Notes: a model not told the origin generated them from the letters alone. Shown: positions 1 to 64,000, counted from the first letter of the stretch. The stretch is 64,000 bases of DNA from an uncultured Actinomycetes bacterium (GCA_963706025.1 CAVPLM010000003.1:544001-608000), one strand, 5' to 3'. Numbers and translations: made by a program.

Positions 1-1
1 G

Positions 2-1468
2 GTCGGACTCTGCTCCTACTACCTGATCGGGTACTACTATCACAAGCCCGAGGCGGCCGCGGCAGGCAAGAAGGCCTTCATCGTGAACCGGGTGGGCGAC
101 TTCGGCTTCGGCCTGGGCGTGATGCTGATCTTCGTCACCTTCGGTACGCTCGACTACGTGGGCGTGTTCGAGCAGGTCGTGGCCGGTTCGGCGGGGCAGG
201 GGGTGCTGATCGGCATCGCCCTGCTGCTGTTCATGGGAGCCATGGGCAAGTCGGCCCAGTTCCCGCTGCACGTATGGCTGCCCGACGCCATGGAAGGTCC
301 CACTCCGGTGTCGGCCCTCATCCACGCCGCCACCATGGTGACCGCCGGGGTCTATCTGGTGGCCCGGAGCTCGGTCATCTTCGCCAGCGCGCCTTCGGCT
401 CTGCTGGTGGTGGGGGCCATCGGGACCTTCACGGCCATCTTCGCCGCCGTCATCGGCATCTGCCAGAAGGACATCAAGAAGGTGCTCGCGTATTCCACCG
501 TCTCCCAACTGGGGTACATGTTCATGGCTCTGGGGGTGGGCGCCTGGGCCATAGCCATCTTCCATCTGGTGACCCACGCCTTCTTCAAGGCCCTCTTGTT
601 CCTCGGCGCCGGCTCGGTGATCCATTCAGTGGGCGGCGAGCAGGACATGGACAAGATGGGTGGGTTGGCCAAGCGTATCCCTGTCACCTACTACACCCTC
701 GTGGCCGGGGCTCTGGCCCTCTCCGGCATCTTCCCGTTCGCGGGCTTCTGGTCCAAGGACGACATACTGGGGGCGGTCTGGCGGGACGGGAAGTACGTGT
801 TCTGGGCCGTGGGCCTGATCGCGGCCTTCATCACCGCCTTCTATACGTTCCGCATGATCTTCATGACCTTCTTTGGCAAGCCGCGCATGGACGAAGAGAC
901 CGAGAAGCACGTGCACGAGAGTCCCTGGTCGATGATCGTGCCCCTGGTGGTCCTGGCGGTGGCCTCGCTGTTGGGCGGCTTCCTGGGTCTGCCGGGCGAG
1001 TTGGGCGCCATCCAGAGGTTCTTGGAGCCCGTGTTCGCTCCGGCGAACGCCATTCTGGGGATCGAGGAGCAGAGCCTCACCGCCATCGACTACGCGCTGA
1101 TGGTGGCATCGCTGATCGTGGCCATGATGGGCATCGCCTTTGCCTGGCTCCTGTATGTCCGCCGGCCCGCCGATCTGCCCCAGTTCTTCGGGGCTCTCTT
1201 CCGGCCTGCCTACAAAGTGGTCTACAACAAGTTCTACATCGACGAGTTCTACGCGGCCACGGTCGTGCGCCTGGCCGTCGACGGCTCTCGCTGGGTGTGG
1301 CACAAGTTCGACGAGCATGTGATCGATGGGGCGGCGCACGGAGTGGCCTGGCTGTGGCAGCGGGCGGGTAGCGGGCTGCGTCCGCTCCAGACCGGGCGGG
1401 TGCAGAACTACCTCCTGGGTATGTTCATCGGGGTGTTCGTCATCGTGACTCTGGTCATCTTCCTCTAG
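2..1468 (+). CDS. nuoL: NADH-quinone oxidoreductase subunit L (5' end beyond window edge)
   Basis: NRVGD, GKSAQFPLHVWLPDAMEGPTPVSALIHAATMVTAG, AYSTVSQLGYM and HLVTHAFFKALLFL motifs; the frame is open back to the window edge. Confidence 0.96.
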   Translation, partial: VGLCSYYLIGYYYHKPEAAAAGKKAFIVNRVGDFGFGLGVMLIFVTFGTLDYVGVFEQVVAGSAGQGVLIGIALLLFMGAMGKSAQFPLHVWLPDAMEGPTPVSALIHAATMVTAGVYLVARSSVIFASAPSALLVVGAIGTFTAIFAAVIGICQKDIKKVLAYSTVSQLGYMFMALGVGAWAIAIFHLVTHAFFKALLFLGAGSVIHSVGGEQDMDKMGGLAKRIPVTYYTLVAGALALSGIFPFAGFWSKDDILGAVWRDGKYVFWAVGLIAAFITAFYTFRMIFMTFFGKPRMDEETEKHVHESPWSMIVPLVVLAVASLLGGFLGLPGELGAIQRFLEPVFAPANAILGIEEQSLTAIDYALMVASLIVAMMGIAFAWLLYVRRPADLPQFFGALFRPAYKVVYNKFYIDEFYAATVVRLAVDGSRWVWHKFDEHVIDGAAHGVAWLWQRAGSGLRPLQTGRVQNYLLGMFIGVFVIVTLVIFL

Positions 1469-1508
1469 GGTGCCGGTCTAGGGTGCCGGTGCGGAACAGG
1501 GTGAGATA

Positions 1509-3071
1509 GTGGAATTCGATTTCGCGACACAGTTGGGTTTCAGGGGACTCACCATCCTGACCTTCCTGCCCACCGCGGGGGCTGTTGTCATGCTGGTCTT
1601 CATGCGCAGGCGTCCCAGCGCCTACAAGGCGACGGCTCTAGTCACCACCATCCTCACTCTGATCCTGGCCATCTACCTGGCCACCCAGTTCCAGAGCGAC
1701 ACCGCCGCGTACCAGTTCCAGGAGAACGAGTCGTGGATCGCCAGCCTGGGCATCTCGTATCACCTGGGCGTCGACGGCATCTCCCTCCTTCTGATACTGC
1801 TCACGACGCTACTCTCGGTGGTCGCGATCGCGGGCTCCTGGAACTCCATCAAGGACCGAGGACTGGCCTTCTTCATCAGCCTGCTCGTACTCGAGACCGG
1901 CATGCTGGGTGTGTTCGTCTCGATGGATCTGTTCCTGTTCTACGTGTTCTGGGAGATCCAGCTCATCCCCATGTATTTCATCATCGGCCTCTGGGGAGGT
2001 GCCCGGCGGGTCTACGCCGCCATCAAGTTCTTCCTCTTCACCTTCGTCGGCTCGGTGCTCATGCTGGTCGCCATCCTGGCCGTGGTGTGGTGGTACGCGA
2101 GTAACGGCGGGCCGCTCACCTTCGACATCCTGACCCTGCAGCAGGTCGGTTTCCCCGGCGCCACCGCGGCCTGGGCCTTTGCGGCCTTTTTCATCGCCTT
2201 CGCCATCAAAGTGCCCATGTTCCCGGTGCACACCTGGCTACCCGACGCGCATACCGAGGCGCCCACCGCCGGTTCGGTGATCCTGGCCGGGGTGCTCCTC
2301 AAGATGGGGGTCTACGGCATGATCCGCTTCTGCATCGGGTTCTTCCCGGAGATGGCGGTGAAGGCGATCACACCCGTCTTGATCCTATCGGTTGTAGCTG
2401 TGGTGTATGGAGCGGCGATGTCGCTGGTCCAGCCCGACATGAAGCGGCTGGTGGCGTATTCGTCGGTCAGCCACATGGGGTTCGTCACCGCCGGACTGTT
2501 CGTCTTCAACCAGCAAGGGATCGAGGGCTCGATCCTCCAGATGGTCAGCCACGGGATCCTCACGGGCGCCCTGTTCATGATGGTGGGCTTCTTCTACGAT
2601 CGCACTCACACCCGTATGATCGCCGACTACGGGGGGATGGCCAAACCCATGCCGGTGGCTGCCGCGTTCTTCAGCCTGTTCGTGCTGGGTAGTCTGGGCC
2701 TGCCCGGTCTGAGCGGGTTCGTGGGCGAGTTCCTGATCTTGGTGGGCGTGTTCCAGTACGCGCAGGTCTTCGCCGTACTTGCGTCCATCGGGATCGTGCT
2801 GGGTGCAGCGTACCTCCTGTGGATGTACCAGCGGACCATGTTCCAGCCGGCCAACGAGAAATGGCTCTCGCTCAAGGACCTGAGCGCTCGGGAGATCATC
2901 ACTCTCGTGCCGTTGGTGGGCATGGCCGTGTGGATCGGGATCTACCCGCACACGTTCCTCAACCTGCTGCACGCGCCCGCGCAGAACATCATGATGCAGG
3001 TCCAGCCGTACCTGGCGGAGCACAGCAACAGCCTGCTTCGCCTGGCGAGCAGCTTGTTCGGGGGCTTCTAG
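1509..3071 (+). CDS. nuoM: NADH-quinone oxidoreductase subunit M
   Basis: FYVFWE, AFAIKVPMFPVHTWLPDAHTEAPTAGSVILAGVLLKMG and AYSSVSHMG motifs; lies between nuoL and nuoN. Confidence 0.96.
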   Translation: MEFDFATQLGFRGLTILTFLPTAGAVVMLVFMRRRPSAYKATALVTTILTLILAIYLATQFQSDTAAYQFQENESWIASLGISYHLGVDGISLLLILLTTLLSVVAIAGSWNSIKDRGLAFFISLLVLETGMLGVFVSMDLFLFYVFWEIQLIPMYFIIGLWGGARRVYAAIKFFLFTFVGSVLMLVAILAVVWWYASNGGPLTFDILTLQQVGFPGATAAWAFAAFFIAFAIKVPMFPVHTWLPDAHTEAPTAGSVILAGVLLKMGVYGMIRFCIGFFPEMAVKAITPVLILSVVAVVYGAAMSLVQPDMKRLVAYSSVSHMGFVTAGLFVFNQQGIEGSILQMVSHGILTGALFMMVGFFYDRTHTRMIADYGGMAKPMPVAAAFFSLFVLGSLGLPGLSGFVGEFLILVGVFQYAQVFAVLASIGIVLGAAYLLWMYQRTMFQPANEKWLSLKDLSAREIITLVPLVGMAVWIGIYPHTFLNLLHAPAQNIMMQVQPYLAEHSNSLLRLASSLFGGF

Positions 3072-3072
3072 G

Positions 3073-4548
3073 ATGCAGGCGTCCGACCTCATCACCGTGC
3101 TCCCCGAGCTGATCCTGCTGGTGGCGGCCTGCGCCGTAGTGCTCGTGGAGCCCTTCCTCAAAGCCGACAAGACCGCCGTCCTGGCCATCGCTCTGACGGC
3201 GCTTGTCGGGTCGGGAGCCCTGTCGTTGGGTCTGGTGGGTGAGGACCGAACGGCGTTCGCGGGCATGCTGGTGCTGGACGACTGGGCCGTCTTCTTCAAG
3301 GTGCTGTTCGCGGTGGCCGCGGCCCTTACCATCCTCATGTCTTCGCGCTACCTTGAGGCGCACGGCCGCCATCTGGGCGAGTACTACGCCCTGATCTTGT
3401 TCGCGGTCATCGGGATGGACCTCATGGCGGCGTCGCGCGACTTCATCGCTTTCTACGTGGCCCTCGAGTTGATGGCCATCAGCAGCTACATCTTGGCCGC
3501 CTTCTTCCGCTACCGGGTACGCTCGAACGAGTCGTCGCTCAAGTACTTCCTCACCGGCTCGTTCGCCTCGGCCATCATGCTCTACGGTATCTCGTTGGTG
3601 TATGGGTACGCCGGGGCCACCAACTTCCAGACCGTCGGCCAGGCTCTGGCTGGGAGCGTTGGATCGGGCGACGAAGGGGTCTCGGCGGGCGTGATGCTGG
3701 CCGTGTTCCTGGTGGCGGTCGGTCTGGCCTTCAAGGTCTCGGCGGCCCCGTTCCACATGTGGACGCCCGACGTCTACCAGGGCGCTCCCACTCCGGTGGC
3801 GGCCTTCTTCTCGGTCGGTCCCAAAGCTGCCGCTTTCTCCGTGATCATAGTGGCCTTCATAGTGGCCTTCCCGGCCCAGGCGAGGGAATGGGGTGTGTTC
3901 TTCATCGTCCTTTCCATTCTGACCATGGTGGTCGGGAACGTCTTCGCCCTGGTCCAGACCAACGTGAAGCGGATGCTGGCCTATTCCTCGATAGCCCACG
4001 CCGGCTATCTCCTGGCCGGCATCGGGGCGATGGGCTGGAGCGGCAATTCCTATCCGGGCCAAGGGGTGCTCATCTATCTGGTTGCGTACACCTTCATGAA
4101 CCTGGGCGCGTTCGGGGTGCTGGCTTACCTCAAGACCCAAGCGCCGGATAAGTTCGACTACTCGCTCAAGAGCCTGGCCGGACTGGGCCGCCGTTCCCCC
4201 TGGGCCGCCGTGCTGCTGTCGTTGTTCCTGCTCTCGCTCGCCGGGATCCCGGGAACGGCAGGTTTCATCGGCAAGTTCTACGTGTTCGGGGCGATCGTCC
4301 AGGCCGATCTGGTGTGGCTGGCGGTGATCGCGGTGCTGATGAGCGCGGTCGCCGTCTACTACTACCTCCGCGTGATCATGTACATGCTCTTCCGGGAGCC
4401 GGAAGAGGAATTCGCAGTCAAGGAGCCCATCTCGGGTGGCATGGCCGCCGCCCTGGCCTTGAGCGCCATAGCCACCGTGGTCATCGGAGTGGTGCCATCG
4501 TGGCTCTGGGACGCGGTGGTGAGCGCCTTCACCACGCTCTTCAACTGA
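3073..4548 (+). CDS. nuoN: NADH-quinone oxidoreductase subunit N
   Basis: ESSLKYF, FKVSAAPFHMWTPDVYQGAPTPV, KRMLAYSSIAHAGY and YYYLR motifs. Confidence 0.96.
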   Translation: MQASDLITVLPELILLVAACAVVLVEPFLKADKTAVLAIALTALVGSGALSLGLVGEDRTAFAGMLVLDDWAVFFKVLFAVAAALTILMSSRYLEAHGRHLGEYYALILFAVIGMDLMAASRDFIAFYVALELMAISSYILAAFFRYRVRSNESSLKYFLTGSFASAIMLYGISLVYGYAGATNFQTVGQALAGSVGSGDEGVSAGVMLAVFLVAVGLAFKVSAAPFHMWTPDVYQGAPTPVAAFFSVGPKAAAFSVIIVAFIVAFPAQAREWGVFFIVLSILTMVVGNVFALVQTNVKRMLAYSSIAHAGYLLAGIGAMGWSGNSYPGQGVLIYLVAYTFMNLGAFGVLAYLKTQAPDKFDYSLKSLAGLGRRSPWAAVLLSLFLLSLAGIPGTAGFIGKFYVFGAIVQADLVWLAVIAVLMSAVAVYYYLRVIMYMLFREPEEEFAVKEPISGGMAAALALSAIATVVIGVVPSWLWDAVVSAFTTLFN

Positions 4549-4570
4549 GCCTGGGGCGAGGAGCAAGTCC

Positions 4571-6074
4571 GTGCTGCTCGAGGGGGACTGGGTCTTTCCC
4601 ATCAGTGGACCGCCCGTCGCGGGTGGCGCCGTGCTGGTCGCCGATGGGGTGATCGAGGCGGTGGGGCCCGCCGCGGAGCTGCGGGCCCGGCATCCGGACG
4701 AGCCAGTGCGGGCCTTCCCCGGCTTTGTCCTCATGCCCGGTTTGGTGAACGCCCACACCCACCTCGAGTATTCGGCCTTCCGTGGCTTCGCGCCGCCCAG
4801 CGGGTTCGGGGAGTGGATACTGCGGCTGCTGCTCGCCCGGCGGAAGCTGGACCGCGACGACTACGCCGTCTCGGCCCTGTGGGGGGCCCATGAGTGCGTC
4901 CGGGGCGGTGTCACTTCCATCGGCGACACCTCGTTCGAGGGGTGGACCGTGGCGCGCGCAGCCGGCTCCGCCGGGCTGCGCGCCCGCGTCTACCTAGAGG
5001 TCTTCGGTCTCGACGACGCCGAGCTACCCCGGACCATGGCGGCTCTGGAGACCCGGCTCGCGGCGCTGCGGGACGAATGCGGCCGGACGGCCGCCGCGCT
5101 AGAGCCCGGGATCTCACCCCACGCCCCTTACACCGTCTCGGCCCGGCTGTATCGGGAAGTGGCGCGCTTGGCCGAACGGTCGAGCCTGCGGGTCGCCACT
5201 CATGTGGCCGAGTCGCAGGCGGAGGTGGAGCTGCTGACCAAGGGAAACGGGGCGATCGCTCACGCCTACCGGGCTGCGCACATGTGGAGAGGGCAGCGGT
5301 GGAGGCCACCGAATCTGAGCCCGGTGAAGTACCTGGCCGGGACTCGGATCTTGGGACCGCGGGCTCTGGCCATCCACTGCGTCCAGGTCGACGACGCCGA
5401 TATCGCGCTTCTGGCCGAGAGCGGAGCCGCGGTGGCGCACTGCCCGCGCTCGAACCTGCGGCTCCAGTGCGGGACCGCACCGGTGGCGGCCCTGATCGGG
5501 GCCGGGGTCACCGTAGGCCTTGGCACCGACAGCCTCAGCTCCAACGACAGTCTGGACATGTTCGCCGAGATGCGGGCTGCGCTGGCAGTCAGCCGGGCGC
5601 GCGCGCTCCGCGGCGCGCCCCTACCCCCCGGCGCGGGCGCCCCCGCCCTCACGCCGGAAACCGTCCTCCGCATGGCCACCCTCGATGGCGCCCGCGCCCT
5701 GGGCTGGGACAGCATGGTAGGGAGCTTGGAGAAGGGCAAGCGCGCGGATCTGATCGCCGTCCGTCTGCCGGGACTATCGTCTGGGGCTGTGGCCGGCCGT
5801 GCCGATCAGCCCTCAAGCAACGACGATCAACCCGCCGAAGCCGGTCCGCCCGGCCCGGTCGAGAGCCTGGTCGCGCATGCCACGGCGAGCGACGTCGGCA
5901 TGGTGATGGTAGATGGGCGAGTCATCTCCGACAGCCTGTCGCCGGCGGCCCCAGAGTGGTCGGCGGCCGACATGCCGCCAGCCGGACCGGGCGGCGTTGC
6001 CCGAGGACGACATGACCGCGATCCGCGAGGCCTTCTCGGCGGTGCGGGCCAAGCTGGGCCTCAAGGACTCATAG
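4571..6074 (+). CDS. Metal-dependent amidohydrolase (MTA/SAH deaminase-like; possibly aminodeoxyfutalosine deaminase); probable frameshift near 5990
   Basis: PGLVNAHTHLE, SPHAPY, THVAES, IHC and GTDSLSSN metal/catalytic motifs. An alternative frame gives a natural end (LPEDDMTAIREAFSAVRAKLGLKDS, stop at 6074) and avoids overlap with the MFS gene. Confidence 0.8.
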
Positions 6075-6101
6075 AGCCGGTCGAGAAGGCGAGTGGAGCA
6101 G

Positions 6102-7610
6102 TCAGGCCGCCAGATCCGAGGCGGGGACAGCCTCGACCCTGCCGAGGACTGCAGAACCTGGGACGTGTACTCTGCTCGGCACCGGCGCCAAGTGGGTAGC
6201 CGCGGCCAACTGGGGAGCGGCCGACGTCTTGGCGTCCGCAGTCTGCGACTCGTCGGCCAACCGCCATACCGAAGGACTAAAGGCAGCAAACACCACCACG
6301 CCGACTATCATCGCGCCGGCGCCGATCATGACAAAGGGCGCACTCCACTGTATGAGGGCGCCGGCGATCGTGCTAGATACCGGAGCCAGGCCGACAACTG
6401 CGAACATGAGGACGCTCATCATCCGGCCGAGCATGTGGCGAGCGGTACGTAGCTGGAGCCAAGTGATGAACTGGATCACCACGTAGCCCTGGCCGAGTCC
6501 CATGACAAAAGCGACGATAGCCGCGGGCACCATCGAGGAGAGCACGCCGAGCAGGGCCAAACCGATTCCCATCGTCCCAGTGAGCAAGAGCATGAGCATC
6601 GGGAACCTACGAGCCGACGGCCGGCGGCGAGCCCCGGCTATGATGACGCCGAGAAGGGAGCCTCCACCGAAGGCCGAGAGGATGATGCCGAACGCGGCAG
6701 CACCGCCCGTGAACCGGGTATCGGCCAAGACTGGAATACCGACCGAGATCGGGCCGGTCATCAGAAGGTTGACTGCGGCGATGAGCACGAAGTACTGGCG
6801 GAGCGTCTTGTCCTGCCAGACGGTCGCGAGACCGTCGCTGATCGACGAGAGCACCCCGCTCTCGCGGACGATCTTCTTCTCGCTTTGAGGGGCGGCCGGC
6901 AGCCTGATCATGGCCAAGGTTATGGCGGAAACAAGGAAACTCGCTGCGTCAAGTGCGAAGGCAACGCCGATACCCCTCATGTCCGGGACGGCCGGGTTCG
7001 CCGCTCCACCGCCGTCCAGGAGGGCGATAAGAGTGCCGGCCAGGACTGGTCCGAGGAAGACTGACAGTTGGGCGGTGCCCTGAATGATGGCGTTGCCGGT
7101 CTGCAGACGCTCGGTCCCCAGGAGCCGGGGGATCATGGCGGATTGAGCCGGGAAGAAGAAGGCGTCCGCAAGCCCGAACAACAGGGCGAAAGCGTAGAGC
7201 ATCCACAACTGAGTAACCCCTGTAATCGTAAGAAGCGCCAGCGCACCGACCACGACCAGACGGCTCGTGTTGGAACACAGCATCATCGTGCGGGGAGAGA
7301 ACCGGTCGGTAAGGGCTCCGCCCAACAGCATGAAGAGTGCGCGCGGGATGGCGACCAGGGCCAGAACTGTCCCAAGGGCAAAAGCGCTGCCGGTCAGCTT
7401 GAGAACGAGCCACGGCAGCGAGATCAGGTAGAACTGATCGCCCAGCAGGGAAATGCCCTCACCGTACCAGAGCAGACGGAAGTCGCGATTGCGCAAGCTC
7501 TCGGAGAGGCCCGAAGGTATCTTGGAGGCTCGCTGTCCATCGGCCTCGCGCCGCCCCAGCCTCTGGGCCGGACTGCTCCCTATCGCTACGCTTCTCATAG
7601 TGGACTCCAT
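6102..7610 (-). CDS. MFS transporter (DHA3/EntS-like efflux family)
   Basis: SLRNRDFRLLW and GGALTDRFSPR (motif A); about 12 hydrophobic segments; likely start ATG at 7610. Confidence 0.88.
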   Translation of the reverse strand: MESTMRSVAIGSSPAQRLGRREADGQRASKIPSGLSESLRNRDFRLLWYGEGISLLGDQFYLISLPWLVLKLTGSAFALGTVLALVAIPRALFMLLGGALTDRFSPRTMMLCSNTSRLVVVGALALLTITGVTQLWMLYAFALLFGLADAFFFPAQSAMIPRLLGTERLQTGNAIIQGTAQLSVFLGPVLAGTLIALLDGGGAANPAVPDMRGIGVAFALDAASFLVSAITLAMIRLPAAPQSEKKIVRESGVLSSISDGLATVWQDKTLRQYFVLIAAVNLLMTGPISVGIPVLADTRFTGGAAAFGIILSAFGGGSLLGVIIAGARRRPSARRFPMLMLLLTGTMGIGLALLGVLSSMVPAAIVAFVMGLGQGYVVIQFITWLQLRTARHMLGRMMSVLMFAVVGLAPVSSTIAGALIQWSAPFVMIGAGAMIVGVVVFAAFSPSVWRLADESQTADAKTSAAPQLAAATHLAPVPSRVHVPGSAVLGRVEAVPASDLAA

Positions 7611-7623
7611 GGGTCTGCTTGGC

Positions 7624-7679
7624 ACTCTGCCCTCATTGTGACGTGCCGTCAACCCCCTGAGATCAGCCAGAAGGGGGTT
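7624..7679 (-). promoter_or_regulatory. Putative MFS promoter with an upstream inverted repeat
   Basis: Minus strand TTGACG-17 nt-CAGAGT; inverted repeat AACCCCCT (7651-7658) / AGGGGGTT (7672-7679) abuts the -35. Confidence 0.45.
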
Positions 7680-7806
7680 TCTTAGACTGGCCAGGCGACC
7701 AGGATCTGAACACCTCAACTGGCGAGGCGAAGACACGGCTGCGAGGGCTACCCTCAAGGGAGAAACGGAGGGTGACCGGCAGAACCGCCGCGCAAGGGGC
7801 AAACGC

Positions 7807-7883
7807 AACTGGAGCGCGGGGAGATCGACCTGCTGCTTCTCGACTGGGAACTCCCGGGCCTCGATGCGCCTATATGCTCGTGA
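7807..7883 (+). pseudogene. Response-regulator receiver-domain remnant
   Basis: Plus frame reads QLERGEIDLLLLDWELPGLDA, the beta3/phospho-Asp signature (DLLLLDxxLPGxDG), with no surrounding gene. Confidence 0.5.
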
Positions 7884-7963
7884 GATCGGGACCCGGTCCC
7901 CCCGCCGCACCGCAGCCCTAGAAGGGCGCCCCCCGCCCCCTCCGGAAGTGGACCCGCCGCTGT

Positions 7964-9370
7964 CTACTTCAAGAGTCTCGCGAAGTCTGTCACCGGCATG
8001 AATGCCAGCACCTGGCGGCGCCTCATCTCGAACAGAGCGGCCGGATCCCCTTCCTTGCCTCGGTTCGTAGCCACGGCCGTCGCGTAGCCGGCACTCCTGG
8101 CTGCCTCGATGACCCTTCTGTCGTAGGCACCATACGGGTACGCGAGCGCGTAGGGCAACAAGCCGGTGGCCAGGCTGATGGCGTCGCGCGAATCCACCAG
8201 CTCAGAGGTCAGGCGCGAGTCCGATACCGTTCTCAGATCGGGATGGGAGACCGTGTGCGATTGTATGGACATCCCTTGGGCGGCCATCTCGGCAAGCATG
8301 TCCCAGTCCATCTGACCCTCGTTGCCTACCGTCCCGGTTATCACGAAGAACGTAGCGGTCAACCCATACTGTTTCAAGATGGGGAAGGCAACTTCATAGT
8401 TGTCCACTCCCCCGTCGTCGAACGTAAGGATCACGGGCTTGTCCGGCAGCCCTCCTCCCCCGATCATGGCCGTGTACAAGTCCGCGAGACTGACCGTCTG
8501 GTAGCCGTTGTTCACCAGATACTCCATCTCGGCTACGAAGTCCCAGGTCCGGACCGTGAGCTGATCGGCATAGGGACCCGCGGGTGGAGGGGTTTCGTCA
8601 ACGTAGTGATACATGAGGATAGGCACGCGGATCCCGGAGGGATCTCCGGAGAGGCTCATGACCCGGAGCACCAGCGCTGCCGCCTGGGCCCGTGTCAGAT
8701 CGCTCGTCGGGGCCAGGTAGATGCCACCCTGACCCGAGCTGCCCTGCACGACGTGGTGGAACACAAGATACGCGGTGCCAGGGGCATGGTCGGGCGCGAG
8801 CGAGTCGGCGTCCGCGAAGGCGTAGAGTATGTCTGCTCCCTCGGCTGCGAACCAGTCGCCCAGCGACAGGTAGATGCCCCGGTCACCCTGGATGTAGCCG
8901 CTTCGAGAAAGCTCTGTCCTCGAGAGGTAGAGGCCCAGAATAGAGTTCGCCTGCTGGCGGCTTATCGATCTCCCGGGCCCGAATGTACCGTCGCCGTAAC
9001 CATTGGTGATCCCGGCCTCCATGCTCCCCTCGACCCAGGGAAAGTAGTACGAGGAAGGGGGGACGTCGGTGAAAGTGGCGTACGGAGGTCTGCTCGTGCT
9101 GAGCCCAAGACCGGTCATGACCATCTTGACGAACTGGCCGCGATTGACGGAAAGACCCGGTCTGAAGGTACCGTCGCTGTACCCTGACGCGACGGTGGCC
9201 ACGGCGCTCTCGGTCACACCGTACTGGGCGAGCCACCTACTGTTGGGGATGTCGGTCCAGGGTACGGCCAGCGCGGCGTGGCTGGACACGAACCACGAAG
9301 CGCCGAGCACGACCGCGACGGCCAGCACGGCGGCGACACTTCGGGCAGCTATGCGCAGGCGATTTCTCAC
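7964..9370 (-). CDS. Secreted S-layer-homology (SLH) domain protein with C-terminal CE4 polysaccharide deacetylase
   Basis: Signal peptide; SLH repeats (GYSDGTFRPG..NRGQF, GYGDGTFGPG..SRQQA, LTRAQAA); CE4 motifs PILMYH, TFDDG, SHTVSH and AYPYG. Confidence 0.88.
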   Translation of the reverse strand: MRNRLRIAARSVAAVLAVAVVLGASWFVSSHAALAVPWTDIPNSRWLAQYGVTESAVATVASGYSDGTFRPGLSVNRGQFVKMVMTGLGLSTSRPPYATFTDVPPSSYYFPWVEGSMEAGITNGYGDGTFGPGRSISRQQANSILGLYLSRTELSRSGYIQGDRGIYLSLGDWFAAEGADILYAFADADSLAPDHAPGTAYLVFHHVVQGSSGQGGIYLAPTSDLTRAQAAALVLRVMSLSGDPSGIRVPILMYHYVDETPPPAGPYADQLTVRTWDFVAEMEYLVNNGYQTVSLADLYTAMIGGGGLPDKPVILTFDDGGVDNYEVAFPILKQYGLTATFFVITGTVGNEGQMDWDMLAEMAAQGMSIQSHTVSHPDLRTVSDSRLTSELVDSRDAISLATGLLPYALAYPYGAYDRRVIEAARSAGYATAVATNRGKEGDPAALFEMRRRQVLAFMPVTDFARLLK

Positions 9371-9474
9371 CGGCAGTCACCCTCTGGCGATGGTTGCCCT
9401 CTCGACGTGACTGTTCATCTAATCATACGTCGGACGGGGCTGCACGGGTGACGCTCCCTAGAGACAGCCTCTGC

Positions 9475-10737
9475 CTACCGAAGTCGCCGGAGTGCATCGA
9501 GAAGCTGGGCGGCCTCCTCGGGTGGCATCCCGCCGGTTGACAACTCGATGTAGGCGTCCGGAAGGAAGACCGAGAAGCTGACGATGTTCTGCCCGTTCCC
9601 CGTTTGCCTCGTGTAGACGGTGGCTTCCTGCCCGGCCACCATACGAACCGTCTTTGTGAACTGGCCCGACTCCAGAAGGTATCCCTCGCACAACTCCCGC
9701 CCCGACTGCGCCGAAGGGCTGTCAGGGGCGAACACGTAGACCTGGATGTTCACGTTCGGCGAGTTGGTCGGCCGGTCGTAAATGAGATTGATGCTCTCTT
9801 GCTGGGGTTCATAAGAAGGATCCGGATGAAAGTCGGAGTGCTCGGCCAGGACCAGCGTGTGACCGAGGATCTCCGGACCGAGCCAGTATTGGCCCCAGTC
9901 CGCCTGAGGGCTCAGCGGATGGTCAAGGGCCAGATCAATGGTGGTTCCCGCAAGGATCGGGTCCTCAGGAGGGGCTATCGCCACGTCATCTGGGCTGAGC
10001 TCAGGCAGCGCCTGGAAGGCATAGCTGACCGTGCTCCTCACGCGTTCGGGGTTCGTCTCGCCCCCTGCATCGAGAGCTACGATGTCAGCCGCGAACCTCA
10101 CCGGAAGATAGTCTGCGGCAAGGACGAGGATCATCTCGGCGCTGGCTTCCTCCCCGCTCCTAGTCCAGCTGAGCCGCCACCCTCCGCCAGACTCGTTTTC
10201 GGCAACCAGATTCTCCGCACCCGTTAGCAGGTTTTCGTAGCGCTGGCCTCCCTCTCCTATCCACAGCGGTAGCGGCAGACCCTGCGGCGGATCTAGACTT
10301 ACGTGCTTTCCGTAGGAAACGGGATCGGACAAATAAGAGACTCGCTCCTTCCCGTTCACGCTCTCCTGTTCCACGGTTCCCTCGGCCCGGCGCACCGTCT
10401 GCAGGCCTAGACCGTTCTCCTGATCGAGGAGCTGGGTCACTTCGACCACGTTGGAAGGGGCGGATGAACCTCCGCCAACGTATTCGGTCTCCTGCTTGAT
10501 ACTGATCCGGACCGGGCCAAGTATCTCCACCGCGGCTACACTTGCGGCCCAGATGTCCTCGAAGGACTCGATCGACGCCGGAGGCGCGACTTCCGTGGAA
10601 GATGTGGCGAGGTCAGGGATGGTGACGGTCGAAGATGGCGTGCCACAGCCGGAGAGCAGGAACAAACCGAGGCCGAGTGCGACAGCGCACAAACCGGTCT
10701 TCAGCCACGAACGCTTCCCCACAATCATGTCCTTCAT
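9475..10737 (-). CDS. Hypothetical lipoprotein
   Basis: 420-aa ORF with signal peptide, lipobox LSGC and a Ser/Thr-rich linker; no family recognised. Confidence 0.7.
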   Translation of the reverse strand: MKDMIVGKRSWLKTGLCAVALGLGLFLLSGCGTPSSTVTIPDLATSSTEVAPPASIESFEDIWAASVAAVEILGPVRISIKQETEYVGGGSSAPSNVVEVTQLLDQENGLGLQTVRRAEGTVEQESVNGKERVSYLSDPVSYGKHVSLDPPQGLPLPLWIGEGGQRYENLLTGAENLVAENESGGGWRLSWTRSGEEASAEMILVLAADYLPVRFAADIVALDAGGETNPERVRSTVSYAFQALPELSPDDVAIAPPEDPILAGTTIDLALDHPLSPQADWGQYWLGPEILGHTLVLAEHSDFHPDPSYEPQQESINLIYDRPTNSPNVNIQVYVFAPDSPSAQSGRELCEGYLLESGQFTKTVRMVAGQEATVYTRQTGNGQNIVSFSVFLPDAYIELSTGGMPPEEAAQLLDALRRLR

Positions 10738-10974
10738 CCTACGCCCTCAGTTCATTATATGTCCGCCAGGGGCGAGAGTGTGCCTCGTGAGTTGCTCCGC
10801 GACGCAACCAGGACCGGTTTCACGACGTCGTAGCAGCACCCCGCCAGCGCCCGTCGGGGCTCCGGTAGTCGTCCGTTCGGGAATCAGGCATAATCTGACG
10901 GGCAATCTGCGGCATTCGACGTTGACCGGTGCGTGGGGCTGACGACCAGCTGCAGCCAGGGTTAGGAGACTACA

Positions 10975-11640
10975 TTGATGCTCGATCGAAAACGGGTCAA
11001 GAAGTGGACCAAGTGGATCGCTCTCTTCGTGGCCCTATCCTTTGGGGCGGGTTTCCTGTTCCTGGGCGTCGGCTATGGGGGGGCTGGTTTCAACCTGTCC
11101 GATCTGTTCACCGGTGGGGACGAGCCCACGAACACGACCCTCTCTCCCGACGAGAAGATCGCCGCCTTCCAGCAGAGGGTGCAGCAGAATCCCAAGGACG
11201 TCGAGGCTCTTCTCGGGCTGGCCACCATCTATCAGGAAAACGGCCAGCTTACGCTGGCGATCCCCTACTTGGAGCAGGTCATCGTCGTCGATCCGGCCCA
11301 GAAAGATGTCTACATGCGGTTGGCCAACCTTTACATGAACAACGACGTTCTGGACTACCAGGGCGCGACGACGGTGCTCATCAAGCTCACCTCGGTGGAT
11401 CCTGAGAACCCGGATGTGTATCTCAAGCTGGGCATAGCTCAGAGGGAGCTCGGCCAGACCGAGGCGGCCATCCTGGCATGGCAGAAGTACCTGCAACTGG
11501 CGCCCAATGGGGACATGGCCGACGTGGTCAGGGAGCAGATCGCGACCCTCAGCAAGAAGCCCACTACTACCACCACCGCCGGGGCCGGCGCCACTACCAC
11601 CACCGCGACCTCCGCGCCCACTACTTCCACGACCCGGTAG
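10975..11640 (+). CDS. Membrane-anchored tetratricopeptide-repeat protein with Thr-rich tail
   Basis: N-terminal TM helix; TPR-like repeats (NPKDVEALLGLA, DPENPDVYLKLG); RBS AGGAG upstream. Confidence 0.85.
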   Translation: MMLDRKRVKKWTKWIALFVALSFGAGFLFLGVGYGGAGFNLSDLFTGGDEPTNTTLSPDEKIAAFQQRVQQNPKDVEALLGLATIYQENGQLTLAIPYLEQVIVVDPAQKDVYMRLANLYMNNDVLDYQGATTVLIKLTSVDPENPDVYLKLGIAQRELGQTEAAILAWQKYLQLAPNGDMADVVREQIATLSKKPTTTTTAGAGATTTTATSAPTTSTTR

Positions 11641-11757
11641 CCCCGCGCGGTAGACGACTTCCTTATCGGCTCGCCCGTAGGCGTATATACTGGAAGAGTA
11701 GCGCCCCGTCATCTGCAGGGGTTCTTCGAGCCCCATCCGGGAGTCTGAGAGAAGAGC

Positions 11758-12093
11758 GTGAATCTGTCCATAAGCACCGAGACCGATGAGAAGACGGTGG
11801 TCGTCCACGTGGGCGGCGATCTGGATGTGTATACGGCTCCTCGGCTCAGGGAGACCCTTGCGAAAGCCCTGGTCGATGGCAGGCGATTGGTCCTCGACCT
11901 CTCCGAGGTGCACTTCATAGATTCTACGGCTCTGGGAGTGCTCGTCTCCGCCCTCGAGCAGAGCCAAGCCGCCGCCGGAGACCTACGGTTGGTCCTGGAC
12001 GATCCCTATCTGCTCAAGATCTTCCACATAACCGGGTTCGACGGCATGTTCTCGATCTATCCCGAAATCGCGGACGCCGTCTCCGGCGACTGA
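11758..12093 (+). CDS. Anti-sigma-factor antagonist (STAS; BldG/RsbV-like)
   Basis: GDLDVYTAPRLRE and DLSEVHFIDSTALGVL with the phosphoacceptor Ser. Confidence 0.92.
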   Translation: MNLSISTETDEKTVVVHVGGDLDVYTAPRLRETLAKALVDGRRLVLDLSEVHFIDSTALGVLVSALEQSQAAAGDLRLVLDDPYLLKIFHITGFDGMFSIYPEIADAVSGD

Positions 12094-12195
12094 CGCCGAG
12101 GCGCCGAGCCCCACACCGCCTCTATCAGCACCCGGCCCTGCCGTGGGCGTGCTATCTTTCGCCTCTGACACGCCAGCCGACGAGGAGCCTGGGTT

Positions 12196-14478
12196 TTGCG
12201 ACTCATAATCACAGAGAAGAACGACGCCGCGAGTAAGATCGCCGGGATCCTGGCTCACAACGGGGTAGAGCAGGAATCCTACCTGCGGGTCCCCTACTAT
12301 CTGTTCACCGACGCAGAGGGGCAGCAGGCCGCCGCCGTAGGACTCAAGGGCCACGTGCTCCAGGTGGACTTCCCTCCGGAGTTCTCGGAATGGCGCAAGG
12401 TGGAGCCGAAGGCGCTCATCGATGCTCCGCTCATCAAGACCGAGACCGCCAAGTCGGTGGTCCGGACGGTGAAGAAGCTGGCCGCCGACGCCACCACCCT
12501 CATCATCGCCACCGACTTCGACCGCGAGGGGGAGTTGATCGGGCTCGAGGCCCTCAATCTGGCCCTGGAAGAGAACGCGAAGCTCGTGCGCACGGTGCGA
12601 CGGGCGCGCTTCTCGGCCCTCACCCCTGGAGAGATCACCCGCGCCTTCACGCATCTCGACCACCTGTCGGAACCGTTGGCCTGGGCCGGCGAAGCGCGGC
12701 AGGACATAGACCTCATCTGGGGGGCGACGCTCACCCGGTTCGTCTCCCTGGCCACCTCACGTCTGGGGAGCCAATTCTTGAGCGTGGGGCGGGTCCAGAC
12801 TCCGACCCTCGTGCTTGTGGTGGAGCGGGAGAAGGAGCGGCGGGCCTTCGTGCCCGAGCCGTTCTGGGTCGTGAAGGTGGAGTTGGACGCCGAGGGGCAG
12901 CGCTTCAGCGCCGTCCACAAGGAGGAACGCTTCAAGGACGAAGCCCGGGCGACCGCGGTCTTCGAGAAGCTGTCCGGTCCCGGCCAGGTCACGGCCGTCA
13001 AGCAGACCAGCCGCAAGGTCCCGCGGCCGGCTCCTTTCAACACCACCAGTTTCACCAGTGCCGCCACCTCCCTTGGCTACAGCGCATCGGCGGTGATGCG
13101 CGTCGCCGAGGATCTCTACATGTCGGGTCACATCAGCTACCCGCGCACCGACAACACCGTCTATCCGTCTTCGCTCGATCTGCGTGAAGCCCTGAATACC
13201 CTGGCCCAAGGCGAGTTCCGTCTGGAGGCCGGGAAGCTACTTGCCCGGTCCACCTTGCATCCCAGCCGGGGCGACAAGCGCACCACCGACCACCCGCCCA
13301 TCTACCCCACCGGAGCGCCCCACCGCAGAGAGTTGGGCGAGCGGGAATGGCGGATCTACGAGTTGGTGTCCAGGCGCTTCATGGCCACGCTGGCCGACGA
13401 GGCGGTGATGGAGTCCAACCGCGTCGACCTCGATCTGAACGGGGAGCCGTTCTTCGCCCGGGGAAACCGGGTGGTGACGGCCGGATGGCTGGAGTACTAC
13501 CCCTACAGTCGTCAGAAGGACTCGGAACTACCGCTGCTGCAGAAGGGCGACCAGGTAAGGCTTGTGAACAAGGAGTTCGAAGCCAAGGAGACCCAACCTC
13601 CGTCGCGATTCGGGCAAGGACCGCTCATCGAGCTGATGGAGAAGCACAACCTGGGCACCAAGGCCACCCGGCACTCCATCATCCAGAACCTCTACGATCG
13701 CGGCTACGTGCACGGCAATCCGGTGGAGCCCACCGAGATGGGAATCAAAATGGCCGAGGCCTTGCAGGAGTTCGCTCCCCGCATCGCCTCCCCGGAGATG
13801 ACCGCCGAGTTGGAGAAGGACATGGACCTGATCTCGGTGAGGGACCTCACCAAGGAACAGGTGGTCACCATCTCCCGGGACCTGTTGCGCCAGGCCTACG
13901 GCTCCCTGGAGCAGAACAAGGAGCAGATGGCCGCCAAGATCTACGAAGGGATAACCGACGACCGCATCCTGGGCGAGTGTCCCAAATGCGGGAAGAACAG
14001 GATCCGGATCATACGCTCCAAAGCCACTAAGAAGCGCTTCGTGGGTTGCGAAGGCTACCCCGACTGCGATCAGACCTATCCCCTGCCCCAGCGGGGCGAC
14101 GTCCTCGGCACCGGGGAGATCTGTCCCCAGTGCGGCACTCCCAAGGTGAAGGTCTTGGGGGGCCGGCGCCCGTGGGTCCTGTGTCTCGACCCCAATTGTC
14201 CCACCAAGGCCGAGTACCGGGAGAAGCGGGCAGCGCGGGCAGAGCGGGCGGCCGGCGCCGGCGCGGCCGGCGCGGCCCGCACGAAGACCGGCGCGGCCGG
14301 CGGCCGCGAAGAGCGGCGCGGCCCGCACGAAGACCGGGGCGGCCGGCGCCAAGAGCGGCGCCCGCAAGACCGCTACCAAAACCCCCAGCACGCGCGGGCG
14401 GACGAAGGGCGAAGCTGCGGCCGCAACCGAGACTGTCGCGACACCATCCGTCCCGGGTACGTCCGAGGGTGAGGCTTA
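12196..14478 (+). CDS. topA: DNA topoisomerase IA with Zn ribbons and a basic Ala/Lys/Thr-rich tail (probable frameshift near 14300)
   Basis: TOPRIM IITEK and ATDFDREGE, SVGRVQTPTL, catalytic ISYPRTD, LGTKATR, C4 Zn ribbons. An alternative frame gives the tail AAKSGAARTKTG...GEA ending at 14478. Confidence 0.93.
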
Positions 14479-14482
14479 GACC

Positions 14483-15166
14483 TTGCTGCCGGAAGATGCC
14501 GATCTGGACGACGCGACCCTTGCAGCTATGGGAAGCGACCTGCACGGTCTCTTCATCACTTTTGAAGGGCTGGATGGGTGCGGCAAATCCACCCAGATGG
14601 AACTGCTGGCCGAGGGACTGCGGGAGCGGGGATATGTGGTGCTGCTCACGCGGGAGCCGGGCGGGACGCCCCTGGGCGAGGCGATCCGCGACCTTCTGCT
14701 CGACCCCAGGCATCACGGGATGTCGGCGCGGGCCGAGGCCCTGCTGTACGCCGCGGCCCGCGCCCATCTGGTGGAGCAGGTGATCCGGCCGGCTCTGGAG
14801 GACGGCCAGGTGGTGCTGTGCGACCGCTACCTCGATTCATCTCTCGCCTATCAGGGCTACGGCCGAGGTCTGGGTACCGATGACATCGTCACGTTGAATG
14901 TTTGGGCAACCGAATGCCTCTTTCCCGATCTGACGCTGCTGCTGGACCTCGACGATTCCCTCCGGCCGGCCCGCCTGGCGGCGGTGCCCGATCGGCTGGA
15001 GGCTGAGGATGACGAGTTCCACCGGCGCGTGGCCGAAGGGTATCGGTCTCTGTCGCATTCGCACTCCCATCGCATCCGAAGAATAGATGCCAACGGCACC
15101 GAGTCCGCGGTACAGGCCCGGGTGCGGGCCGTGGTCGAAGAGGAGTTGAGGCTCTTCAGTCACTAG
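14483..15166 (+). CDS. tmk: Thymidylate kinase
   Basis: FITFEGLDGCGKSTQ P-loop, TREPGG and CDRYLDSSLAYQG. Confidence 0.96.
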   Translation: MLPEDADLDDATLAAMGSDLHGLFITFEGLDGCGKSTQMELLAEGLRERGYVVLLTREPGGTPLGEAIRDLLLDPRHHGMSARAEALLYAAARAHLVEQVIRPALEDGQVVLCDRYLDSSLAYQGYGRGLGTDDIVTLNVWATECLFPDLTLLLDLDDSLRPARLAAVPDRLEAEDDEFHRRVAEGYRSLSHSHSHRIRRIDANGTESAVQARVRAVVEEELRLFSH

Positions 15167-15280
15167 AGCTCGTTTCAGAATGACGCTTTGCCGACAGGGT
15201 GCGATCGGCGCGACTGAAGGACGATGGATCGCTCCGCCGGAGCGCGGCCGGAGTCGATGCGCCACCATGTGGGAGGTGCG

Positions 15281-16432
15281 GTGAGAAGTCTGTTCGCGGA
15301 TATCGTTGGACAGGAAATGGCGATCGCCATCCTCACCCGCGCGCTCGAGCAGGGGGCATCGCATGCCTATCTGTTCGCGGGCCCACCGGGAGTGGGCAAG
15401 AGCGAGGCCGCCCTGGCTTTCGCGGCGGGACTGGCCTGCGCCGAGGGTGGCTGTGGAGCCTGCAACACCTGCCGCCGGGTGCAGAAAGGGTTGCATCCCG
15501 ACGTGGAGATCGTGGCCGCCGAGGGCAACCAGTTCCTCATCGAACAGATTCGAGAGGTTGTCTACCATTCCGCCTACCGCCCATATGAAGTCGACACCCG
15601 GGCCAAGGTCTATATCTTCATAGAAGCCGACAAGTTCAACGCCGAGCATCCCCCTCCGGCGAATGCCTTCCTCAAGACCCTGGAAGAACCACCAGCCCAC
15701 GTCCATTTCATCTTGGTTACCGATCACCCCGAGAGACTGCTTCCCACGATCGCGTCGCGTTGTCAACTGGTGACCTTCTCGCCCGTGCCTGTTCCGGCCC
15801 TCGCCGCCGATCTGGTGGGCAGGTTCGGATTGTCGAGGAGGGAAGCCGACCTGATCGCCCGGGTGGCCGGCGGTAATCTCAGCCAGGCCAGGGAGTTGGC
15901 CACGTCGGAGAGCGCGCGCAGGCAACGGGATCAGTTGCTCGATCTGGCTCGGGATCTCCCCACGGCCGGTCTCATGGACACCCAAGTCGCCCTCGATGAG
16001 GTGATGAACACGATCGAGAGGCGCGCTCAGGAGAGGGTGGCGGAGTCGGCCGGAGAGCTGCAGCAGGCGCTGGAATGGGCAGGCGATGCCCGCACACGTA
16101 AGTGGCTCGAGAAACGTCACGAAGAGAAGCTCAAGCGGCAACAGCGCCGGCTCAACACCCTGGGACTCCAGACCGTCACTCGCGTCTTCTCCGGCTGGTA
16201 CCGCGACCTGGCTCTCGTCTCGGCCGGCGCCGAAGAAGCCGCCCTGAACCAAGACCGCCTCGACGAACTACGGGCCGCCGCTCTGCCCGGGGGCCTTCTT
16301 TCCTATATGAAGGCCGTGATGGCGGTCCGTCAGACGCAAGAGCGGCTCCGGTATAATGTCGATGCCCGATGCGCCATCGGAGATATGTTCTATTCAATCA
16401 AGGAGGCCCTGGCTCAGTGGCCGATATTGTAG
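15281..16432 (+). CDS. holB: DNA polymerase III delta' subunit
   Basis: HAYLFAGPPGVGK, CGACNTC, HPDV, ANAFLKTLEEPP and LLPTIASRC; follows tmk; GTG start with GGAGG RBS. Confidence 0.92.
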   Translation: MRSLFADIVGQEMAIAILTRALEQGASHAYLFAGPPGVGKSEAALAFAAGLACAEGGCGACNTCRRVQKGLHPDVEIVAAEGNQFLIEQIREVVYHSAYRPYEVDTRAKVYIFIEADKFNAEHPPPANAFLKTLEEPPAHVHFILVTDHPERLLPTIASRCQLVTFSPVPVPALAADLVGRFGLSRREADLIARVAGGNLSQARELATSESARRQRDQLLDLARDLPTAGLMDTQVALDEVMNTIERRAQERVAESAGELQQALEWAGDARTRKWLEKRHEEKLKRQQRRLNTLGLQTVTRVFSGWYRDLALVSAGAEEAALNQDRLDELRAAALPGGLLSYMKAVMAVRQTQERLRYNVDARCAIGDMFYSIKEALAQWPIL

Positions 16433-17872
16433 GGGTCGTTTTCCACAGCGGGGCCAAGGTCTACTACTTCGATCCCGCAGGACTCGAGCTTTCCCGGGGA
16501 GATCGCGTAGTCGTCCAGACGTCGAAGGGCACCGAGATCGGCCAGGTGGTCGATCCGCCCCATGTCGTGGACGATTCGGAGATCCGGGCTCAGCTCAAGA
16601 GGGTCACTCGCGTGGCCACCGGCAAGGATCTGGAGGCGCAGGTCGCCGACGAGAACATGCGCAAGGAGGCCATGGCTACCTGCCGGGAGTTGATCGCCGG
16701 CCACGGTTTGGACATGAAACTGGTGGGTGCCGACATCGGGTTCGGCGGCGAGAAGATCACCATCAGTTTCTACTCCGACGAGCGGGTCGATTTCCGCGCC
16801 CTGGTGGCCGACTTGGCCAAGGTGCTCAAGATGCGCGTCGAGCTACGCCAGGTCGGAGCGCGCGAAGAAGCGCGTATGGTGGGGGGCTTGGGTCCGTGCG
16901 GTCGCAATCTGTGCTGCACGTTGTTCCCGGGCGACGACGAGCCGGTATCGATCCGCATGGCCAAGGAGCAGAACCTGCCCCTGAATCCCATGAAGATCTC
17001 CGGCTTGTGCGGCCGGCTCATGTGCTGTCTCAAGTACGAGCAGGAGCAATACGTGCGCTTCCGGAAAGAGGCGCCTCCCAAGGGGACCTCGGTGTCCACG
17101 CCGGCGGGGGAGGGGGTCATCGTCGGATACAACGTTCCCAAAGATGCCATCACCGTGAGGTACGAGGACGGCTCGTACACCGACATCCGTCTCAGCGGCT
17201 GTCAATGCCAGGAGGGCGGAGGCTTGATGGTGATCCCCGAGATGGAAGAGCCCCCGTTCGTGCCCATCGTCGAGGATCTCCACGGACTGGAAGCGCTGGC
17301 AGTGGCCGAATGCACCCCCGACGCCCTGGCGGTGGTGGAGGCAGAGGTCATCAGCGGGCGAGGACGGTGAGCCGGTGCAGGTCATTGTGGCGGAGAGCTC
17401 CCGACGGGGACGGGGCCGACGGGGACGGGGTCGGCGGGGGGGCAGGCGCCGGACACAGCCCCAGGCTGTTGGCGAACCCGTCGATCTGGCTTCCGGTGAG
17501 GCCGAGGGCACCGCTTCCGGCGAAGAACGAAGCAGTGCCCACCGTCGTGGTCACAAGCCGAGCAGGCACGCGCATCATCAGGGTGATCAAGGGGCCGACA
17601 AGCACCAGGAGGCAGCGCGCGACTCCCCGGTTGAGGGGAGCGGCACCGAGGAACCCGGCGCGCGGCGGCGGTGGAAGCGGCCGGCCGCGGCGCCGGCGGA
17701 GGCGCCGCCCGGCCGGTGGCGGCAACGGCACGGCGGCGGCAGCGGCGGGGGCGGCGGCGGGGGCGGCGGGGGCGGCGGAGCCATCGACGGAGGCACCGGG
17801 GCGACCGGGGGCGGCAGTGGAGCGACCGCTGGCGGCGAGCACCGGAGCGCCGGCCCCGGAAACGAGGCCTGA
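16417..17872 (+). CDS. ricT: PSP1/RicT (YaaT) family protein with a long low-complexity C-terminal extension (frameshift near 17357; end uncertain)
   Basis: RVDFRALV, ELRQVGAREEA, GPCGRNLCC and KISGLCGRLMCCLKYE; reading continues into the Arg/Gly-rich ORF 17375-17872. Confidence 0.82.
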
Positions 17873-17966
17873 GACCGAGGGGCAGACGCGTCTGGAGGGC
17901 GGGGCGGCCGGGTGCAGGTCAGTAGGGCGCGGCTTTGCCGGCCGCGGTTTGGCGGAGGCCCGGAGC

Positions 17967-17995
17967 TTGTCAGCTTCCTCGCGAGCTTCTAAACT
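17967..17995 (+). promoter_or_regulatory. Sigma70-type promoter for tRNA-Thr
   Basis: TTGTCA-17 nt-TAAACT followed by a GC-rich segment, about 40 nt upstream of the tRNA. Confidence 0.6.
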
Positions 17996-18036
17996 AAGGC
18001 GCCCGCGGCGCCATATTGGGGCGCCCGAGGTTTCAT

Positions 18037-18109
18037 GCCGACGTAGCTCAGATGGCAGAGCGGCTCACTCGTAATGAGCAGGTCCGGGGTTCGATTCCCC
18101 GCGTCGGCT
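18037..18109 (+). tRNA. tRNA-Thr (CGT); CCA not encoded
   Basis: Acceptor GCCGACG/CGTCGGC, D arm GCTC/GAGC, anticodon arm GCTCA-CTCGTAA-TGAGC, T arm CGGGG-TTCGATT-CCCCG. Confidence 0.97.
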
Positions 18110-18300
18110 TGCCTTATTGCCACGTTGCGGAGAAGCTTCATATCGTTTTCCAGGAACTCGCCGGCTCGCAACCTCTTGCCGAGCGGGTTGATCCGCTCGC
18201 CGATAGTCACGGTGGGAAGATGGTATTCGATCGTAGCGGTCTTGGAGCCGTTGCTGACTTGGGTTATCAGTCTCTCGACACTCGCATTCGTACTCGGTCT
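18110..18300 (-). pseudogene. Possible C-terminal remnant of a large serine recombinase abutting the tRNA
   Basis: Minus frame SVERLITQVSNGSKTATIEYHLP...LLRNVAIRQADAGNRTPDL runs into the tRNA 3' end and resembles large-serine-recombinase tails; no catalytic domain is present. Confidence 0.35.
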
Positions 18301-18358
18301 TCTCGGGTGCTGCCGATGCTCTAACTGGACGCCGTTCGTGCTCTTGCCCGACCGAACG

Positions 18359-19622
18359 TCAATGCGCACGATCCGCCTCTTGCCGGTCGGCGGCCCGCCG
18401 CAGGGCGGAGACCACCGGCAGTTCCTGCCCGGAAAGAAAGCGGACCATGCCCCCACCCGAGGTACAAACGTAGCCCATCCGCTCGAGGACTCCGAACTTG
18501 GCACCGGCCGCGACACTGTCGCCGCCGCCGATTACCGAGTAGCCTGGAGAGCTGGCGATGGCCGTCCACAGCCGGCGGGTGCCTTCTGCGCTCTCCACCT
18601 CTTCATATATCCCGGCGGGCCCATTCACGAAGATGGTCGCCGCCTGGCCGATCACCAATTCGTACGCCTCGATGGTCTTGCGACCGATGTCGATCAGTAG
18701 GTGGTCGCTGGGCAGCTCGTCCAGGCCGATCTCCTTGCGACCGCCGTGGTCGATGGCGAAGTCGACCGGACTCAAGATCTTCTCCCCGTATCTGGCGTCG
18801 AGTTCCCTGGCCTTCTCGATGAAAGGTGTGAGACCCTTCTCCTCTATGAGGCGTTCGCTAGGCAGACCCAAGGACGTACCCCGGGCCAGGACCATCACTT
18901 CCCCGTTGAGTCCGCAGCTAAGACACCGATCGGCAGCTCCCGTGCTCAGCACAGCCTCCATCATGCTGAAGGCATCGGCGATACGCGCTCCTCCCAGCAC
19001 ATACACGCACGGGTGACTGGGAGTCTCCTTTGACCCGAGCCAGGGCACCGAACTCCTCGATGAAAAGCCGCCCGGCGGCGGTGGGTAGCACCTCCGCAAA
19101 TCCCACCAGAGAGGGCGAGTAGCGATGCGCAGCCGCAAAGGCCTCGTTTACGAACAGGTCTGCCAATGGAGCCAGATTCCGCACCAGTCTGGTCGCGGCC
19201 AGTTCGGCTGGGGTCAGCTTGACAAAGTTCACGAAGGTGGACACTTCTTCTGAGTAGTAGCGCACATTGTTCAGAAGGAGGAGTTCCCCGGGTTTGAGCG
19301 ACTTGATCGCCTCGACCGCGGCCGGCCCGGCTATGTCGTCGATGAAGTCGACCGGACGTTTGAGCAATTCGGCCAACCGCTTCGCGTGCGGCTCCAAGGA
19401 AACAAGATTGTGATAGTCCTCAGTGTCACCCTGGTGGGCCAGAATAACCACCCTGGCACCGGCATCCGCGAGCTCCCTGATGGTGGGCAGGCTCTTCTGG
19501 ATACGGTTGTCGTTCACCAGTTGCCTGGTCTCGCGGTCGATGGGCGAGTTGATATCGACCCTCAGGAGGACGGTCTTGCCCTCAAGAGCAAAGTCGTCGA
19601 GCGTGTGTATGCCTGCTTCCAT
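18359..19622 (-). CDS. pgk: Phosphoglycerate kinase, archaeal-like (frameshift near 19030)
   Basis: LLRVDINSP, ILAHQG, LLNNVRY, NEAFAAAHR, LGGARIAD, NGPAG and GGGDS; split over two ORFs by one extra A in AAAGGAG. Confidence 0.9.
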
Positions 19623-19647
19623 GACGTCCGGTCTCCACCCGTGAAGG

Positions 19648-20676
19648 TCAGGCCCGGACGCGCATGCCCAGGTACTTGTTGGTGAGCCCCACGGCCTCCA
19701 GCCGGTCCGTCTGCATGGGAACGCAGGCCCGAATGCCGTCGATGGTTTCAGGGATGACCACCGCTTCCTGGGGGATGTAGATGGCGAACATGACGTCCTT
19801 GCCGGAAAGACCAACGCATTCCTCCCACACGCCGATCTCATACATGTCGGCCCGTTTGGTGCCGAGATGCCGCGCGTACTGGAAGAAGGCCGCGTTGGAG
19901 TTAAAGCCGTCCGAGATCTTGACTACCCGGATGCGCGGGTGCTGCTTGAAGATGGAGATGACTTCCTCCACGCCGATGGACTTCTTGGGAGTGGCGACCA
20001 GGTTGACTATGTGCCCGTGAGTGACCGGCGTATGGACGAGCAGGCCGGTGGCATGCACGTGAGGCATGATCTTCATCAGGTCGACGCACTGATGGTTGGG
20101 GACTTTTTCCACCTGGAGAACGTCGACCAAGCCCCGGTGAGTATCGCCCGGGTCGGCCACCCGGCGGATGATGGTGATGGCCACCTTCTCCATCCCCACG
20201 ACCCGGTCGAGGGCATCCACGGCCCGGATGAGGCCGGTGGTGTTGCACGAGGTCAGCTTGAGGAAGTCCTTTCCTATGCCATTCTCGTAGTTGGCGTACC
20301 CGTGGAAGAAGACATCGGCGATGTCGTCTTTCTCGCCCCCCTGAAAGATGGCTTTGACATCGTGCTTGCGATAGAGATCCTTCATCTTGGCGCCGACGCC
20401 ACCGGGTGTGGCGTCCAGGGCCACATCGATCTGCGCGAGGAGGTCTTCAAGCGAGCCTGCCAACTGTACGCCGGCGGCGGAGAACTTGTCCTTCTGTCCT
20501 TCGTCCACGTAGAAGACTTTGAAAGGCGCACCGCTCTCCTGGAGAGCGCGCAGCGGCAGGGTAGGGGCGACGTCAGCCACCCCGACCAGCTCCATGTCGC
20601 CTTGGGCCGCGACCCCATCGGCGAGCCTGCTCCCGATGGTCCCGTAACCGATTACTGCTACTCGAATCTTACTCAC
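19648..20676 (-). CDS. gap: Class II (archaeal-type) glyceraldehyde-3-phosphate dehydrogenase
   Basis: GYGTIGSRLADGVAAQGDMELVGV, DATPGGVG, IFQGGEK, SCNTTGL, RRVADP and IPQEAVVIPETIDGIRA are class II signatures; GTG start with GGAGG RBS. Confidence 0.9.
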   Translation of the reverse strand: MSKIRVAVIGYGTIGSRLADGVAAQGDMELVGVADVAPTLPLRALQESGAPFKVFYVDEGQKDKFSAAGVQLAGSLEDLLAQIDVALDATPGGVGAKMKDLYRKHDVKAIFQGGEKDDIADVFFHGYANYENGIGKDFLKLTSCNTTGLIRAVDALDRVVGMEKVAITIIRRVADPGDTHRGLVDVLQVEKVPNHQCVDLMKIMPHVHATGLLVHTPVTHGHIVNLVATPKKSIGVEEVISIFKQHPRIRVVKISDGFNSNAAFFQYARHLGTKRADMYEIGVWEECVGLSGKDVMFAIYIPQEAVVIPETIDGIRACVPMQTDRLEAVGLTNKYLGMRVRA

Positions 20677-20754
20677 TTCAGGCCTCCCTCCATTGGTACA
20701 GATCCCGACCACGCGGTCGGCTCACGGAGCCTCGCCGGTCCCTCGACTCCTGCA

Positions 20755-22185
20755 TTACCCAGCGTGAAGCGCGCAGCCGGCAGCGGCAAGAGCAGCTTCT
20801 CCGAGGGCCTCGGACAGCGTGGGATGTGCACGGATGACCGAGGAAAGCTCGGTCAGCGTGGCCTCAAGTTCCATGGCCAGCACCGCCTCCGCCAGAAGCT
20901 CTCCAACGTGGGGTCCGACCATGTGAACGCCGAGCACCTGGCCGAAACGTGCTTCGGCTACTATCTTCACAAGCCCGGAATCGCTCGCCTGGGTCTGTGC
21001 GCGACCCGAGGCCGAGAAGGGGAATCTCCCCACCAGGACTTCACGGCCAGTCTCCCTTGCCCGCGCTTCGGTCAGCCCCACGCTTGCTACTTCTGGGTCC
21101 GTATAGGTGACCGAGGGAATGCGATCGGCCCTGACTGGCTGGGGCGAGAGACCGGCCAGCTTCTCGACCGCGACTATGCCCTGGCGAGATGCGACGTGAG
21201 CGAGCAACGCCTGCCCCGTGACATCCCCGATGGCCAGCACCGAAGGCACATTGGTCACCTGGTAAGCATCTGTCAAGACGTACCCTCGAGAGTCGGTCTT
21301 GATACCAGCGGCGGCGAGGTTCAGCCCCTCGGTATAGGGGAATCTTCCGGCAGCCACAAGGACGTATTCCGCAGATAAACCATTGAGCGGTGCACCCGAG
21401 AACTCCACGCTCAAGCCACCCGTGTCCTCTCGAATCGCCTTGACTGCACTCTCTGTGTGGATTGACACCCCCTCGGCCGCAAGCGACTTGGCCAAGATCT
21501 TGCTCATATCAGAGTCCTCGCGGGGAAGGATCGACGGTAGCGCCTCTACGAGAGTGACCTTCGAGCCCAAGCGGGCAAAAATGAGACTCCACTCGCAGCC
21601 CACTGCCCCCGCGCCCACGACGATCAAGCTGGATGGGATTGACTTGAGAGCGAGCGCTCCGTCGGAGTCGAGCACCCGAGGATGATCGGCGCCGGGAATA
21701 GGCAGTGCCGCCGGCTTCGAACCGGTCGCCACCATAATGTGGGCGGCCTCCACCGTCTCTTGGGCGCCAAGCGCCGCGCCCTTGCCGGCACCGATATCGG
21801 CCTCAACCGGCTCGACGACCAGCGTGCGCGGTCCCACGAAGGAAGCGCGCCCGGCCAGGACCTCCACCTTGGCGTGCCTGAGCAGGGTGCGTACCCCGCT
21901 GCGGAGCTTGGCGACCACGTCCTCGCGGCGCTCAAGAGCAGCCGCATAGTCGATGCGTGGCTCCCCCTTGACGATCACCCCGTAGGTAGCGGCGTGCCGC
22001 ACTTCATGAGCGACCGCCGCCGTCTGCAGCATCGCCTTGGTGGGGATGCACCCTCGGTTCAGGCAGATGCCTCCCAGATGGGTGCTCTCGATCAGAGTCA
22101 CCTTCATCCCCAGTTGAGCGGCACGCAGAGCGGCGACATATCCGCCGGGTCCCGCGCCGATGATAGCGAGATCAGTCGTTGCCAT
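20755..22185 (-). CDS. lpdA: Dihydrolipoyl dehydrogenase (E3)
   Basis: GAGPGGYVAA, GGICLNRGCIPTK redox disulfide and C-terminal HPTLSE. Confidence 0.95.
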   Translation of the reverse strand: MATTDLAIIGAGPGGYVAALRAAQLGMKVTLIESTHLGGICLNRGCIPTKAMLQTAAVAHEVRHAATYGVIVKGEPRIDYAAALERREDVVAKLRSGVRTLLRHAKVEVLAGRASFVGPRTLVVEPVEADIGAGKGAALGAQETVEAAHIMVATGSKPAALPIPGADHPRVLDSDGALALKSIPSSLIVVGAGAVGCEWSLIFARLGSKVTLVEALPSILPREDSDMSKILAKSLAAEGVSIHTESAVKAIREDTGGLSVEFSGAPLNGLSAEYVLVAAGRFPYTEGLNLAAAGIKTDSRGYVLTDAYQVTNVPSVLAIGDVTGQALLAHVASRQGIVAVEKLAGLSPQPVRADRIPSVTYTDPEVASVGLTEARARETGREVLVGRFPFSASGRAQTQASDSGLVKIVAEARFGQVLGVHMVGPHVGELLAEAVLAMELEATLTELSSVIRAHPTLSEALGEAALAAAGCALHAG

Positions 22186-22190
22186 GGGCG

Positions 22191-23584
22191 TCAACAGACT
22201 GCGAGCAGCTCATAGGGCTGCTCAAGGTAGTGTTTGACTGTGCGCAAGAAGGCTGCGGCCGGGGCTCCGTCGATGATCCGGTGGTCGAAGGTCAGACTCA
22301 GATACATCATGGAACGGATGGCGATCTGGCCGTCCAGGACCACCGGTTTTTGAACGATGCGGCCGATCCCTAGGATTCCGGCCTCGGGAAGGTTGATGAT
22401 GGGGGTGAAGGCATCGATCTCGTAGGTGCCCAGGTTGGTGACCGTGAAGGTCCCTCCGGTCACATCGTCGGCAACCAGCGTACCGGCCCGGGCCCGTTCG
22501 ATCTTGTCCCGCGACTCCTGGGCTATAGCCTGCACACCCTTGACGTCGGCGTCGTGGATCACCGGGACCACCAGGCCGTCGGCAACCGCGACCGCCACCC
22601 CCACGTTGACCGCGTCCAGCAGCTGGATCTCTTCTTCGCCCACTCGGGCGTTCATCAGGGGGTGCTCGCGCAATGCTTGGGCCGTGATCTTGACCACGAT
22701 GTCGGTGTAGGAGGGACGTACTCCGCCCTGGCTCTCGGCCCGGGCCAGCAAGCAGTCGCGCATCCGCACCGTTTCGGTGACGTCCACTTCGGTGGTGTGC
22801 GTGACCCGGGGGATGGTCCGGGCGCTCTGGAACATCCTCTGGGCGACGATCCGACGCAGGCCGGCCATGGGCACCACGGAGGCGATCTCCGCCGGGGCCA
22901 GGGGCAGACCCGCCCGGGTGGCGGAGCCCACGTCGGCCGGGGCCGGCCCCGCAGCAGGTGCCCCCGCGGCGAGGACATCGGCTCCCCGGATGCGGCCGCT
23001 AACCCCGGTGCCTGCCACGCCGGCCAGGTCCACTCCGGACTCGGCGGCCAGCTTCTTGGCTAGGGGCGTGGCCCGGACCGTGCCGACTGCGGCCTGCTCG
23101 TTCTGCGTACTTGGCCACATCGTCTTCGGTCACCCGGCCCCCGGGACCGGTGCCGGTGACCAGAGCCAGATCGAGGCCCCGCTCGCGTGCCGCCCGCTTG
23201 GCCGCTGGAGAGGCCTTCACGTATTCGCCGCTCCCAACCGACTGGGCGGCCACGGTCGCCACGGCTTCTGCGGGCTTGGTGGCATCGGCCCGTTCCTCGC
23301 CAGGCTCGGCGGTCGCAGCTGCGTCCTTATCGGGCACTTCCTCCCCAGCTTCGCCGATCCAGCAGAGGGCCCCCTCGACCGGGACGACTGTATCCACGGG
23401 AGCCACGATCTTGAGCAGCACCCCGGCTTCGGGGGCTTCGACCACATTGTTCACCTTGTCGGTGAGCACCTCCACAATCGACTCGCCCTTGGCGACGGCC
23501 TCTCCCTCCTGCTTCAGCCACTCAGTCACCGTGACTTCCTGCGGTGGTGAGTCCCATATAGGGCACATTCACTCTGGTCGCCAT
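22191..23584 (-). CDS. Dihydrolipoamide acyltransferase (E2); two frameshifts near 23540 and 23100
   Basis: Lipoyl domain EVLTDKVN, two E3-binding domains (KASPAAKR..GTGPGGRV, RATPLAKK..GTGVSGRI) and catalytic DHRIIDG. Confidence 0.9.
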
Positions 23585-23593
23585 GATTGCCCC

Positions 23594-24571
23594 CTAAAGG
23601 AGTCCGCGGACGGCACTAGCGATGTCGTTCTCATCGGGGATGAAGGCCTTCTCGAGCACCGGGCTGAAGGGAACCGGAGTGTCCCACCCGCACACGCGCG
23701 CCACCGGGGCATCCAGGTAGTCAAAGACGTTCTCCGTTATCCGCGAGGCGATCTCCGCCCCGATGCCGCACGGTCTTGCGAGCTTCGTGAACGATGACCG
23801 CCCGATGGGTCTTACGCACCGATTCACAGATGCGCTCCAGGTCCAGGGGCCTGATGGTGCGGGGGTCGATCACCTCCACGCTCATGCCCTCCTCGGCCAG
23901 CTTCTCGGCCGCCGCGAGCGCCTTGGGCACCATGGCCGATATGGCGACCACGGTGACATCCGTGCCCTCTCGGGGAACCGCGGCCACCCCGAAGGGGATG
24001 GTGTACTCCTCCCCCTCGTCCGGCACCGGTCCGGTGGTCCGGTAGAGCATCTTGTGCTCGATGAAAACCACCGGGTCCTCGCCCCGGATGGCGGTCTTTA
24101 AGAGACCCTTGGCATCATACGGGGTGGCCGGCATCACCAGAAGGAGGCCGGGCGAATGCAGTATCCAGGCCTCCAGGCACTGGGAATGGTGGGCGGCTGC
24201 TCCGCGGCCGGCACCTTCCGCGGTCCGGATCACCAGGGGCAGCTGGCTTTGCCGCCGAACATGTACCGGATCTGGCCCGCTTGGTTGGCGATCTGGTCCA
24301 GGCACACCCCGAGGAAGTCGGTCTGCATGATCTCCGGCACGGGGCGCATGCCCGTCATGGCCGCCCCTATGCCGCAGCCCACGATGGCCGATTCAGATAT
24401 GGGCGTATCGCGGACTCTCTCCTCGCCGAACTGCTCGCGCAGGTCGCCGCTCACGCCGTAGATCCCCCCGTAGGGTCCGCAGTCCTCGCCGAACATGAAC
24501 ACGGTCGGATCGCGGAGCATCTCTTCCCGGAGGGCTTCTCTCACCGCCTGACTGTAGGAAATCTCTCTCAT
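23594..24571 (-). CDS. ThDP-dependent dehydrogenase E1 beta subunit (acetoin/pyruvate type); frameshifts near 24245 and 23771
   Basis: [35 protein letters not shown] and FDYLDAPV across three ORF pieces. Confidence 0.9.
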
Positions 24572-24599
24572 TTACGTGCTCCCCTAGTCATGGAAGAGG

Positions 24600-25616
24600 C
24601 TACAGGCCTGAATCGGCCAGATGGGCAAAAGCGGGGCTGTAGACGTCGGTCTTGCCGTCCTTCAACTCCGGGAAGGGGGCGCTCTTCGCATAAGCGACGG
24701 CCGACTCTATCTCCGCGTCGATCTCCGCGTGGATGGCGTCCAGTTGCTTCTGGGTAGCTTGCTTGGACTCCTTCAGCCACACTCCGAACCGGGCGATGGC
24801 GTCCTTTTCGGGGGCCTCCCACTGCTGCATCTCCTCGGCCGAGCGATAGCGCATCCCCCGGCCGGGATCACCCTCGAAATGCCCGCGCAGGCGATAGGTC
24901 TTGCACTCGACCAGAGACGGCCCCTCTCCGGACCTGGCCCGCTCAACGGCGGCCGCGACCGCCTCGTAGACGGCCATCACGTCGTTTCCATCTACAACGA
25001 CACCGGGCATGCCGTAGCCCGGCGCCCTGTCGGCCACGTCAGTGATGGCCTGATGCCGTTCTTGCGAAACCGAGATGCCATAGCCGTTGTTCTCGCAGAC
25101 AAAGACGAGGGGCACCTTCCAGGTGGCCGCCAGGTTGAGCGCCTCGTGCGCCGCTCCAGAGTTGGAGGCGGCATCCCCGAAGAAGGCCAGACAGACCTGG
25201 CCTGATTGGCGCAGCAGGGCGGAGTAGGCAGCCCCGACGGCTATGGGAAGACCGGAGCCGACGATGCCCATGGCGCCCAGAATGCCCAGGTCCAGATCGG
25301 CGATGTGCATGGACCCGCCCTTGCCCTTGCAGTATCCGGTCGCCCGTCCGAAGAGCTCGGCCATCATCTTGTCGGTCTGGCCGCCCTTGGCGATCAGATG
25401 GCCGTGGCCCCGGTGGGTGCTCGTGATGTAGTCGTCAGGCTTGAGGGCGCTGCACGCTCCCACGGCCACCGCCTCCTCGCCTGCGTAGAGGTGGGCGAGG
25501 CCGGGCATGGTGCCCTCGGCATACATCTCCACGATCTTCTCCTCAAACCGCCGTATGCGCAGCATCTTGCGATACATCTCGAGGAGCTGCTCTCTGCTCG
25601 GGCTCTTGGGGCTCAA
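24600..25616 (-). CDS. ThDP-dependent dehydrogenase E1 alpha subunit (AcoA/PdhA-like)
   Basis: HLYAGEEA, STHRGHGH, GKGGSMH, GDAA...CENN ThDP motif and TYRLRGHFEGD (acetoin-dehydrogenase-like). Confidence 0.92.
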   Translation of the reverse strand: MSPKSPSREQLLEMYRKMLRIRRFEEKIVEMYAEGTMPGLAHLYAGEEAVAVGACSALKPDDYITSTHRGHGHLIAKGGQTDKMMAELFGRATGYCKGKGGSMHIADLDLGILGAMGIVGSGLPIAVGAAYSALLRQSGQVCLAFFGDAASNSGAAHEALNLAATWKVPLVFVCENNGYGISVSQERHQAITDVADRAPGYGMPGVVVDGNDVMAVYEAVAAAVERARSGEGPSLVECKTYRLRGHFEGDPGRGMRYRSAEEMQQWEAPEKDAIARFGVWLKESKQATQKQLDAIHAEIDAEIESAVAYAKSAPFPELKDGKTDVYSPAFAHLADSGL

Positions 25617-26045
25617 GTCGGAACTCCTTCACATTTCGTCGTCCGCAAACACCGACTCCTCATCGCGTAGGCTCTTTCGCTGGCCTGTCGATCCACCCTT
25701 GCCTAGTGCCGGTTCTCACCAGGCTCGGAGTATTGCCGAATAGCTGAACCGTGATCACTTCAGTCCTCGTCGTGTCTGAGGTCGAAGTGCAAGAAGTGGA
25801 ATTGTCATCAACCCAGACTCAGGACGACCCACTGAACCTTGGCCCCTTTCGAATTGTGGCAACCTATCCCTCAGGGTCGAACCCAACTTCACCGGACAAC
25901 CTCGGCTCTGCGTCCATGTCTCGTCTCGCCCAGTCCGTTCAGACGCCGCCGTTCATGTCGAGCATAGTTCAGGCGAAATACGGGGAGCCGTTGTACGGGA
26001 GAAGAGACGTGGAATTTGCGGTAACTGCCCCCCACCGGATCTCCT

Positions 26046-26137
26046 CGACCCGCCAAAACGAGCGCCCGACTATACCGACAGTGTGATATTGGCCCAAAGG
26101 GCAGGTTTTGTCAATATGTCCAATCGCTTTCAGATAA
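26046..26137 (-). promoter_or_regulatory. Promoter/leader copy 1 (left catabolic operon)
   Basis: Minus strand ATTGACAAAACC...CAATATCAC..CTGTCG..AGTCGGGCGCTCGTTTTGGCGGGTCG; TTGACA-17 nt-CAATAT; homologous to 27083-27172. Confidence 0.75.
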
Positions 26138-26188
26138 AGACAAACCCATGGCCCGGTCGGGTCTGCTGACAGCGCGTCGAGAGGTCAG

Positions 26189-27007
26189 CTACTCTTGGCG
26201 CTCGACTGGGGCAGGATAGTGCCCAGAGTAGCCCAAGGCGCGAGAGGCCTCCTCGTTTGCTGCGAGGACCGCCTTGACCGCCGCAGGCTTTCTTGCGTCG
26301 CGTCTGGACAAAGGCATGGCGATACTCAGCGCACCCAAGACGCTTTCCCCAGCGTCGAAGTAGGGGGCGGCTATGGCGCATATGCCTTCGTCAAACTCCC
26401 CTGGGTCTTCCGCATAGCCCTGTGAGGCGATCACCGCGAGTTCCTTACGCAGAAGCTCTGGGTCTGTGATGGTACGGGGTGTCTGTGCCGTAAGCTGGTG
26501 CGTCTCCAGGAAGTGCGTCAACCCGGGTTCGCCCAGGTACGCCAGCATAGCCTTGCCCGATGCACGGGAGTGGGCGGCGGCTCTGAGACCGGGTCGAAGT
26601 CCTGACACTCTTAGGTGTTGAGGACCCTCGACTACTGCGCGAAGGACCACATCACCACCTTCCCAGCTCGAGACGCAGGCTGTCTCACCAGTCAACTCTG
26701 AGAGATGGCCCAGAATCTGAATCAGATCTCTTTCAGGCCGCAGTTGACGGGAGTAGGTACCATAAAGGTTTCCCAGCGCTTGCCCAAGCCGAATCTTGCG
26801 GTCAGCCGCCTTGGATACATACTCTCGGTCGAGGAGCGTGTTGACCAGACGGTAGCACGTGGACAGGTTCAAATTGAGCGACTCGCTGAGCTGCTTCACT
26901 GTCGCTCCGTCCGACTGCTGTGCGAGCAGGTCGAGTACGCTCAGTCCACGGTCGAGCGTAAGAAGCCCTGCCGAGGCCTTATCATCGCTATCTAGAAGCC
27001 TTCTCAT
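26189..27007 (-). CDS. IclR-family transcriptional regulator
   Basis: N-terminal HTH (TLDRGLSVLDLL..STCYRLVNTL); RASGKAMLA, TPRTIT, GYA..GE...GICAIAAP; extended -10 TGGTATATT and RBS GGGGAGG upstream of ATG 27007. Confidence 0.93.
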   Translation of the reverse strand: MRRLLDSDDKASAGLLTLDRGLSVLDLLAQQSDGATVKQLSESLNLNLSTCYRLVNTLLDREYVSKAADRKIRLGQALGNLYGTYSRQLRPERDLIQILGHLSELTGETACVSSWEGGDVVLRAVVEGPQHLRVSGLRPGLRAAAHSRASGKAMLAYLGEPGLTHFLETHQLTAQTPRTITDPELLRKELAVIASQGYAEDPGEFDEGICAIAAPYFDAGESVLGALSIAMPLSRRDARKPAAVKAVLAANEEASRALGYSGHYPAPVERQE

Positions 27008-27082
27008 TAGTTGACAAAACCTCCCCGGTTTGCTCAAGAATATACCATGGCGCGCTCGATGACAGACACGCCCTGATAATCT

Positions 27083-27172
27083 CTATCTGGAACAAATTAG
27101 GGATATTGACAAAACCCGTCCGGTACGCCAGTATCACTCTGTCGACAGTCGGGTGCTCGTGTTGGCGAGTCG
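27083..27172 (+). promoter_or_regulatory. Promoter/leader copy 2 (right catabolic operon)
   Basis: ATTGACAAAACC...CAGTATCAC..CTGTCG..AGTCGGGTGCTCGTGTTGGCGAGTCG; TTGACA (27106)-17 nt-CAGTAT. Confidence 0.75.
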
Positions 27173-27229
27173 TAGTGACCGGGCTTTCCGCCCTACGAGG
27201 CGCATCCAGAGCCGCAAGGAGCTTGCGAA

Positions 27230-28312
27230 ATGAGCAAAGCGGATGTGGTGCTCGAGAGCATCACCAAAGTCTTTGGTCGTACCGTGGCCGTTGATAACTT
27301 GTCGCTGTCGGTCCAGGAAGGGGAGTTTCTCTCTTTGATTGGGCCGAGCGGCTGTGGTAAGACGACGACCCTTCGGATTATCGCCGGCCTGGAAGAGCCC
27401 ACCAGCGGCACCGTCATCATCAAGGACGAGCGCATGGAGCACGTCCCAGCTCACAAACGGGGCACGGGGATGGTTTTCCAGAGCTTCGCCCTGTTCCCGC
27501 ACATGAACGTGCAGAAGAACGTGGAATTCGGGCTCAGGATGCGCGGTGATGACGCGCAGACCAGAGCCGACAAGACAAGGAAAGCGTTGGCTTCTGTGGG
27601 ACTCGATGTTCTCGGTTCTCGAAGCATCTCGCAGTTGAGCGGAGGCCAGAAGCAGAGAGTCGCTCTGGCGCGGTCTCTGGTCACCGAGCCCAGCGTTCTG
27701 CTTCTTGACGAGCCGCTAGGATCACTGGATGCCAGCCTTCGCATCGTCATGCAAGGCGAATTGAAGGCGCTGCAGAAACAGCTTGGCATCACGTTCATCC
27801 ACGTCACCCACAATCAAAGCGAAGCTCTCGCAATGGCCGACCGGATAGCGGTCATGATTGAGGGCCGGATTGAGCAGTTGGGCACACCGTGGGAGATCTA
27901 CGATGAGCCGGCCTCGAAGTTCGTGGCACAGTTCGTGGGCAAGAACAATATTATCGACGGCGTAGTCGAGTCCGTTGACGGGACCCTGACAACCGTGTCC
28001 AGTCCTCTGGGTACGTTCCAGGCTCAATGCTCGGAGAAGAGGTGCCCCCAGGTTGGCAAAGAAGCGACTTATGTGGTGCGCGCCGACTGCTTGGTCATCG
28101 GGGAAGGAGGTGATGGCTTAGAGAACAGAGCAACCGGGATTCTGCAAGGAGAGGAACACATCGGTAACATCGCAACCTATGTGCTGGCCTCGGAGAACGG
28201 CCAACTACTCAAGGTAGAAGTGCACGAACGTACGACGGGGGGCTGGAAGCCTCAGTTTGGAGAGAAGCTTGGCGTTGCCTGGAAAACGGAGGATGCTCGC
28301 CTGCTTCTCTAG
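27230..28312 (+). CDS. ABC transporter ATP-binding subunit (PotA-like)
   Basis: GPSGCGKTT, LSGGQKQR, LLLDEP and VTHNQSEA; C-terminal TOBE-like region. Confidence 0.93.
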   Translation: MSKADVVLESITKVFGRTVAVDNLSLSVQEGEFLSLIGPSGCGKTTTLRIIAGLEEPTSGTVIIKDERMEHVPAHKRGTGMVFQSFALFPHMNVQKNVEFGLRMRGDDAQTRADKTRKALASVGLDVLGSRSISQLSGGQKQRVALARSLVTEPSVLLLDEPLGSLDASLRIVMQGELKALQKQLGITFIHVTHNQSEALAMADRIAVMIEGRIEQLGTPWEIYDEPASKFVAQFVGKNNIIDGVVESVDGTLTTVSSPLGTFQAQCSEKRCPQVGKEATYVVRADCLVIGEGGDGLENRATGILQGEEHIGNIATYVLASENGQLLKVEVHERTTGGWKPQFGEKLGVAWKTEDARLLL

Positions 28313-28388
28313 TTCTGGTGAGCGTGGAGGCGAGCACAGAGCGTTCCTGCCTGCGAATGCATCTCACTATTGATTGGGGGGCAAGAGG

Positions 28389-29753
28389 ATGAGTGACGAG
28401 CTGCAGCAAAAGAAGAACCACGAGCTATCTGAGCTAATGAAACGGATGACGGACAGCCAGATGACCCGGCGTCAGTTCATGGTGCGGGCGGCGGCGCTGG
28501 GCTTCGGCATGACGACCATCGGAGCAGCGTTGGCCGCCTGCGGCAGCGAGGAGACCACGACCACCACCATGGCAGCGACCACCACCACGGCAGCTGGCGC
28601 CACAACGACGGCCGGAGCCGCGACCACCACGACTGCCGGAGCAACAGCGACGACTGCGAGTATCGAGGGTGTCACCCTCAACGTAATGGCGCAAGGGGTG
28701 ATGCTCGCGGACAACATCGTCCAGAAGGCCCAAGAAGACACAGGCTTGATTCTGAACTGCACGGCCACCACTGAGCCGGACATGATGACCAGAATGCTCA
28801 CCGGCGGCGCCAGCCAGTACGACGTCGTTCAAGGCGCGACCTGCTACTTGGAGCCTATGTGGAACGCTGGGGTCCTGCAGCCTATTCCGTTGGAAAAGGT
28901 CCCCAACTGCAAGAACCTTCGCCCGCAGTTCACCGATCCCAGTGCCATCGGCGTGGGCGAGGACAGGTACCCAATCATGGTTTCCTGGCTTGACCCCAAC
29001 CCGGATGAGCAAACCACATTCAAAATGGTTCCGGCACTCTGGAACATGGAGGGCTGGGGCTACCTGTCAGACAAGTGCCCAGAGCTCAATAAGAGCTCGG
29101 ACCTTCCGTACAGCACCATGTGGGATCCCAAGTATAAGGGGCACGTGGGCATCTGGAACGACAGCGTTTGGGCGCCCGGCTGGACGGCCATGGCCATGGC
29201 GGCGAAGGGCATGCTGACACTATCTGGCAGCCCGTCGAAGCTGACAACGGAGGAGATCGACAAGGTAATGGCGCACCTGACCTCTCTCCGTCAGGCCGGT
29301 CAGTATCGAACCTACTGGAGCGACTACGGCGAGATCGTCAACCTGATGTCCAGCGGGGAGGTCTGGTGTGCCGACTGCTGGAACCCGATCGCTTCGGCCG
29401 TCAACCAGGTGACGCCTTGTACATTCGTCAACCCCACCGAGGGCGCGCGCGGGTGGATGCACGGTATGGTCGTCTCGAAGGAATGCAAGAACACTGACGC
29501 GGCCTTCGCCTACATCGACTGGTGCCAGAATGGTTGGCGTATGGCGCAGATTGCGCCAATGGGCCTCTATGAAACCACGAACGGCAACGTCAAGGAGTAT
29601 ATGAAGCCCGAAGACTACGCGTTCTGGTATGAGGGCACCGGCCGCGACGTCGGTTCGATGGAGCATCGGCTGCCCATGATCAACGCCTGGGTTGAGTACC
29701 CTGCCAATCCCGAGTATCAGCTCAGCAAGTGGCTGAACTTCCTGGCCTCGTAG
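28389..29753 (+). CDS. ABC substrate-binding lipoprotein (PotD/PotF-like) with Tat signal and Thr-rich linker
   Basis: TRRQFM twin-arginine motif, lipobox LAAC, WDPKYKGHV and PTEGARGW. Confidence 0.88.
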   Translation: MSDELQQKKNHELSELMKRMTDSQMTRRQFMVRAAALGFGMTTIGAALAACGSEETTTTTMAATTTTAAGATTTAGAATTTTAGATATTASIEGVTLNVMAQGVMLADNIVQKAQEDTGLILNCTATTEPDMMTRMLTGGASQYDVVQGATCYLEPMWNAGVLQPIPLEKVPNCKNLRPQFTDPSAIGVGEDRYPIMVSWLDPNPDEQTTFKMVPALWNMEGWGYLSDKCPELNKSSDLPYSTMWDPKYKGHVGIWNDSVWAPGWTAMAMAAKGMLTLSGSPSKLTTEEIDKVMAHLTSLRQAGQYRTYWSDYGEIVNLMSSGEVWCADCWNPIASAVNQVTPCTFVNPTEGARGWMHGMVVSKECKNTDAAFAYIDWCQNGWRMAQIAPMGLYETTNGNVKEYMKPEDYAFWYEGTGRDVGSMEHRLPMINAWVEYPANPEYQLSKWLNFLAS

Positions 29754-29763
29754 TCCCCCCTTT

Positions 29764-29808
29764 GTCGGAGTCGGTCGGTTCTCTTTCTGTCAACCGACCG
29801 ACTCCGGC
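29764..29808 (+). terminator. Strong stem-loop after the binding-protein gene (attenuator or mRNA stabiliser)
   Basis: GTCGGAGTCGGTCGGTT pairs with AACCGACCGACTCCGGC (17 bp with one G-U); no U-tract. Confidence 0.65.
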
Positions 29809-29880
29809 CCAAAGCGGCGCCGATACGGTCGTGGGGACCGGATGGCGCGGTTCTTGGAGGTCGGCACTAAGGAGGTGATG

Positions 29881-30819
29881 ATGCAGGAAACGACGAAGGC
29901 ACGTCAGTCGGCCCGAAAAGGGCGCCAGTCCAGTCTGAGCGACACGATTCTTGATGCAATCCGGCGGCGGCCCGGTCTGGGCCAGTTCCTCCTGCTTTTC
30001 CCGGCCGTGTTCTACATGGGCTTTTTCATGGTGATTTCGGTTGGTGGATTGCTCGTCTTCAGTTTCATGAAGAACGACCCAACTACTATGACCATGAAAC
30101 CCCTTTGGAACGTCGAGAATTGGCGACAGTTCTTCACCCAGATCACCAACCTCTCGACCCTGCTCTTCACAGTCAGGGAGACCGTGATCGTCCTAGTCAT
30201 CTGCTTGCTTGTCGCCTATCCGATTGCCTACTTCACGGCTCGAATGGTAAAGGACTCGCGAATACAAATCGCCATTCTGCTTCTGTCCATTATTCCCTTC
30301 TGGACCAGTTACACCGTCAGAATGGTTGCCTGGCTCCCGATACTCGGGGAAACCGGACTTGTCAATAGCGCTCTCATGGGGCTTGGAATTCTGAAAACGC
30401 CTTCTCAGATGTTCATGTACACCGAGGGTGCGCAGGTCTACGTGATGGTATTGACCTATGCCCTCTTCTGCATCGGGCCCATATACTTCTCAATATCGCA
30501 AGTCAGCCAAGATCTGCTCGACGCCGCAGCCGACCTTGGGGCCAATGGGTGGCGGACCTTCGTCCGCGTGATTCTGCCGCTGTCGGTCCCGGGAATTGTT
30601 ATCGGATCGATCTTCGTGTCCGCGCTGGTCATGGGCGAGTTCGCTACCGCGAGGGTAATAGGGGGCACGCAGAACCCCCTCCTCGGTAACAATCTTGTCG
30701 CCCAAGCTTCGCTGCTGCAGTTTCCTCAGGCGTCGGTAACGTCGGCGGTGCTTGTCGTGACATCCTTGGCCTTCGTGTTTATCTTGACTCGCTTTGTGAA
30801 GATTCGAGCCCAGCTCTAG
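29881..30819 (+). CDS. ABC permease (PotB-like)
   Basis: AYPIAYF, IPFWTS..VR..AW and EAA loop LLDAAADLGA. Confidence 0.9.
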   Translation: MQETTKARQSARKGRQSSLSDTILDAIRRRPGLGQFLLLFPAVFYMGFFMVISVGGLLVFSFMKNDPTTMTMKPLWNVENWRQFFTQITNLSTLLFTVRETVIVLVICLLVAYPIAYFTARMVKDSRIQIAILLLSIIPFWTSYTVRMVAWLPILGETGLVNSALMGLGILKTPSQMFMYTEGAQVYVMVLTYALFCIGPIYFSISQVSQDLLDAAADLGANGWRTFVRVILPLSVPGIVIGSIFVSALVMGEFATARVIGGTQNPLLGNNLVAQASLLQFPQASVTSAVLVVTSLAFVFILTRFVKIRAQL

Positions 30820-30965
30820 TGGGGGGTCTGTGATAACCGACAGCGATTTGCCCGGCCGTAGCGTCACCACAACGTGCGGGGGCATCCCTGCTAGGTGCCC
30901 TGTTCTCCGATAGTCGACGCAACCACAGTGCAAACCGCCCTAAGGAAGTTCTTCGGAGGGGCAGC

Positions 30966-31817
30966 ATGGCTAGAGTAGTCAAATGGGCATTGGGGATCTT
31001 CACCGGTGTGTTTATCGGGATGATGTATCTACCCTTTATTTCGATGTTTGTCCTATCCTTTCAGGACCCAATGGGTGGATCGACCTTCCCCATGAAAGGG
31101 TTCAGCCTATATTTCTACGAACGGCTTTTCGGCCTGACCGATTTGCGAGTGACATACGCTGAGGAGGGAACACTGAACATCGGCTTCACCGCTCCGCTCC
31201 TGCGTTCGTTAGCGCTGGCGATCATGACCCTCTGTATCACCGTGGTCTTGGCAACCCTGGCCGCGCAGGGCTTCAGGAAGCCTTTCAAGGGATCGGGGGT
31301 CGTTTTCTACACGTTCCTCCTGGGAATCATTACCCCAGGCGTGAGCGTAGGACTCGGTCTGGCGCTGTTCTCCCAGTATCTGGGTATTGACAGATCTTGG
31401 TGGGGCACCACCCTCGTTGTCCACATTCTGTGGACGCTCCCGTTCGCTTTCCTGATCATGCTGATCATGTTCAACCGGTTCGACGAAACGGTTGAGGAAG
31501 CAGCCCGGGTTCTGGGGGCCAACGAGTGGTCCACGTTCCGGACGGTCACTTTGCCCTTGATGGGGCCGGGGATCATGAGCGCGGCCCTTTTCTCGTTCAC
31601 CCTGTCTTTCGACGAACTGGCGCGCAGTATGTTCCTTACGGGAGTTGACCAGACCTTGCCTTTGACAACGTTGCAGGCCTTGTCGCTCCGGATTACGCCA
31701 AAGCTCTACGCGTGGGGTTCGGTTATCACGCTGATTTCACTGGCCATTCTCGCGGTTTATCTGATCTACATCGCACGATCGTTGCGCAGGGAGCGGAAAG
31801 GACCTGCGCCTGGGTAG
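30966..31817 (+). CDS. ABC permease (PotC-like)
   Basis: VEEAARVLGA and FTLSFDE. Confidence 0.9.
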   Translation: MARVVKWALGIFTGVFIGMMYLPFISMFVLSFQDPMGGSTFPMKGFSLYFYERLFGLTDLRVTYAEEGTLNIGFTAPLLRSLALAIMTLCITVVLATLAAQGFRKPFKGSGVVFYTFLLGIITPGVSVGLGLALFSQYLGIDRSWWGTTLVVHILWTLPFAFLIMLIMFNRFDETVEEAARVLGANEWSTFRTVTLPLMGPGIMSAALFSFTLSFDELARSMFLTGVDQTLPLTTLQALSLRITPKLYAWGSVITLISLAILAVYLIYIARSLRRERKGPAPG

Positions 31818-31845
31818 ACGGCCCTGAGGCCGTGCCAGTCGCCGG

Positions 31846-33831
31846 GTGCTTGAGACTCTGAATTCAGAGAGAGGGGTGGAGACAACGAAAGCCGTGGATA
31901 GCAGGTTTCAGAAGCTATTTGAACCCATCAATCTCGGGCCCGTTCGACTGAAGAACCGGATCGTTATGCCCGCGATGTTCACCAAGTATGCCACTGCCTT
32001 CGGAGAGATGACTCAGGAGTACATCGATTTCTACGTTGAGCGGGCCAAGAATGGCGTTGGACTGATAGTTGTCGAGAATACCTGCGTCGACTGGCCCGCC
32101 GGCAAGGTTGCTAGTAATCCGCTCCGGCTAGACGACGAGAAGTTCATCCAAGGACTCCACGAGCTGGCCGAGGCGGTGCATCCATATGGCGCGAAACTTG
32201 CCACCAATCTCCAACACGCCGGACGTCAGTCCAGCCCGATCTATACGGAGGGCCATGAACTGCAATCGGCCTCTTCGGTGCCCTGTGAGTCGACGGGCGG
32301 TCACATCCCGCACGCATTGACTTTGCCCGAAGTCGAACAGATAGTCGAGAAGTTCGCTCAGGCTGTTCGGCGCACCGCTGCGGCCGGATTCGATATCGCT
32401 CAACTGCACGGGGCGCATGGCTACCTGATAAGTCAATTCCTGTCCCCGTTCACCAATAAGCGCAGCGACAAATACGGCGGAAGCTTTGAGAATCGCCTGC
32501 GATTTCCTCGAGAGATAGTTGCACGTGCCCGGGAGCTGGTTGGGAAGGATTTCCCGATAGAGCTTCGATTGAGCGGTGATGAACTGTTGGAGGAGGGCTA
32601 CGCCCTCAAGGACGGCGTCAGCATCGCTCGAGCCATGGTGGAGGCTGGTATTACGAGCATAAGCGTATCTGCGGGGATTTACGAACGTCCAACCGCCTGT
32701 TTTCCCACGATGTCGATGCCGCGTGCCGTTTGGTCGGAGATCGGCGCGGCATTCAAAGAAGCTTTGGACGTACCGGTCACGCTCGTTGGCAAGCTTGACG
32801 ATCCGATTGATGCCGTCAGAGTGCTGGAAGAGGGCAAGGCCGATCTGGTAGCCATCGGACGCCAGCATCTTGCTGATCCCGAATGGGCCAGGAAGGTTGC
32901 AGAGGGCCGAGTCGGCGACATACGCCCTTGCATCCACTGCAATGAGGGGTGCGCAGGGAACCTGGGCAAGGACTGGAGGGTAGGCTGCGACGTCAATCCA
33001 GCGGTCGGCCACGAGGTCGCATATGCCATCAAGGAAGCTCCCAAACGCAAGAAGGTTCTCGTGGCCGGCGGGGGGCCGGCTGGTATGGAAGCCGCCAGAA
33101 TGGCGGCCTTGCGCGGGCATCAGGTTATCCTCTTTGAGAAGTCGGACCAACTGGGAGGACTGCTCAACTACGCAGGAGTGCCTGACTTTAAGGACGACAT
33201 ACGCCGGTACAGACGGTATCTGGTTGGTCAGATGAAGGAACTATGGGTGGAAACACGTCTCGGCCAAGAAGTGACTCCTGCACTCGTTCAAGAGCACGAC
33301 CCTGACGTAGTCATAGTGGCGACAGGGGCGCAGCCGAAGGCTAATGCGATTCCTACGGCGTCCGGCGCCAAAGTGCTCCAAGCTATCGAGGTGCTCGGTG
33401 CGCCGATCCCGGAAGGTCGGTCTGCCGTGGTTGTTGGAGGCGGCCGGGTCGGCGTTGAGATTGCTCGGTACCTCGCCGAAAAAGGCAAGAAGGTCATGAT
33501 TGTAGAGATGCTGCCAGATTGGGCCTACGACACGGCGGGAGTCAACAAGGTAGAGATGATTGAGACGCTGGCGGCGCTTGATGTGCCCGTGCTGACGAAC
33601 ACGGCCGCAAAGGCGATTCGAATGGACGGGGTAGAGGTCGTGACGAACGGTGAGGAGCGGCTGCTTGCGGCGGACTTCGTCGTGACAGCTTTGGGCTTCA
33701 ACCCCGACCCGACTTTGGCTCAGGAGTTGGAGGGGATAGTGCCCGAGGTCTACTCCATCGGAGATCTGAATGGTGGAACGCGAATCTGGGGGGCTACTCA
33801 CGATGCATGGAGGGTGGCAAGAGCGATCTAG
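31846..33831 (+). CDS. Old-yellow-enzyme-family NADH:flavin oxidoreductase with 4Fe-4S and FAD domains (enoate reductase/BaiCD/BaiH-like); true start may be 31876 or 31894
   Basis: LKNRIVMPAM, LHGAHGYLISQFLSP, CIHCNEGC...C and GGGPAGMEAA. Confidence 0.92.
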   Translation: MLETLNSERGVETTKAVDSRFQKLFEPINLGPVRLKNRIVMPAMFTKYATAFGEMTQEYIDFYVERAKNGVGLIVVENTCVDWPAGKVASNPLRLDDEKFIQGLHELAEAVHPYGAKLATNLQHAGRQSSPIYTEGHELQSASSVPCESTGGHIPHALTLPEVEQIVEKFAQAVRRTAAAGFDIAQLHGAHGYLISQFLSPFTNKRSDKYGGSFENRLRFPREIVARARELVGKDFPIELRLSGDELLEEGYALKDGVSIARAMVEAGITSISVSAGIYERPTACFPTMSMPRAVWSEIGAAFKEALDVPVTLVGKLDDPIDAVRVLEEGKADLVAIGRQHLADPEWARKVAEGRVGDIRPCIHCNEGCAGNLGKDWRVGCDVNPAVGHEVAYAIKEAPKRKKVLVAGGGPAGMEAARMAALRGHQVILFEKSDQLGGLLNYAGVPDFKDDIRRYRRYLVGQMKELWVETRLGQEVTPALVQEHDPDVVIVATGAQPKANAIPTASGAKVLQAIEVLGAPIPEGRSAVVVGGGRVGVEIARYLAEKGKKVMIVEMLPDWAYDTAGVNKVEMIETLAALDVPVLTNTAAKAIRMDGVEVVTNGEERLLAADFVVTALGFNPDPTLAQELEGIVPEVYSIGDLNGGTRIWGATHDAWRVARAI

Positions 33832-33906
33832 AACTCGGTGGAGCTAGTCGCGGAGACCCCGGTTCGGGCGACGGTTCAGAACTAAACCGTATAGCAAGGA
33901 GCAACA

Positions 33907-34401
33907 ATGAAGGGGCCGACAGTGGCTTTGGGCACGCTGGCTCAGATCGGCGTAGTGGTGAGAGATCTGCAGAAGACTATCGATGAGTACTGGAACATTT
34001 TTGGCATAGGTCCGTGGAGCATTTGGAAATATGATCCCACAGTCGTTGAGGACGTGACCTACCGAGGTGAGCCCCACGAGTTCGCGTGGACGATTGCGCT
34101 GGCCCAGGATGGACCGGTTCAATGGGAAGTTATCGAGCCGCTCTGGGGGGAGAGTATCTACACGGAGTTTCTTCGGGAGCACGGAGAAGGTTTGCACCAC
34201 GTGGCCTACTTGGTGGACGGCGCCTGGAAAATCGTTGAAGACCTCAACCCAGTTGGGGTGACCGCGATTCAGAGCGGCTTCGTCAAAGGGCGTCCGTTCA
34301 TCTACCTCGATACAGAAAAACGGTTGGGGGCGTGCTTTGAGTTGATTGGGACAGGGGGCACACACCTCCCTCCCGACAGGGTTTACCCGAGCGCGGAGTA
34401 A
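33907..34401 (+). CDS. VOC/glyoxalase superfamily protein (methylmalonyl-CoA epimerase-like)
   Basis: QIGVVVRDL, WEVIEP, GEGLHHVA and FELI metal-site pattern. Confidence 0.85.
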   Translation: MKGPTVALGTLAQIGVVVRDLQKTIDEYWNIFGIGPWSIWKYDPTVVEDVTYRGEPHEFAWTIALAQDGPVQWEVIEPLWGESIYTEFLREHGEGLHHVAYLVDGAWKIVEDLNPVGVTAIQSGFVKGRPFIYLDTEKRLGACFELIGTGGTHLPPDRVYPSAE

Positions 34402-34479
34402 GCTGGAGCAGCAATCCGCCCGGCAGTCGCCGCACGTTTAAGATGGTGAGGATGTTACTGATAAGAAGGAGAGTGGATC

Positions 34480-34863
34480 ATGGGCAGGGAAGAGAACATC
34501 GCCGTAGTCGCGAAGTACACCGAGGCAGTCAACAAGCGTGACGCGGAAGGTTTCCTGTCTGTCTTTGACGCCGATTCCGTGTGGATCGATCCAATGGGTA
34601 CTCCACCGTGCGTTGGCCCGGAGCAGATCCTCCGTGGCATCCAGGGTTTCTGGGACGCCCTTCCCAGCCTTACGCTGACCCCCCTCAGGATCATCGCTGA
34701 TGGAGACATCGTGGTCAGCGAGGTGGCCTGCGACGTTGCCAACGCCGAGGGAAAGACAGCGCACATCGAGGCCGCTGACATATTCGAAATACGAGACGGC
34801 AAGATCAGGAACTGTCACGCCTACTCCGACCCCGCCTGGATTAGCCGCCAACTAGCCGGCTAG
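34480..34863 (+). CDS. NTF2/SnoaL-fold protein, ketosteroid-isomerase-like
   Basis: 127 aa; AVVAKY13..N..D..G...F..D...D37PMG and D100IF align with KSI Y14/D38/D99. Confidence 0.8.
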   Translation: MGREENIAVVAKYTEAVNKRDAEGFLSVFDADSVWIDPMGTPPCVGPEQILRGIQGFWDALPSLTLTPLRIIADGDIVVSEVACDVANAEGKTAHIEAADIFEIRDGKIRNCHAYSDPAWISRQLAG

Positions 34864-34960
34864 TGGGTGAAGTCGACTCTTCTGCAGATGTGATTCGCTT
34901 GCTCTGGAGGCAAGCCAGGGCTCGATGGGCTGTGGCCATTAACGAGGAGGTAGACTGATC

Positions 34961-36832
34961 ATGCCTAACGGTTACACCGGCAACATCCTTAGGGTTGACC
35001 TGACGCGTGGGACCTGGGCAACGGAGCACCCCGAGGAGATCTTCTATCGCACGCATCTGGGTGGTAGGGCGTTGGCCGCCTATTACCTGCTGAACGATGT
35101 TCCTGCTTCGGCCGATGCTCTTGGCCCTGCGAACGAGCTCGTTTTCGCTGTGAGCGTGACCACGGGTGCCCCGGTTCCGGGGCTCTCGCGCTACACGGTG
35201 GCGGCGAAGTCCCCTCTGAGTGGTCTGTATGGTGAGGCCGAGGCCAGCGGGTACTTTGGCGCCGAGATGAAGTGGGCTGGATATGATGCGATCATCTTCG
35301 AGGGATGTTCACCCCACCCAGTGTACCTTGCCATCGTCGATGGACAGGTTGAGCTCCGCGACGCTGCCCACCTATGGGGCAAGGACACTGGCGATGTCCA
35401 GGCGGCCATCTGGGAGGAATTGGGTGACAAAAAGGTGCAGGTTGCTCAGATTGGACCCGCAGGTGAGAACCTCGTTCGGTTCGCGTGTGTACTGTCAGGG
35501 CCCGTTTTTAGTCACGTGAACGGACGAGCTGGTATGGGTGCTGTCATGGGCTCGAAGAAGCTGCGCGCGGTGGCAGTCCGTGGTCACCAGAAGAACGCGG
35601 TTAAGGACAGGGAGGCGCTGAAGACGCTGGCCGCGTGGTTTGGACAGACCTGGAAGTCGAACCCTGACGATCTTCTACTACACGAGGTTGGCACCGCCGC
35701 CTACCTTTCGGCACTGGATGCAGCAGGTATCTTGCCTACCCGCAACTTCAGCGAAGGGACTTTCGAAGCTACCGATGCTGTCAGCGCCGAGGCCATGCGC
35801 CAGGAGCTGGTGGTGAGCAGCGAAGGCTGTTACGCCTGTCCTGTGCGGTGCAAGCATCCTGTGGAGTCGGATGGTGTCTACAAGATAGATCCGCTGTACG
35901 GCGGTCCGGAGTACGAGAGTCTGGCAGCTTTCAGTTCATCCCAGGGTGTATCTAACGTGGCCGCGGCAGCCAAGGCGAACGAGCTGTGCAATCGCTGGGG
36001 CTTGGACACGATCGGGGCGGGAGTCACGATTGCCTTTGGGCAGGAGTGCCTCGAAAGGGGCATCCTGAGTGAGGAGGAGGTCGGCGTCGAGTTGCGCTTC
36101 GGCAACGCTGAGGCAATGCTGACGATGCTTGAGCAGATCACTTTCCGAAGAGGTTTCGGCGACATCCTTGCCGAGGGAACGAAGCGCGCGGCCGAGAAGA
36201 TTGGCAAAGGTGCGGAGAAGCTGGCCATGCAGGTCAAGGGACAGGAGTTGCCGCTGCATGACCCGCGAGGCAAGAAAGGCGTGGGACTGGGTTACGCAGT
36301 ATCTCCCACGGGGGCGGACCATCTGCAGATTGAGCACGACGGTGCTTTTGCCGCTCAGGGCCTTTTTCTGGACAAGATCAGGCCGCTGGGGATCAATGAA
36401 CCTGTCGATGCCCTTTCTCTTGGACCCGAGAAGACGCGACTCTTCACCTACTTGCAGATATGGTGGAGTCTGCTAAACAGCCTGGATTGGTGCTACTTCA
36501 CTGTCGCACCCGTCCGTCACTTTGAAGTTGAACATGTGGCGCAGATCGTCGAGGCCTGCACAGGCTGGAACACTAGCACCTGGGAACTCATGAAGGTTGG
36601 AGAGCGCGCTCTGACGGAGTTGCGCCTGTTCAACCTGAAGCACGGCTGGAGCAGGAAGGACGATGCACTGCCTGATCGTCTGTACGAGCCGTTGCCAGGC
36701 GGTCCGATGGAGGGATTCAGGATGGACCGCGGGGAGGTGGAAGCGGCTATCGACGCCTATCACGGCATGATGGGATGGGATGAACGAACCGGTGTACCCA
36801 CAGGGGCGAAGTTGGCGGAGCTGCAACTGTGA
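34961..36832 (+). CDS. Tungsten/molybdenum aldehyde:ferredoxin oxidoreductase (AOR family)
   Basis: GYTGNILRVDL, AKSPLSG, IGPAGEN, GRAGMGAVMGSKKL, CYACPVRC, GPEYE and GLDTI. Confidence 0.93.
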   Translation: MPNGYTGNILRVDLTRGTWATEHPEEIFYRTHLGGRALAAYYLLNDVPASADALGPANELVFAVSVTTGAPVPGLSRYTVAAKSPLSGLYGEAEASGYFGAEMKWAGYDAIIFEGCSPHPVYLAIVDGQVELRDAAHLWGKDTGDVQAAIWEELGDKKVQVAQIGPAGENLVRFACVLSGPVFSHVNGRAGMGAVMGSKKLRAVAVRGHQKNAVKDREALKTLAAWFGQTWKSNPDDLLLHEVGTAAYLSALDAAGILPTRNFSEGTFEATDAVSAEAMRQELVVSSEGCYACPVRCKHPVESDGVYKIDPLYGGPEYESLAAFSSSQGVSNVAAAAKANELCNRWGLDTIGAGVTIAFGQECLERGILSEEEVGVELRFGNAEAMLTMLEQITFRRGFGDILAEGTKRAAEKIGKGAEKLAMQVKGQELPLHDPRGKKGVGLGYAVSPTGADHLQIEHDGAFAAQGLFLDKIRPLGINEPVDALSLGPEKTRLFTYLQIWWSLLNSLDWCYFTVAPVRHFEVEHVAQIVEACTGWNTSTWELMKVGERALTELRLFNLKHGWSRKDDALPDRLYEPLPGGPMEGFRMDRGEVEAAIDAYHGMMGWDERTGVPTGAKLAELQL

Positions 36833-36920
36833 GTCTCTGAACCTTTGGTTGCAGTGTTGACGTGCTCAAGCTGGTGCCCGGGAACCGAGGAAACGGAGCT
36901 CGAAAGAGGAGGGAAGGACC

Positions 36921-37550
36921 ATGGCGACCGATTTGGTCAGCCTCGTATCAGATTTGAAGGAGGAAGAGGCCCTAGAACTGGCTCAAGACAGACTAAACCG
37001 GGGGGATGACCCGCTCGCTATTCTGAACGATGCGAGAAAGGGCTTGGAGATCGTTGGCAAGCGTTTTGAGCAAGGGACGTACTTCATCCCAGACCTGGTC
37101 TACTCGGGCGAGATACTTCAGGGAATCTCAGCCATCGTCAAACCAAGATTGACCGGCGGGGCCGGCGGCGAGAAGATCGGCAAGTTCATTCTGGGAACCG
37201 TTGCCGGCGATATTCACGATATTGGCAAGGATATTGTTAAGTTCATGCTGGATATCAACGGTATTGAGGTCCATGATCTGGGGGTGGACGTCCCCGCCCA
37301 GAGATTCGTGGAAGCAATAAGGGAGACTGAAGCGCCCCTCGTCGGGCTGAGCGGGTTCCTGACCTTAGCCTTCGATTCGATGAGGGAGACGGTAGAAGCC
37401 ATCAGGCTGGCCGGGCTGAGAGACCAGGTGAAGATTCTGATCGGCGGCTTCCCCGTGGACGAGGAGGTCAGGGTCTATACCGGTGCGGACGCTTTTGGGA
37501 AGGACGCCACGCAGGCTGTGTCGCTTGCGAAGGCCTATCTAGCACTCTGA
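36921..37550 (+). CDS. Corrinoid (B12-binding) methyl-carrier protein
   Basis: Cap domain plus GTVAGDIHDIGK (DxHxxG), VGLSG and LIGG. Confidence 0.93.
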   Translation: MATDLVSLVSDLKEEEALELAQDRLNRGDDPLAILNDARKGLEIVGKRFEQGTYFIPDLVYSGEILQGISAIVKPRLTGGAGGEKIGKFILGTVAGDIHDIGKDIVKFMLDINGIEVHDLGVDVPAQRFVEAIRETEAPLVGLSGFLTLAFDSMRETVEAIRLAGLRDQVKILIGGFPVDEEVRVYTGADAFGKDATQAVSLAKAYLAL

Positions 37551-37581
37551 AGGTTTGGGAAACCGAATAGGGGGTTCTTAC

Positions 37582-38916
37582 ATGGAGGAGAAGACCAAAG
37601 CCCAGGAGATGTTGGATCTGTGGTGCTCCGCTCCCGGCATCGAATTCGTCGACTCTGAGGCTGAGGAGGCGTATAAGTCCAGGACCCGAAGGATCGCCGA
37701 CGCGATTCAACTCAAGAAACCGGATAGAGTGCCCGTCACTCCCATGTGGGAATACTACTACGGCGTCTACTCGAAGGTCAGCAGTTATGACTGCCTCTAC
37801 AACCCGGATATCGCCAGATGGGCAGTCAAAAAGACAATCACCGAACTGAAACCGGACGCGTTTGAAGCACCATTCAACTTCATGATCGGACCCGTGCTCG
37901 ACGCTCTTGGCGAGAAGGACCTGCTCTGGGCGGGTCATGGGTTAGACTACAACGCTGCGCACCAGTACGTCGAAGGGGAGCATCTCAAGGCAGACGAATA
38001 CGAGGCTCTTATTAACGACCCCAGTGACTGTATGATGAGGGTGGTCCTGCCTCGTGTCTGCGGCAACCTGAAGGGCCTTGAGGTCCTGGCCCCCCTGCGC
38101 AATACCTTTTTCACCTACGCCATGTACGGCCAGTTTGCTGGCCTGGGCACCCCGGAAGGCAAGGAAGCGCTGAGCGCCCTCATGAGGGCTGGAGAGGCTT
38201 CTCGGGCGTATGTGGACTGGGTCGCCGCGACAAGCCAAGAGATGTACTCTCTAGGCTTCCCGTGCTTCATCGGGGGCATCTGTTTTGCGCCCTACGACGC
38301 TGTGGCCGACTCGCTGAGAGGTACTCACGGCGCCATGATGGACATGTACCGTCGGCCAGAGCTATTGAAGGAGGCCTGCGAGAAGTTTCTGTGGGTGAAC
38401 TTCAATCTCGCCATGGCCGCTACAGAAGCGGCGAAGAACCCGATTGCCTTCATCCCACTTCACAAGGGCACGGCCTCCACCCGCGATGGCAAGGGCGGCT
38501 TCATGTCCCTAGGGCAATTCGAGGAGTTCTACTGGTACTACCTGAGAAGACTGATGATGAAGCTCATCGAGAACGGCAGAGTGCCCCATCTGCTCATCGA
38601 GGGTGACTACACGTCCCGGCTGGAGATCATCAAAGACGTGCCTCCGGGCACCTGCATCTACCACTTTGAAGAGGTAGACATCCCGAAAGCCAAGGAAGTG
38701 CTTGGCGACCGAGTCTGCCTGCAGGGCAAAGTCCCGATCCAGCTGATGTGGATGGGTACACCCCAAGACGTCAAGGACTACTGCAAGCATCTGATTGACG
38801 TCTGGGGTGAGGGCGGGGGTTTTATCATGGACATGGTGATGGCCTCGGAGCAGATCAGGCCGGAAAACATGAAAGCCTTAATTGAATTCACGAAGGAATA
38901 CGGCGTGTATCGATGA
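37582..38916 (+). CDS. UroD/MtaA-CmuA-fold protein, putative substrate:corrinoid methyltransferase
   Basis: KKPDRVPV, SLRG..G.MMDMYRRPE, FIPLHKG, FEEFYW, K.KEVLG...CLQG and GGGFI; flanked by corrinoid and MeTr genes. Confidence 0.8.
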   Translation: MEEKTKAQEMLDLWCSAPGIEFVDSEAEEAYKSRTRRIADAIQLKKPDRVPVTPMWEYYYGVYSKVSSYDCLYNPDIARWAVKKTITELKPDAFEAPFNFMIGPVLDALGEKDLLWAGHGLDYNAAHQYVEGEHLKADEYEALINDPSDCMMRVVLPRVCGNLKGLEVLAPLRNTFFTYAMYGQFAGLGTPEGKEALSALMRAGEASRAYVDWVAATSQEMYSLGFPCFIGGICFAPYDAVADSLRGTHGAMMDMYRRPELLKEACEKFLWVNFNLAMAATEAAKNPIAFIPLHKGTASTRDGKGGFMSLGQFEEFYWYYLRRLMMKLIENGRVPHLLIEGDYTSRLEIIKDVPPGTCIYHFEEVDIPKAKEVLGDRVCLQGKVPIQLMWMGTPQDVKDYCKHLIDVWGEGGGFIMDMVMASEQIRPENMKALIEFTKEYGVYR

Positions 38917-38965
38917 TGAGGAAGCCTCGATTGAGTCAAGGCCTGGCGATCCAAGAGGGGTAGGC

Positions 38966-39772
38966 ATGCTTCTCATCGGTGAGAAGATAAATGGCACCCG
39001 CGAAAGCGTAGCTGACGCCATTCGAAGCAGGGAGAAGGGATTCATCGCGGATCTGGCGCTGCGTCAGGTAGAGGCCGGAGCAACGTACCTTGATGTGCAT
39101 GCGGGGACGCGCCCGGAGGATGAGCCGGCAGACATGGTGTGGCTGATCGATGCCATCCAGCGGGTCACCGATGTCACGCTCTGCCTCGACAGCGCAAACC
39201 CCCGTGCCCTGGTTGCCGGCCTAGACGCGGTGAAGAAGAAGCCCATGATCAACTCCCTCAGTGGCGAGAAGAATCGGGTGGAGAATGTCCTCCCCTGGGC
39301 ATGCAAGTACGAGACCGAGCTTGTTGTCCTGGCAATGGATGACCGGGGGATCCCCAAGTCAGTCGATGAGAGACTCTCCATTGTGCGCTCCCTCGTGGAA
39401 CTGACCCGTGATGGGGGGCTGCCGGACGAGAAGCTATACATTGATCCCCTAATCACAGCTGTTGCCACCGACACCGGAAGCGGCATCACAGCGTTTGAGA
39501 CGATGCGGCGAATTAAAGAGGAGTTTCCCGAGGTCCATCTCACAGCCGGACTGAGCAACATCTCCTTTGGCCTCCCGGTCAGGCCGATTGTTAACCAGGC
39601 CTTCGCGGTTCTGGCCATCGAGGCTGGGTTGGACAGCGCGATCCTCGATCCTGAGGATGTTGAGCTGCGAGGCATCATGTACGCCGCCGAACTGGTGCTC
39701 GGCAGGGACAGACGCTGCCAGGGTTATACCAACGCCTATCGCGCCGGGCTCATAGGCAGGCAAAACGGCTAG
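38966..39772 (+). CDS. Methyltetrahydrofolate:corrinoid methyltransferase (AcsE/MeTr-like, pterin-binding)
   Basis: LIGEKINGT, LCLDS, MINS, YIDPL, GLSNISFGLP and LDSAILDP. Confidence 0.92.
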   Translation: MLLIGEKINGTRESVADAIRSREKGFIADLALRQVEAGATYLDVHAGTRPEDEPADMVWLIDAIQRVTDVTLCLDSANPRALVAGLDAVKKKPMINSLSGEKNRVENVLPWACKYETELVVLAMDDRGIPKSVDERLSIVRSLVELTRDGGLPDEKLYIDPLITAVATDTGSGITAFETMRRIKEEFPEVHLTAGLSNISFGLPVRPIVNQAFAVLAIEAGLDSAILDPEDVELRGIMYAAELVLGRDRRCQGYTNAYRAGLIGRQNG

Positions 39773-40027
39773 AACCTGGCTCAGTGCCCTTGGATCGGAT
39801 GCGAGATCGAGACCCTCCGACGGCCTTTTGTCGGCCGTAGCCCGGCCGGTTCCCCCAGCGGGCCTTGGCTACCTCGGTCAAGAAGGTAAGGATGAACTCC
39901 TCCTGGTAGTCGTAGAGATCGCAGGGGATAGGCGAGGAAGAGGACGGGTCGTGTGCCAGGCAGTTCGCCCGAATCCATCCGACGACGACTACTGAGTCGA
40001 TGACAATGAAGAAGGACTCAGTCCCGA

Positions 40028-40876
40028 TTGATTAGAGGAACCCCAGACACAGATTGGACGGCGCTCAATCGTCTCGCCTCTCGCCTTCGGGCAGACGTGA
40101 TCGAGATGCTCTATCGCGCTCAGGCTGGCCACCCTGGGGGATCGATGAGTGCGGTAGAGATACTCGTCGCTCTGTATTTCAAGATCCTCCGCGTCGACCC
40201 ACAAAACCCGCGATGGGTCAACCGCGACCGCTTTGTGCTTTCAAAGGGACACGCCTCGGCAATCTACTACGCTGTGTTGGCAGAGCGGGGCTTCTTTCCC
40301 AAGAGCGTGCTGGCTACATACGATGAGCTTGACTCATGTCTGCAGGCTCATCCAGACTTGCAGACGCCGGGAGTCGACGCTCCTTCTGGCTCGCTGGGTC
40401 AGGGGTTGTCGGTGGGGGTAGGAATGGCTCTCGCCGCCCGCCTCGATGCGAAAGACTGCCGTATATACGTGCTCCTGGGAGATGGGGAGTTGGAAGAAGG
40501 GCAAGTCTGGGAGGCAGCGATGGCCGCCTCAAGGTTCAACCTGTGTACTTTGACGGCCATCGTCGACTACAACAAACTCCAGCTCGCGGGGCGCACAAAT
40601 GAAGTGATGGCTATAGAACCGCTCTCCGAGAAGTGGAAAGCCTTCAACTGGCACGTGATCGAGGTGCCGGGTCACGACATTAGGGCAGTCGCGGAGGCAT
40701 GCAGCACCGCGGCGACGATTACGAACCAGCCGACCGTCATAGTCGCCCACACCGTGAAAGGTAAAGGCGTCTCCTTCATGGAAGACGACTATCGGTGGCA
40801 CTCGGCTCCGATCACGGATGAAAACAGGGAGCGGGCGTTGGCAGAGCTAGGCGCAGCCGACGGGGGCGCGAGATGA
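40028..40876 (+). CDS. Transketolase N-terminal subunit (split transketolase)
   Basis: GHPGGS, RDRFVLSKGH, GSLGQG, GDGELEEG..DYN and HTVKGKG. Confidence 0.92.
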   Translation: MIRGTPDTDWTALNRLASRLRADVIEMLYRAQAGHPGGSMSAVEILVALYFKILRVDPQNPRWVNRDRFVLSKGHASAIYYAVLAERGFFPKSVLATYDELDSCLQAHPDLQTPGVDAPSGSLGQGLSVGVGMALAARLDAKDCRIYVLLGDGELEEGQVWEAAMAASRFNLCTLTAIVDYNKLQLAGRTNEVMAIEPLSEKWKAFNWHVIEVPGHDIRAVAEACSTAATITNQPTVIVAHTVKGKGVSFMEDDYRWHSAPITDENRERALAELGAADGGAR

Positions 40877-41811
40877 TACCGGGGTCGATTGTCGCTTTGC
40901 GGGATGGCTTTGGACAGGCTCTTGTCGACCTCGGGGCGACCAATCGACGCCTCGTTGTCCTGGACGGCGACGCCGCGCCCTCCACTAAGGCCAGCATGTT
41001 CGCGTCAGCATACCCGGACAGATTCTTTCAATTCGGCATCGCTGAGCAGAACATGATGAGTGCTGCAGCAGGCTTCGCATCCTTTGGCTTTGTGCCGGTC
41101 GTCAGTATCTTTGCCTGCTTCGCAACGAAGAGAGCGCTTGACCAGATCCGTATCTGTATAGCTCAACCTGCTCAGCACGTCGTCATCGCCGCCGGCTTCA
41201 GCGGCCTGCTGGTGGGCAAGAACGGTAAGACTCATCAATCGGTTCAAGACATGTCCATCATGCGCTCGATGCCGGAGATGACGGTCATCGCTCCGGCTGA
41301 TAGTGAGGAGGCGTATTGGGCTGTACTGGCAGCCGTCGAGTGTGACGGCCCGGTATACGTTCGACTGGTACGGGATCCAACGCCGGTCGTCTTCGAAAGC
41401 CGGCGTGACTTTGAGATTGGTCGAGCGATAACCGTCAGGGAGGGCAAGGACATAGCGCTGATTACCACCGGCACGATGCTGCCGCGGGCCATTGAGGCGG
41501 CAGACCTGCTCGAGCGTGAAGGAATACACGCCTACATCCTTCACGTCCCCACTCTCAAGCCGTTGGATGAAGATGCAATCGTTACCGCAGCCAAGGTGAC
41601 CTCGGCTGTAGTCACTTGCGAGGAACACAGCATCATCGGCGGCCTGGGGGGTGCAGTTTCCGAGACGTTGAGCGAACGCTGCCCGACGATAGTTGCGAGA
41701 GTAGGGTTGCGGGATACGTACGGTGCGTCGGGACCGCCTGAAGCTCTCCTCAAGAAGTTCGGGCTTACTGGAGAAGACATTGCAGCAAGCGCCCGGCGTT
41801 TGCTGGGGTGA
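40873..41811 (+). CDS. Transketolase C-terminal subunit with altered substrate loop
   Basis: GIAEQNM, THQ, GPVYVRL, KPLD and EEHSIIGGLG; overlaps the upstream gene's stop. Confidence 0.9.
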   Translation: MIPGSIVALRDGFGQALVDLGATNRRLVVLDGDAAPSTKASMFASAYPDRFFQFGIAEQNMMSAAAGFASFGFVPVVSIFACFATKRALDQIRICIAQPAQHVVIAAGFSGLLVGKNGKTHQSVQDMSIMRSMPEMTVIAPADSEEAYWAVLAAVECDGPVYVRLVRDPTPVVFESRRDFEIGRAITVREGKDIALITTGTMLPRAIEAADLLEREGIHAYILHVPTLKPLDEDAIVTAAKVTSAVVTCEEHSIIGGLGGAVSETLSERCPTIVARVGLRDTYGASGPPEALLKKFGLTGEDIAASARRLLG

Positions 41812-41881
41812 CGACGAAATTGACCGTGGCATTTGTGCGCAAACAGCCTACTCACCAACCTTCACGGGACCTGGTGCGCCG

Positions 41882-42130
41882 GTGAAGGCCAAGGTACTTG
41901 TGAAGCTGCCAGCGGGGGTAGTCGGACTGGGTCTACCTCTAGAAGTTGAGTGCGAGGGAGAAACAGTCGCTGAGGCTCTGGCTGACTCGATCGCTCACGA
42001 GCCCAAGCTGAAGTCACGGATACTTCGCGACGATGGTCACGTAGTCACGGGTGTGTTCCTCAATGGTCGGAACGTCCGGCAAAGTGGGGGTTCGGAAGCG
42101 TTGGAAGGTGGGGCTTGGCGGTGCTACTAG
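41882..42130 (+). pseudogene. MoaD/ThiS-like sulfur carrier lacking the C-terminal Gly-Gly
   Basis: VKLP....EVECEGETVAEAL...EPKLKSRI...VFLNGRNVR beta-grasp pattern, then diverges to end EGGAWRCY. Confidence 0.6.
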
Positions 42131-42235
42131 TAGTGAGCAGCGAGCAGTGAAGCCTGGCCCGTGTGCCGGGGGTTCACAGTCACAAGTCGAGCGCGCCAAC
42201 TGCCTCTTCCGCCACCACTACGATAGGGAGTCGAG

Positions 42236-43203
42236 ATGTCAGTCTTTCTTCAGGCGCCTTCTTGGCTTGCTCGCGGCCGTCATCTGTCTCGTCGCCATTG
42301 CGGTATCCGCCTGCGGCGGTGACTCGTCCCCAAGTCAGCGGGGTGATTTCCTCGTCGGATACAGGCTGCACCTCGAAGCTGTTCTTGCAGCCCGCGCCGT
42401 GGTTGTAGCCACTTCCAACCAGAGGCTCGCCGCGTACAACAGCGCTCCCACCAGACCGTTGACTGCTTCTGACCTGGTGGTTGATGAGGTGGATAGTCTT
42501 CTGAACCGGGTCCGCAAGGAGCTTCCCGTCCCTCCCGACGAGCCTCTACGGTCCTCGGATGCCGCCTGGAGGTCTGGGATTGTGCGCTGGTTCCGGGCTG
42601 AGCAAGCTCTCGCCTCCGAAGATTCCCAGAAGAACCGAGATGCGGAGCAACAGGCGATGGACGAGGAGCATGGCGCGGTTCGAGCTCTCACAAAGTACGT
42701 GACAGGGTCTATGACGGCGCCTTCGACTACCACCTCGATCGCGGCCGCACCGACGACCACAAAAACGGACACTTTGAAGGTCGATGAAGCGAAGTTCACC
42801 GCCGTTTGGCGAGCGCTCATGAAGATTGAAGGGGCGACTTCGGTAGGGGTCGTTTACAATGATATGCGCAACTTGGTCCAGGACTTTGCGACGGAGATAT
42901 CCCTTCCTGCCCCAGGACATGAATGATGATGAACGGTTGGTGGCGCTCGGGCTGTTGAGCATAGCGCAGGCGTATAACGACAGCCTTAGTCTCTGGAAGG
43001 CGCAAATTGACTTCGGGAAATCCGACTCCTACAAGGGGGCGGGACTCATACCCTATGCCACAGCCGAGGCGAGCTGGGTATCCAAATACGGTCTTTCGTT
43101 CGTCACTGGGGACAAGACCAAGTTGACTCCCGATAGCATTGAACGGGTCTGGTCCTGGGCTTACGACAAGACGGACGAACTAAGACCGATCTTGGCTCCA
43201 TAG
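42236..43203 (+). CDS. Hypothetical lipoprotein (frameshifts near 42245 and 42905)
   Basis: RBS GGGAG plus ATG 42236; signal peptide with VSAC lipobox; Thr-rich linker; continues in ORF 42859-43203. Confidence 0.5.
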
Positions 43204-43277
43204 TCTGCGCCTCGCTCCAGCCGCCCGTATTCTCGCGCGGCCAATTCTGGCGACGCTTTGGCAACGAACCATGCGTC

Positions 43278-43425
43278 AGCGGAGGAAGAAAGAACTGCCA
43301 CGCGGGGGGCTTCGAGAAGGAGTAGGCGGCGAGCCTGAGAGCTGCTCCGGTAGCAGCAGACGGAGGCCGCGAGGGTCGAGGCCGCGATCGCCGCCAATCT
43401 CAAGGAGTTGGGGTACGGAAAGTGA
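43278..43425 (+). pseudogene. Type I R-M HsdM C-terminal remnant
   Basis: Reads FEKE*...LR*QQTEAARVEAAIAANLKELGYGK*, a characteristic HsdM C-terminus, with in-frame stops. Confidence 0.65.
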
Positions 43426-43510
43426 GCTGGCGCTGAGTTATTAGCACTTAGCGCGATATGTGATAATAAGCTCCAGCGTTATTAGCGCTTGTGAGAAGAG
43501 GGATGCTCTG

Positions 43511-44671
43511 GTGCAACGGGGGATGGCAGGGCGATTCGAGGTAACCGCGGTCGGCGGCGAACGCGTGCAGGCCTTCGTACCCGCGCCGCTGCCCCCGCAG
43601 CCCGCGGTCGAGATGAGTTCCGAGCGCCAGCGACTGCTGGAGGGTGCCCTGCTTGCGTGCGGCCGGCTCGATGCCGTCACAGCATTGCTGCCCGAGCCCG
43701 ACCTTTTCCTCTACTCCTACGTGCGCCGGGAGGCCGTGCTCTCGAGCCAGATCGAAGGCACGCAGTCGTCGCTATCCGATCTCCTGCTCTTCGAACTCGA
43801 CGAGGCGCCCGGAGTGCCATTCGACGACGTGGTCGAAGTGTCCACCTACGTTGCCGCTCTGGAGCATGGGCTCGCACGTTTGGCGGGCGGGTTTCCGCTC
43901 TCCAACAGGCTCCTGCGCGAGATTCACGGGGTTCTCCTCTCGCGAGGTCGCGGTGCCACCAAGCAGCCTGGCGAGTTCCGCACCAGCCAGAACTGGATCG
44001 GAGGGACCCGCCCGGGCAATGCCCGCTTCGTCCCTCCGCCGCCTCAGGAAGTGGAGCCGTGCATGGCTGCACTCGAACGATTCCTACACGATCCTGCCGC
44101 GCCGGGAGCGCTGGTCAAAGCGGCGCTTGCCCACGTGCAGTTCGAGACCATCCATCCTTTCCTGGACGGCAATGGGCGCGTCGGACGCCTTCTCATCTCC
44201 CTCCTCCTGCACCACGATGGCGTGCTGCGTCAGCCGCTTCTCTATCTGAGCCTCTACTTCAAGCAGCACCGAGCCGAGTACTATCGGCAACTCGACGCCG
44301 TTCGCACCACCGGTGACTGGGAGGCGTGGCTCGAGTTCTTCCTCGAAGGCGTCGCCGAAACCGCCAGCGGCGCTGTAGATACGGCCCATCGGCTGCTCGC
44401 CATGTTCCAGGGCGACGTCGCGCGCATTGAAGGCCTGGGCCGGTTGTCGGGGAATGCCCTGCGGGTGTTCGACGCTCTGCGCCGCCGTCCGGTGGCCGAT
44501 ATCGATCATCTGGCTCGGGAGACCGGCATTGCCTACTCTACCGCTGCGCGGGCAGTGGAGGCTCTCGTCGGGCTGGAGGTGCTCCGTGAGTTGACCGGCA
44601 GGCAGCGCGGGCGGGTGTTCGCCTATAGCCGGTATCTGGAGATCTTGAGCGAGGGGGCGCAGCCGCTGTGA
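43511..44671 (+). CDS. Fic-domain protein with C-terminal HTH
   Basis: HPFLDGNGRVGR catalytic motif and N-terminal inhibitory SSQIEG. Confidence 0.92.
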   Translation: MQRGMAGRFEVTAVGGERVQAFVPAPLPPQPAVEMSSERQRLLEGALLACGRLDAVTALLPEPDLFLYSYVRREAVLSSQIEGTQSSLSDLLLFELDEAPGVPFDDVVEVSTYVAALEHGLARLAGGFPLSNRLLREIHGVLLSRGRGATKQPGEFRTSQNWIGGTRPGNARFVPPPPQEVEPCMAALERFLHDPAAPGALVKAALAHVQFETIHPFLDGNGRVGRLLISLLLHHDGVLRQPLLYLSLYFKQHRAEYYRQLDAVRTTGDWEAWLEFFLEGVAETASGAVDTAHRLLAMFQGDVARIEGLGRLSGNALRVFDALRRRPVADIDHLARETGIAYSTAARAVEALVGLEVLRELTGRQRGRVFAYSRYLEILSEGAQPL

Positions 44672-44689
44672 GCACCGATCGGCGAGGCC

Positions 44690-44895
44690 ACTCCTCTGGA
44701 GGAAGCCCAGGACCTGATGTACGAGGCCTGGAATGCCCAAGGCGCCCGGCGGGCCCAGCTTGCCCGCAAGGCTTTGGAGATCTCGCCCGATTGTGCGGAT
44801 GCCTACGTCCTCCTCGCCGAAGAGAAGGCGCGCACGTTGGGGGAAGCTCGGGACCTCTTCGTGCAAGGCGTCGCCGCCGGAGAGCGTGCCCTGAG
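44690..44895 (+). pseudogene. TPR-type protein, N-proximal fragment
   Basis: TPLEEAQDLMYEAW...LARKALEISPDCADAYVLLAEE...GVAAGERAL; no convincing start. Confidence 0.6.
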
Positions 44896-45287
44896 CTGGC
44901 TGGCGGGCGCTCAGTGACCCTGTCATGAACGCGCGGAGCTTATGTGGGCCGGTCTCTCGGAGCGCGGAGAGTAACCATATGCCGCGGGCAACTGATCGCT
45001 CGCGAATAATCACGCGTCGCATGGCGACTGGGCACGCATGGGCTTCAGCGATGTGATTGAGCCGAAACGTGGATACGACTTGCCCGCCGGCGAGCGGGTA
45101 GATGGGCCCCACCCCGCGGTCGAACCTGCAGACTCCTGATCAGCCGGGCTCGAAACTCCCGATCTGCCGGGGTCTCGGCCCACCGACCTGGGGGGTCTGT
45201 GAACCGCCCTCGCTTGCGTTCGCAGAATAACCTGCTAATCTACTAGCAGATTGATAGATTAATCGGCGAGCCCAGGACGGAGCAACA

Positions 45288-46469
45288 ATGTACTCTTACC
45301 GCACCACGACCCCTATCGAAGCGAGTCTTGCCCGCCTGACCGAACTGAAGCAGCGGCTCGATTTGCGGGGGCCGCTCCCGCGAATCTGGATTGGCAGGAC
45401 CCGCCGGGAACTCGAAGCCGAGGCGGTCGCCGCTTCCACCTCCATGGAAGGGGTGTCGGTCACCGTGGACGAGGTGCGGCGCATACTCGCCGGTGATCGG
45501 CCTGCTTCTGTCGCGCCCCAAGACGTGGCCTTCGTCGAGGGCTACCGCGATGCGATGAAGTTCGTTCTCAACCGGGCAGACGACTCGGAGTTCGAGTGGC
45601 ACACGGAGTTGATCCTGGGGATCCACTACCGAGTGATGGCAGAAGACCACTCGCTTGGAGCGGGAAGGTTTCGGCAGACACAGAATCGTCTGGTCGACGT
45701 AGCGGGTCGGCGGCAGGTCTTCCTCCCGCCGCCGCCGAGCGAGGTGCCGCGGCTCGTCGCCGAGCTGGCTGCGTGGGCACAGGAGCAGAGGAGTACTCCT
45801 GCCCCACTCGCGGCGGCCATGGTCCACTGCCGGCTCGCCGGGATCCATCCCTTCTCGGATGGGAACGGTCGCACCGCTCGGATACTCGCCTCCCTGGCCA
45901 TGAATCGGGGCGGATACCGGTCTCCGGAGTTCACCAGCCTGGAAGAGTGGTGGGGTGGGCACCTCGCCGACTACTACCGCGCTTTCGAGTGTCTGGGGTT
46001 TGAGTGGACCGACAGGGTGGATGTGACTCCTTTCGTCGAGGCCCATGTCAGGGCCCAGGTGAGCCAGGTGGAGGCGCTCTCGCTGCGGCAGGCGACCGAA
46101 CGGATCCTGTGGCTCGCCCTGGATGACGCCACGAAGGCCGTGGCCGGCGGTGACGGCCGGATGGCGCATGCGCTCTACGACGCCTTCTTCGGGCGAGAGG
46201 TGACGAATCGCTTCTATCGGAGCCTGGCAGACGTGTCGGTGGCGACGGCCGTCAACGATCTGGCCAGACTGGAGAGCAACGGGCTGCTGACTGCGCTGGG
46301 AGCCGGGAGGAGCCGCAGATACATCGCGGGAAGCCGGTTGGCCGGGCAGATAGCCGAGAGTGTGGGCGTCTCTTCTGTTGTTGACGAGCAGGCCCCTCTG
46401 GAGTCGCAGCGCGATGCGATCATCGTGGCGTTGGCCGAGAGGGCGAAGCAAGGTGGGTTGGGCCTATGA
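45288..46469 (+). CDS. Second Fic-domain protein with C-terminal wHTH
   Basis: HPFSDGNGRTAR, inhibitory STSMEG and GAGRSRRY wing. Confidence 0.9.
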   Translation: MYSYRTTTPIEASLARLTELKQRLDLRGPLPRIWIGRTRRELEAEAVAASTSMEGVSVTVDEVRRILAGDRPASVAPQDVAFVEGYRDAMKFVLNRADDSEFEWHTELILGIHYRVMAEDHSLGAGRFRQTQNRLVDVAGRRQVFLPPPPSEVPRLVAELAAWAQEQRSTPAPLAAAMVHCRLAGIHPFSDGNGRTARILASLAMNRGGYRSPEFTSLEEWWGGHLADYYRAFECLGFEWTDRVDVTPFVEAHVRAQVSQVEALSLRQATERILWLALDDATKAVAGGDGRMAHALYDAFFGREVTNRFYRSLADVSVATAVNDLARLESNGLLTALGAGRSRRYIAGSRLAGQIAESVGVSSVVDEQAPLESQRDAIIVALAERAKQGGLGL

Positions 46470-46668
46470 CCGCCCCCTTCCGTGGAGCGCGCCGGCCACG
46501 ACCAGGTCGTCCTCCTGGGCGGAGGAACTGCCCTTAGGCCCCACCATTTGTAAGCGTTTTGCGCCCTGAATCATCCGATTTCGGTGGCGATGAAGGGCTG
46601 ACTCCCCCGGGGGCCATAGAGGCCAGACGACAGTACGATGAGAACCTTGGCAATCGGAGCCCCGAGCA

Positions 46669-47838
46669 TCACGCCGCGGGCCCTCCCTGCTGCTGGGCCA
46701 GGCGCGCTATGAGCCCCTCGAGGTCGATTACCCGGCCCTGCTGGGCTCCACCGAGGCCGATCGTGTATTCCCGGCTGAGGCTGGGAACCACCACGACGGC
46801 GGCCGCGGCGGGATACGCGTTTTTGAAGGCACGGAGCCCCCTCAACTCACCAAGCGAGCCCTCCGACCATTTGCACTCCACCGCCAGCAGGCCTCTCTCC
46901 CCCAGATCGAAGACAAAATCCACCTCCTGGCGCTGTTTGGTTCTCCAGTAGTGTGGCCGCGCCCCCGGAACCCGAGCTTGGATCTCATTGAGGACATAGT
47001 GCTCCCAGAAGGCACCGTAGTCCTCGCTACGTGGCTCGGTAAGCCCCCGCGCGTGTCGGACGAAGCCCGTGTCGAACGCGTAGACCTTCGGGGCGCCAAC
47101 TATCTCGGTGGCGCGACGGGTGGAGTAGGGACGAATGATATGAGCCACGCGTGTCTCTTCGAGCACTCCCAGGTAGTTGGATATGGTCGTCCGGCTGACC
47201 TCGCATGGGCCTGCATAGGTGGTTGCTTCGAAAATGCCCCCGCTGTTCACCACGAGCAGTTCGACGAAGCGCATGAACGAGCCGCGCCTTTCCAAACGGA
47301 ACAGCTCCTGTACATCTCGAGCCCAGAATGAATCGAGCCACTCTTCGTATTCCTCGGGCTGCGCCTTCTCTCGCTCCAAGAAGAACGGCGGTATCCCGCC
47401 ATACCAGAGACGGTCGGGCAGGTGTTCGGCCTGGAAGTCGTGGAGATCGTGGGACATGATGGGCGTGAGCCACAGCGAGGTCTTGCGCCCCGTCAAGGTG
47501 TCGGCGAACTTCGCCTTTGCGGCCAGCGTGGACGAACCGGTGGCGATCACGCGGATGTCCGGGAAGTGATCGGCAGCGATCTTGAGCACCTCCGACGGGC
47601 GCTGGAGCCGGTGGATCTCGTCGAGGGCGACCCGCGCTCCGCGAAAATCGCCGAAGAAGCGCTCCGGCGCGTCAAGCTGCCGGCGCACGCTCGGCAACTC
47701 GCAGTCGAAGTAGGCCACCTCGTCCAGGCTCTGGCAGAGAGTCGTCTTCCCGATCCTGCGCACCCCGTGCAACCAGACCACGGACCGGCGCTCCCAGGCC
47801 GTCTCAACTCTCTGGATCCAATGTCTCCGTATTACCAT
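46669..47838 (-). CDS. AAA+ ATPase (AAA_14/DUF4143 type) with C-terminal nuclease-like domain
   Basis: GVRRIGKTT, LDEIH, ATGSS, LTGR, KVYAFDTG and YWRT...EVDFV....VECK. Confidence 0.9.
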   Translation of the reverse strand: MVIRRHWIQRVETAWERRSVVWLHGVRRIGKTTLCQSLDEVAYFDCELPSVRRQLDAPERFFGDFRGARVALDEIHRLQRPSEVLKIAADHFPDIRVIATGSSTLAAKAKFADTLTGRKTSLWLTPIMSHDLHDFQAEHLPDRLWYGGIPPFFLEREKAQPEEYEEWLDSFWARDVQELFRLERRGSFMRFVELLVVNSGGIFEATTYAGPCEVSRTTISNYLGVLEETRVAHIIRPYSTRRATEIVGAPKVYAFDTGFVRHARGLTEPRSEDYGAFWEHYVLNEIQARVPGARPHYWRTKQRQEVDFVFDLGERGLLAVECKWSEGSLGELRGLRAFKNAYPAAAAVVVVPSLSREYTIGLGGAQQGRVIDLEGLIARLAQQQGGPAA

Positions 47839-47890
47839 ACGCGATTAGTCTTGCACATGGTACTACCGAACGCAACTGTGGCGACGCTTT

Positions 47891-48043
47891 CTGGCGCAGT
47901 GTCTCTGGAAGTTGGGGGAGCGGGAGACCGCGATTGAGCACTACAAGGACATGCTGCGCCTGAACCCCAACGATATCCAGGGAATGCGTTACATTCTTCT
48001 TGACTGCCACCCGGCTACGAAAAGCGAGGAGGAGCTCCCATGA
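47891..48043 (+). pseudogene. TPR-type protein, downstream fragment (same family as 44690-44895)
   Basis: LAQCLWKLGERETAIEHYKDMLRLNPNDIQGMRYILL; no start codon. Confidence 0.6.
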
Positions 48044-48816
48044 TCCTGGAGGATATCGCCGGCAAACGCGTACTGGTCACGGCGGCGGCGAGCGGCATCG
48101 GGGCGACGATCGCCGCGCGCTTCGCCGAAGCCGGCGCGCGGGTCTACATCTGCGATGTGGACGGCGCGGCCGTCGAGTCCTACCTTGCTGCTCATCCCGG
48201 TATCGGTGGGACCGTGGCCGATGTGGCCGAGCCTACCGACGTCGAGCGCTTCGTGCGCGAGGGGACGAGCTGGGCCGGGGGCCTCGACGTCCTCGTGAGC
48301 AACGCCGGCATCTCCGGCCCGACGGCGGCCGTGGAGGACATGGACATCGAGGGTTGGCGACGCACGCTCGACATCAACCTCACAGGGGCCTTTCTCTGTG
48401 TGCGGGCGGCGGTGCCGCACCTCAAGGCGGCTGGTGGCGGCTCCATCGTCCTGATGTCGTCCAACGCGGGCACCCTGGGGCAGCCCTTCCGGGGTCCGTA
48501 CGTGGCCACCAAATGGGGCCTGATCGGTTTCGCGAAGACCTTGGCCATGGAGCTTGGCCCGTACGGCATCCGTGCGAACGCCATCTGTCCCGGCGACGTG
48601 GACGGTGACCGCATCCGCCGGGTCATCGCCCTCGAGGCTGAGAAGCGCGGAATGACCTATGAGGAGGTGCTGGCCGAACGGGTCCAGTCGGTCTCGTTGG
48701 GCACCTTGATGACCGCGGACGACGTGGCCGCCATGGTCCTTTTCGTCTGTTCCGAGGCCGGCGCCAAGGTCTCAGGCCAGGCGCTGCTCATCGACGGCTA
48801 CGCTGCGCGCGCCTAG
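48040..48816 (+). CDS. Short-chain dehydrogenase/reductase (3-hydroxybutyrate-dehydrogenase-like)
   Basis: TAAASGIG, NAGISGP, catalytic YVATK and NAICPG. Confidence 0.9.
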   Translation: MILEDIAGKRVLVTAAASGIGATIAARFAEAGARVYICDVDGAAVESYLAAHPGIGGTVADVAEPTDVERFVREGTSWAGGLDVLVSNAGISGPTAAVEDMDIEGWRRTLDINLTGAFLCVRAAVPHLKAAGGGSIVLMSSNAGTLGQPFRGPYVATKWGLIGFAKTLAMELGPYGIRANAICPGDVDGDRIRRVIALEAEKRGMTYEEVLAERVQSVSLGTLMTADDVAAMVLFVCSEAGAKVSGQALLIDGYAARA

Positions 48817-48894
48817 GGGGCGCCGGCCGGCGGCCGGGGCGCCTATCGGGGGCCTCGGTCCGCGCCTGCCGGGTCGCCGGTGTGCCGCTGCTTC

Positions 48895-50064
48895 TCATAG
48901 CCGATCTGCCGGCAGAGCGGATCGGGGTTTCGCATCGGGCGTCGTGATCTCGTCGCGCAGTTGGAGGACCCGGATGAGGAACTCGTCGCGAAGGGCCTCC
49001 CACTCCGCCAAGCTCCGGCCCTCCGCCTGCTCCTTCGTCTGCACGTGGAGGGCGTTTATCAGCTCGTCGGTCAGCTCCGGGTAGTGGATGTGCGCCCAGT
49101 CGTCGACGTGATCGGGGTTGAACTGGCGGATGGCGTGCTCCATGCCGCCGCGTCCGCCTTGAAGCAGGTAGACCATCGCCGGACCGAAGAGCGCCCATCG
49201 TAGTCCCGGCCCGTCGAAGATCGAGGCGTCGAGCTCAGCCGTGGTGGCGATGCCGTCGTTGACCAAGTGGAACGCCTCCCGGTAGAGCGCCTCTTGCAGA
49301 CGGTTGGCGATGAAGCCCGGCGCCTCTACGCGGCAGTGCAGGGGCTTCTTGCCGAGGGACTCGTAGAAGGTCATGGCGCTCTCGATTACCTGCGCCGACG
49401 TCTGCTCGCCGCCGACCACCTCGACAAGCGGCAGGAGGTGCACCGGGTTGAAAGGATGGCCGACAAGCACTCTCTCCGGATGTGCGCAGACCGACTGCAT
49501 TAGCGTGGGCAGGATCCCGGAGGTGCTGGAGGCAATCACCGCCTGGGGAGGGCAGGCGGCGTCGATTCGCCGCAGCACCTCGAGCTTCAGGGCCTCGATG
49601 TCCGGGACGCTCTCCTGGACCCAGTCTGCGTCGGCCACGGCTGTCTCCAGGTCGGGGGTGAAGACCAGCCCCGGAGGTTGGGCCGACTTCGTACGTCCGA
49701 GCCGCTCCAGCGCCGGCCATGCCGCTGCGATGTCCGCCTGCAGGCGCTCTTCAGCCCCTGGAGCGGGGTCGGTGGCGGTCACTTCGAGGCCGGCAGCCAG
49801 GAACTGCGCCGCCCAACGGGCCCCGATGAGACCAGTGCCGACGCAGGCCACCCGCCGCACGCCGGCTACCGGCCGCCCGCCGGCCGTCTGCCGCCCGTCG
49901 GCCACCTGCCGTTCGCCGGCCGCCCGCGATGCGTCGGCCGCCCGCGGTGTGCCGGGTACCTGCCCTACGCCGGCCACCTGCGATGCGTCGGCCGCTCGCG
50001 GTGTGCCGGGTACCTGCCGCACGCCGGCCGTCTGCCCCTCCTCCCGCCGATGTGAAGTACCCAT
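48895..50064 (-). CDS. lcdH: L-carnitine dehydrogenase-like 3-hydroxyacyl dehydrogenase with repetitive N-terminal extension
   Basis: GTGLIGARWAAQFL, QESVP, SSTSG, GHPFNPVHLLPLVE, GFIANRLQEALYREA and GPGLRWA; next to a BKACE gene. Confidence 0.78.
   Translation of the reverse strand: MGTSHRREEGQTAGVRQVPGTPRAADASQVAGVGQVPGTPRAADASRAAGERQVADGRQTAGGRPVAGVRRVACVGTGLIGARWAAQFLAAGLEVTATDPAPGAEERLQADIAAAWPALERLGRTKSAQPPGLVFTPDLETAVADADWVQESVPDIEALKLEVLRRIDAACPPQAVIASSTSGILPTLMQSVCAHPERVLVGHPFNPVHLLPLVEVVGGEQTSAQVIESAMTFYESLGKKPLHCRVEAPGFIANRLQEALYREAFHLVNDGIATTAELDASIFDGPGLRWALFGPAMVYLLQGGRGGMEHAIRQFNPDHVDDWAHIHYPELTDELINALHVQTKEQAEGRSLAEWEALRDEFLIRVLQLRDEITTPDAKPRSALPADRL
49860..50035. repeat. In-frame tandem repeats: two 54-bp copies plus degenerate 18-bp units
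   Basis: CGATGCGTCGGCCGC.CGCGGTGTGCCGGGTACCTGCC at ~49927 and 49981; protein QVPGTPRAADAS twice and RQVAD/RQTAG/RPVAG units. Confidence 0.8.
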
Positions 50065-50277
50065 CTTATCCCCCCGTCCAACAACTCGTTTCAAAATGAA
50101 GCCGCGGCCGCCTAGTGCACCCTGGACGGCACGACTGTACGTCCTCGGTCGCGCAAATAGCGCTGCTATTCACGCTCCCTGCGTTCTTCTCTCGCGCTCG
50201 CCCAGGGCGTCCCTGACGGCGGAGCTTCATTCTGAAACGAGTTCCAAGGCCCGCTCACGCGCAGCCTTTCCCCCGTC

Positions 50278-52568
50278 TCACCCAAGGATCATCCTGGCAT
50301 CGAGGGCAACAGCCCCCGACGGTGTCACCAGCAAGGGGTTCATCTCCACCTCAGCCACCTCCGGATGAGCTGCGGCGAAGCGCGACAGGGCTGCGGTCGC
50401 CCGCGCCGCAGCCGCCAGATCCATCGGCGGCCGGCCGCGGGCGCCGAGCAGGAGAGGAGCGCCGCGCAGCGCGCGCAGAAGCCTCATCCCTTGCTCCTCA
50501 TCCACCGGCGCCAGGGCTGTGCGGACGTCGGTGAGTAGCTCGGCGTACACACCCCCGATGCCGACCAGCAGGATCGGACCAAAGCGGGTATCGCGTTTGC
50601 AGCCCACTATGAGCTCCACACCCTCGTGCACGGGCGCCATCAGCTCTACGGTGACCGCCGTGACGGCCAGGTGGCCGATCATTCGCGACACCGCCTGAGT
50701 GACCGCGGGTTCGCTTTCCAGGCCGAGAGCGACCCCGCCTTGGTCGGACTTATGGACAAGGCCCATCGCCTTCACGGCGACCGGGAACCCAAGGGCGCGA
50801 GCAGCCTCCGCGGCAGCTGCGGGAAGAGCGTCGGGCTCGGCAGACCGCACAAGCTGCGCGGGCGCGAACTCGATCCCTTCTGCCTCCAGTGCTCCCCGCG
50901 CCGTCCAGTAGTCGAGCGCCTCACCCCGGCCCGACCGCGCATCGGGGGCAGGTGCGACGTCCCGAAGAGCCGTCGCGTCGCCAAGAGCCGTCGCGTCGGG
51001 AAGAGGCGGGGCGTCGCGGAGAGGCGCGGCCCGAGGTGGGATATCCGGCACGCCCCAGGCTTCGTGACCTGCGTGATCGGCCAATCGGGCAAGCACTGTC
51101 GTCGCCGACGCCATCTCCCGGTACACGGGCACACCCTCGGCCAAGAGCGCCTGTGCCGGTGCGGCATCCGGGTAGACCGTGGCGACGAGCAAGGGGATCT
51201 GCGCGTGCCGTGCCGCCTGAGCCATGAGTCGCGCGCTCTCGATCTCGGCCGATACCAGGGCTTCGAACTCGGGGAATCGTGCAGCCCAGTAGCCGAGCTG
51301 GCCGACGGCAAGGACCGCGTCGACCTCACCCGACTCGGCGACCACCGGAACGACACGCGCGTATGCATCCGGATCCGTCGTACCGATGGCGAAATCGATG
51401 GGATTCACGCCCACACTGGCCGGGTGCGCCATGCGCACCCGTTCCCGGGTCGCGGCCGACAAGGGTGGGACCTCAAGACCGGCGGCGCCGGCACAGTCTG
51501 CCGCGCAGGCCCCATGTCCACCGCCCTCGGTCACGATGCCCACCCGCCGGCCCGCCGGCAGCCTGCCGCCGGGCTTCAGTCTCGTGGTGTGAAGGAAACC
51601 CAGTGTCGTCTCGAACAGCTGCGCCGGGTCGTCGACGCGGACCGCCCCGGTGGCTCTGCAGACTGCGTCGAGGACCGCCGAGTCAGGTGCCAAGGAACCG
51701 GTGTGAGAGCGGGCCGCGCGCGCGCTGGCTTCGCTGCGCCCCGGCGCAAGGAGAAGCACCGGCTTGCCGGCGGCGACCACGTCGGCGGCAGCGCGGGCGA
51801 AATCACGACCATCCTTGAGCTCCTCCACATAGACGACCACGACTTTGGTCGGCTCGTGGTCGCGATAGCTCCAAAGGACTTGCGCTATGGTCACGTCCGC
51901 CTGGTTGCCCAAGGTGACGTATCGGGAGAAGCCGATGCCGGCTGCGCGCGCCCGCATGGTGAACTCCTCTCCCATGGCCCCGCTCTGAGAGATGAAGCCG
52001 ACCTGGCCGGCCGGGATGTCGAGGTAGGCTACCCCTTGAAAGGCGACGCTCGTGTCGGCTACCCCCATGCAGTTGGGACCGATCATGAGGGCTCCACGCC
52101 CGTGGATCTGCTTCACCGCCGCAGCTTCGCGCGCCTTGCCCTCCTCGTTCGCCTCGCCCAGGCCTGCGAAGATGGCGACCAGGGCTTTGGCGCCGAGGGC
52201 AAGCGCCTCGTCCAGCGTCGCCTCGAATGCCTTTGCGGGAATGGCGAGCATCACCATCTCAGGCTCTTCCGGCAGCTCGGACAGAGACACGTAGGCGCGA
52301 CGGCCCTGGATCGTGCCGCCTTTAGAGTTCACGAAATAGACCGGCCGCCGTTTCTCGTTACGGACAAGCCGCGCGGCGATGTCACCGCCCCACTTGGAGG
52401 CATCGGCCGACGCACCCACCACGGCCAGAGAGCGAGGGTCGAAGAGCGCGGTCAGGTCCCGCGGGATGAGGCGGGTGTCCCCGGGGGTCGTCCCCGAGGT
52501 GTGTCGGCATGGCCGGCGACCGGCCCCTCGGTCGTCGAGTCATCTCGCTCAGCCCGTTCGGAGATCAC
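50278..52568 (-). CDS. NDP-forming acyl-CoA synthetase, fused alpha/beta (probable frameshift near 52500)
   Basis: [32 protein letters not shown], phospho-His SHTGSL, ATP-grasp HKSDQGGV and EMNPL..ALDAR; a GTG start overlaps the BKACE stop. Confidence 0.88.
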
Positions 52569-53431
52569 CCCAGCTTCAGCCTTTCGCGAGCCTCGTCCGC
52601 CGAGACCGCACGAGCTCCCAGACTCTCGATGATGCCGACCGCCCGCTCCACCAGCTCCCCATTGCTCGCCGGGACACCCTTTGCCACATAGAGGTTGTCC
52701 TCGAGGCCGACGCGCACGTTGCCCCCGAGCAGGATCGCTTGGGCGACCATCGGCATCTGCATGCGCCCGACACCGAAGCCGGACCACAACGAGCCCCTGG
52801 GGAGCTCGTCGGCAAGGGCTTTCATCGTGCTGGTAGAAGCCGGAGTCGACCAGGGTATGCCCAGACACAGCTGGAACCAGGGCGGATCGTCGATCAGCCC
52901 TTCCACGATGAGCTGCTTCGCGATGGTGAGGCCTCCAAAATCGAAGACCTCGATCTCCGGTTTGACTCCCAGCTCTTGAATGCGTCGCGCCATCTTACGG
53001 ACCATCTCGGTGGTGTAGATCTGAACGAGCTGTTCGGAGAAGGCGACCGCCCCGCAGTCAAGAGAGCATATCTCCGGGCGTAGCTCTTCAACATGGGTTA
53101 TCCGCTCGAGGGCGGGGACGAAGTCGGTCCCGGCGCCGAACCGAGAAAGATCCGCGTCGTCAAAGACGACATCTCCGCCCATGCCGGTCGTGAGGTTGAT
53201 AACCATATCAACGCTACTCGACCGGATGAGTTCGACCGTTTCCCGGTAGTACGCTACTTCGCGCGAGGGTGCTCCGGTGATAGGGTCCCTGACATGGAGA
53301 TGGACGATCGCCGCGCCCGCCTCCGCAGCCTCGATCGCCGCGTCTGCTATCTCTCGGGGCGTCTTCGGTCGATGCAGGGCTGGTTCACCGGCACCCGTTA
53401 CTGCGCAAGAAACGATGACTTCGCGATTCAA
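52565..53431 (-). CDS. Beta-keto acid cleavage enzyme (BKACE/DUF849; 3-dehydrocarnitine cleavage-like)
   Basis: [35 protein letters not shown] and [11 protein letters not shown]. Confidence 0.9.
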
Positions 53432-53637
53432 TGCGCCGCCTCCTTTCCTCAACGCACCTAGCCGATCCCCGGTGAGCTGAGATTACTACACTCACCCAAG
53501 GCCTGCTCTGGGCCGGGCTCCCTGGCCCACGCTCTCGGGCAGCCCCTCCAGCGTCACCCCCGCATCCGACAGCAGGATGAAGATCACCCCGCAGTCCGCG
53601 TACAGAAAGAGGCGCCGATCATCCGGGTCGACCTCGC

Positions 53638-54045
53638 TCAGGACTTAGCCTTCACCGCCAGAACGGGGCAGTTCGCGTTGAGCAAGATCTCTTGGGCGTT
53701 GCTGCCTACGAGCAGCTTGCCGGTACGCGATCGGCGACGAAGGCCGATCACGATCATGTCCGCCCCTTCCTCGGAAACGACCTGGATGAGATCCTCAGCA
53801 GGAGACAGCCCGCGGATCAAACGGCGGATGACATGGGGAATGCCCGCTTCGGTGAGCCGCTGCTCGATCTTGTCCAGCTCCTTCCGATGAGCCAGTATCT
53901 CTTCTTCCTCGGCCTCCATGCTGCGGCCACCCTTGATCGAGTGGACCACGACTATCTCTGTGTCGTGCCGCTTGGCTTCCTCGACGGCCCACTCCAGCGC
54001 TGCCCTGCCCTCGTCTGTCATGACGTAACCGACTACGATCTTCAT
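53638..54045 (-). CDS. Universal stress protein
   Basis: MKIVVGY, IVIGLRRRSRTGKLLVGS and CPVLAVK. Confidence 0.92.
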   Translation of the reverse strand: MKIVVGYVMTDEGRAALEWAVEEAKRHDTEIVVVHSIKGGRSMEAEEEEILAHRKELDKIEQRLTEAGIPHVIRRLIRGLSPAEDLIQVVSEEGADMIVIGLRRRSRTGKLLVGSNAQEILLNANCPVLAVKAKS

Positions 54046-54254
54046 CCCTGCACCTCGCTCGTTGATCGACGGATTCGACGCTAGCATCTCACGATGGGCC
54101 GGGCAATAGGTTCCTTCTCGGCCGATCCCGGCGTCCGCGCATCTCTGCGGGGATCAAAGCTGCGGCTACGATCCCCGACCACGCTTTCTGTGTGCACGAA
54201 AACAGTGTACACTTGACAGGACCAGGCTTGCGACAGACAGGCAGGTGATCGCCC

Positions 54255-54475
54255 GTGCTGAAGAACATCACCCTGAGCGCCGACGAGCGACTCATCGCCC
54301 TCGCCCGAGAGGAGGCTGAACGGCGCGGCACCACCCTTAACGCTGAGTTTCGCTGTGGTTGGCGGCTTTTGTGGAGCAGGAGCGAGCGGCCTCCGGCTAC
54401 CAGGAACTGATGGCACGTCTGGGATATGCTCGCCCGGGGCGTCGCTTCACTCGGGAGGAACTAAATGAGCGCTAG
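54255..54475 (+). CDS. RHH-type antitoxin (frameshift near 54355)
   Basis: MLKNITLSADERLIALAREEAERRGTTLNAEFR / WLAAF...RFTREELNER*; overlaps the toxin start. Confidence 0.7.
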
Positions 54476-54899
54476 TGCTGCCAGGTTCTTCCTCGACACC
54501 AACATCTTCGTCTACACGTTCGAGGAGACATCGTCGATCCGGAGGGCGAAAGCCCGCGAATTGGTCGAGATGGCTTTGACTACGGGCCTGGGGGTGGTGA
54601 GCCATCAGGTGGTCCAGGAGTTCCTGAACGTAGCTACAAGCAAGTTCGCCGTGCCTCTGAGCCCCGCCGAGTGTCGCACTTATCTGGAGCAGGTTCTCAC
54701 TCCCTTGTGGCGGGTATGGCCCAACGCGGCCCTCTGTCTTCGCGCGTTGGAGGTACGGGAGCGCTCCGGATACGGTTTCTATGACAGCCTGATCGTAGCT
54801 GCCGCTCTGGCCGCCGGCTGCCGCACCCTCTACACCCAGGATCTGCAGCATGGAAGGCGCTTCGACTCACTGACGGTGGTCGATCCTTTTGCCGGATAG
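54465..54899 (+). CDS. PIN-domain (VapC-like) toxin
   Basis: FLDTNIFVY, QVVQEF, FYDSLIVAAA and LYTQDLQHG. Confidence 0.92.
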   Translation: MSASAARFFLDTNIFVYTFEETSSIRRAKARELVEMALTTGLGVVSHQVVQEFLNVATSKFAVPLSPAECRTYLEQVLTPLWRVWPNAALCLRALEVRERSGYGFYDSLIVAAALAAGCRTLYTQDLQHGRRFDSLTVVDPFAG

Positions 54900-55044
54900 G
54901 CTGGGGCGAGCGAATCACGCCCCGGGGCTCTCTGGTGTGAGGCAGCACCCGCCTTGTCTACTCGCATGGCTCGTCACGCCGCGAAATCTCGGCCGGCGTT
55001 CTCGGTATAATGAAGGGTCCGATTAAGAGAACAACTCGCGCATC

Positions 55045-55061
55045 TTTGCAGCTTTCTTACT
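55045..55061 (+). promoter_or_regulatory. Putative KdpE-binding site
   Basis: TTTGCAGCTTTCTTACT resembles the T-rich TTTATA..TTTACA KdpE box and lies upstream of the kdp operon. Confidence 0.4.
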
Positions 55062-55141
55062 GAGTACGATTCCCTCCCGACGCCTTTTCAACGTCCCTAG
55101 TGCTTACCTAGAGAGTGAAACGAGTTGAGGGGGATGGCCGG

Positions 55142-55222
55142 GTGGATGCCATCGTTATGATCGTCACAGTCACCTTCTTCGCCCTGTCTTGGGGACTTGC
55201 ACTGACCCTTCAGCGCCTGTAG
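55142..55222 (+). CDS. 26-aa hydrophobic kdp-associated peptide
   Basis: RBS GAGGGGG and GTG start; MDAIVMIVTVTFFALSWGLALTLQRL*. Confidence 0.6.
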   Translation: MDAIVMIVTVTFFALSWGLALTLQRL

Positions 55223-55266
55223 GTGGCCTCCGGCGATCGTCTTGGGAAGAGAGTTCGAGGAATAGC

Positions 55267-55350
55267 ATGCTCATTGTGAGCGCCATCGTGGCAGCGATCT
55301 TGTTTGGATACCTGGTCTATGCCCTGATACGGCCGGAGAAGTTGGGATGA
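55267..55350 (+). CDS. kdpF: K+-transporting ATPase subunit F
   Basis: MLIVSAIVAAILFGYLVYALIRPEKLG* with the YLVYAL.RPE signature; ATGA overlap with kdpA. Confidence 0.88.
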   Translation: MLIVSAIVAAILFGYLVYALIRPEKLG

Positions 55351-57104
55351 GCGGTCAGGGCTGGTTACAGATCGTCCTGTTCCTGGGCGTGGTCCTGCTG
55401 CTGGTACGACCTCTTGGCGCCTACATGGCCAGGGTCTTCGAAGGTAGGTCGATCTTCGGAATGGACCGTGCGCTGCACCCGGTGGAGAAGCTCATCTACA
55501 GGGTCGGCGGCATAGATCCGAAGAGCGAGATGAGCTGGAAGAGATACGCTGCGAGCGTCCTCGTTTTCAGTTTGGTGGGTTTTATCCTCCTCTACCTATT
55601 GCAACGCGTACAAGGGTGGTTACCCGGCGGCCCTGAGGGGCTGGAGAACATCAAGCCGGGCCTGGCCTTCAACACCGCGATCAGCTTCGTCACCAACACC
55701 AACTGGCAGGCCTACGGTGGCGAGACCACCATGAAGTATTTCACCCAGATGGCGGGTCTGACGGTGCAGAACTTCGTTTCCGCGGGCACCGGGATAGCCG
55801 TGGTGATCGCGTTCATCCGCGGCTTTTCTCGCCGCACGACCGACCGGTTGGGAAACTTCTGGGTGGATCTGACCCGAGCCACTCTCTATGTGTTGCTGCC
55901 CCTCTCCTTCGTCCTCGCCATCGTGTTGGTGTCGCAAGGAGTCGTCCAGACGCTCGGCACGTCACAAGAGGTACAACTGGTGCAGCCGTACGTCACCGCG
56001 GACGGTCAGGCGGTCACCTCTCAGACGATCGCGGTCGGTCCTGCGGCCTCGCAGATCGCCATCAAGCAACTGGGAACGAATGGAGGGGGCTTCTTCAACA
56101 CAAACTCGGCGCATCCGTTTGAGAACCCCACGCCGCTCACCAACTTCTTGGAGCTGGTGTCGATAATCCTCATCCCCGCGGCGCTCTGTTATACGTTCGG
56201 ACGCATGGTGGGCAACACCAGACAGGGCTGGGTTGTTTTGGCCGCCATGATGATCATCCTGCTGGGGATGATCAGCGCCGCCTACTACTTCGAGCAACAG
56301 GGCGTGCCCCAGGTGGCGCAGCTGGGAACGGACCTCAATGCCGCCGGCGGAACCACGACCGCTCAGCCTGGAGGCAACATGGAGGGCAAGGAGGTGCGTT
56401 TCGGTATCGCCAACTCGGCGGCTTGGGCCGGCGCGACCACAGGCGCCTCGAACGGGTCGGTAAACAGCATGCACGACTCGTTCACACCCTTGGGAGGGCT
56501 CGTGCCCCTGGTCTTGATCCAGTTGGGTGAGGTGGTGTTTGGTGGGGTAGGCTCCGGGCTGTATGGGATGCTGGTCTTTGCCATCTTGGCGGTCTTCATA
56601 GCCGGTCTCATGGTGGGTCGCACGCCCGAGTACCTGGGCAAGAAGATCGAGACGTACGAGATGAAGATGGCCTCCCTGATCATTCTCATCCCGGTCATCG
56701 CCATCCTGGTGGGCACCATGATCGGCGTGGCGACCGACGCGGGACGATCCAGCATAGCCAACCCCGGCGCTCACGGCCTGAGTGAAGTCCTCTACGCGTT
56801 CACGTCGGCGGTGGGCAACAACGGCAGTGCTTTTGCGGGCCTTTCCGCCAATACCACCTTCTACAACATCGCCCTGGGGATCTGCATGCTGATCGGGCGT
56901 TTCTGGATCCTCATCCCCACTTTGGCCTTGGCCGGATCGCTGGCCAAGAAGAAGCACGTTCCTGCCGGCGCGGGGACACTGCGGACGGACGGCCCCGTGT
57001 TCATCGGCCTCCTCATCGCGGTGGTGGTCGTGGTCGGAGCGCTGAGCTTCCTGCCGGCTCTGGCTCTGGGACCGATCGTGGAACACCTGATCATGGTCCG
57101 TTGA
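55347..57104 (+). CDS. kdpA: K+-transporting ATPase subunit A
   Basis: SFVTNTNWQAY, KQLGTNGGG, SNGSVN and NNGSAF selectivity loops. Confidence 0.97.
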   Translation: MSGQGWLQIVLFLGVVLLLVRPLGAYMARVFEGRSIFGMDRALHPVEKLIYRVGGIDPKSEMSWKRYAASVLVFSLVGFILLYLLQRVQGWLPGGPEGLENIKPGLAFNTAISFVTNTNWQAYGGETTMKYFTQMAGLTVQNFVSAGTGIAVVIAFIRGFSRRTTDRLGNFWVDLTRATLYVLLPLSFVLAIVLVSQGVVQTLGTSQEVQLVQPYVTADGQAVTSQTIAVGPAASQIAIKQLGTNGGGFFNTNSAHPFENPTPLTNFLELVSIILIPAALCYTFGRMVGNTRQGWVVLAAMMIILLGMISAAYYFEQQGVPQVAQLGTDLNAAGGTTTAQPGGNMEGKEVRFGIANSAAWAGATTGASNGSVNSMHDSFTPLGGLVPLVLIQLGEVVFGGVGSGLYGMLVFAILAVFIAGLMVGRTPEYLGKKIETYEMKMASLIILIPVIAILVGTMIGVATDAGRSSIANPGAHGLSEVLYAFTSAVGNNGSAFAGLSANTTFYNIALGICMLIGRFWILIPTLALAGSLAKKKHVPAGAGTLRTDGPVFIGLLIAVVVVVGALSFLPALALGPIVEHLIMVR

Positions 57105-57119
57105 GAGAGAGGGCACCTC

Positions 57120-59225
57120 ATGACTGCGAACACCCGCGATCTCCAGCAGACCCCCAGGCTTTCCCAGCCGGAGAAGCACTCGTTCGATTGGCGCCTGACG
57201 GGAGCTGCCACAGTTGACGCGCTTAGGAAGCTCAACCCCCAGATGCAGCTACGTAACCCGGTTATGTTTGTGGTGTGGGTCGGGGCTTTGCTGACTTTCG
57301 TATTGTTCATCGAGGCCGCGGCCGGCTCTGGGGAGGCTTCTCCCGGCTTCATCCTGGTTATCTCCCTGCTCTTGTGGTTCACGGTCATCTTCGCCAACTT
57401 CGCCGAGGCGCTCGCGGAAGGCCGCGGCAAGGCCCAGGCCGACAGTCTGCGAAGGGCGCGCAAGGATGTTGTCGCCACCAGGCTGACAGACGCCCGCCGC
57501 GACGCACGCGGCGAGCCGGTCTCCTCGTCGGTGCTCACGCGGGGGGATCTGGTGCTTGTCCAGGCGGGGGAGTTCATACCGGCCGACGGCGAGGTGGTCG
57601 TGGGCGCGGCATCGGTGGATGAGAGTGCCATCACCGGGGAGAGCGCGCCCGTGATCCGCGAGAGCGGAGGCGACCGCAGTGCCGTCACCGGGGGGACCAG
57701 AGTCCTATCCGACTGGCTGATAGTGCGCGTGACCGCGCAACCGGGAGAGACGTTCCTCGATCGGATGATCGCCATGGTGGAAGGCGCCAAGAGGCAGAAG
57801 ACCCCCAACGAGATCGCTCTCAACATCCTGCTGGCGGCGCTCACCATCATCTTCCTGGTCGTGGTGGTCTCGCTGCAGCCGATGTCCCAGTACAGCGTGG
57901 ACGCTGCGGGAGAGGGAGAAGTGGTGTCGATCACCATCCTTGTGGCTCTGCTGGTGTGCCTGGCCCCCACGACCATTGGAGCTTTGCTGTCCGCGATCGG
58001 TATCGCCGGCATGAACCGGCTGAGCAGGGCGAATGTGGTGGCTATGTCCGGCCGGGCGGTAGAGGCCGCCGGCGACGTAGACGTGTTGCTCCTCGACAAG
58101 ACCGGCACCATCACTCTTGGCAACCGTCAGGCAACGGAGTTCGTGCCGGCGCCTGGAGTCGACATCAGCGAACTCGCGGATGCCGCCCAATTGGCCTCCT
58201 TGGCCGACGAGACACCCGAGGGTCGTAGCATCGTGGTCTTGGCCAAGAGCCAATACGGTCTTCGCGGGCGCGAACTCGGCGGCCTTGGCGCTACGTTTGT
58301 GCCGTTCACGGCCCAGACCCGCATGAGCGGAGTCGATCTGGACGGCCGGCGCATCCGAAAGGGCGCGGCGGACGCCGTGGAAGACTACGTGAGAGGCCAG
58401 GGCGGTTCTATTCCCGGCCCAGTAGTCGACGAGGTGGATGCCATCGCCCGGCAGGGAGGCACCCCGCTCGTGGTGGCCGACGGAGCGCAGATCCTGGGAG
58501 TCATCCAACTCAAGGATATCGTCAAAGGTGGGATCCGTGAGCGTTTTCACGATCTGCGACGCATGGGCATAAAGACGGTCATGATCACCGGCGATAACCC
58601 AGTTACCGCGGCATCGATCGCCGCTGAAGCAGGTGTGGATGACTTCCTGGCCGAGGCGACTCCGGAGGCCAAACTCGCGCTCATCCGGCAGTATCAGGCG
58701 GACGGGCATCTGGTGGCCATGACTGGGGACGGCACCAACGACGCGCCGGCCCTGGCTCAGGCCGACGTCGCCGTGGCCATGAACACCGGTACGCAAGCGG
58801 CCAAAGAAGCCGGCAACATGGTCGACCTGGATTCTAATCCCACGAAGCTGCTCGAGATCGTCCACATCGGCAAGCAGACACTCATGACCAGAGGTTCACT
58901 AACCACCTTCAGCATCGCCAACGACATCGCCAAGTATTTCGCCATAATCCCGGCAGCCTTCGCCGCTACCTATCCCCAACTGAATGCCCTCAACGTGATG
59001 CGACTCACTACTCCCCAGAGCGCGGTGCTCTCGGCGGTTATCTTCAACGCCATCGTCATTGTCTTTCTCATCCCTCTGGCCCTGCGAGGGGTCAAGTACA
59101 CTCCTCGCCCCGCCACCCAGCTGCTACGCAACAACCTGCTCATATACGGGCTGGGCGGACTTGTAGTGCCGTTCGCCGGTATCAAGATCATCGACCTCCT
59201 GCTGCATGCACTCGGCCTCGTGTGA
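57120..59225 (+). CDS. kdpB: K+-transporting P-type ATPase subunit B
   Basis: TGES, PTTIG, DKTGT, KGA and [10 protein letters not shown]. Confidence 0.97.
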
Positions 59226-59236
59226 GGGGATGTACT

Positions 59237-59815
59237 ATGCTCAAGATGCTCAGACAAAGCGTGGTGGCCCTGGTGGTGTTGGGGGTTATCGTGGGAGTGG
59301 TATATCCACTGGCGGTCACCGGGGTATCGCAGGCGTTCTTCTCCCACAAGGCCGGGGGCAGCATGATCGTCCAGGACGCCAAGATCGTCGGCTCGGAGCT
59401 GATCGGCCAGCCGTTCAGCGACCCCGGGTACTTCTGGTCTCGCCCCTCGGCGACGGCGCCGATCCCCTACAATGCAGCCGCGTCTTCGGGCTCCAACCTG
59501 GGTCCCACCAATCCCGCGCTTCTGAAGGCCGTGGAAGAACGCATCCAGGTTCTCCGCGCCACGGATCCCGGCAGCATCGAGCCGGTGCCGGTCGATCTGA
59601 TCACGTCTTCGGGCAGTGGCCTCGATCCTCACATCAGTCCCGCGGCGACCGAGTATCAGGTGGAGCGCGTGGCCAGGGCGAGAGGGATGACGGCGGAGGC
59701 GGTCCGCGCTCTCGTGGCGGAGCACACGAAAGGCCGGCTATGGGGCGTCTTCGGCGAGCCCCGGGTGAGTGTGTTGGCGCTGAACCTGGCGCTCGACGAA
59801 CTATCAGAGCGGTGA
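59237..59815 (+). CDS. kdpC: K+-transporting ATPase subunit C
   Basis: GSELIGQ, YFWSRPS, SSGSNLG and SGSGLDPHIS. Confidence 0.96.
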   Translation: MLKMLRQSVVALVVLGVIVGVVYPLAVTGVSQAFFSHKAGGSMIVQDAKIVGSELIGQPFSDPGYFWSRPSATAPIPYNAAASSGSNLGPTNPALLKAVEERIQVLRATDPGSIEPVPVDLITSSGSGLDPHISPAATEYQVERVARARGMTAEAVRALVAEHTKGRLWGVFGEPRVSVLALNLALDELSER

Positions 59816-59821
59816 GTCGAC

Positions 59822-62536
59822 GTGGAAGATAGCCGGCCCGACCCCGACAAGCTTCTGGAACAACTCCAGGCTGACGAATCCCGGCTCATTCGGGGTAGTC
59901 TCAAGATCTTCTTCGGCTACGTGGCAGGTGTGGGCAAGACCTATGCCATGCTGGACGCCGCCCAGCATCTGGCGGCGGCCGGAGTCGACGTGGTCGCCGG
60001 TTACGTCGAGCCACACGGACGGCCAGAGACGGAGGTGCTCCTCGAGGGACTGGAGGTGCTGCCACCGCTCGCGGTCGAATACCGAGGCCTTACGCTACTC
60101 GAGCTAGATCTCGACGCGGCCCTGGACCGGCATCCCCAGCTGCTTCTTGTGGATGAGCTGGCGCACACCAACGCCCCCGGCCTGAGACACGCCAAGCGGT
60201 GGCAGGACGTGCAGGAGTTGCTGGACGCCGGCATCAGCATATACACGACCCTGAACGTTCAACACCTTGAGAGCCTCAACGACATCATCTCCCAGATAAC
60301 CGGCGTGCAAGTGCGCGAGACGGTCCCTGACGCGATCTTCGATAACGCGGCCTCAGTAGAGGTCGTGGACTTGCCTCCAGGAGAGCTGGTCGAACGACTG
60401 CACCAGGGCAAGGTCTACATTCCGGCTCAGGCCGAGCGCGCTGCGAAGGGTTTCTTCACCCGCCCGAACTTGGGGGCTCTCCGGGAGATCACGCTGAGGC
60501 GCACTGCCGACCGGGTCCACGCCCATTTGGAAACGACCAGACTGGCCTCCGCAGGGCCCCGGCAGACCTGGGCTATCTCCGAGACCCTGCTCGTCTGCGT
60601 GGGTCCCAGCCCCACCTCGGCCAAGGTGATCCGCAGCTCCAAGCGGATGGCGGCTTCGCTCAATGCCCGTTGGATCGCAGTAGGCGTCGAGAGTTCGCGC
60701 ACGAGGGGCCCTGAAGACCCTCGCCAGCATCAGCTCATGAACAATATCCAGTTGGCTGAACGCCTGGGGGCGGAGACGGCGACCATCACCGGCGACGACA
60801 TCGCGGAAGAGATCGTCAGCTATGCCCGCTCTCAGAGCGTCACCAAGATCGTTATCGGCAAAACAGCCGAACCGCGGTGGAAGCGCCTCCTCCGCAGGAG
60901 CATCGTGGACGACCTGCTGAAGAAGAGCGGCGACATGGACATATACGTCGTCACCGGGGGACCGCAGCCGGAACAGATCGCTCCGGCCCGGCTTAGGCGT
61001 GCGGTGGCCTGGCAAGGTTACCTCTGGGCGGTGGTAGGGATCGTCATCGCCTCTTTTGTCGCCTGGGCGTTCCAGGACATCGGACTGGCCGAGGCCAACA
61101 AAGCCATTGTGTTCCTGCTGGCCATCGCTCTTGTCGCTGCCCGCTTCGGCCTGGGCCCGGGCATCATGGCCACAGTGCTGGGAGTGTTGGCGTTTGACTT
61201 CTTCTTCGTCCCCCCATATCTGACCTTCGCGGTGGATGACACGCAGTTTGCGATCACCTTCGCGGTCATGTTGGTGGTCGCGCTCATCATCAGCACGCTG
61301 GCAGCCCGATTGCGGCGGCAAATCCAAACCGCCCGCGCCCGCGAGCGGCGGCTGGAAGCGCTCTACCGCCTGAGCCGCGAATTGTTGGCAGTCTCCGGCA
61401 CCCATCAGCTTGCTGCAACGGCCCAGCGGGAAGTGTCGGGCATATTCGGCACCGAGGCGACGATCTACCTTCCCGATGGCGAGGGCAGACTGGAACCGGT
61501 CGTCTCCACCGCAAGAACTATGGCGGCTGATTCCCGCGAGCAGGCGGTAGCGACGTGGGCATTCGATCATGGCCAGCTGGCCGGCAACGGCACCGACACG
61601 TTGCCCGATGCTGCTGCTCTGCACGTGCCGATGGTCACGCCGAGAGGCACAGCTGGAATCCTGAGTGTCGATCAGCCGGAAGGTGAGCCTCTGCTCTCGC
61701 CGGAAAACCGGCAGCTGCTGGAAACACTTGCCACCCAGATCGGGACCGCGATAGAACGAGACGAACTGGCCGACGAAACACAGAGGGCCATGCTGCAGAT
61801 CGAGAGAGAACGTCTGCGAAGCTCGCTCCTCAGTTCTGTGTCTCACGATCTGCGGACTCCATTGGCGGTGATAGCCGGTGCAAGCAGCGCTCTTCTCGAA
61901 TTGGGCGAGTCGGCGGACTTGACACGGCGGACGGGGCTGCTGGAGGAAGTGGTCGAGGAGTCGAATCGTTTGGCCCGGCTGGTCGACAATCTACTCAGTA
62001 TGACCCGCCTTGATGCCGGGGCGATCGAAGTCGAAAAACAGTGGTTCCCCCTCGAGGATGTCATCGGCTCTGCGCTGGGGCGAATGCGCAAGGAGCTGAC
62101 CGGTCGAGTGGTGAGTAAAGATCTTGCCCCCGATCTGCCCCTCATACCTTTGGACGGCGTGCTCATCGAGCAGGTCCTGGTCAACCTCTTGGAGAACGCT
62201 CTCAAGTACAGCGGCGCCGGTCTACCGCTTCACATCAGCGCTCGGGTGGAGAACGAGGGAGTGGTAGTCCGTGTGAGCGACAAAGGACCCGGCCTGGCTA
62301 AGGGCGAAGAGGAACACGTTTTTGAGAAGCTGTTCCGTGGCTCCGCATCGGCTGCCTCGGGTGAAAGAGGGGCTGGGTTGGGTCTAGCGATAGCCCGGGC
62401 CATTGTCAGTGCTCACGGCGGACGGATCTGGGCAGAGAACCGTCCCGGCGGCGGAGCGTCCTTCGGCTTCCTTCTCCCCCTGGGAGAGTCGCCACCCGAT
62501 CTCAGCGTGATCGAACAGGAGGGAGCGCAGGCGTGA
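59822..62536 (+). CDS. kdpD: Sensor histidine kinase KdpD
   Basis: GVGKTYAML, VDELAHTN, Usp domain, four TM segments, GAF, SHDLRTPL and HATPase. Confidence 0.96.
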   Translation: MEDSRPDPDKLLEQLQADESRLIRGSLKIFFGYVAGVGKTYAMLDAAQHLAAAGVDVVAGYVEPHGRPETEVLLEGLEVLPPLAVEYRGLTLLELDLDAALDRHPQLLLVDELAHTNAPGLRHAKRWQDVQELLDAGISIYTTLNVQHLESLNDIISQITGVQVRETVPDAIFDNAASVEVVDLPPGELVERLHQGKVYIPAQAERAAKGFFTRPNLGALREITLRRTADRVHAHLETTRLASAGPRQTWAISETLLVCVGPSPTSAKVIRSSKRMAASLNARWIAVGVESSRTRGPEDPRQHQLMNNIQLAERLGAETATITGDDIAEEIVSYARSQSVTKIVIGKTAEPRWKRLLRRSIVDDLLKKSGDMDIYVVTGGPQPEQIAPARLRRAVAWQGYLWAVVGIVIASFVAWAFQDIGLAEANKAIVFLLAIALVAARFGLGPGIMATVLGVLAFDFFFVPPYLTFAVDDTQFAITFAVMLVVALIISTLAARLRRQIQTARARERRLEALYRLSRELLAVSGTHQLAATAQREVSGIFGTEATIYLPDGEGRLEPVVSTARTMAADSREQAVATWAFDHGQLAGNGTDTLPDAAALHVPMVTPRGTAGILSVDQPEGEPLLSPENRQLLETLATQIGTAIERDELADETQRAMLQIERERLRSSLLSSVSHDLRTPLAVIAGASSALLELGESADLTRRTGLLEEVVEESNRLARLVDNLLSMTRLDAGAIEVEKQWFPLEDVIGSALGRMRKELTGRVVSKDLAPDLPLIPLDGVLIEQVLVNLLENALKYSGAGLPLHISARVENEGVVVRVSDKGPGLAKGEEEHVFEKLFRGSASAASGERGAGLGLAIARAIVSAHGGRIWAENRPGGGASFGFLLPLGESPPDLSVIEQEGAQA

Positions 62537-63249
62537 GCGGCGAGGAGTACGCAACGGCAACGCGCATCCTGGTCATCGAGGACGACAGTCCCATCCGGCG
62601 GTTCCTGGAAGCCGCCCTGACCAATGCCGGGTACGAAGTGGTTGAAGCCGAGACGGGGCGAATGGGACTGACCCACGTGCTCGCCCGTGTACCCGATCTC
62701 ATCGTCCTCGATCTCGGACTTCCCGATATGGATGGCATGGAGATCATCGCTCGGGTGCGCGAATGGTCGCAGGTCCCGATCATCATACTTTCGGCCCGAG
62801 GTCGCGAAGACGATAAGGTGGAGGCTCTCAATGCCGGGGCCGACGACTACCTGACCAAACCGTTCGGCGTGCCCGAGCTGCTGGCGCGCATCCGGGTCGC
62901 GCTGCGCCACGCTGCCCTCCTTGGGGCAGGCGGGCCGGGGACGCCGTCACGCTTTCAGGTGGGAGACCTCGTGGTCGACCTGGCCAGCCGGCGCGTATTC
63001 GTGAGAGAGGTCGAGGTCCACCTCACGCGACTCGAATACCGATTGCTCACCACCCTCGTCAAGAACGCAGGGAAGGTCCTCACCCACCGGTTTCTTCTCC
63101 AGGAGGTCTGGGGCCCGGGCTACATGGAGCAGACCCACTACCCCCGCATGTTCATCGCCAGCCTCAGGCGGAAGATCGAGGATGATCCGGCCGAGCCGCG
63201 CTACATTTTTACCGAACAGGGTGTGGGATATCGCCTGGTCGAAGACTGA
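62533..63249 (+). CDS. kdpE: Response regulator KdpE
   Basis: LDLGLPDMDG, GADDYLTKPF and OmpR wHTH (EVWG...LRRKIE.DP..PRY). Confidence 0.95.
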   Translation: MSGEEYATATRILVIEDDSPIRRFLEAALTNAGYEVVEAETGRMGLTHVLARVPDLIVLDLGLPDMDGMEIIARVREWSQVPIIILSARGREDDKVEALNAGADDYLTKPFGVPELLARIRVALRHAALLGAGGPGTPSRFQVGDLVVDLASRRVFVREVEVHLTRLEYRLLTTLVKNAGKVLTHRFLLQEVWGPGYMEQTHYPRMFIASLRRKIEDDPAEPRYIFTEQGVGYRLVED

Positions 63250-63338
63250 CGAACCCTGGGGCCTGCCGCCGGCCTCGCCTGTTTCCCTCGCGACCCGGAA
63301 GCTCCGCGGCGCTACTCCTCTCCGAGGCCGGCCCTCTC

Positions 63339-64000
63339 TCAGTCGTTCGCCAGCAGGTGCATCAGGGAAGAGGTATCCCAGCGCCCGCCGCCCCGCGCCT
63401 GCACCTGGGCGTAGAACTGGTCGATGAGGGCCGTGGCCGGCAGGCGGGCGCCGTTCTGGTTCGCCTCCTCGAGGATCATAAGGAGATCCTTGCGCATCCA
63501 GTCGACCGCGAAGCCGAAGCCGTCGAACTTCACCTCGTCCATCGCCTTCCAGCGGTTCTCCATCTGCCAGGATTGGGCCGCGCCCTTGGAAAGAACGCCG
63601 ATCACCTTCTCCATGTCCAGCCCCGCTCGCCTGCCGAAGTTGATCGCCTCCGCCAGTCCCTGCACCAGGCCGGCGATCGCGATCTGGTTGACCATCTTGG
63701 TGAGCTGCCCACTGCCCGCCGGGCCGATCAGCGTACACGCCTTGGCGTATAAGTCGAGCACCACCTTGGCCCTGGCGAAGGTCCCTTCGTCGCCGCCACA
63801 CATGATCCCGAGCCGGCCGTCGATCGCGCCGATCTGGCCGCCCGAGACCGGCGCGTCGATGAAGCCCATGCCCTTCTCCTTGCACGCCGCGTCGAGCTCC
63901 CGCGCGATGGTCGCCGAGGCCGTGGTGTGATCGACAAGGATGGCGCCCTCTTTCATGTCGGCCAGGGCGCCGTCGGCTCCGTATACCACCGAGCGGATGT
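63339..64000 (-). CDS. NAD(P)-dependent beta-hydroxyacid dehydrogenase (3-hydroxyisobutyrate/tartronate-semialdehyde family); 5' end beyond window
   Basis: VDHTT, FIDAPVSGG, GSGQLTKMVNQ and MRKDL. Confidence 0.88.
   Translation of the reverse strand, partial: IRSVVYGADGALADMKEGAILVDHTTASATIARELDAACKEKGMGFIDAPVSGGQIGAIDGRLGIMCGGDEGTFARAKVVLDLYAKACTLIGPAGSGQLTKMVNQIAIAGLVQGLAEAINFGRRAGLDMEKVIGVLSKGAAQSWQMENRWKAMDEVKFDGFGFAVDWMRKDLLMILEEANQNGARLPATALIDQFYAQVQARGGGRWDTSSLMHLLAND

Follow-up and report, generated by a model that had tools for sequence, protein, structure and literature searches.

A 25 kb genomic island built around a corrinoid-dependent demethylase operon was identified in the window, the 64,000-nucleotide stretch of DNA from an uncultured Actinomycetes bacterium that was analyzed here (Table 1). 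The right arm of the island carries a unit of genes that recurs elsewhere, and the left arm lies behind a second copy of this unit's promoter-like element. We give an even chance to the reading that the island is a patchwork of at least three modules around a conserved demethylase core, rather than one proven pathway. An earlier, sequence-only reading had proposed one complete route for one solute; this was not supported, as the add-on genes do not co-occur with the core elsewhere. Pfam and NCBIfam nevertheless confirm every gene family it had named except "MoaD" and "acetoin-type".

Table 1. Features of the island and its borders, in window coordinates.
Feature	Coordinates	Strand	Basis or remarks
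tRNA-Thr(CGT)	18037-18109	+	ARAGORN and Rfam; left island border
Phosphoglycerate kinase (PGK)	18359-19623	-	Two frames, break near 19029
Type II (archaeal-type) phosphorylating GAPDH	19648-20712	-	SCNTT motif
Dihydrolipoyl dehydrogenase (E3)	20755-22194	-	TIGR01350, 532.1 bits (cut-off 408.8); Pfam agrees
E2 acyltransferase	22191-23585	-	Pfam 2-oxoacid_dh and E3_binding; breaks near 23540 and 23100
E1 beta	23594-24571	-	Three frames: -1 near 24243, +1 near 23771
E1 alpha, ThDP-dependent, PDH or acetoin-dehydrogenase type	24600-25616	-	Pfam E1_dh, 306.8 bits
Left-arm leader, ~430 nt	25617-26045	-	GC 0.565, measured on the full 25617-26188 spacer
Promoter-like element, left-arm copy	26046-26140	-	TTGACA, 17 nt, CAATAT and shared downstream block
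IclR-family regulator	26189-27037	-	Pfam HTH_IclR and IclR_C
Promoter-like element, right-arm copy	27080-27172	+	TTGACA, 17 nt, CAGTAT
ABC importer ATPase, PotA/MalK type	27230-28312	+	ABC_tran and TOBE_2
Solute-binding protein (SBP), Tat-exported lipoprotein	28374-29753	+	TRRQF and LAAC signals
ABC permease 1	29842-30819	+	Pfam BPD_transp_1
ABC permease 2	30966-31817	+	Pfam BPD_transp_1
Fe-S flavoenzyme, OYE and FAD/NAD(P) domain	31846-33831	+	4Fe-4S motif CxxCxxxCx11C at residue 362
VOC (Glyoxalase_4) protein	33907-34401	+	Pfam
SnoaL_2 / NTF2-fold protein	34480-34863	+	Pfam
Aldehyde:ferredoxin oxidoreductase, AOR type	34961-36832	+	Pfam AFOR_N and AFOR_C
Corrinoid protein	36921-37550	+	B12-binding_2 and B12-binding, DIHDIG motif
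UroD-superfamily substrate:corrinoid methyltransferase (MT1)	37555-38916	+	Pfam URO-D, 65.9 bits
Methyl-corrinoid:THF methyltransferase (MT2, MeTr type)	38882-39772	+	NF005719, 325.6 bits (cut-off 259)
Split transketolase	40028-41811	+	N-terminal half 40028-40876, C-terminal half 40873-41811
MoaD/ThiS-like ORF, degenerate 3' end	41852-42130	+	Weak SAMP1/MoaD matches, 27 bits (cut-off 60)
Right island end	42131-43422	+	Putative lipoprotein and small ORF of no known family

A conserved core recurs without the add-on genes

Gene order in other genomes supports a conserved unit made up of the IclR regulator, the ABC importer, the OYE, VOC and SnoaL proteins, the AOR and the corrinoid protein/MT1/MT2 trio. 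In G041, a related Actinomycetota MAG, the core genes occur in the same order with 73-93% amino-acid identity: ATPase 88.9%, permease 2 91.5%, OYE 91.1%, VOC 73.3%, SnoaL 92.9%, AOR 93.1%, corrinoid protein 86.0%, MT1 88.1% and MT2 88.5-92.3%, with 71.6% over IclR residues 2-117. The 4.5 kb metagenome contig L051 has the same layout (IclR 77%, ATPase 93%, SBP 84%, permease 86%).

Recurrence elsewhere is limited to this core, in the same order in G041 and in part in L051. In G041, MT2 is not followed by a transketolase, IclR has no left arm next to it, and a type II GAPDH was not found in the genome; the same-genus G002 holds the corrinoid trio alone in a different context. The GAPDH-PGK genes form a self-standing pair in four genomes of other genera (G011, G015, G019 and G031), without E1/E2/E3 or the right arm. 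The co-occurrence expected by the sequence-only reading is therefore found for the core and not for the transketolase, E1/E2/E3 or type II GAPDH-PGK. Two observations count against the patchwork reading. The G041 IclR gene ends prematurely, after residue 117, and the operon therefore does not always keep its regulator. In addition, none of the five E1/E2 loci examined in relatives has an AOR within ~10 kb.

Under the patchwork reading, the conserved low-GC core would be module 1, in which IclR would govern the import and initial processing of one methylated organic compound. Module 2 would be the split transketolase with the decayed MoaD-like gene. The left arm would be module 3, comprising a PDH- or acetoin-type E1/E2/E3 set copied from a same-genome paralog, together with a type II GAPDH-PGK pair found circulating within the host's bacterial family. 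The add-ons may serve as a central-carbon outlet or gluconeogenic supply and would not be obligatory pathway steps.

The MoaD-like ORF was only partly as described before: the similarity to SAMP1/MoaD is weak, no Pfam match was obtained, and the C-terminal PPIAGG present in its 62%-identical paralog is missing.

The island is an insertion next to tRNA-Thr

The island spans 18110-43422 (~25 kb), adjoins tRNA-Thr and is missing in three same-genus genomes. Synteny with these genomes (G001, G002 and G003) ends at 18110-18113, and in all three holB and tRNA-Thr are followed directly by the Fic region; synteny with G001 picks up again at 43422. The ORFs of the right end gave no Pfam match, and a lipobox is present in the putative lipoprotein. 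The left arm has a GC content of 0.644, versus 0.565-0.60 for all island parts to its right (0.595 over the right end, measured at 42131-43459). Neither an integrase nor an att repeat was found marking the island, which also weighs against the patchwork reading. The host is proposed to be an anaerobic Gaiellales-like actinobacterium from sediment, with the island as a strain-level accessory.

Short-read contigs from two independent studies, 93-99% alike, span E1 alpha, leader and IclR (25405-26970), and contigs from the same studies span GAPDH and E3 (20158-21698). Because they bridge these junctions, the adjacency is not a misassembly. The bridging contigs do not derive from the paralogous cluster on contig C16 of this genome, since their variants match the C16 base at only 5 of the 18 listed sites.

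A duplicated promoter-like element precedes both arms

The two promoter-like copies are identical at 73 of 93 aligned bases. Their alignment score of 78 compares with 17.7 +/- 2.0 (maximum 26) in 500 shuffles, which upholds the earlier claim of a duplicated promoter common to both arms. The 13-nt core of the element is found at just these two sites in the 3.66 Mb genome, one before each arm. The right-arm copy is kept in the orthologous loci of G041 and L051, minus a 6-nt insert that both window copies have. Because the insert is unique to the window pair, the left copy derives from the right copy of this same genome. The left arm may have come under the same control when the promoter/operator of the core operon was recently duplicated, and both arms are probably switched on together in this lineage. 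No RNA run appeared among those listed as containing the stretch.

The best NCBIfam matches of IclR (BhcR, PcaR/PcaU) are all under cut-off. The sequence-only reading had described two divergent operons flanking this gene; the two arms stand, whereas IclR has the same orientation as the left arm, which means that the operons do not strictly diverge from it.

We consider it improbable that all genes of the two arms jointly make up a dedicated and complete route for the catabolism of a single methylated, polyoxygenated solute. Such a route would run through uptake, demethylation, C=C reduction/isomerization and ThDP-dependent C-C cleavage by transketolase and E1/E2/E3; AOR would then oxidize an aldehyde, and GAPDH and PGK would oxidize a C3 product with a yield of ATP. 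The genome-unique promoter common to both arms, their place within one insertion and the recurrence of the arm junctions in two studies are all in keeping with such a route. So is a second locus, on C16, where a GntR regulator separates AORs, an ADH and an ABC importer from E1/E2/E3. The gene set had also been called undescribed, and the literature search indeed found no paper describing it and no known pathway. Set against these points, the modules are not found together outside this species-level population, the GAPDH-PGK pair stands alone in other genera, the GC content falls into two parts and the left copy of the promoter arose recently by local duplication. The transketolase is of the ordinary split type: it matches 6yaj, the split enzyme from C. 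hydrogenoformans, at E 2.1e-90, and two further split paralogs exist in the genome. Archaeal type II GAPDH with PGK usually runs in the gluconeogenic direction rather than the ATP-yielding one.

Left-arm genes and their frame breaks

In the assembly, none of E1 beta, E2 and PGK can be translated in one frame, and E1 alpha, E3 and GAPDH are intact. The left arm holds five frame breaks in 7.3 kb; between 27230 and 41811 no ORF is interrupted. The sequence-only reading did not report these breaks. Positions 1-187 and 178-379 of the PGK Pfam profile are split over two ORFs, with one surplus base relative to three orthologs. E2 comprises a lipoyl domain (TDKV at the lipoyl end), two E3-binding domains and a catalytic domain. 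Its C16 paralog is continuous in one frame across both break points, and the surplus base at 23542 is missing from the covering contig in 4/4 runs. The middle piece of E1 beta matches Pfam Transket_pyr and Transketolase_C, the C16 paralog is intact, and both indels are absent in independent short-read contigs. The contig check covered the breaks near 24243, 23771 and 23540. Because 3/5 breaks are absent from these contigs, assembly error is the likely cause; the breaks as assembled still count against the patchwork reading.

The same breaks could mean that the arms are functionally unrelated neighbors in a variable region, the left one a decaying duplicate behind a copied promoter fragment. 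The confinement of the breaks to the left arm agrees with this, as do the E1/E2/E3 cluster on C16, 81-96% identical and able to make the left-arm copy redundant, and the variability of the region among same-genus genomes. It is quite unlikely all the same, given the three breaks that are absent from the independent contigs (which are not the C16 copy), the three intact genes and a promoter copy that retains its two hexamers together with the shared block downstream. The assembly is also indel-prone elsewhere: E2 and E3 on C16 have frame breaks of their own, two MT1 paralogs in this genome are split, and the window differs from the short-read contigs by one base at 26058 and at 28311.

GAPDH scores 382.9 bits against NF003251 (cut-off 185) and 298.2 bits against TIGR01546 (cut-off 232.9). 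Contig C5 carries a class I GAPDH together with a bacterial PGK, so the island pair is an extra copy. E1 alpha reaches 363.8 bits against the PDH model TIGR03182, under its cut-off of 393.85, and the match to the AcoC model is confined to the lipoyl end; profile scores do not distinguish acetoin-type from PDH-type, and the earlier label "acetoin-type" was dropped. Homology to C16 begins at the E1 alpha start codon and excludes the leader, which has no Rfam match at E<=1 and contains a 111-aa ORF without a Pfam match.

Substrate of the core and comparison with characterized systems

In the proposed mechanism, the binding protein and ABC importer would take up a methylated compound, MT1 would transfer its methyl group to the corrinoid protein in the Co(I) state and MT2 would pass it on to tetrahydrofolate. 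The Fe-S/FMN/FAD ene-reductase may reduce an activated C=C bond. Epimerization or isomerization of the product may fall to the VOC and SnoaL proteins, and AOR would interconvert aldehyde and acid with ferredoxin. Our guess for the substrate class is a plant-derived methyl ether with an enone or aldehyde function, as the most likely candidate. In keeping with demethylation, a gene for a RACE-type corrinoid activator lies at another place in the genome. The real starts probably lie near residue 10 in MT1, whose homologs have 444-445 aa, and near residue 29 in MT2. MT1 belongs to an uncharacterized clade of the UroD superfamily. Its orthologs at 55-66% exist in other phyla, and paralogs abound in the lineage, with 11 matches for this genome and as many as 17 for its relatives. 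The SnoaL_2 protein, by comparison with 400 other genomes of the phylum, has no relative at E<=1e-15.

The importer ATPase scores 343.6 bits against the PotA model, under the cut-off of 482. The binding protein belongs to a rare family, with no Pfam match and a weak PotD/PotF match. Its predicted model (pLDDT 88.2) matches PotD/PotF in Foldseek with a target TM-score of 0.79-0.85, and its family profile matches PotD at E 8e-34. Of the 12 positions mapped to PotD polyamine contacts, only 3 are kept, and the losses include three of the four acidic residues. The family-conserved positions are Trp-rich, with Asp and Glu (D150, W315, E329, W336, E356, W361 and W453). The protein is assigned a PotD/PotF fold with a remodeled pocket. 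The Pot-type importer had been taken as a hint of an N-containing solute; the fold agrees, and the loss of polyamine contacts weakens the hint.

Polyamine-receptor ancestry and Trp-rich conserved positions would also fit a cationic methyl donor, which speaks against the methyl-ether reading. More broadly, the core's donor might be a non-ether (halomethane, methyl-thiol, methylated onium or amine), with the other enzymes handling the remaining skeleton, a reading that has a small but appreciable chance of being right. Gaseous halomethanes require no ABC importer or binding protein, known quaternary-amine corrinoid systems employ MttB-family MTIs rather than UroD-fold ones, and the lost PotD contacts also argue against it. 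MT1 has just a distant relationship to the characterized MTIs, which counts against the methyl-ether guess. Its best and only solved relative, CdmB (9rui), is described as a haloalkane-specific MTI that does not act on methyl ethers (PMC13222342), a point for the non-ether reading and against a methyl ether. UroD-superfamily MTIs are described as including O-demethylases, in keeping with the demethylase core, and many clades of unknown substrate, in keeping with the non-ether reading as well (PMC13222342). Against the non-ether reading, the CdmB match (E 5.5e-23) has low identity and is confined to residues 197-450, the C-terminal half of MT1.

For the methyl-ether reading, the OYE relatives are a further difficulty. 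The best solved ones, 6qkg (NCR, E 7.7e-100) and 1ps9 (2,4-dienoyl-CoA reductase, E 1.3e-89), use CoA thioesters, yet the island encodes no CoA ligase or transferase. The VOC protein has a distant likeness to methylmalonyl-CoA epimerase, and the AOR, with CxxCxxxC at residue 290, matches 1aor at E 8.9e-117. In the left arm, the best solved relative of E1 alpha is human PDH E1 alpha (E 3.9e-65), and that of the intact G015 PGK ortholog is 2cun (E 5.9e-85).

Genome setting and gene content

The genome carrying the locus spans 3.66 Mb in 30 contigs, with a GC content of 64%, an estimated completeness of 92% and an estimated contamination of 7.3%. Its tRNA-Ile/tRNA-Ala pair and overall tRNA set are bacterial, and the nearest public records carrying these genes bear the labels of uncultured Actinomycetota and Gaiellales MAGs. 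Near-identical sequence is also present in freshwater-sediment and sediment metagenome runs.

An ORF listing and family scans bore out almost all of the gene families named in the sequence-only reading, which had joined the two arms into one complete catabolic route (see table). The left arm encodes the E1 alpha, E1 beta, E2 and E3 set of the proposed "acetoin-type" complex, but the sequences do not assign it to acetoin rather than to pyruvate or another substrate: E1 alpha falls below the cut-off of a PDH model (363.8 vs 393.85), with human PDH E1 alpha as its best solved relative, and the AcoC model PRK14875 (71.8 vs 307) matches the lipoyl end only. The lipoyl domain carries TDKV. The name "MoaD" for the ORF that follows the transketolase genes was not sustained. 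This ORF has no Pfam match, scores below the SAMP1 (27.1 vs 60) and moaD_arch (17.1 vs 49.5) cut-offs, and ends without a C-terminal Gly-Gly, the ...PPIAGG terminus of a 62%-identical paralogue on the same contig being missing.

Table. Positions of the two arms, their promoter-like elements and neighbouring features in the window
Feature	Position	Strand	Content or evidence
572-aa ORF past the DNA polymerase III delta-prime gene	16356-18074		Ala/Gly/Arg/Pro-rich; no Pfam match
Left arm	18359-25616	-	E1 alpha, E1 beta, E2, E3, type II GAPDH, PGK
Left-arm leader	25617-26045		about 430 nt
Promoter-like copy, left arm	26046-26140	-	pairwise alignment
IclR regulator	26189-27037	-	family scan
Weaker third promoter-like copy	26985-27035		TTGACAAAACC and upstream TATCTAGAA block
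Promoter-like copy, right arm	27080-27172	+	pairwise alignment
Right arm, whole	27230-41811	+	
Right arm, first genes		+	PotA/MalK-type ATPase, 459-aa binding protein, two permeases, 661-aa OYE fused to FAD/NAD domain
Solute-binding protein (SBP)	28374-29753	+	the 459-aa binding protein
Right arm, middle		+	Glyoxalase_4 VOC protein, SnoaL_2 protein, AOR, B12-binding protein
Right arm, end		+	URO-D-family protein, MeTr-type pterin methyltransferase, two transketolase halves
Variable region right of the island	43460-47838		
First Fic-domain gene	43460-44671		80% paralogue on contig C5
Second Fic-domain gene	45288-46469		
AAA_14/DUF4143 ATPase	46669-47838	-	
SDR, 3-hydroxyacyl-CoA dehydrogenase, ADP-forming acyl-CoA synthetase and BKACE (beta-keto acid cleavage enzyme) genes	48040-53452		followed by kdp genes

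The two arms lie on an island next to a tRNA gene

All three same-genus genomes compared (G001, G002 and G003) are collinear with the window from holB through tRNA-Thr to 18110-18113, and collinearity returns at 43422, 44691 and 45214, respectively, in the Fic-gene region. The synteny gap in all three indicates that window positions 18110-43422 represent an insertion of about 25 kb holding both arms, which we read as a tRNA-adjacent genomic island. No tRNA-Thr repeat longer than 16 nt was found as an att site, and no integrase was present among the ORFs scanned. The GC content of the left arm (0.644) is like that of the flanks; the leader, the IclR gene, the right arm, the transketolase genes and the last ORFs range from 0.565 to 0.60.

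The 572-aa ORF on the left is conserved at the DNA level in the same-genus genomes, and these genomes share differing subsets of the variable region on the right.

A core operon recurs elsewhere without the added modules

In G041, a related Actinomycetota MAG, the ATPase, SBP, two permeases, OYE, VOC protein, SnoaL protein, AOR, corrinoid protein, MT1 (substrate:corrinoid methyltransferase) and MT2 (methyl-corrinoid:THF methyltransferase) occur in the same order, at 73-93% identity to the core where genes are unbroken; the G041 assembly is also fragmented by indels. To the left of this core only IclR residues 2-117 are found, followed by unrelated DNA, and the 9 kb past MT1/MT2 hold nothing related to the window except an OYE paralogue of 34% identity. 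A type II GAPDH was not found in the G041 genome. The 4.5-kb metagenome contig L051 carries IclR, ATPase, SBP and permease genes in the window layout, and G002 (the same genome as G042) has the corrinoid trio only, at 81-83% identity and in another context. A scan of genome contigs with MT1 returned three loci, and a metagenome scan with the SBP one close locus and five distant ones.

Co-occurrence of all modules in other genomes, which the earlier reading had looked to, was not borne out: the core operon of G041 comes without the transketolase, the left arm and the type II GAPDH, and GAPDH-PGK pairs stand separately in other genera. Sediment contigs do bridge E1 alpha, leader and IclR, as well as GAPDH and E3. 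This indicates that the two-arm arrangement exists in a natural population, at species-level similarity only.

Both arms are preceded by copies of one promoter-like element

The duplicated promoter claimed from sequence proved to be real. The copies facing the two arms are identical at 73 of 93 aligned bases, with a local alignment score of 78 against 17.7 ± 2.0 (maximum 26) in 500 shuffles. Each has TTGACA, a 17-nt spacer, CAATAT or CAGTAT and a common downstream block. Pattern searches of the genome (blastn-short being too insensitive) found the 13-nt core and longer patterns at these two sites only. The orthologous promoters of G041 and L051 have the same blocks and lack a 6-nt insert common to both window copies. 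This shared insert means that the left-arm copy arose recently from the right-arm promoter of this very genome. Co-regulation of both arms is plausible.

The weaker third copy lies 95 nt upstream of the right-arm copy and overlaps the first IclR codons on the opposite strand. Rfam matches in the whole window were tRNA only, and none was found in 25500-27300 at E<=1, so a riboswitch does not explain the 430-nt leader. A consensus promoter and terminator scan of 25000-43500 gave fewer promoter-like sites than shuffled sequence; it missed the duplicated element and did not divide the region into units.

Frame breaks in the left arm

In the assembly, E1 beta and E2 are each read in three frames and PGK is split over two. 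Alignment with a paralogous cluster on contig C16 placed four single-base indels near 24243, 23771, 23540 and 23100, and alignment with three PGK orthologues a fifth near 19029. The breaks were checked over 18200-38199 in Logan contigs from four sediment runs of two studies, 93-99% alike. The extra base at 23542 is missing from the covering contig in four of four runs; at 23770-23772 all covering contigs of two runs (X1 and X3) have one base fewer; and at 24241 the one covering contig of run X3 has an extra base. Contig cover is thin near 19029 and 23100. The contigs do not represent the C16 paralogue, with whose base their variants agree at just 5 of the 18 sites listed. These independent contigs lack three of the five breaks, which are therefore most likely errors of the consensus.

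The assembly is indel-prone more generally, with breaks in E2 and E3 of the C16 cluster and two split MT1 paralogues. At 26058 and at 28311, all three covering runs differ from the window by one base. Counting position 30820 and the left-arm sites as well, the window and the independent short-read contigs disagree by a single base about once per 4 kb over the stretch compared, which points to residual indel errors in the assembly. Such errors may reach the ATPase gene, at its 3' end, and the first permease gene, at its end.

The corrinoid methyltransferase trio

The corrinoid protein matches PF02310 (75.8 bits) and PF02607 (48.1 bits) and has DIHDIG (DxHxxG) at residue 97. MT1 has the MTI fold at the superfamily level (PF01208, 65.9 bits vs a cut-off of 23.9), and its best and sole solved relative is CdmB (9rui, E 5.5e-23), over residues 197-450, half of the protein. 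Relatives of MT1 form three clusters of 78-90% identity and about 45 more distant ones of 55-66%, the latter including orthologues from other phyla; every one is labelled as UroD family, with no functional name. The pterin-binding MT2 exceeds its NCBIfam cut-off (NF005719, 325.6 bits vs 259) and matches PF00809 (85.8 bits). A RACE-type activator (PF14574, 291.8 bits) is encoded outside the island, on contig C5 at 1036543-1037322.

UroD-type MT1 genes are strongly expanded in the bacterial family, with 11 matches in this genome, up to 17 in relatives (G001-G024) and at least one in 19 of 24 family genomes. The genome also has at least seven AOR paralogues, at least seven Fe-S OYE paralogues and a tRNA-Sec.

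The solute-binding protein

The SBP has a PotD/PotF fold. Its model, built from 32 sequences (mean pLDDT 88.2), matches PotD/PotF with a Foldseek probability of 1.00 and target TM-scores of 0.79-0.85, and its family profile matches PotD at E 8e-34; its NCBIfam score is 48 bits, against cut-offs of 582 and 636. The protein has a twin-arginine (Tat) signal, a lipobox and a Thr/Ala-rich linker, and its mature portion begins at about residue 95. It is also rare: a word search found seven proteins at E<=1e-20, including the window's own, and a full HMMER search, which includes relatives at 33-39% identity, found 23 representative clusters at E<=1e-30 among 1.84 billion.

Contacts were mapped from what we take to be the polyamine-contact residues of E. 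coli PotD. Three of the 12 mapped contacts are kept, D168, W229 and W255 (D263, W336 and W361 in the SBP); the positions of W34, T35, E36, Y37, S83, Y85, E171, D257 and Y293 are changed. Among the four acidic contacts D168 alone survives, as E36, E171 and D257 are replaced. Because the contact positions are mostly changed, polyamine binding is unlikely. The conserved positions are Trp-rich, so aromatic or cationic ligands are possible.

Reductase, isomerase-type, AOR and transketolase genes

The OYE combines a barrel, a CxxCxxxCx11C cluster motif, two GxGxxG motifs and an FAD/NAD(P) domain. Its nearest solved structures are 6qkg (NCR, E 7.7e-100) and 1ps9 (2,4-dienoyl-CoA reductase, E 1.3e-89). 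It scores below every named equivalog cut-off, including those of BaiCD (473.6 vs 825), mycofactocin OYE2 (473.4 vs 793.15) and bilirubin reductase (451.4 vs 750), and homologues outside its close clade share about 50% identity or less and have no functional names. The protein is a member of the broader Fe-S OYE/FAD group only.

The neighbouring VOC protein falls into generic VOC clusters only (Protein Atlas), and for the SnoaL protein a sample of 400 other genomes from across the phylum gave no match at E<=1e-15. The AOR matches PF02730 (239.8 bits) and PF01314 (406.7 bits), has CYACPVRC (CxxCxxxC) at residue 290 and is close to 1aor (E 8.9e-117), features that assign it to the tungsten/molybdenum aldehyde:ferredoxin oxidoreductase family. 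The transketolase is encoded by adjacent genes for an N-terminal ThDP half and a C-terminal pyrimidine-binding/C half (NF004559, 325.2 and 275.8 bits). Its nearest characterised relative is the split transketolase 6yaj (E 2.1e-90), and by homology it is of the ordinary split type.

The left arm is a probable composite

The homology of the E1/E2/E3 block to the cluster on contig C16 (81-96% identity) has its limits precisely at the E1 alpha start and the E3 stop. The C16 locus (L058, C16:20001-39543) encodes on one strand an AOR, a Zn-ADH, two ABC ATPases, a permease, an SBP_bac_1 protein and a second AOR, then a GntR/FCD regulator and then E1 alpha, E1 beta, E2 and E3, with the contig ending about 400 bp past E3. 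Its importer is a sugar-type ABC system. The two-sided layout of this locus, as annotated, parallels the logic of the island. At the five E1/E2 loci fetched from relatives, no AOR was found within about 10 kb.

The GAPDH passes both type II models (NF003251, 382.9 vs 185; TIGR01546, 298.2 vs 232.9) and has an SCNTT motif. An intact PGK orthologue is nearest to 2cun (E 5.9e-85), which we take to be an archaeal PGK, and bacterial PGKs are more distant (E 9.3e-65 or weaker). The genome's class I GAPDH adjoins a bacterial PGK on contig C5. Type II GAPDH-PGK pairs are patchy in the family, occurring in 4 of 40 relatives at 69-92% GAPDH identity (86-92% in three other genera of the family, 69% in another family), and never beside E1/E2/E3 or right-arm genes. 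HolB identity was tried as a yardstick for transfer of the pair and dropped, not being comparable enough.

One of these pairs, on contig C42 of G015, a relative from another genus (locus L032, 3993-16922), stands beside a pyrogallol-hydroxytransferase-like molybdoenzyme with its Fe-S subunit, a thiolase, succinyl-CoA-ligase-like subunits, and LarA-like and UxaE-like genes. This neighbourhood hints at trihydroxybenzene metabolism in this bacterial family.

A probable mosaic rather than a single route

The best-supported picture of the island is a mosaic. Its core would be a conserved operon under IclR control that serves import, corrinoid demethylation, ene-reduction, isomerisation and aldehyde oxidation. 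To this the lineage would have added a transketolase, and a composite E1/E2/E3 and type II GAPDH-PGK block would have been put behind a copy of the core promoter. The substrate class we prefer, by inference, is a methoxylated plant-derived compound, because of the many MT1 paralogues in the lineage and the sediment habitat.

A more ambitious proposal reads the entire island as a single co-regulated anaerobic pathway, so far undescribed, that acts on a methylated compound of plant origin; a methoxylated isoflavonoid or phenylpropanoid and an O-methyl cyclitol are examples. The compound would be captured by a PotD-fold receptor whose pocket has been re-built and is rich in Trp, a new UroD-type MTI clade would remove its methyl group, and the Fe-S ene-reductase with the VOC and SnoaL proteins would reduce and isomerise the skeleton. 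The transketolase and the E1/E2/E3 complex would then cut it, the AOR and the archaeal-type GAPDH-PGK would harvest the pieces, and one IclR regulator would control all steps through the duplicated promoter. A literature search found no paper describing this gene set. The reading as one single route is, in our judgement, improbable.

Read as a mosaic, the locus offers a clear natural example of regulon growth by promoter duplication, with borrowed E1/E2/E3 and type II GAPDH-PGK genes behind a fresh copy of the core promoter. It also carries a caution on method: gene neighbourhood in one long-read MAG made the pathway look more unified than is warranted, and because of uncorrected indels it was not apparent that several genes, as they stand in the assembly, do not translate. 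Corrinoid demethylase systems determine which of the methylated compounds from plants and humic matter can feed anoxic sediments and soils. To our knowledge, most UroD-type MTI clades have no known substrate. In this locus one such clade is linked with a dedicated importer, with an ene-reductase and an AOR, and with two small proteins of isomerase type; the locus is a good entry point to the clade. Together with its uncultured lineage and the many MT1 paralogues there, it provides a compact system in which the search for a new substrate can be put to the test.

Comparison with known systems

The SBP and its transporter resemble PotD/PotF systems in fold, PotA-like ATPase and PotB/C-like permeases. 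They differ in the lost polyamine contacts, in the Tat signal, lipobox and linker of the SBP, and in the small size of its family.

BaiCD pairs with the NTF2-fold proteins BaiE/BaiI, and dihydrodaidzein racemase is a putative VOC-fold protein. The island OYE shares its barrel, cluster motif and FAD/NAD(P) domain with the 2,4-dienoyl-CoA reductase/2-enoate reductase group (DCR, 2-naphthoyl-CoA reductase, BaiCD and daidzein reductase), and its small VOC and NTF2-fold neighbours, of isomerase type, recall the partners BaiE/BaiI of BaiCD and the racemase that accompanies daidzein reductase. The cofactor make-up of daidzein reductase and the action of dihydrodaidzein racemase by enolisation have been described (PMC11572103). 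Unlike the named Fe-S OYE enzymes, the island protein misses all equivalog cut-offs and has no CoA ligase or transferase gene near it.

In the left arm, the presence of E1 alpha, E1 beta, a lipoyl-bearing E2 and E3 in one operon is shared with AcoABCL and with PDH complexes of the heterotetrameric-E1 type. The island E2, however, is a classical 2-oxoacid_dh acyltransferase with two E3-binding domains, and the operon runs on into the type II GAPDH and PGK genes. These two resemble the archaeal pair in model scores and in the affinity of the PGK to 2cun; they differ from it in ending an E1/E2/E3 operon and in their bacterial host, whose genome encodes a class I GAPDH and a bacterial PGK as well.

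The core parallels the THF-linked MTI/corrinoid/MTII systems of anaerobes (the O-demethylases Odm/Vdm/Mtv/Mto and the chloromethane system CdmBCA). Here too, a UroD-fold MTI, a DxHxxG corrinoid protein and a pterin-binding MTII are adjacent, and a RACE-type activator is encoded in the genome away from the trio. As described, cdmBCA follows the same gene-trio logic; CdmB, the haloalkane MTI of Acetobacterium dehalogenans, is placed there in a UroD superfamily with the O-demethylases MtvB, OdmB, VdmB and MtoB and many clades of unknown substrate (PMC13222342). The island differs from the known THF-linked trios in that its MT1 belongs to an uncharacterised clade, that the trio shares an operon with an ABC importer, an Fe-S ene-reductase, VOC and SnoaL proteins and an AOR, and that its host is an actinobacterium in whose genome, 92% complete, a search found no CdhC-family acetyl-CoA synthase. 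The parts of the locus are familiar.
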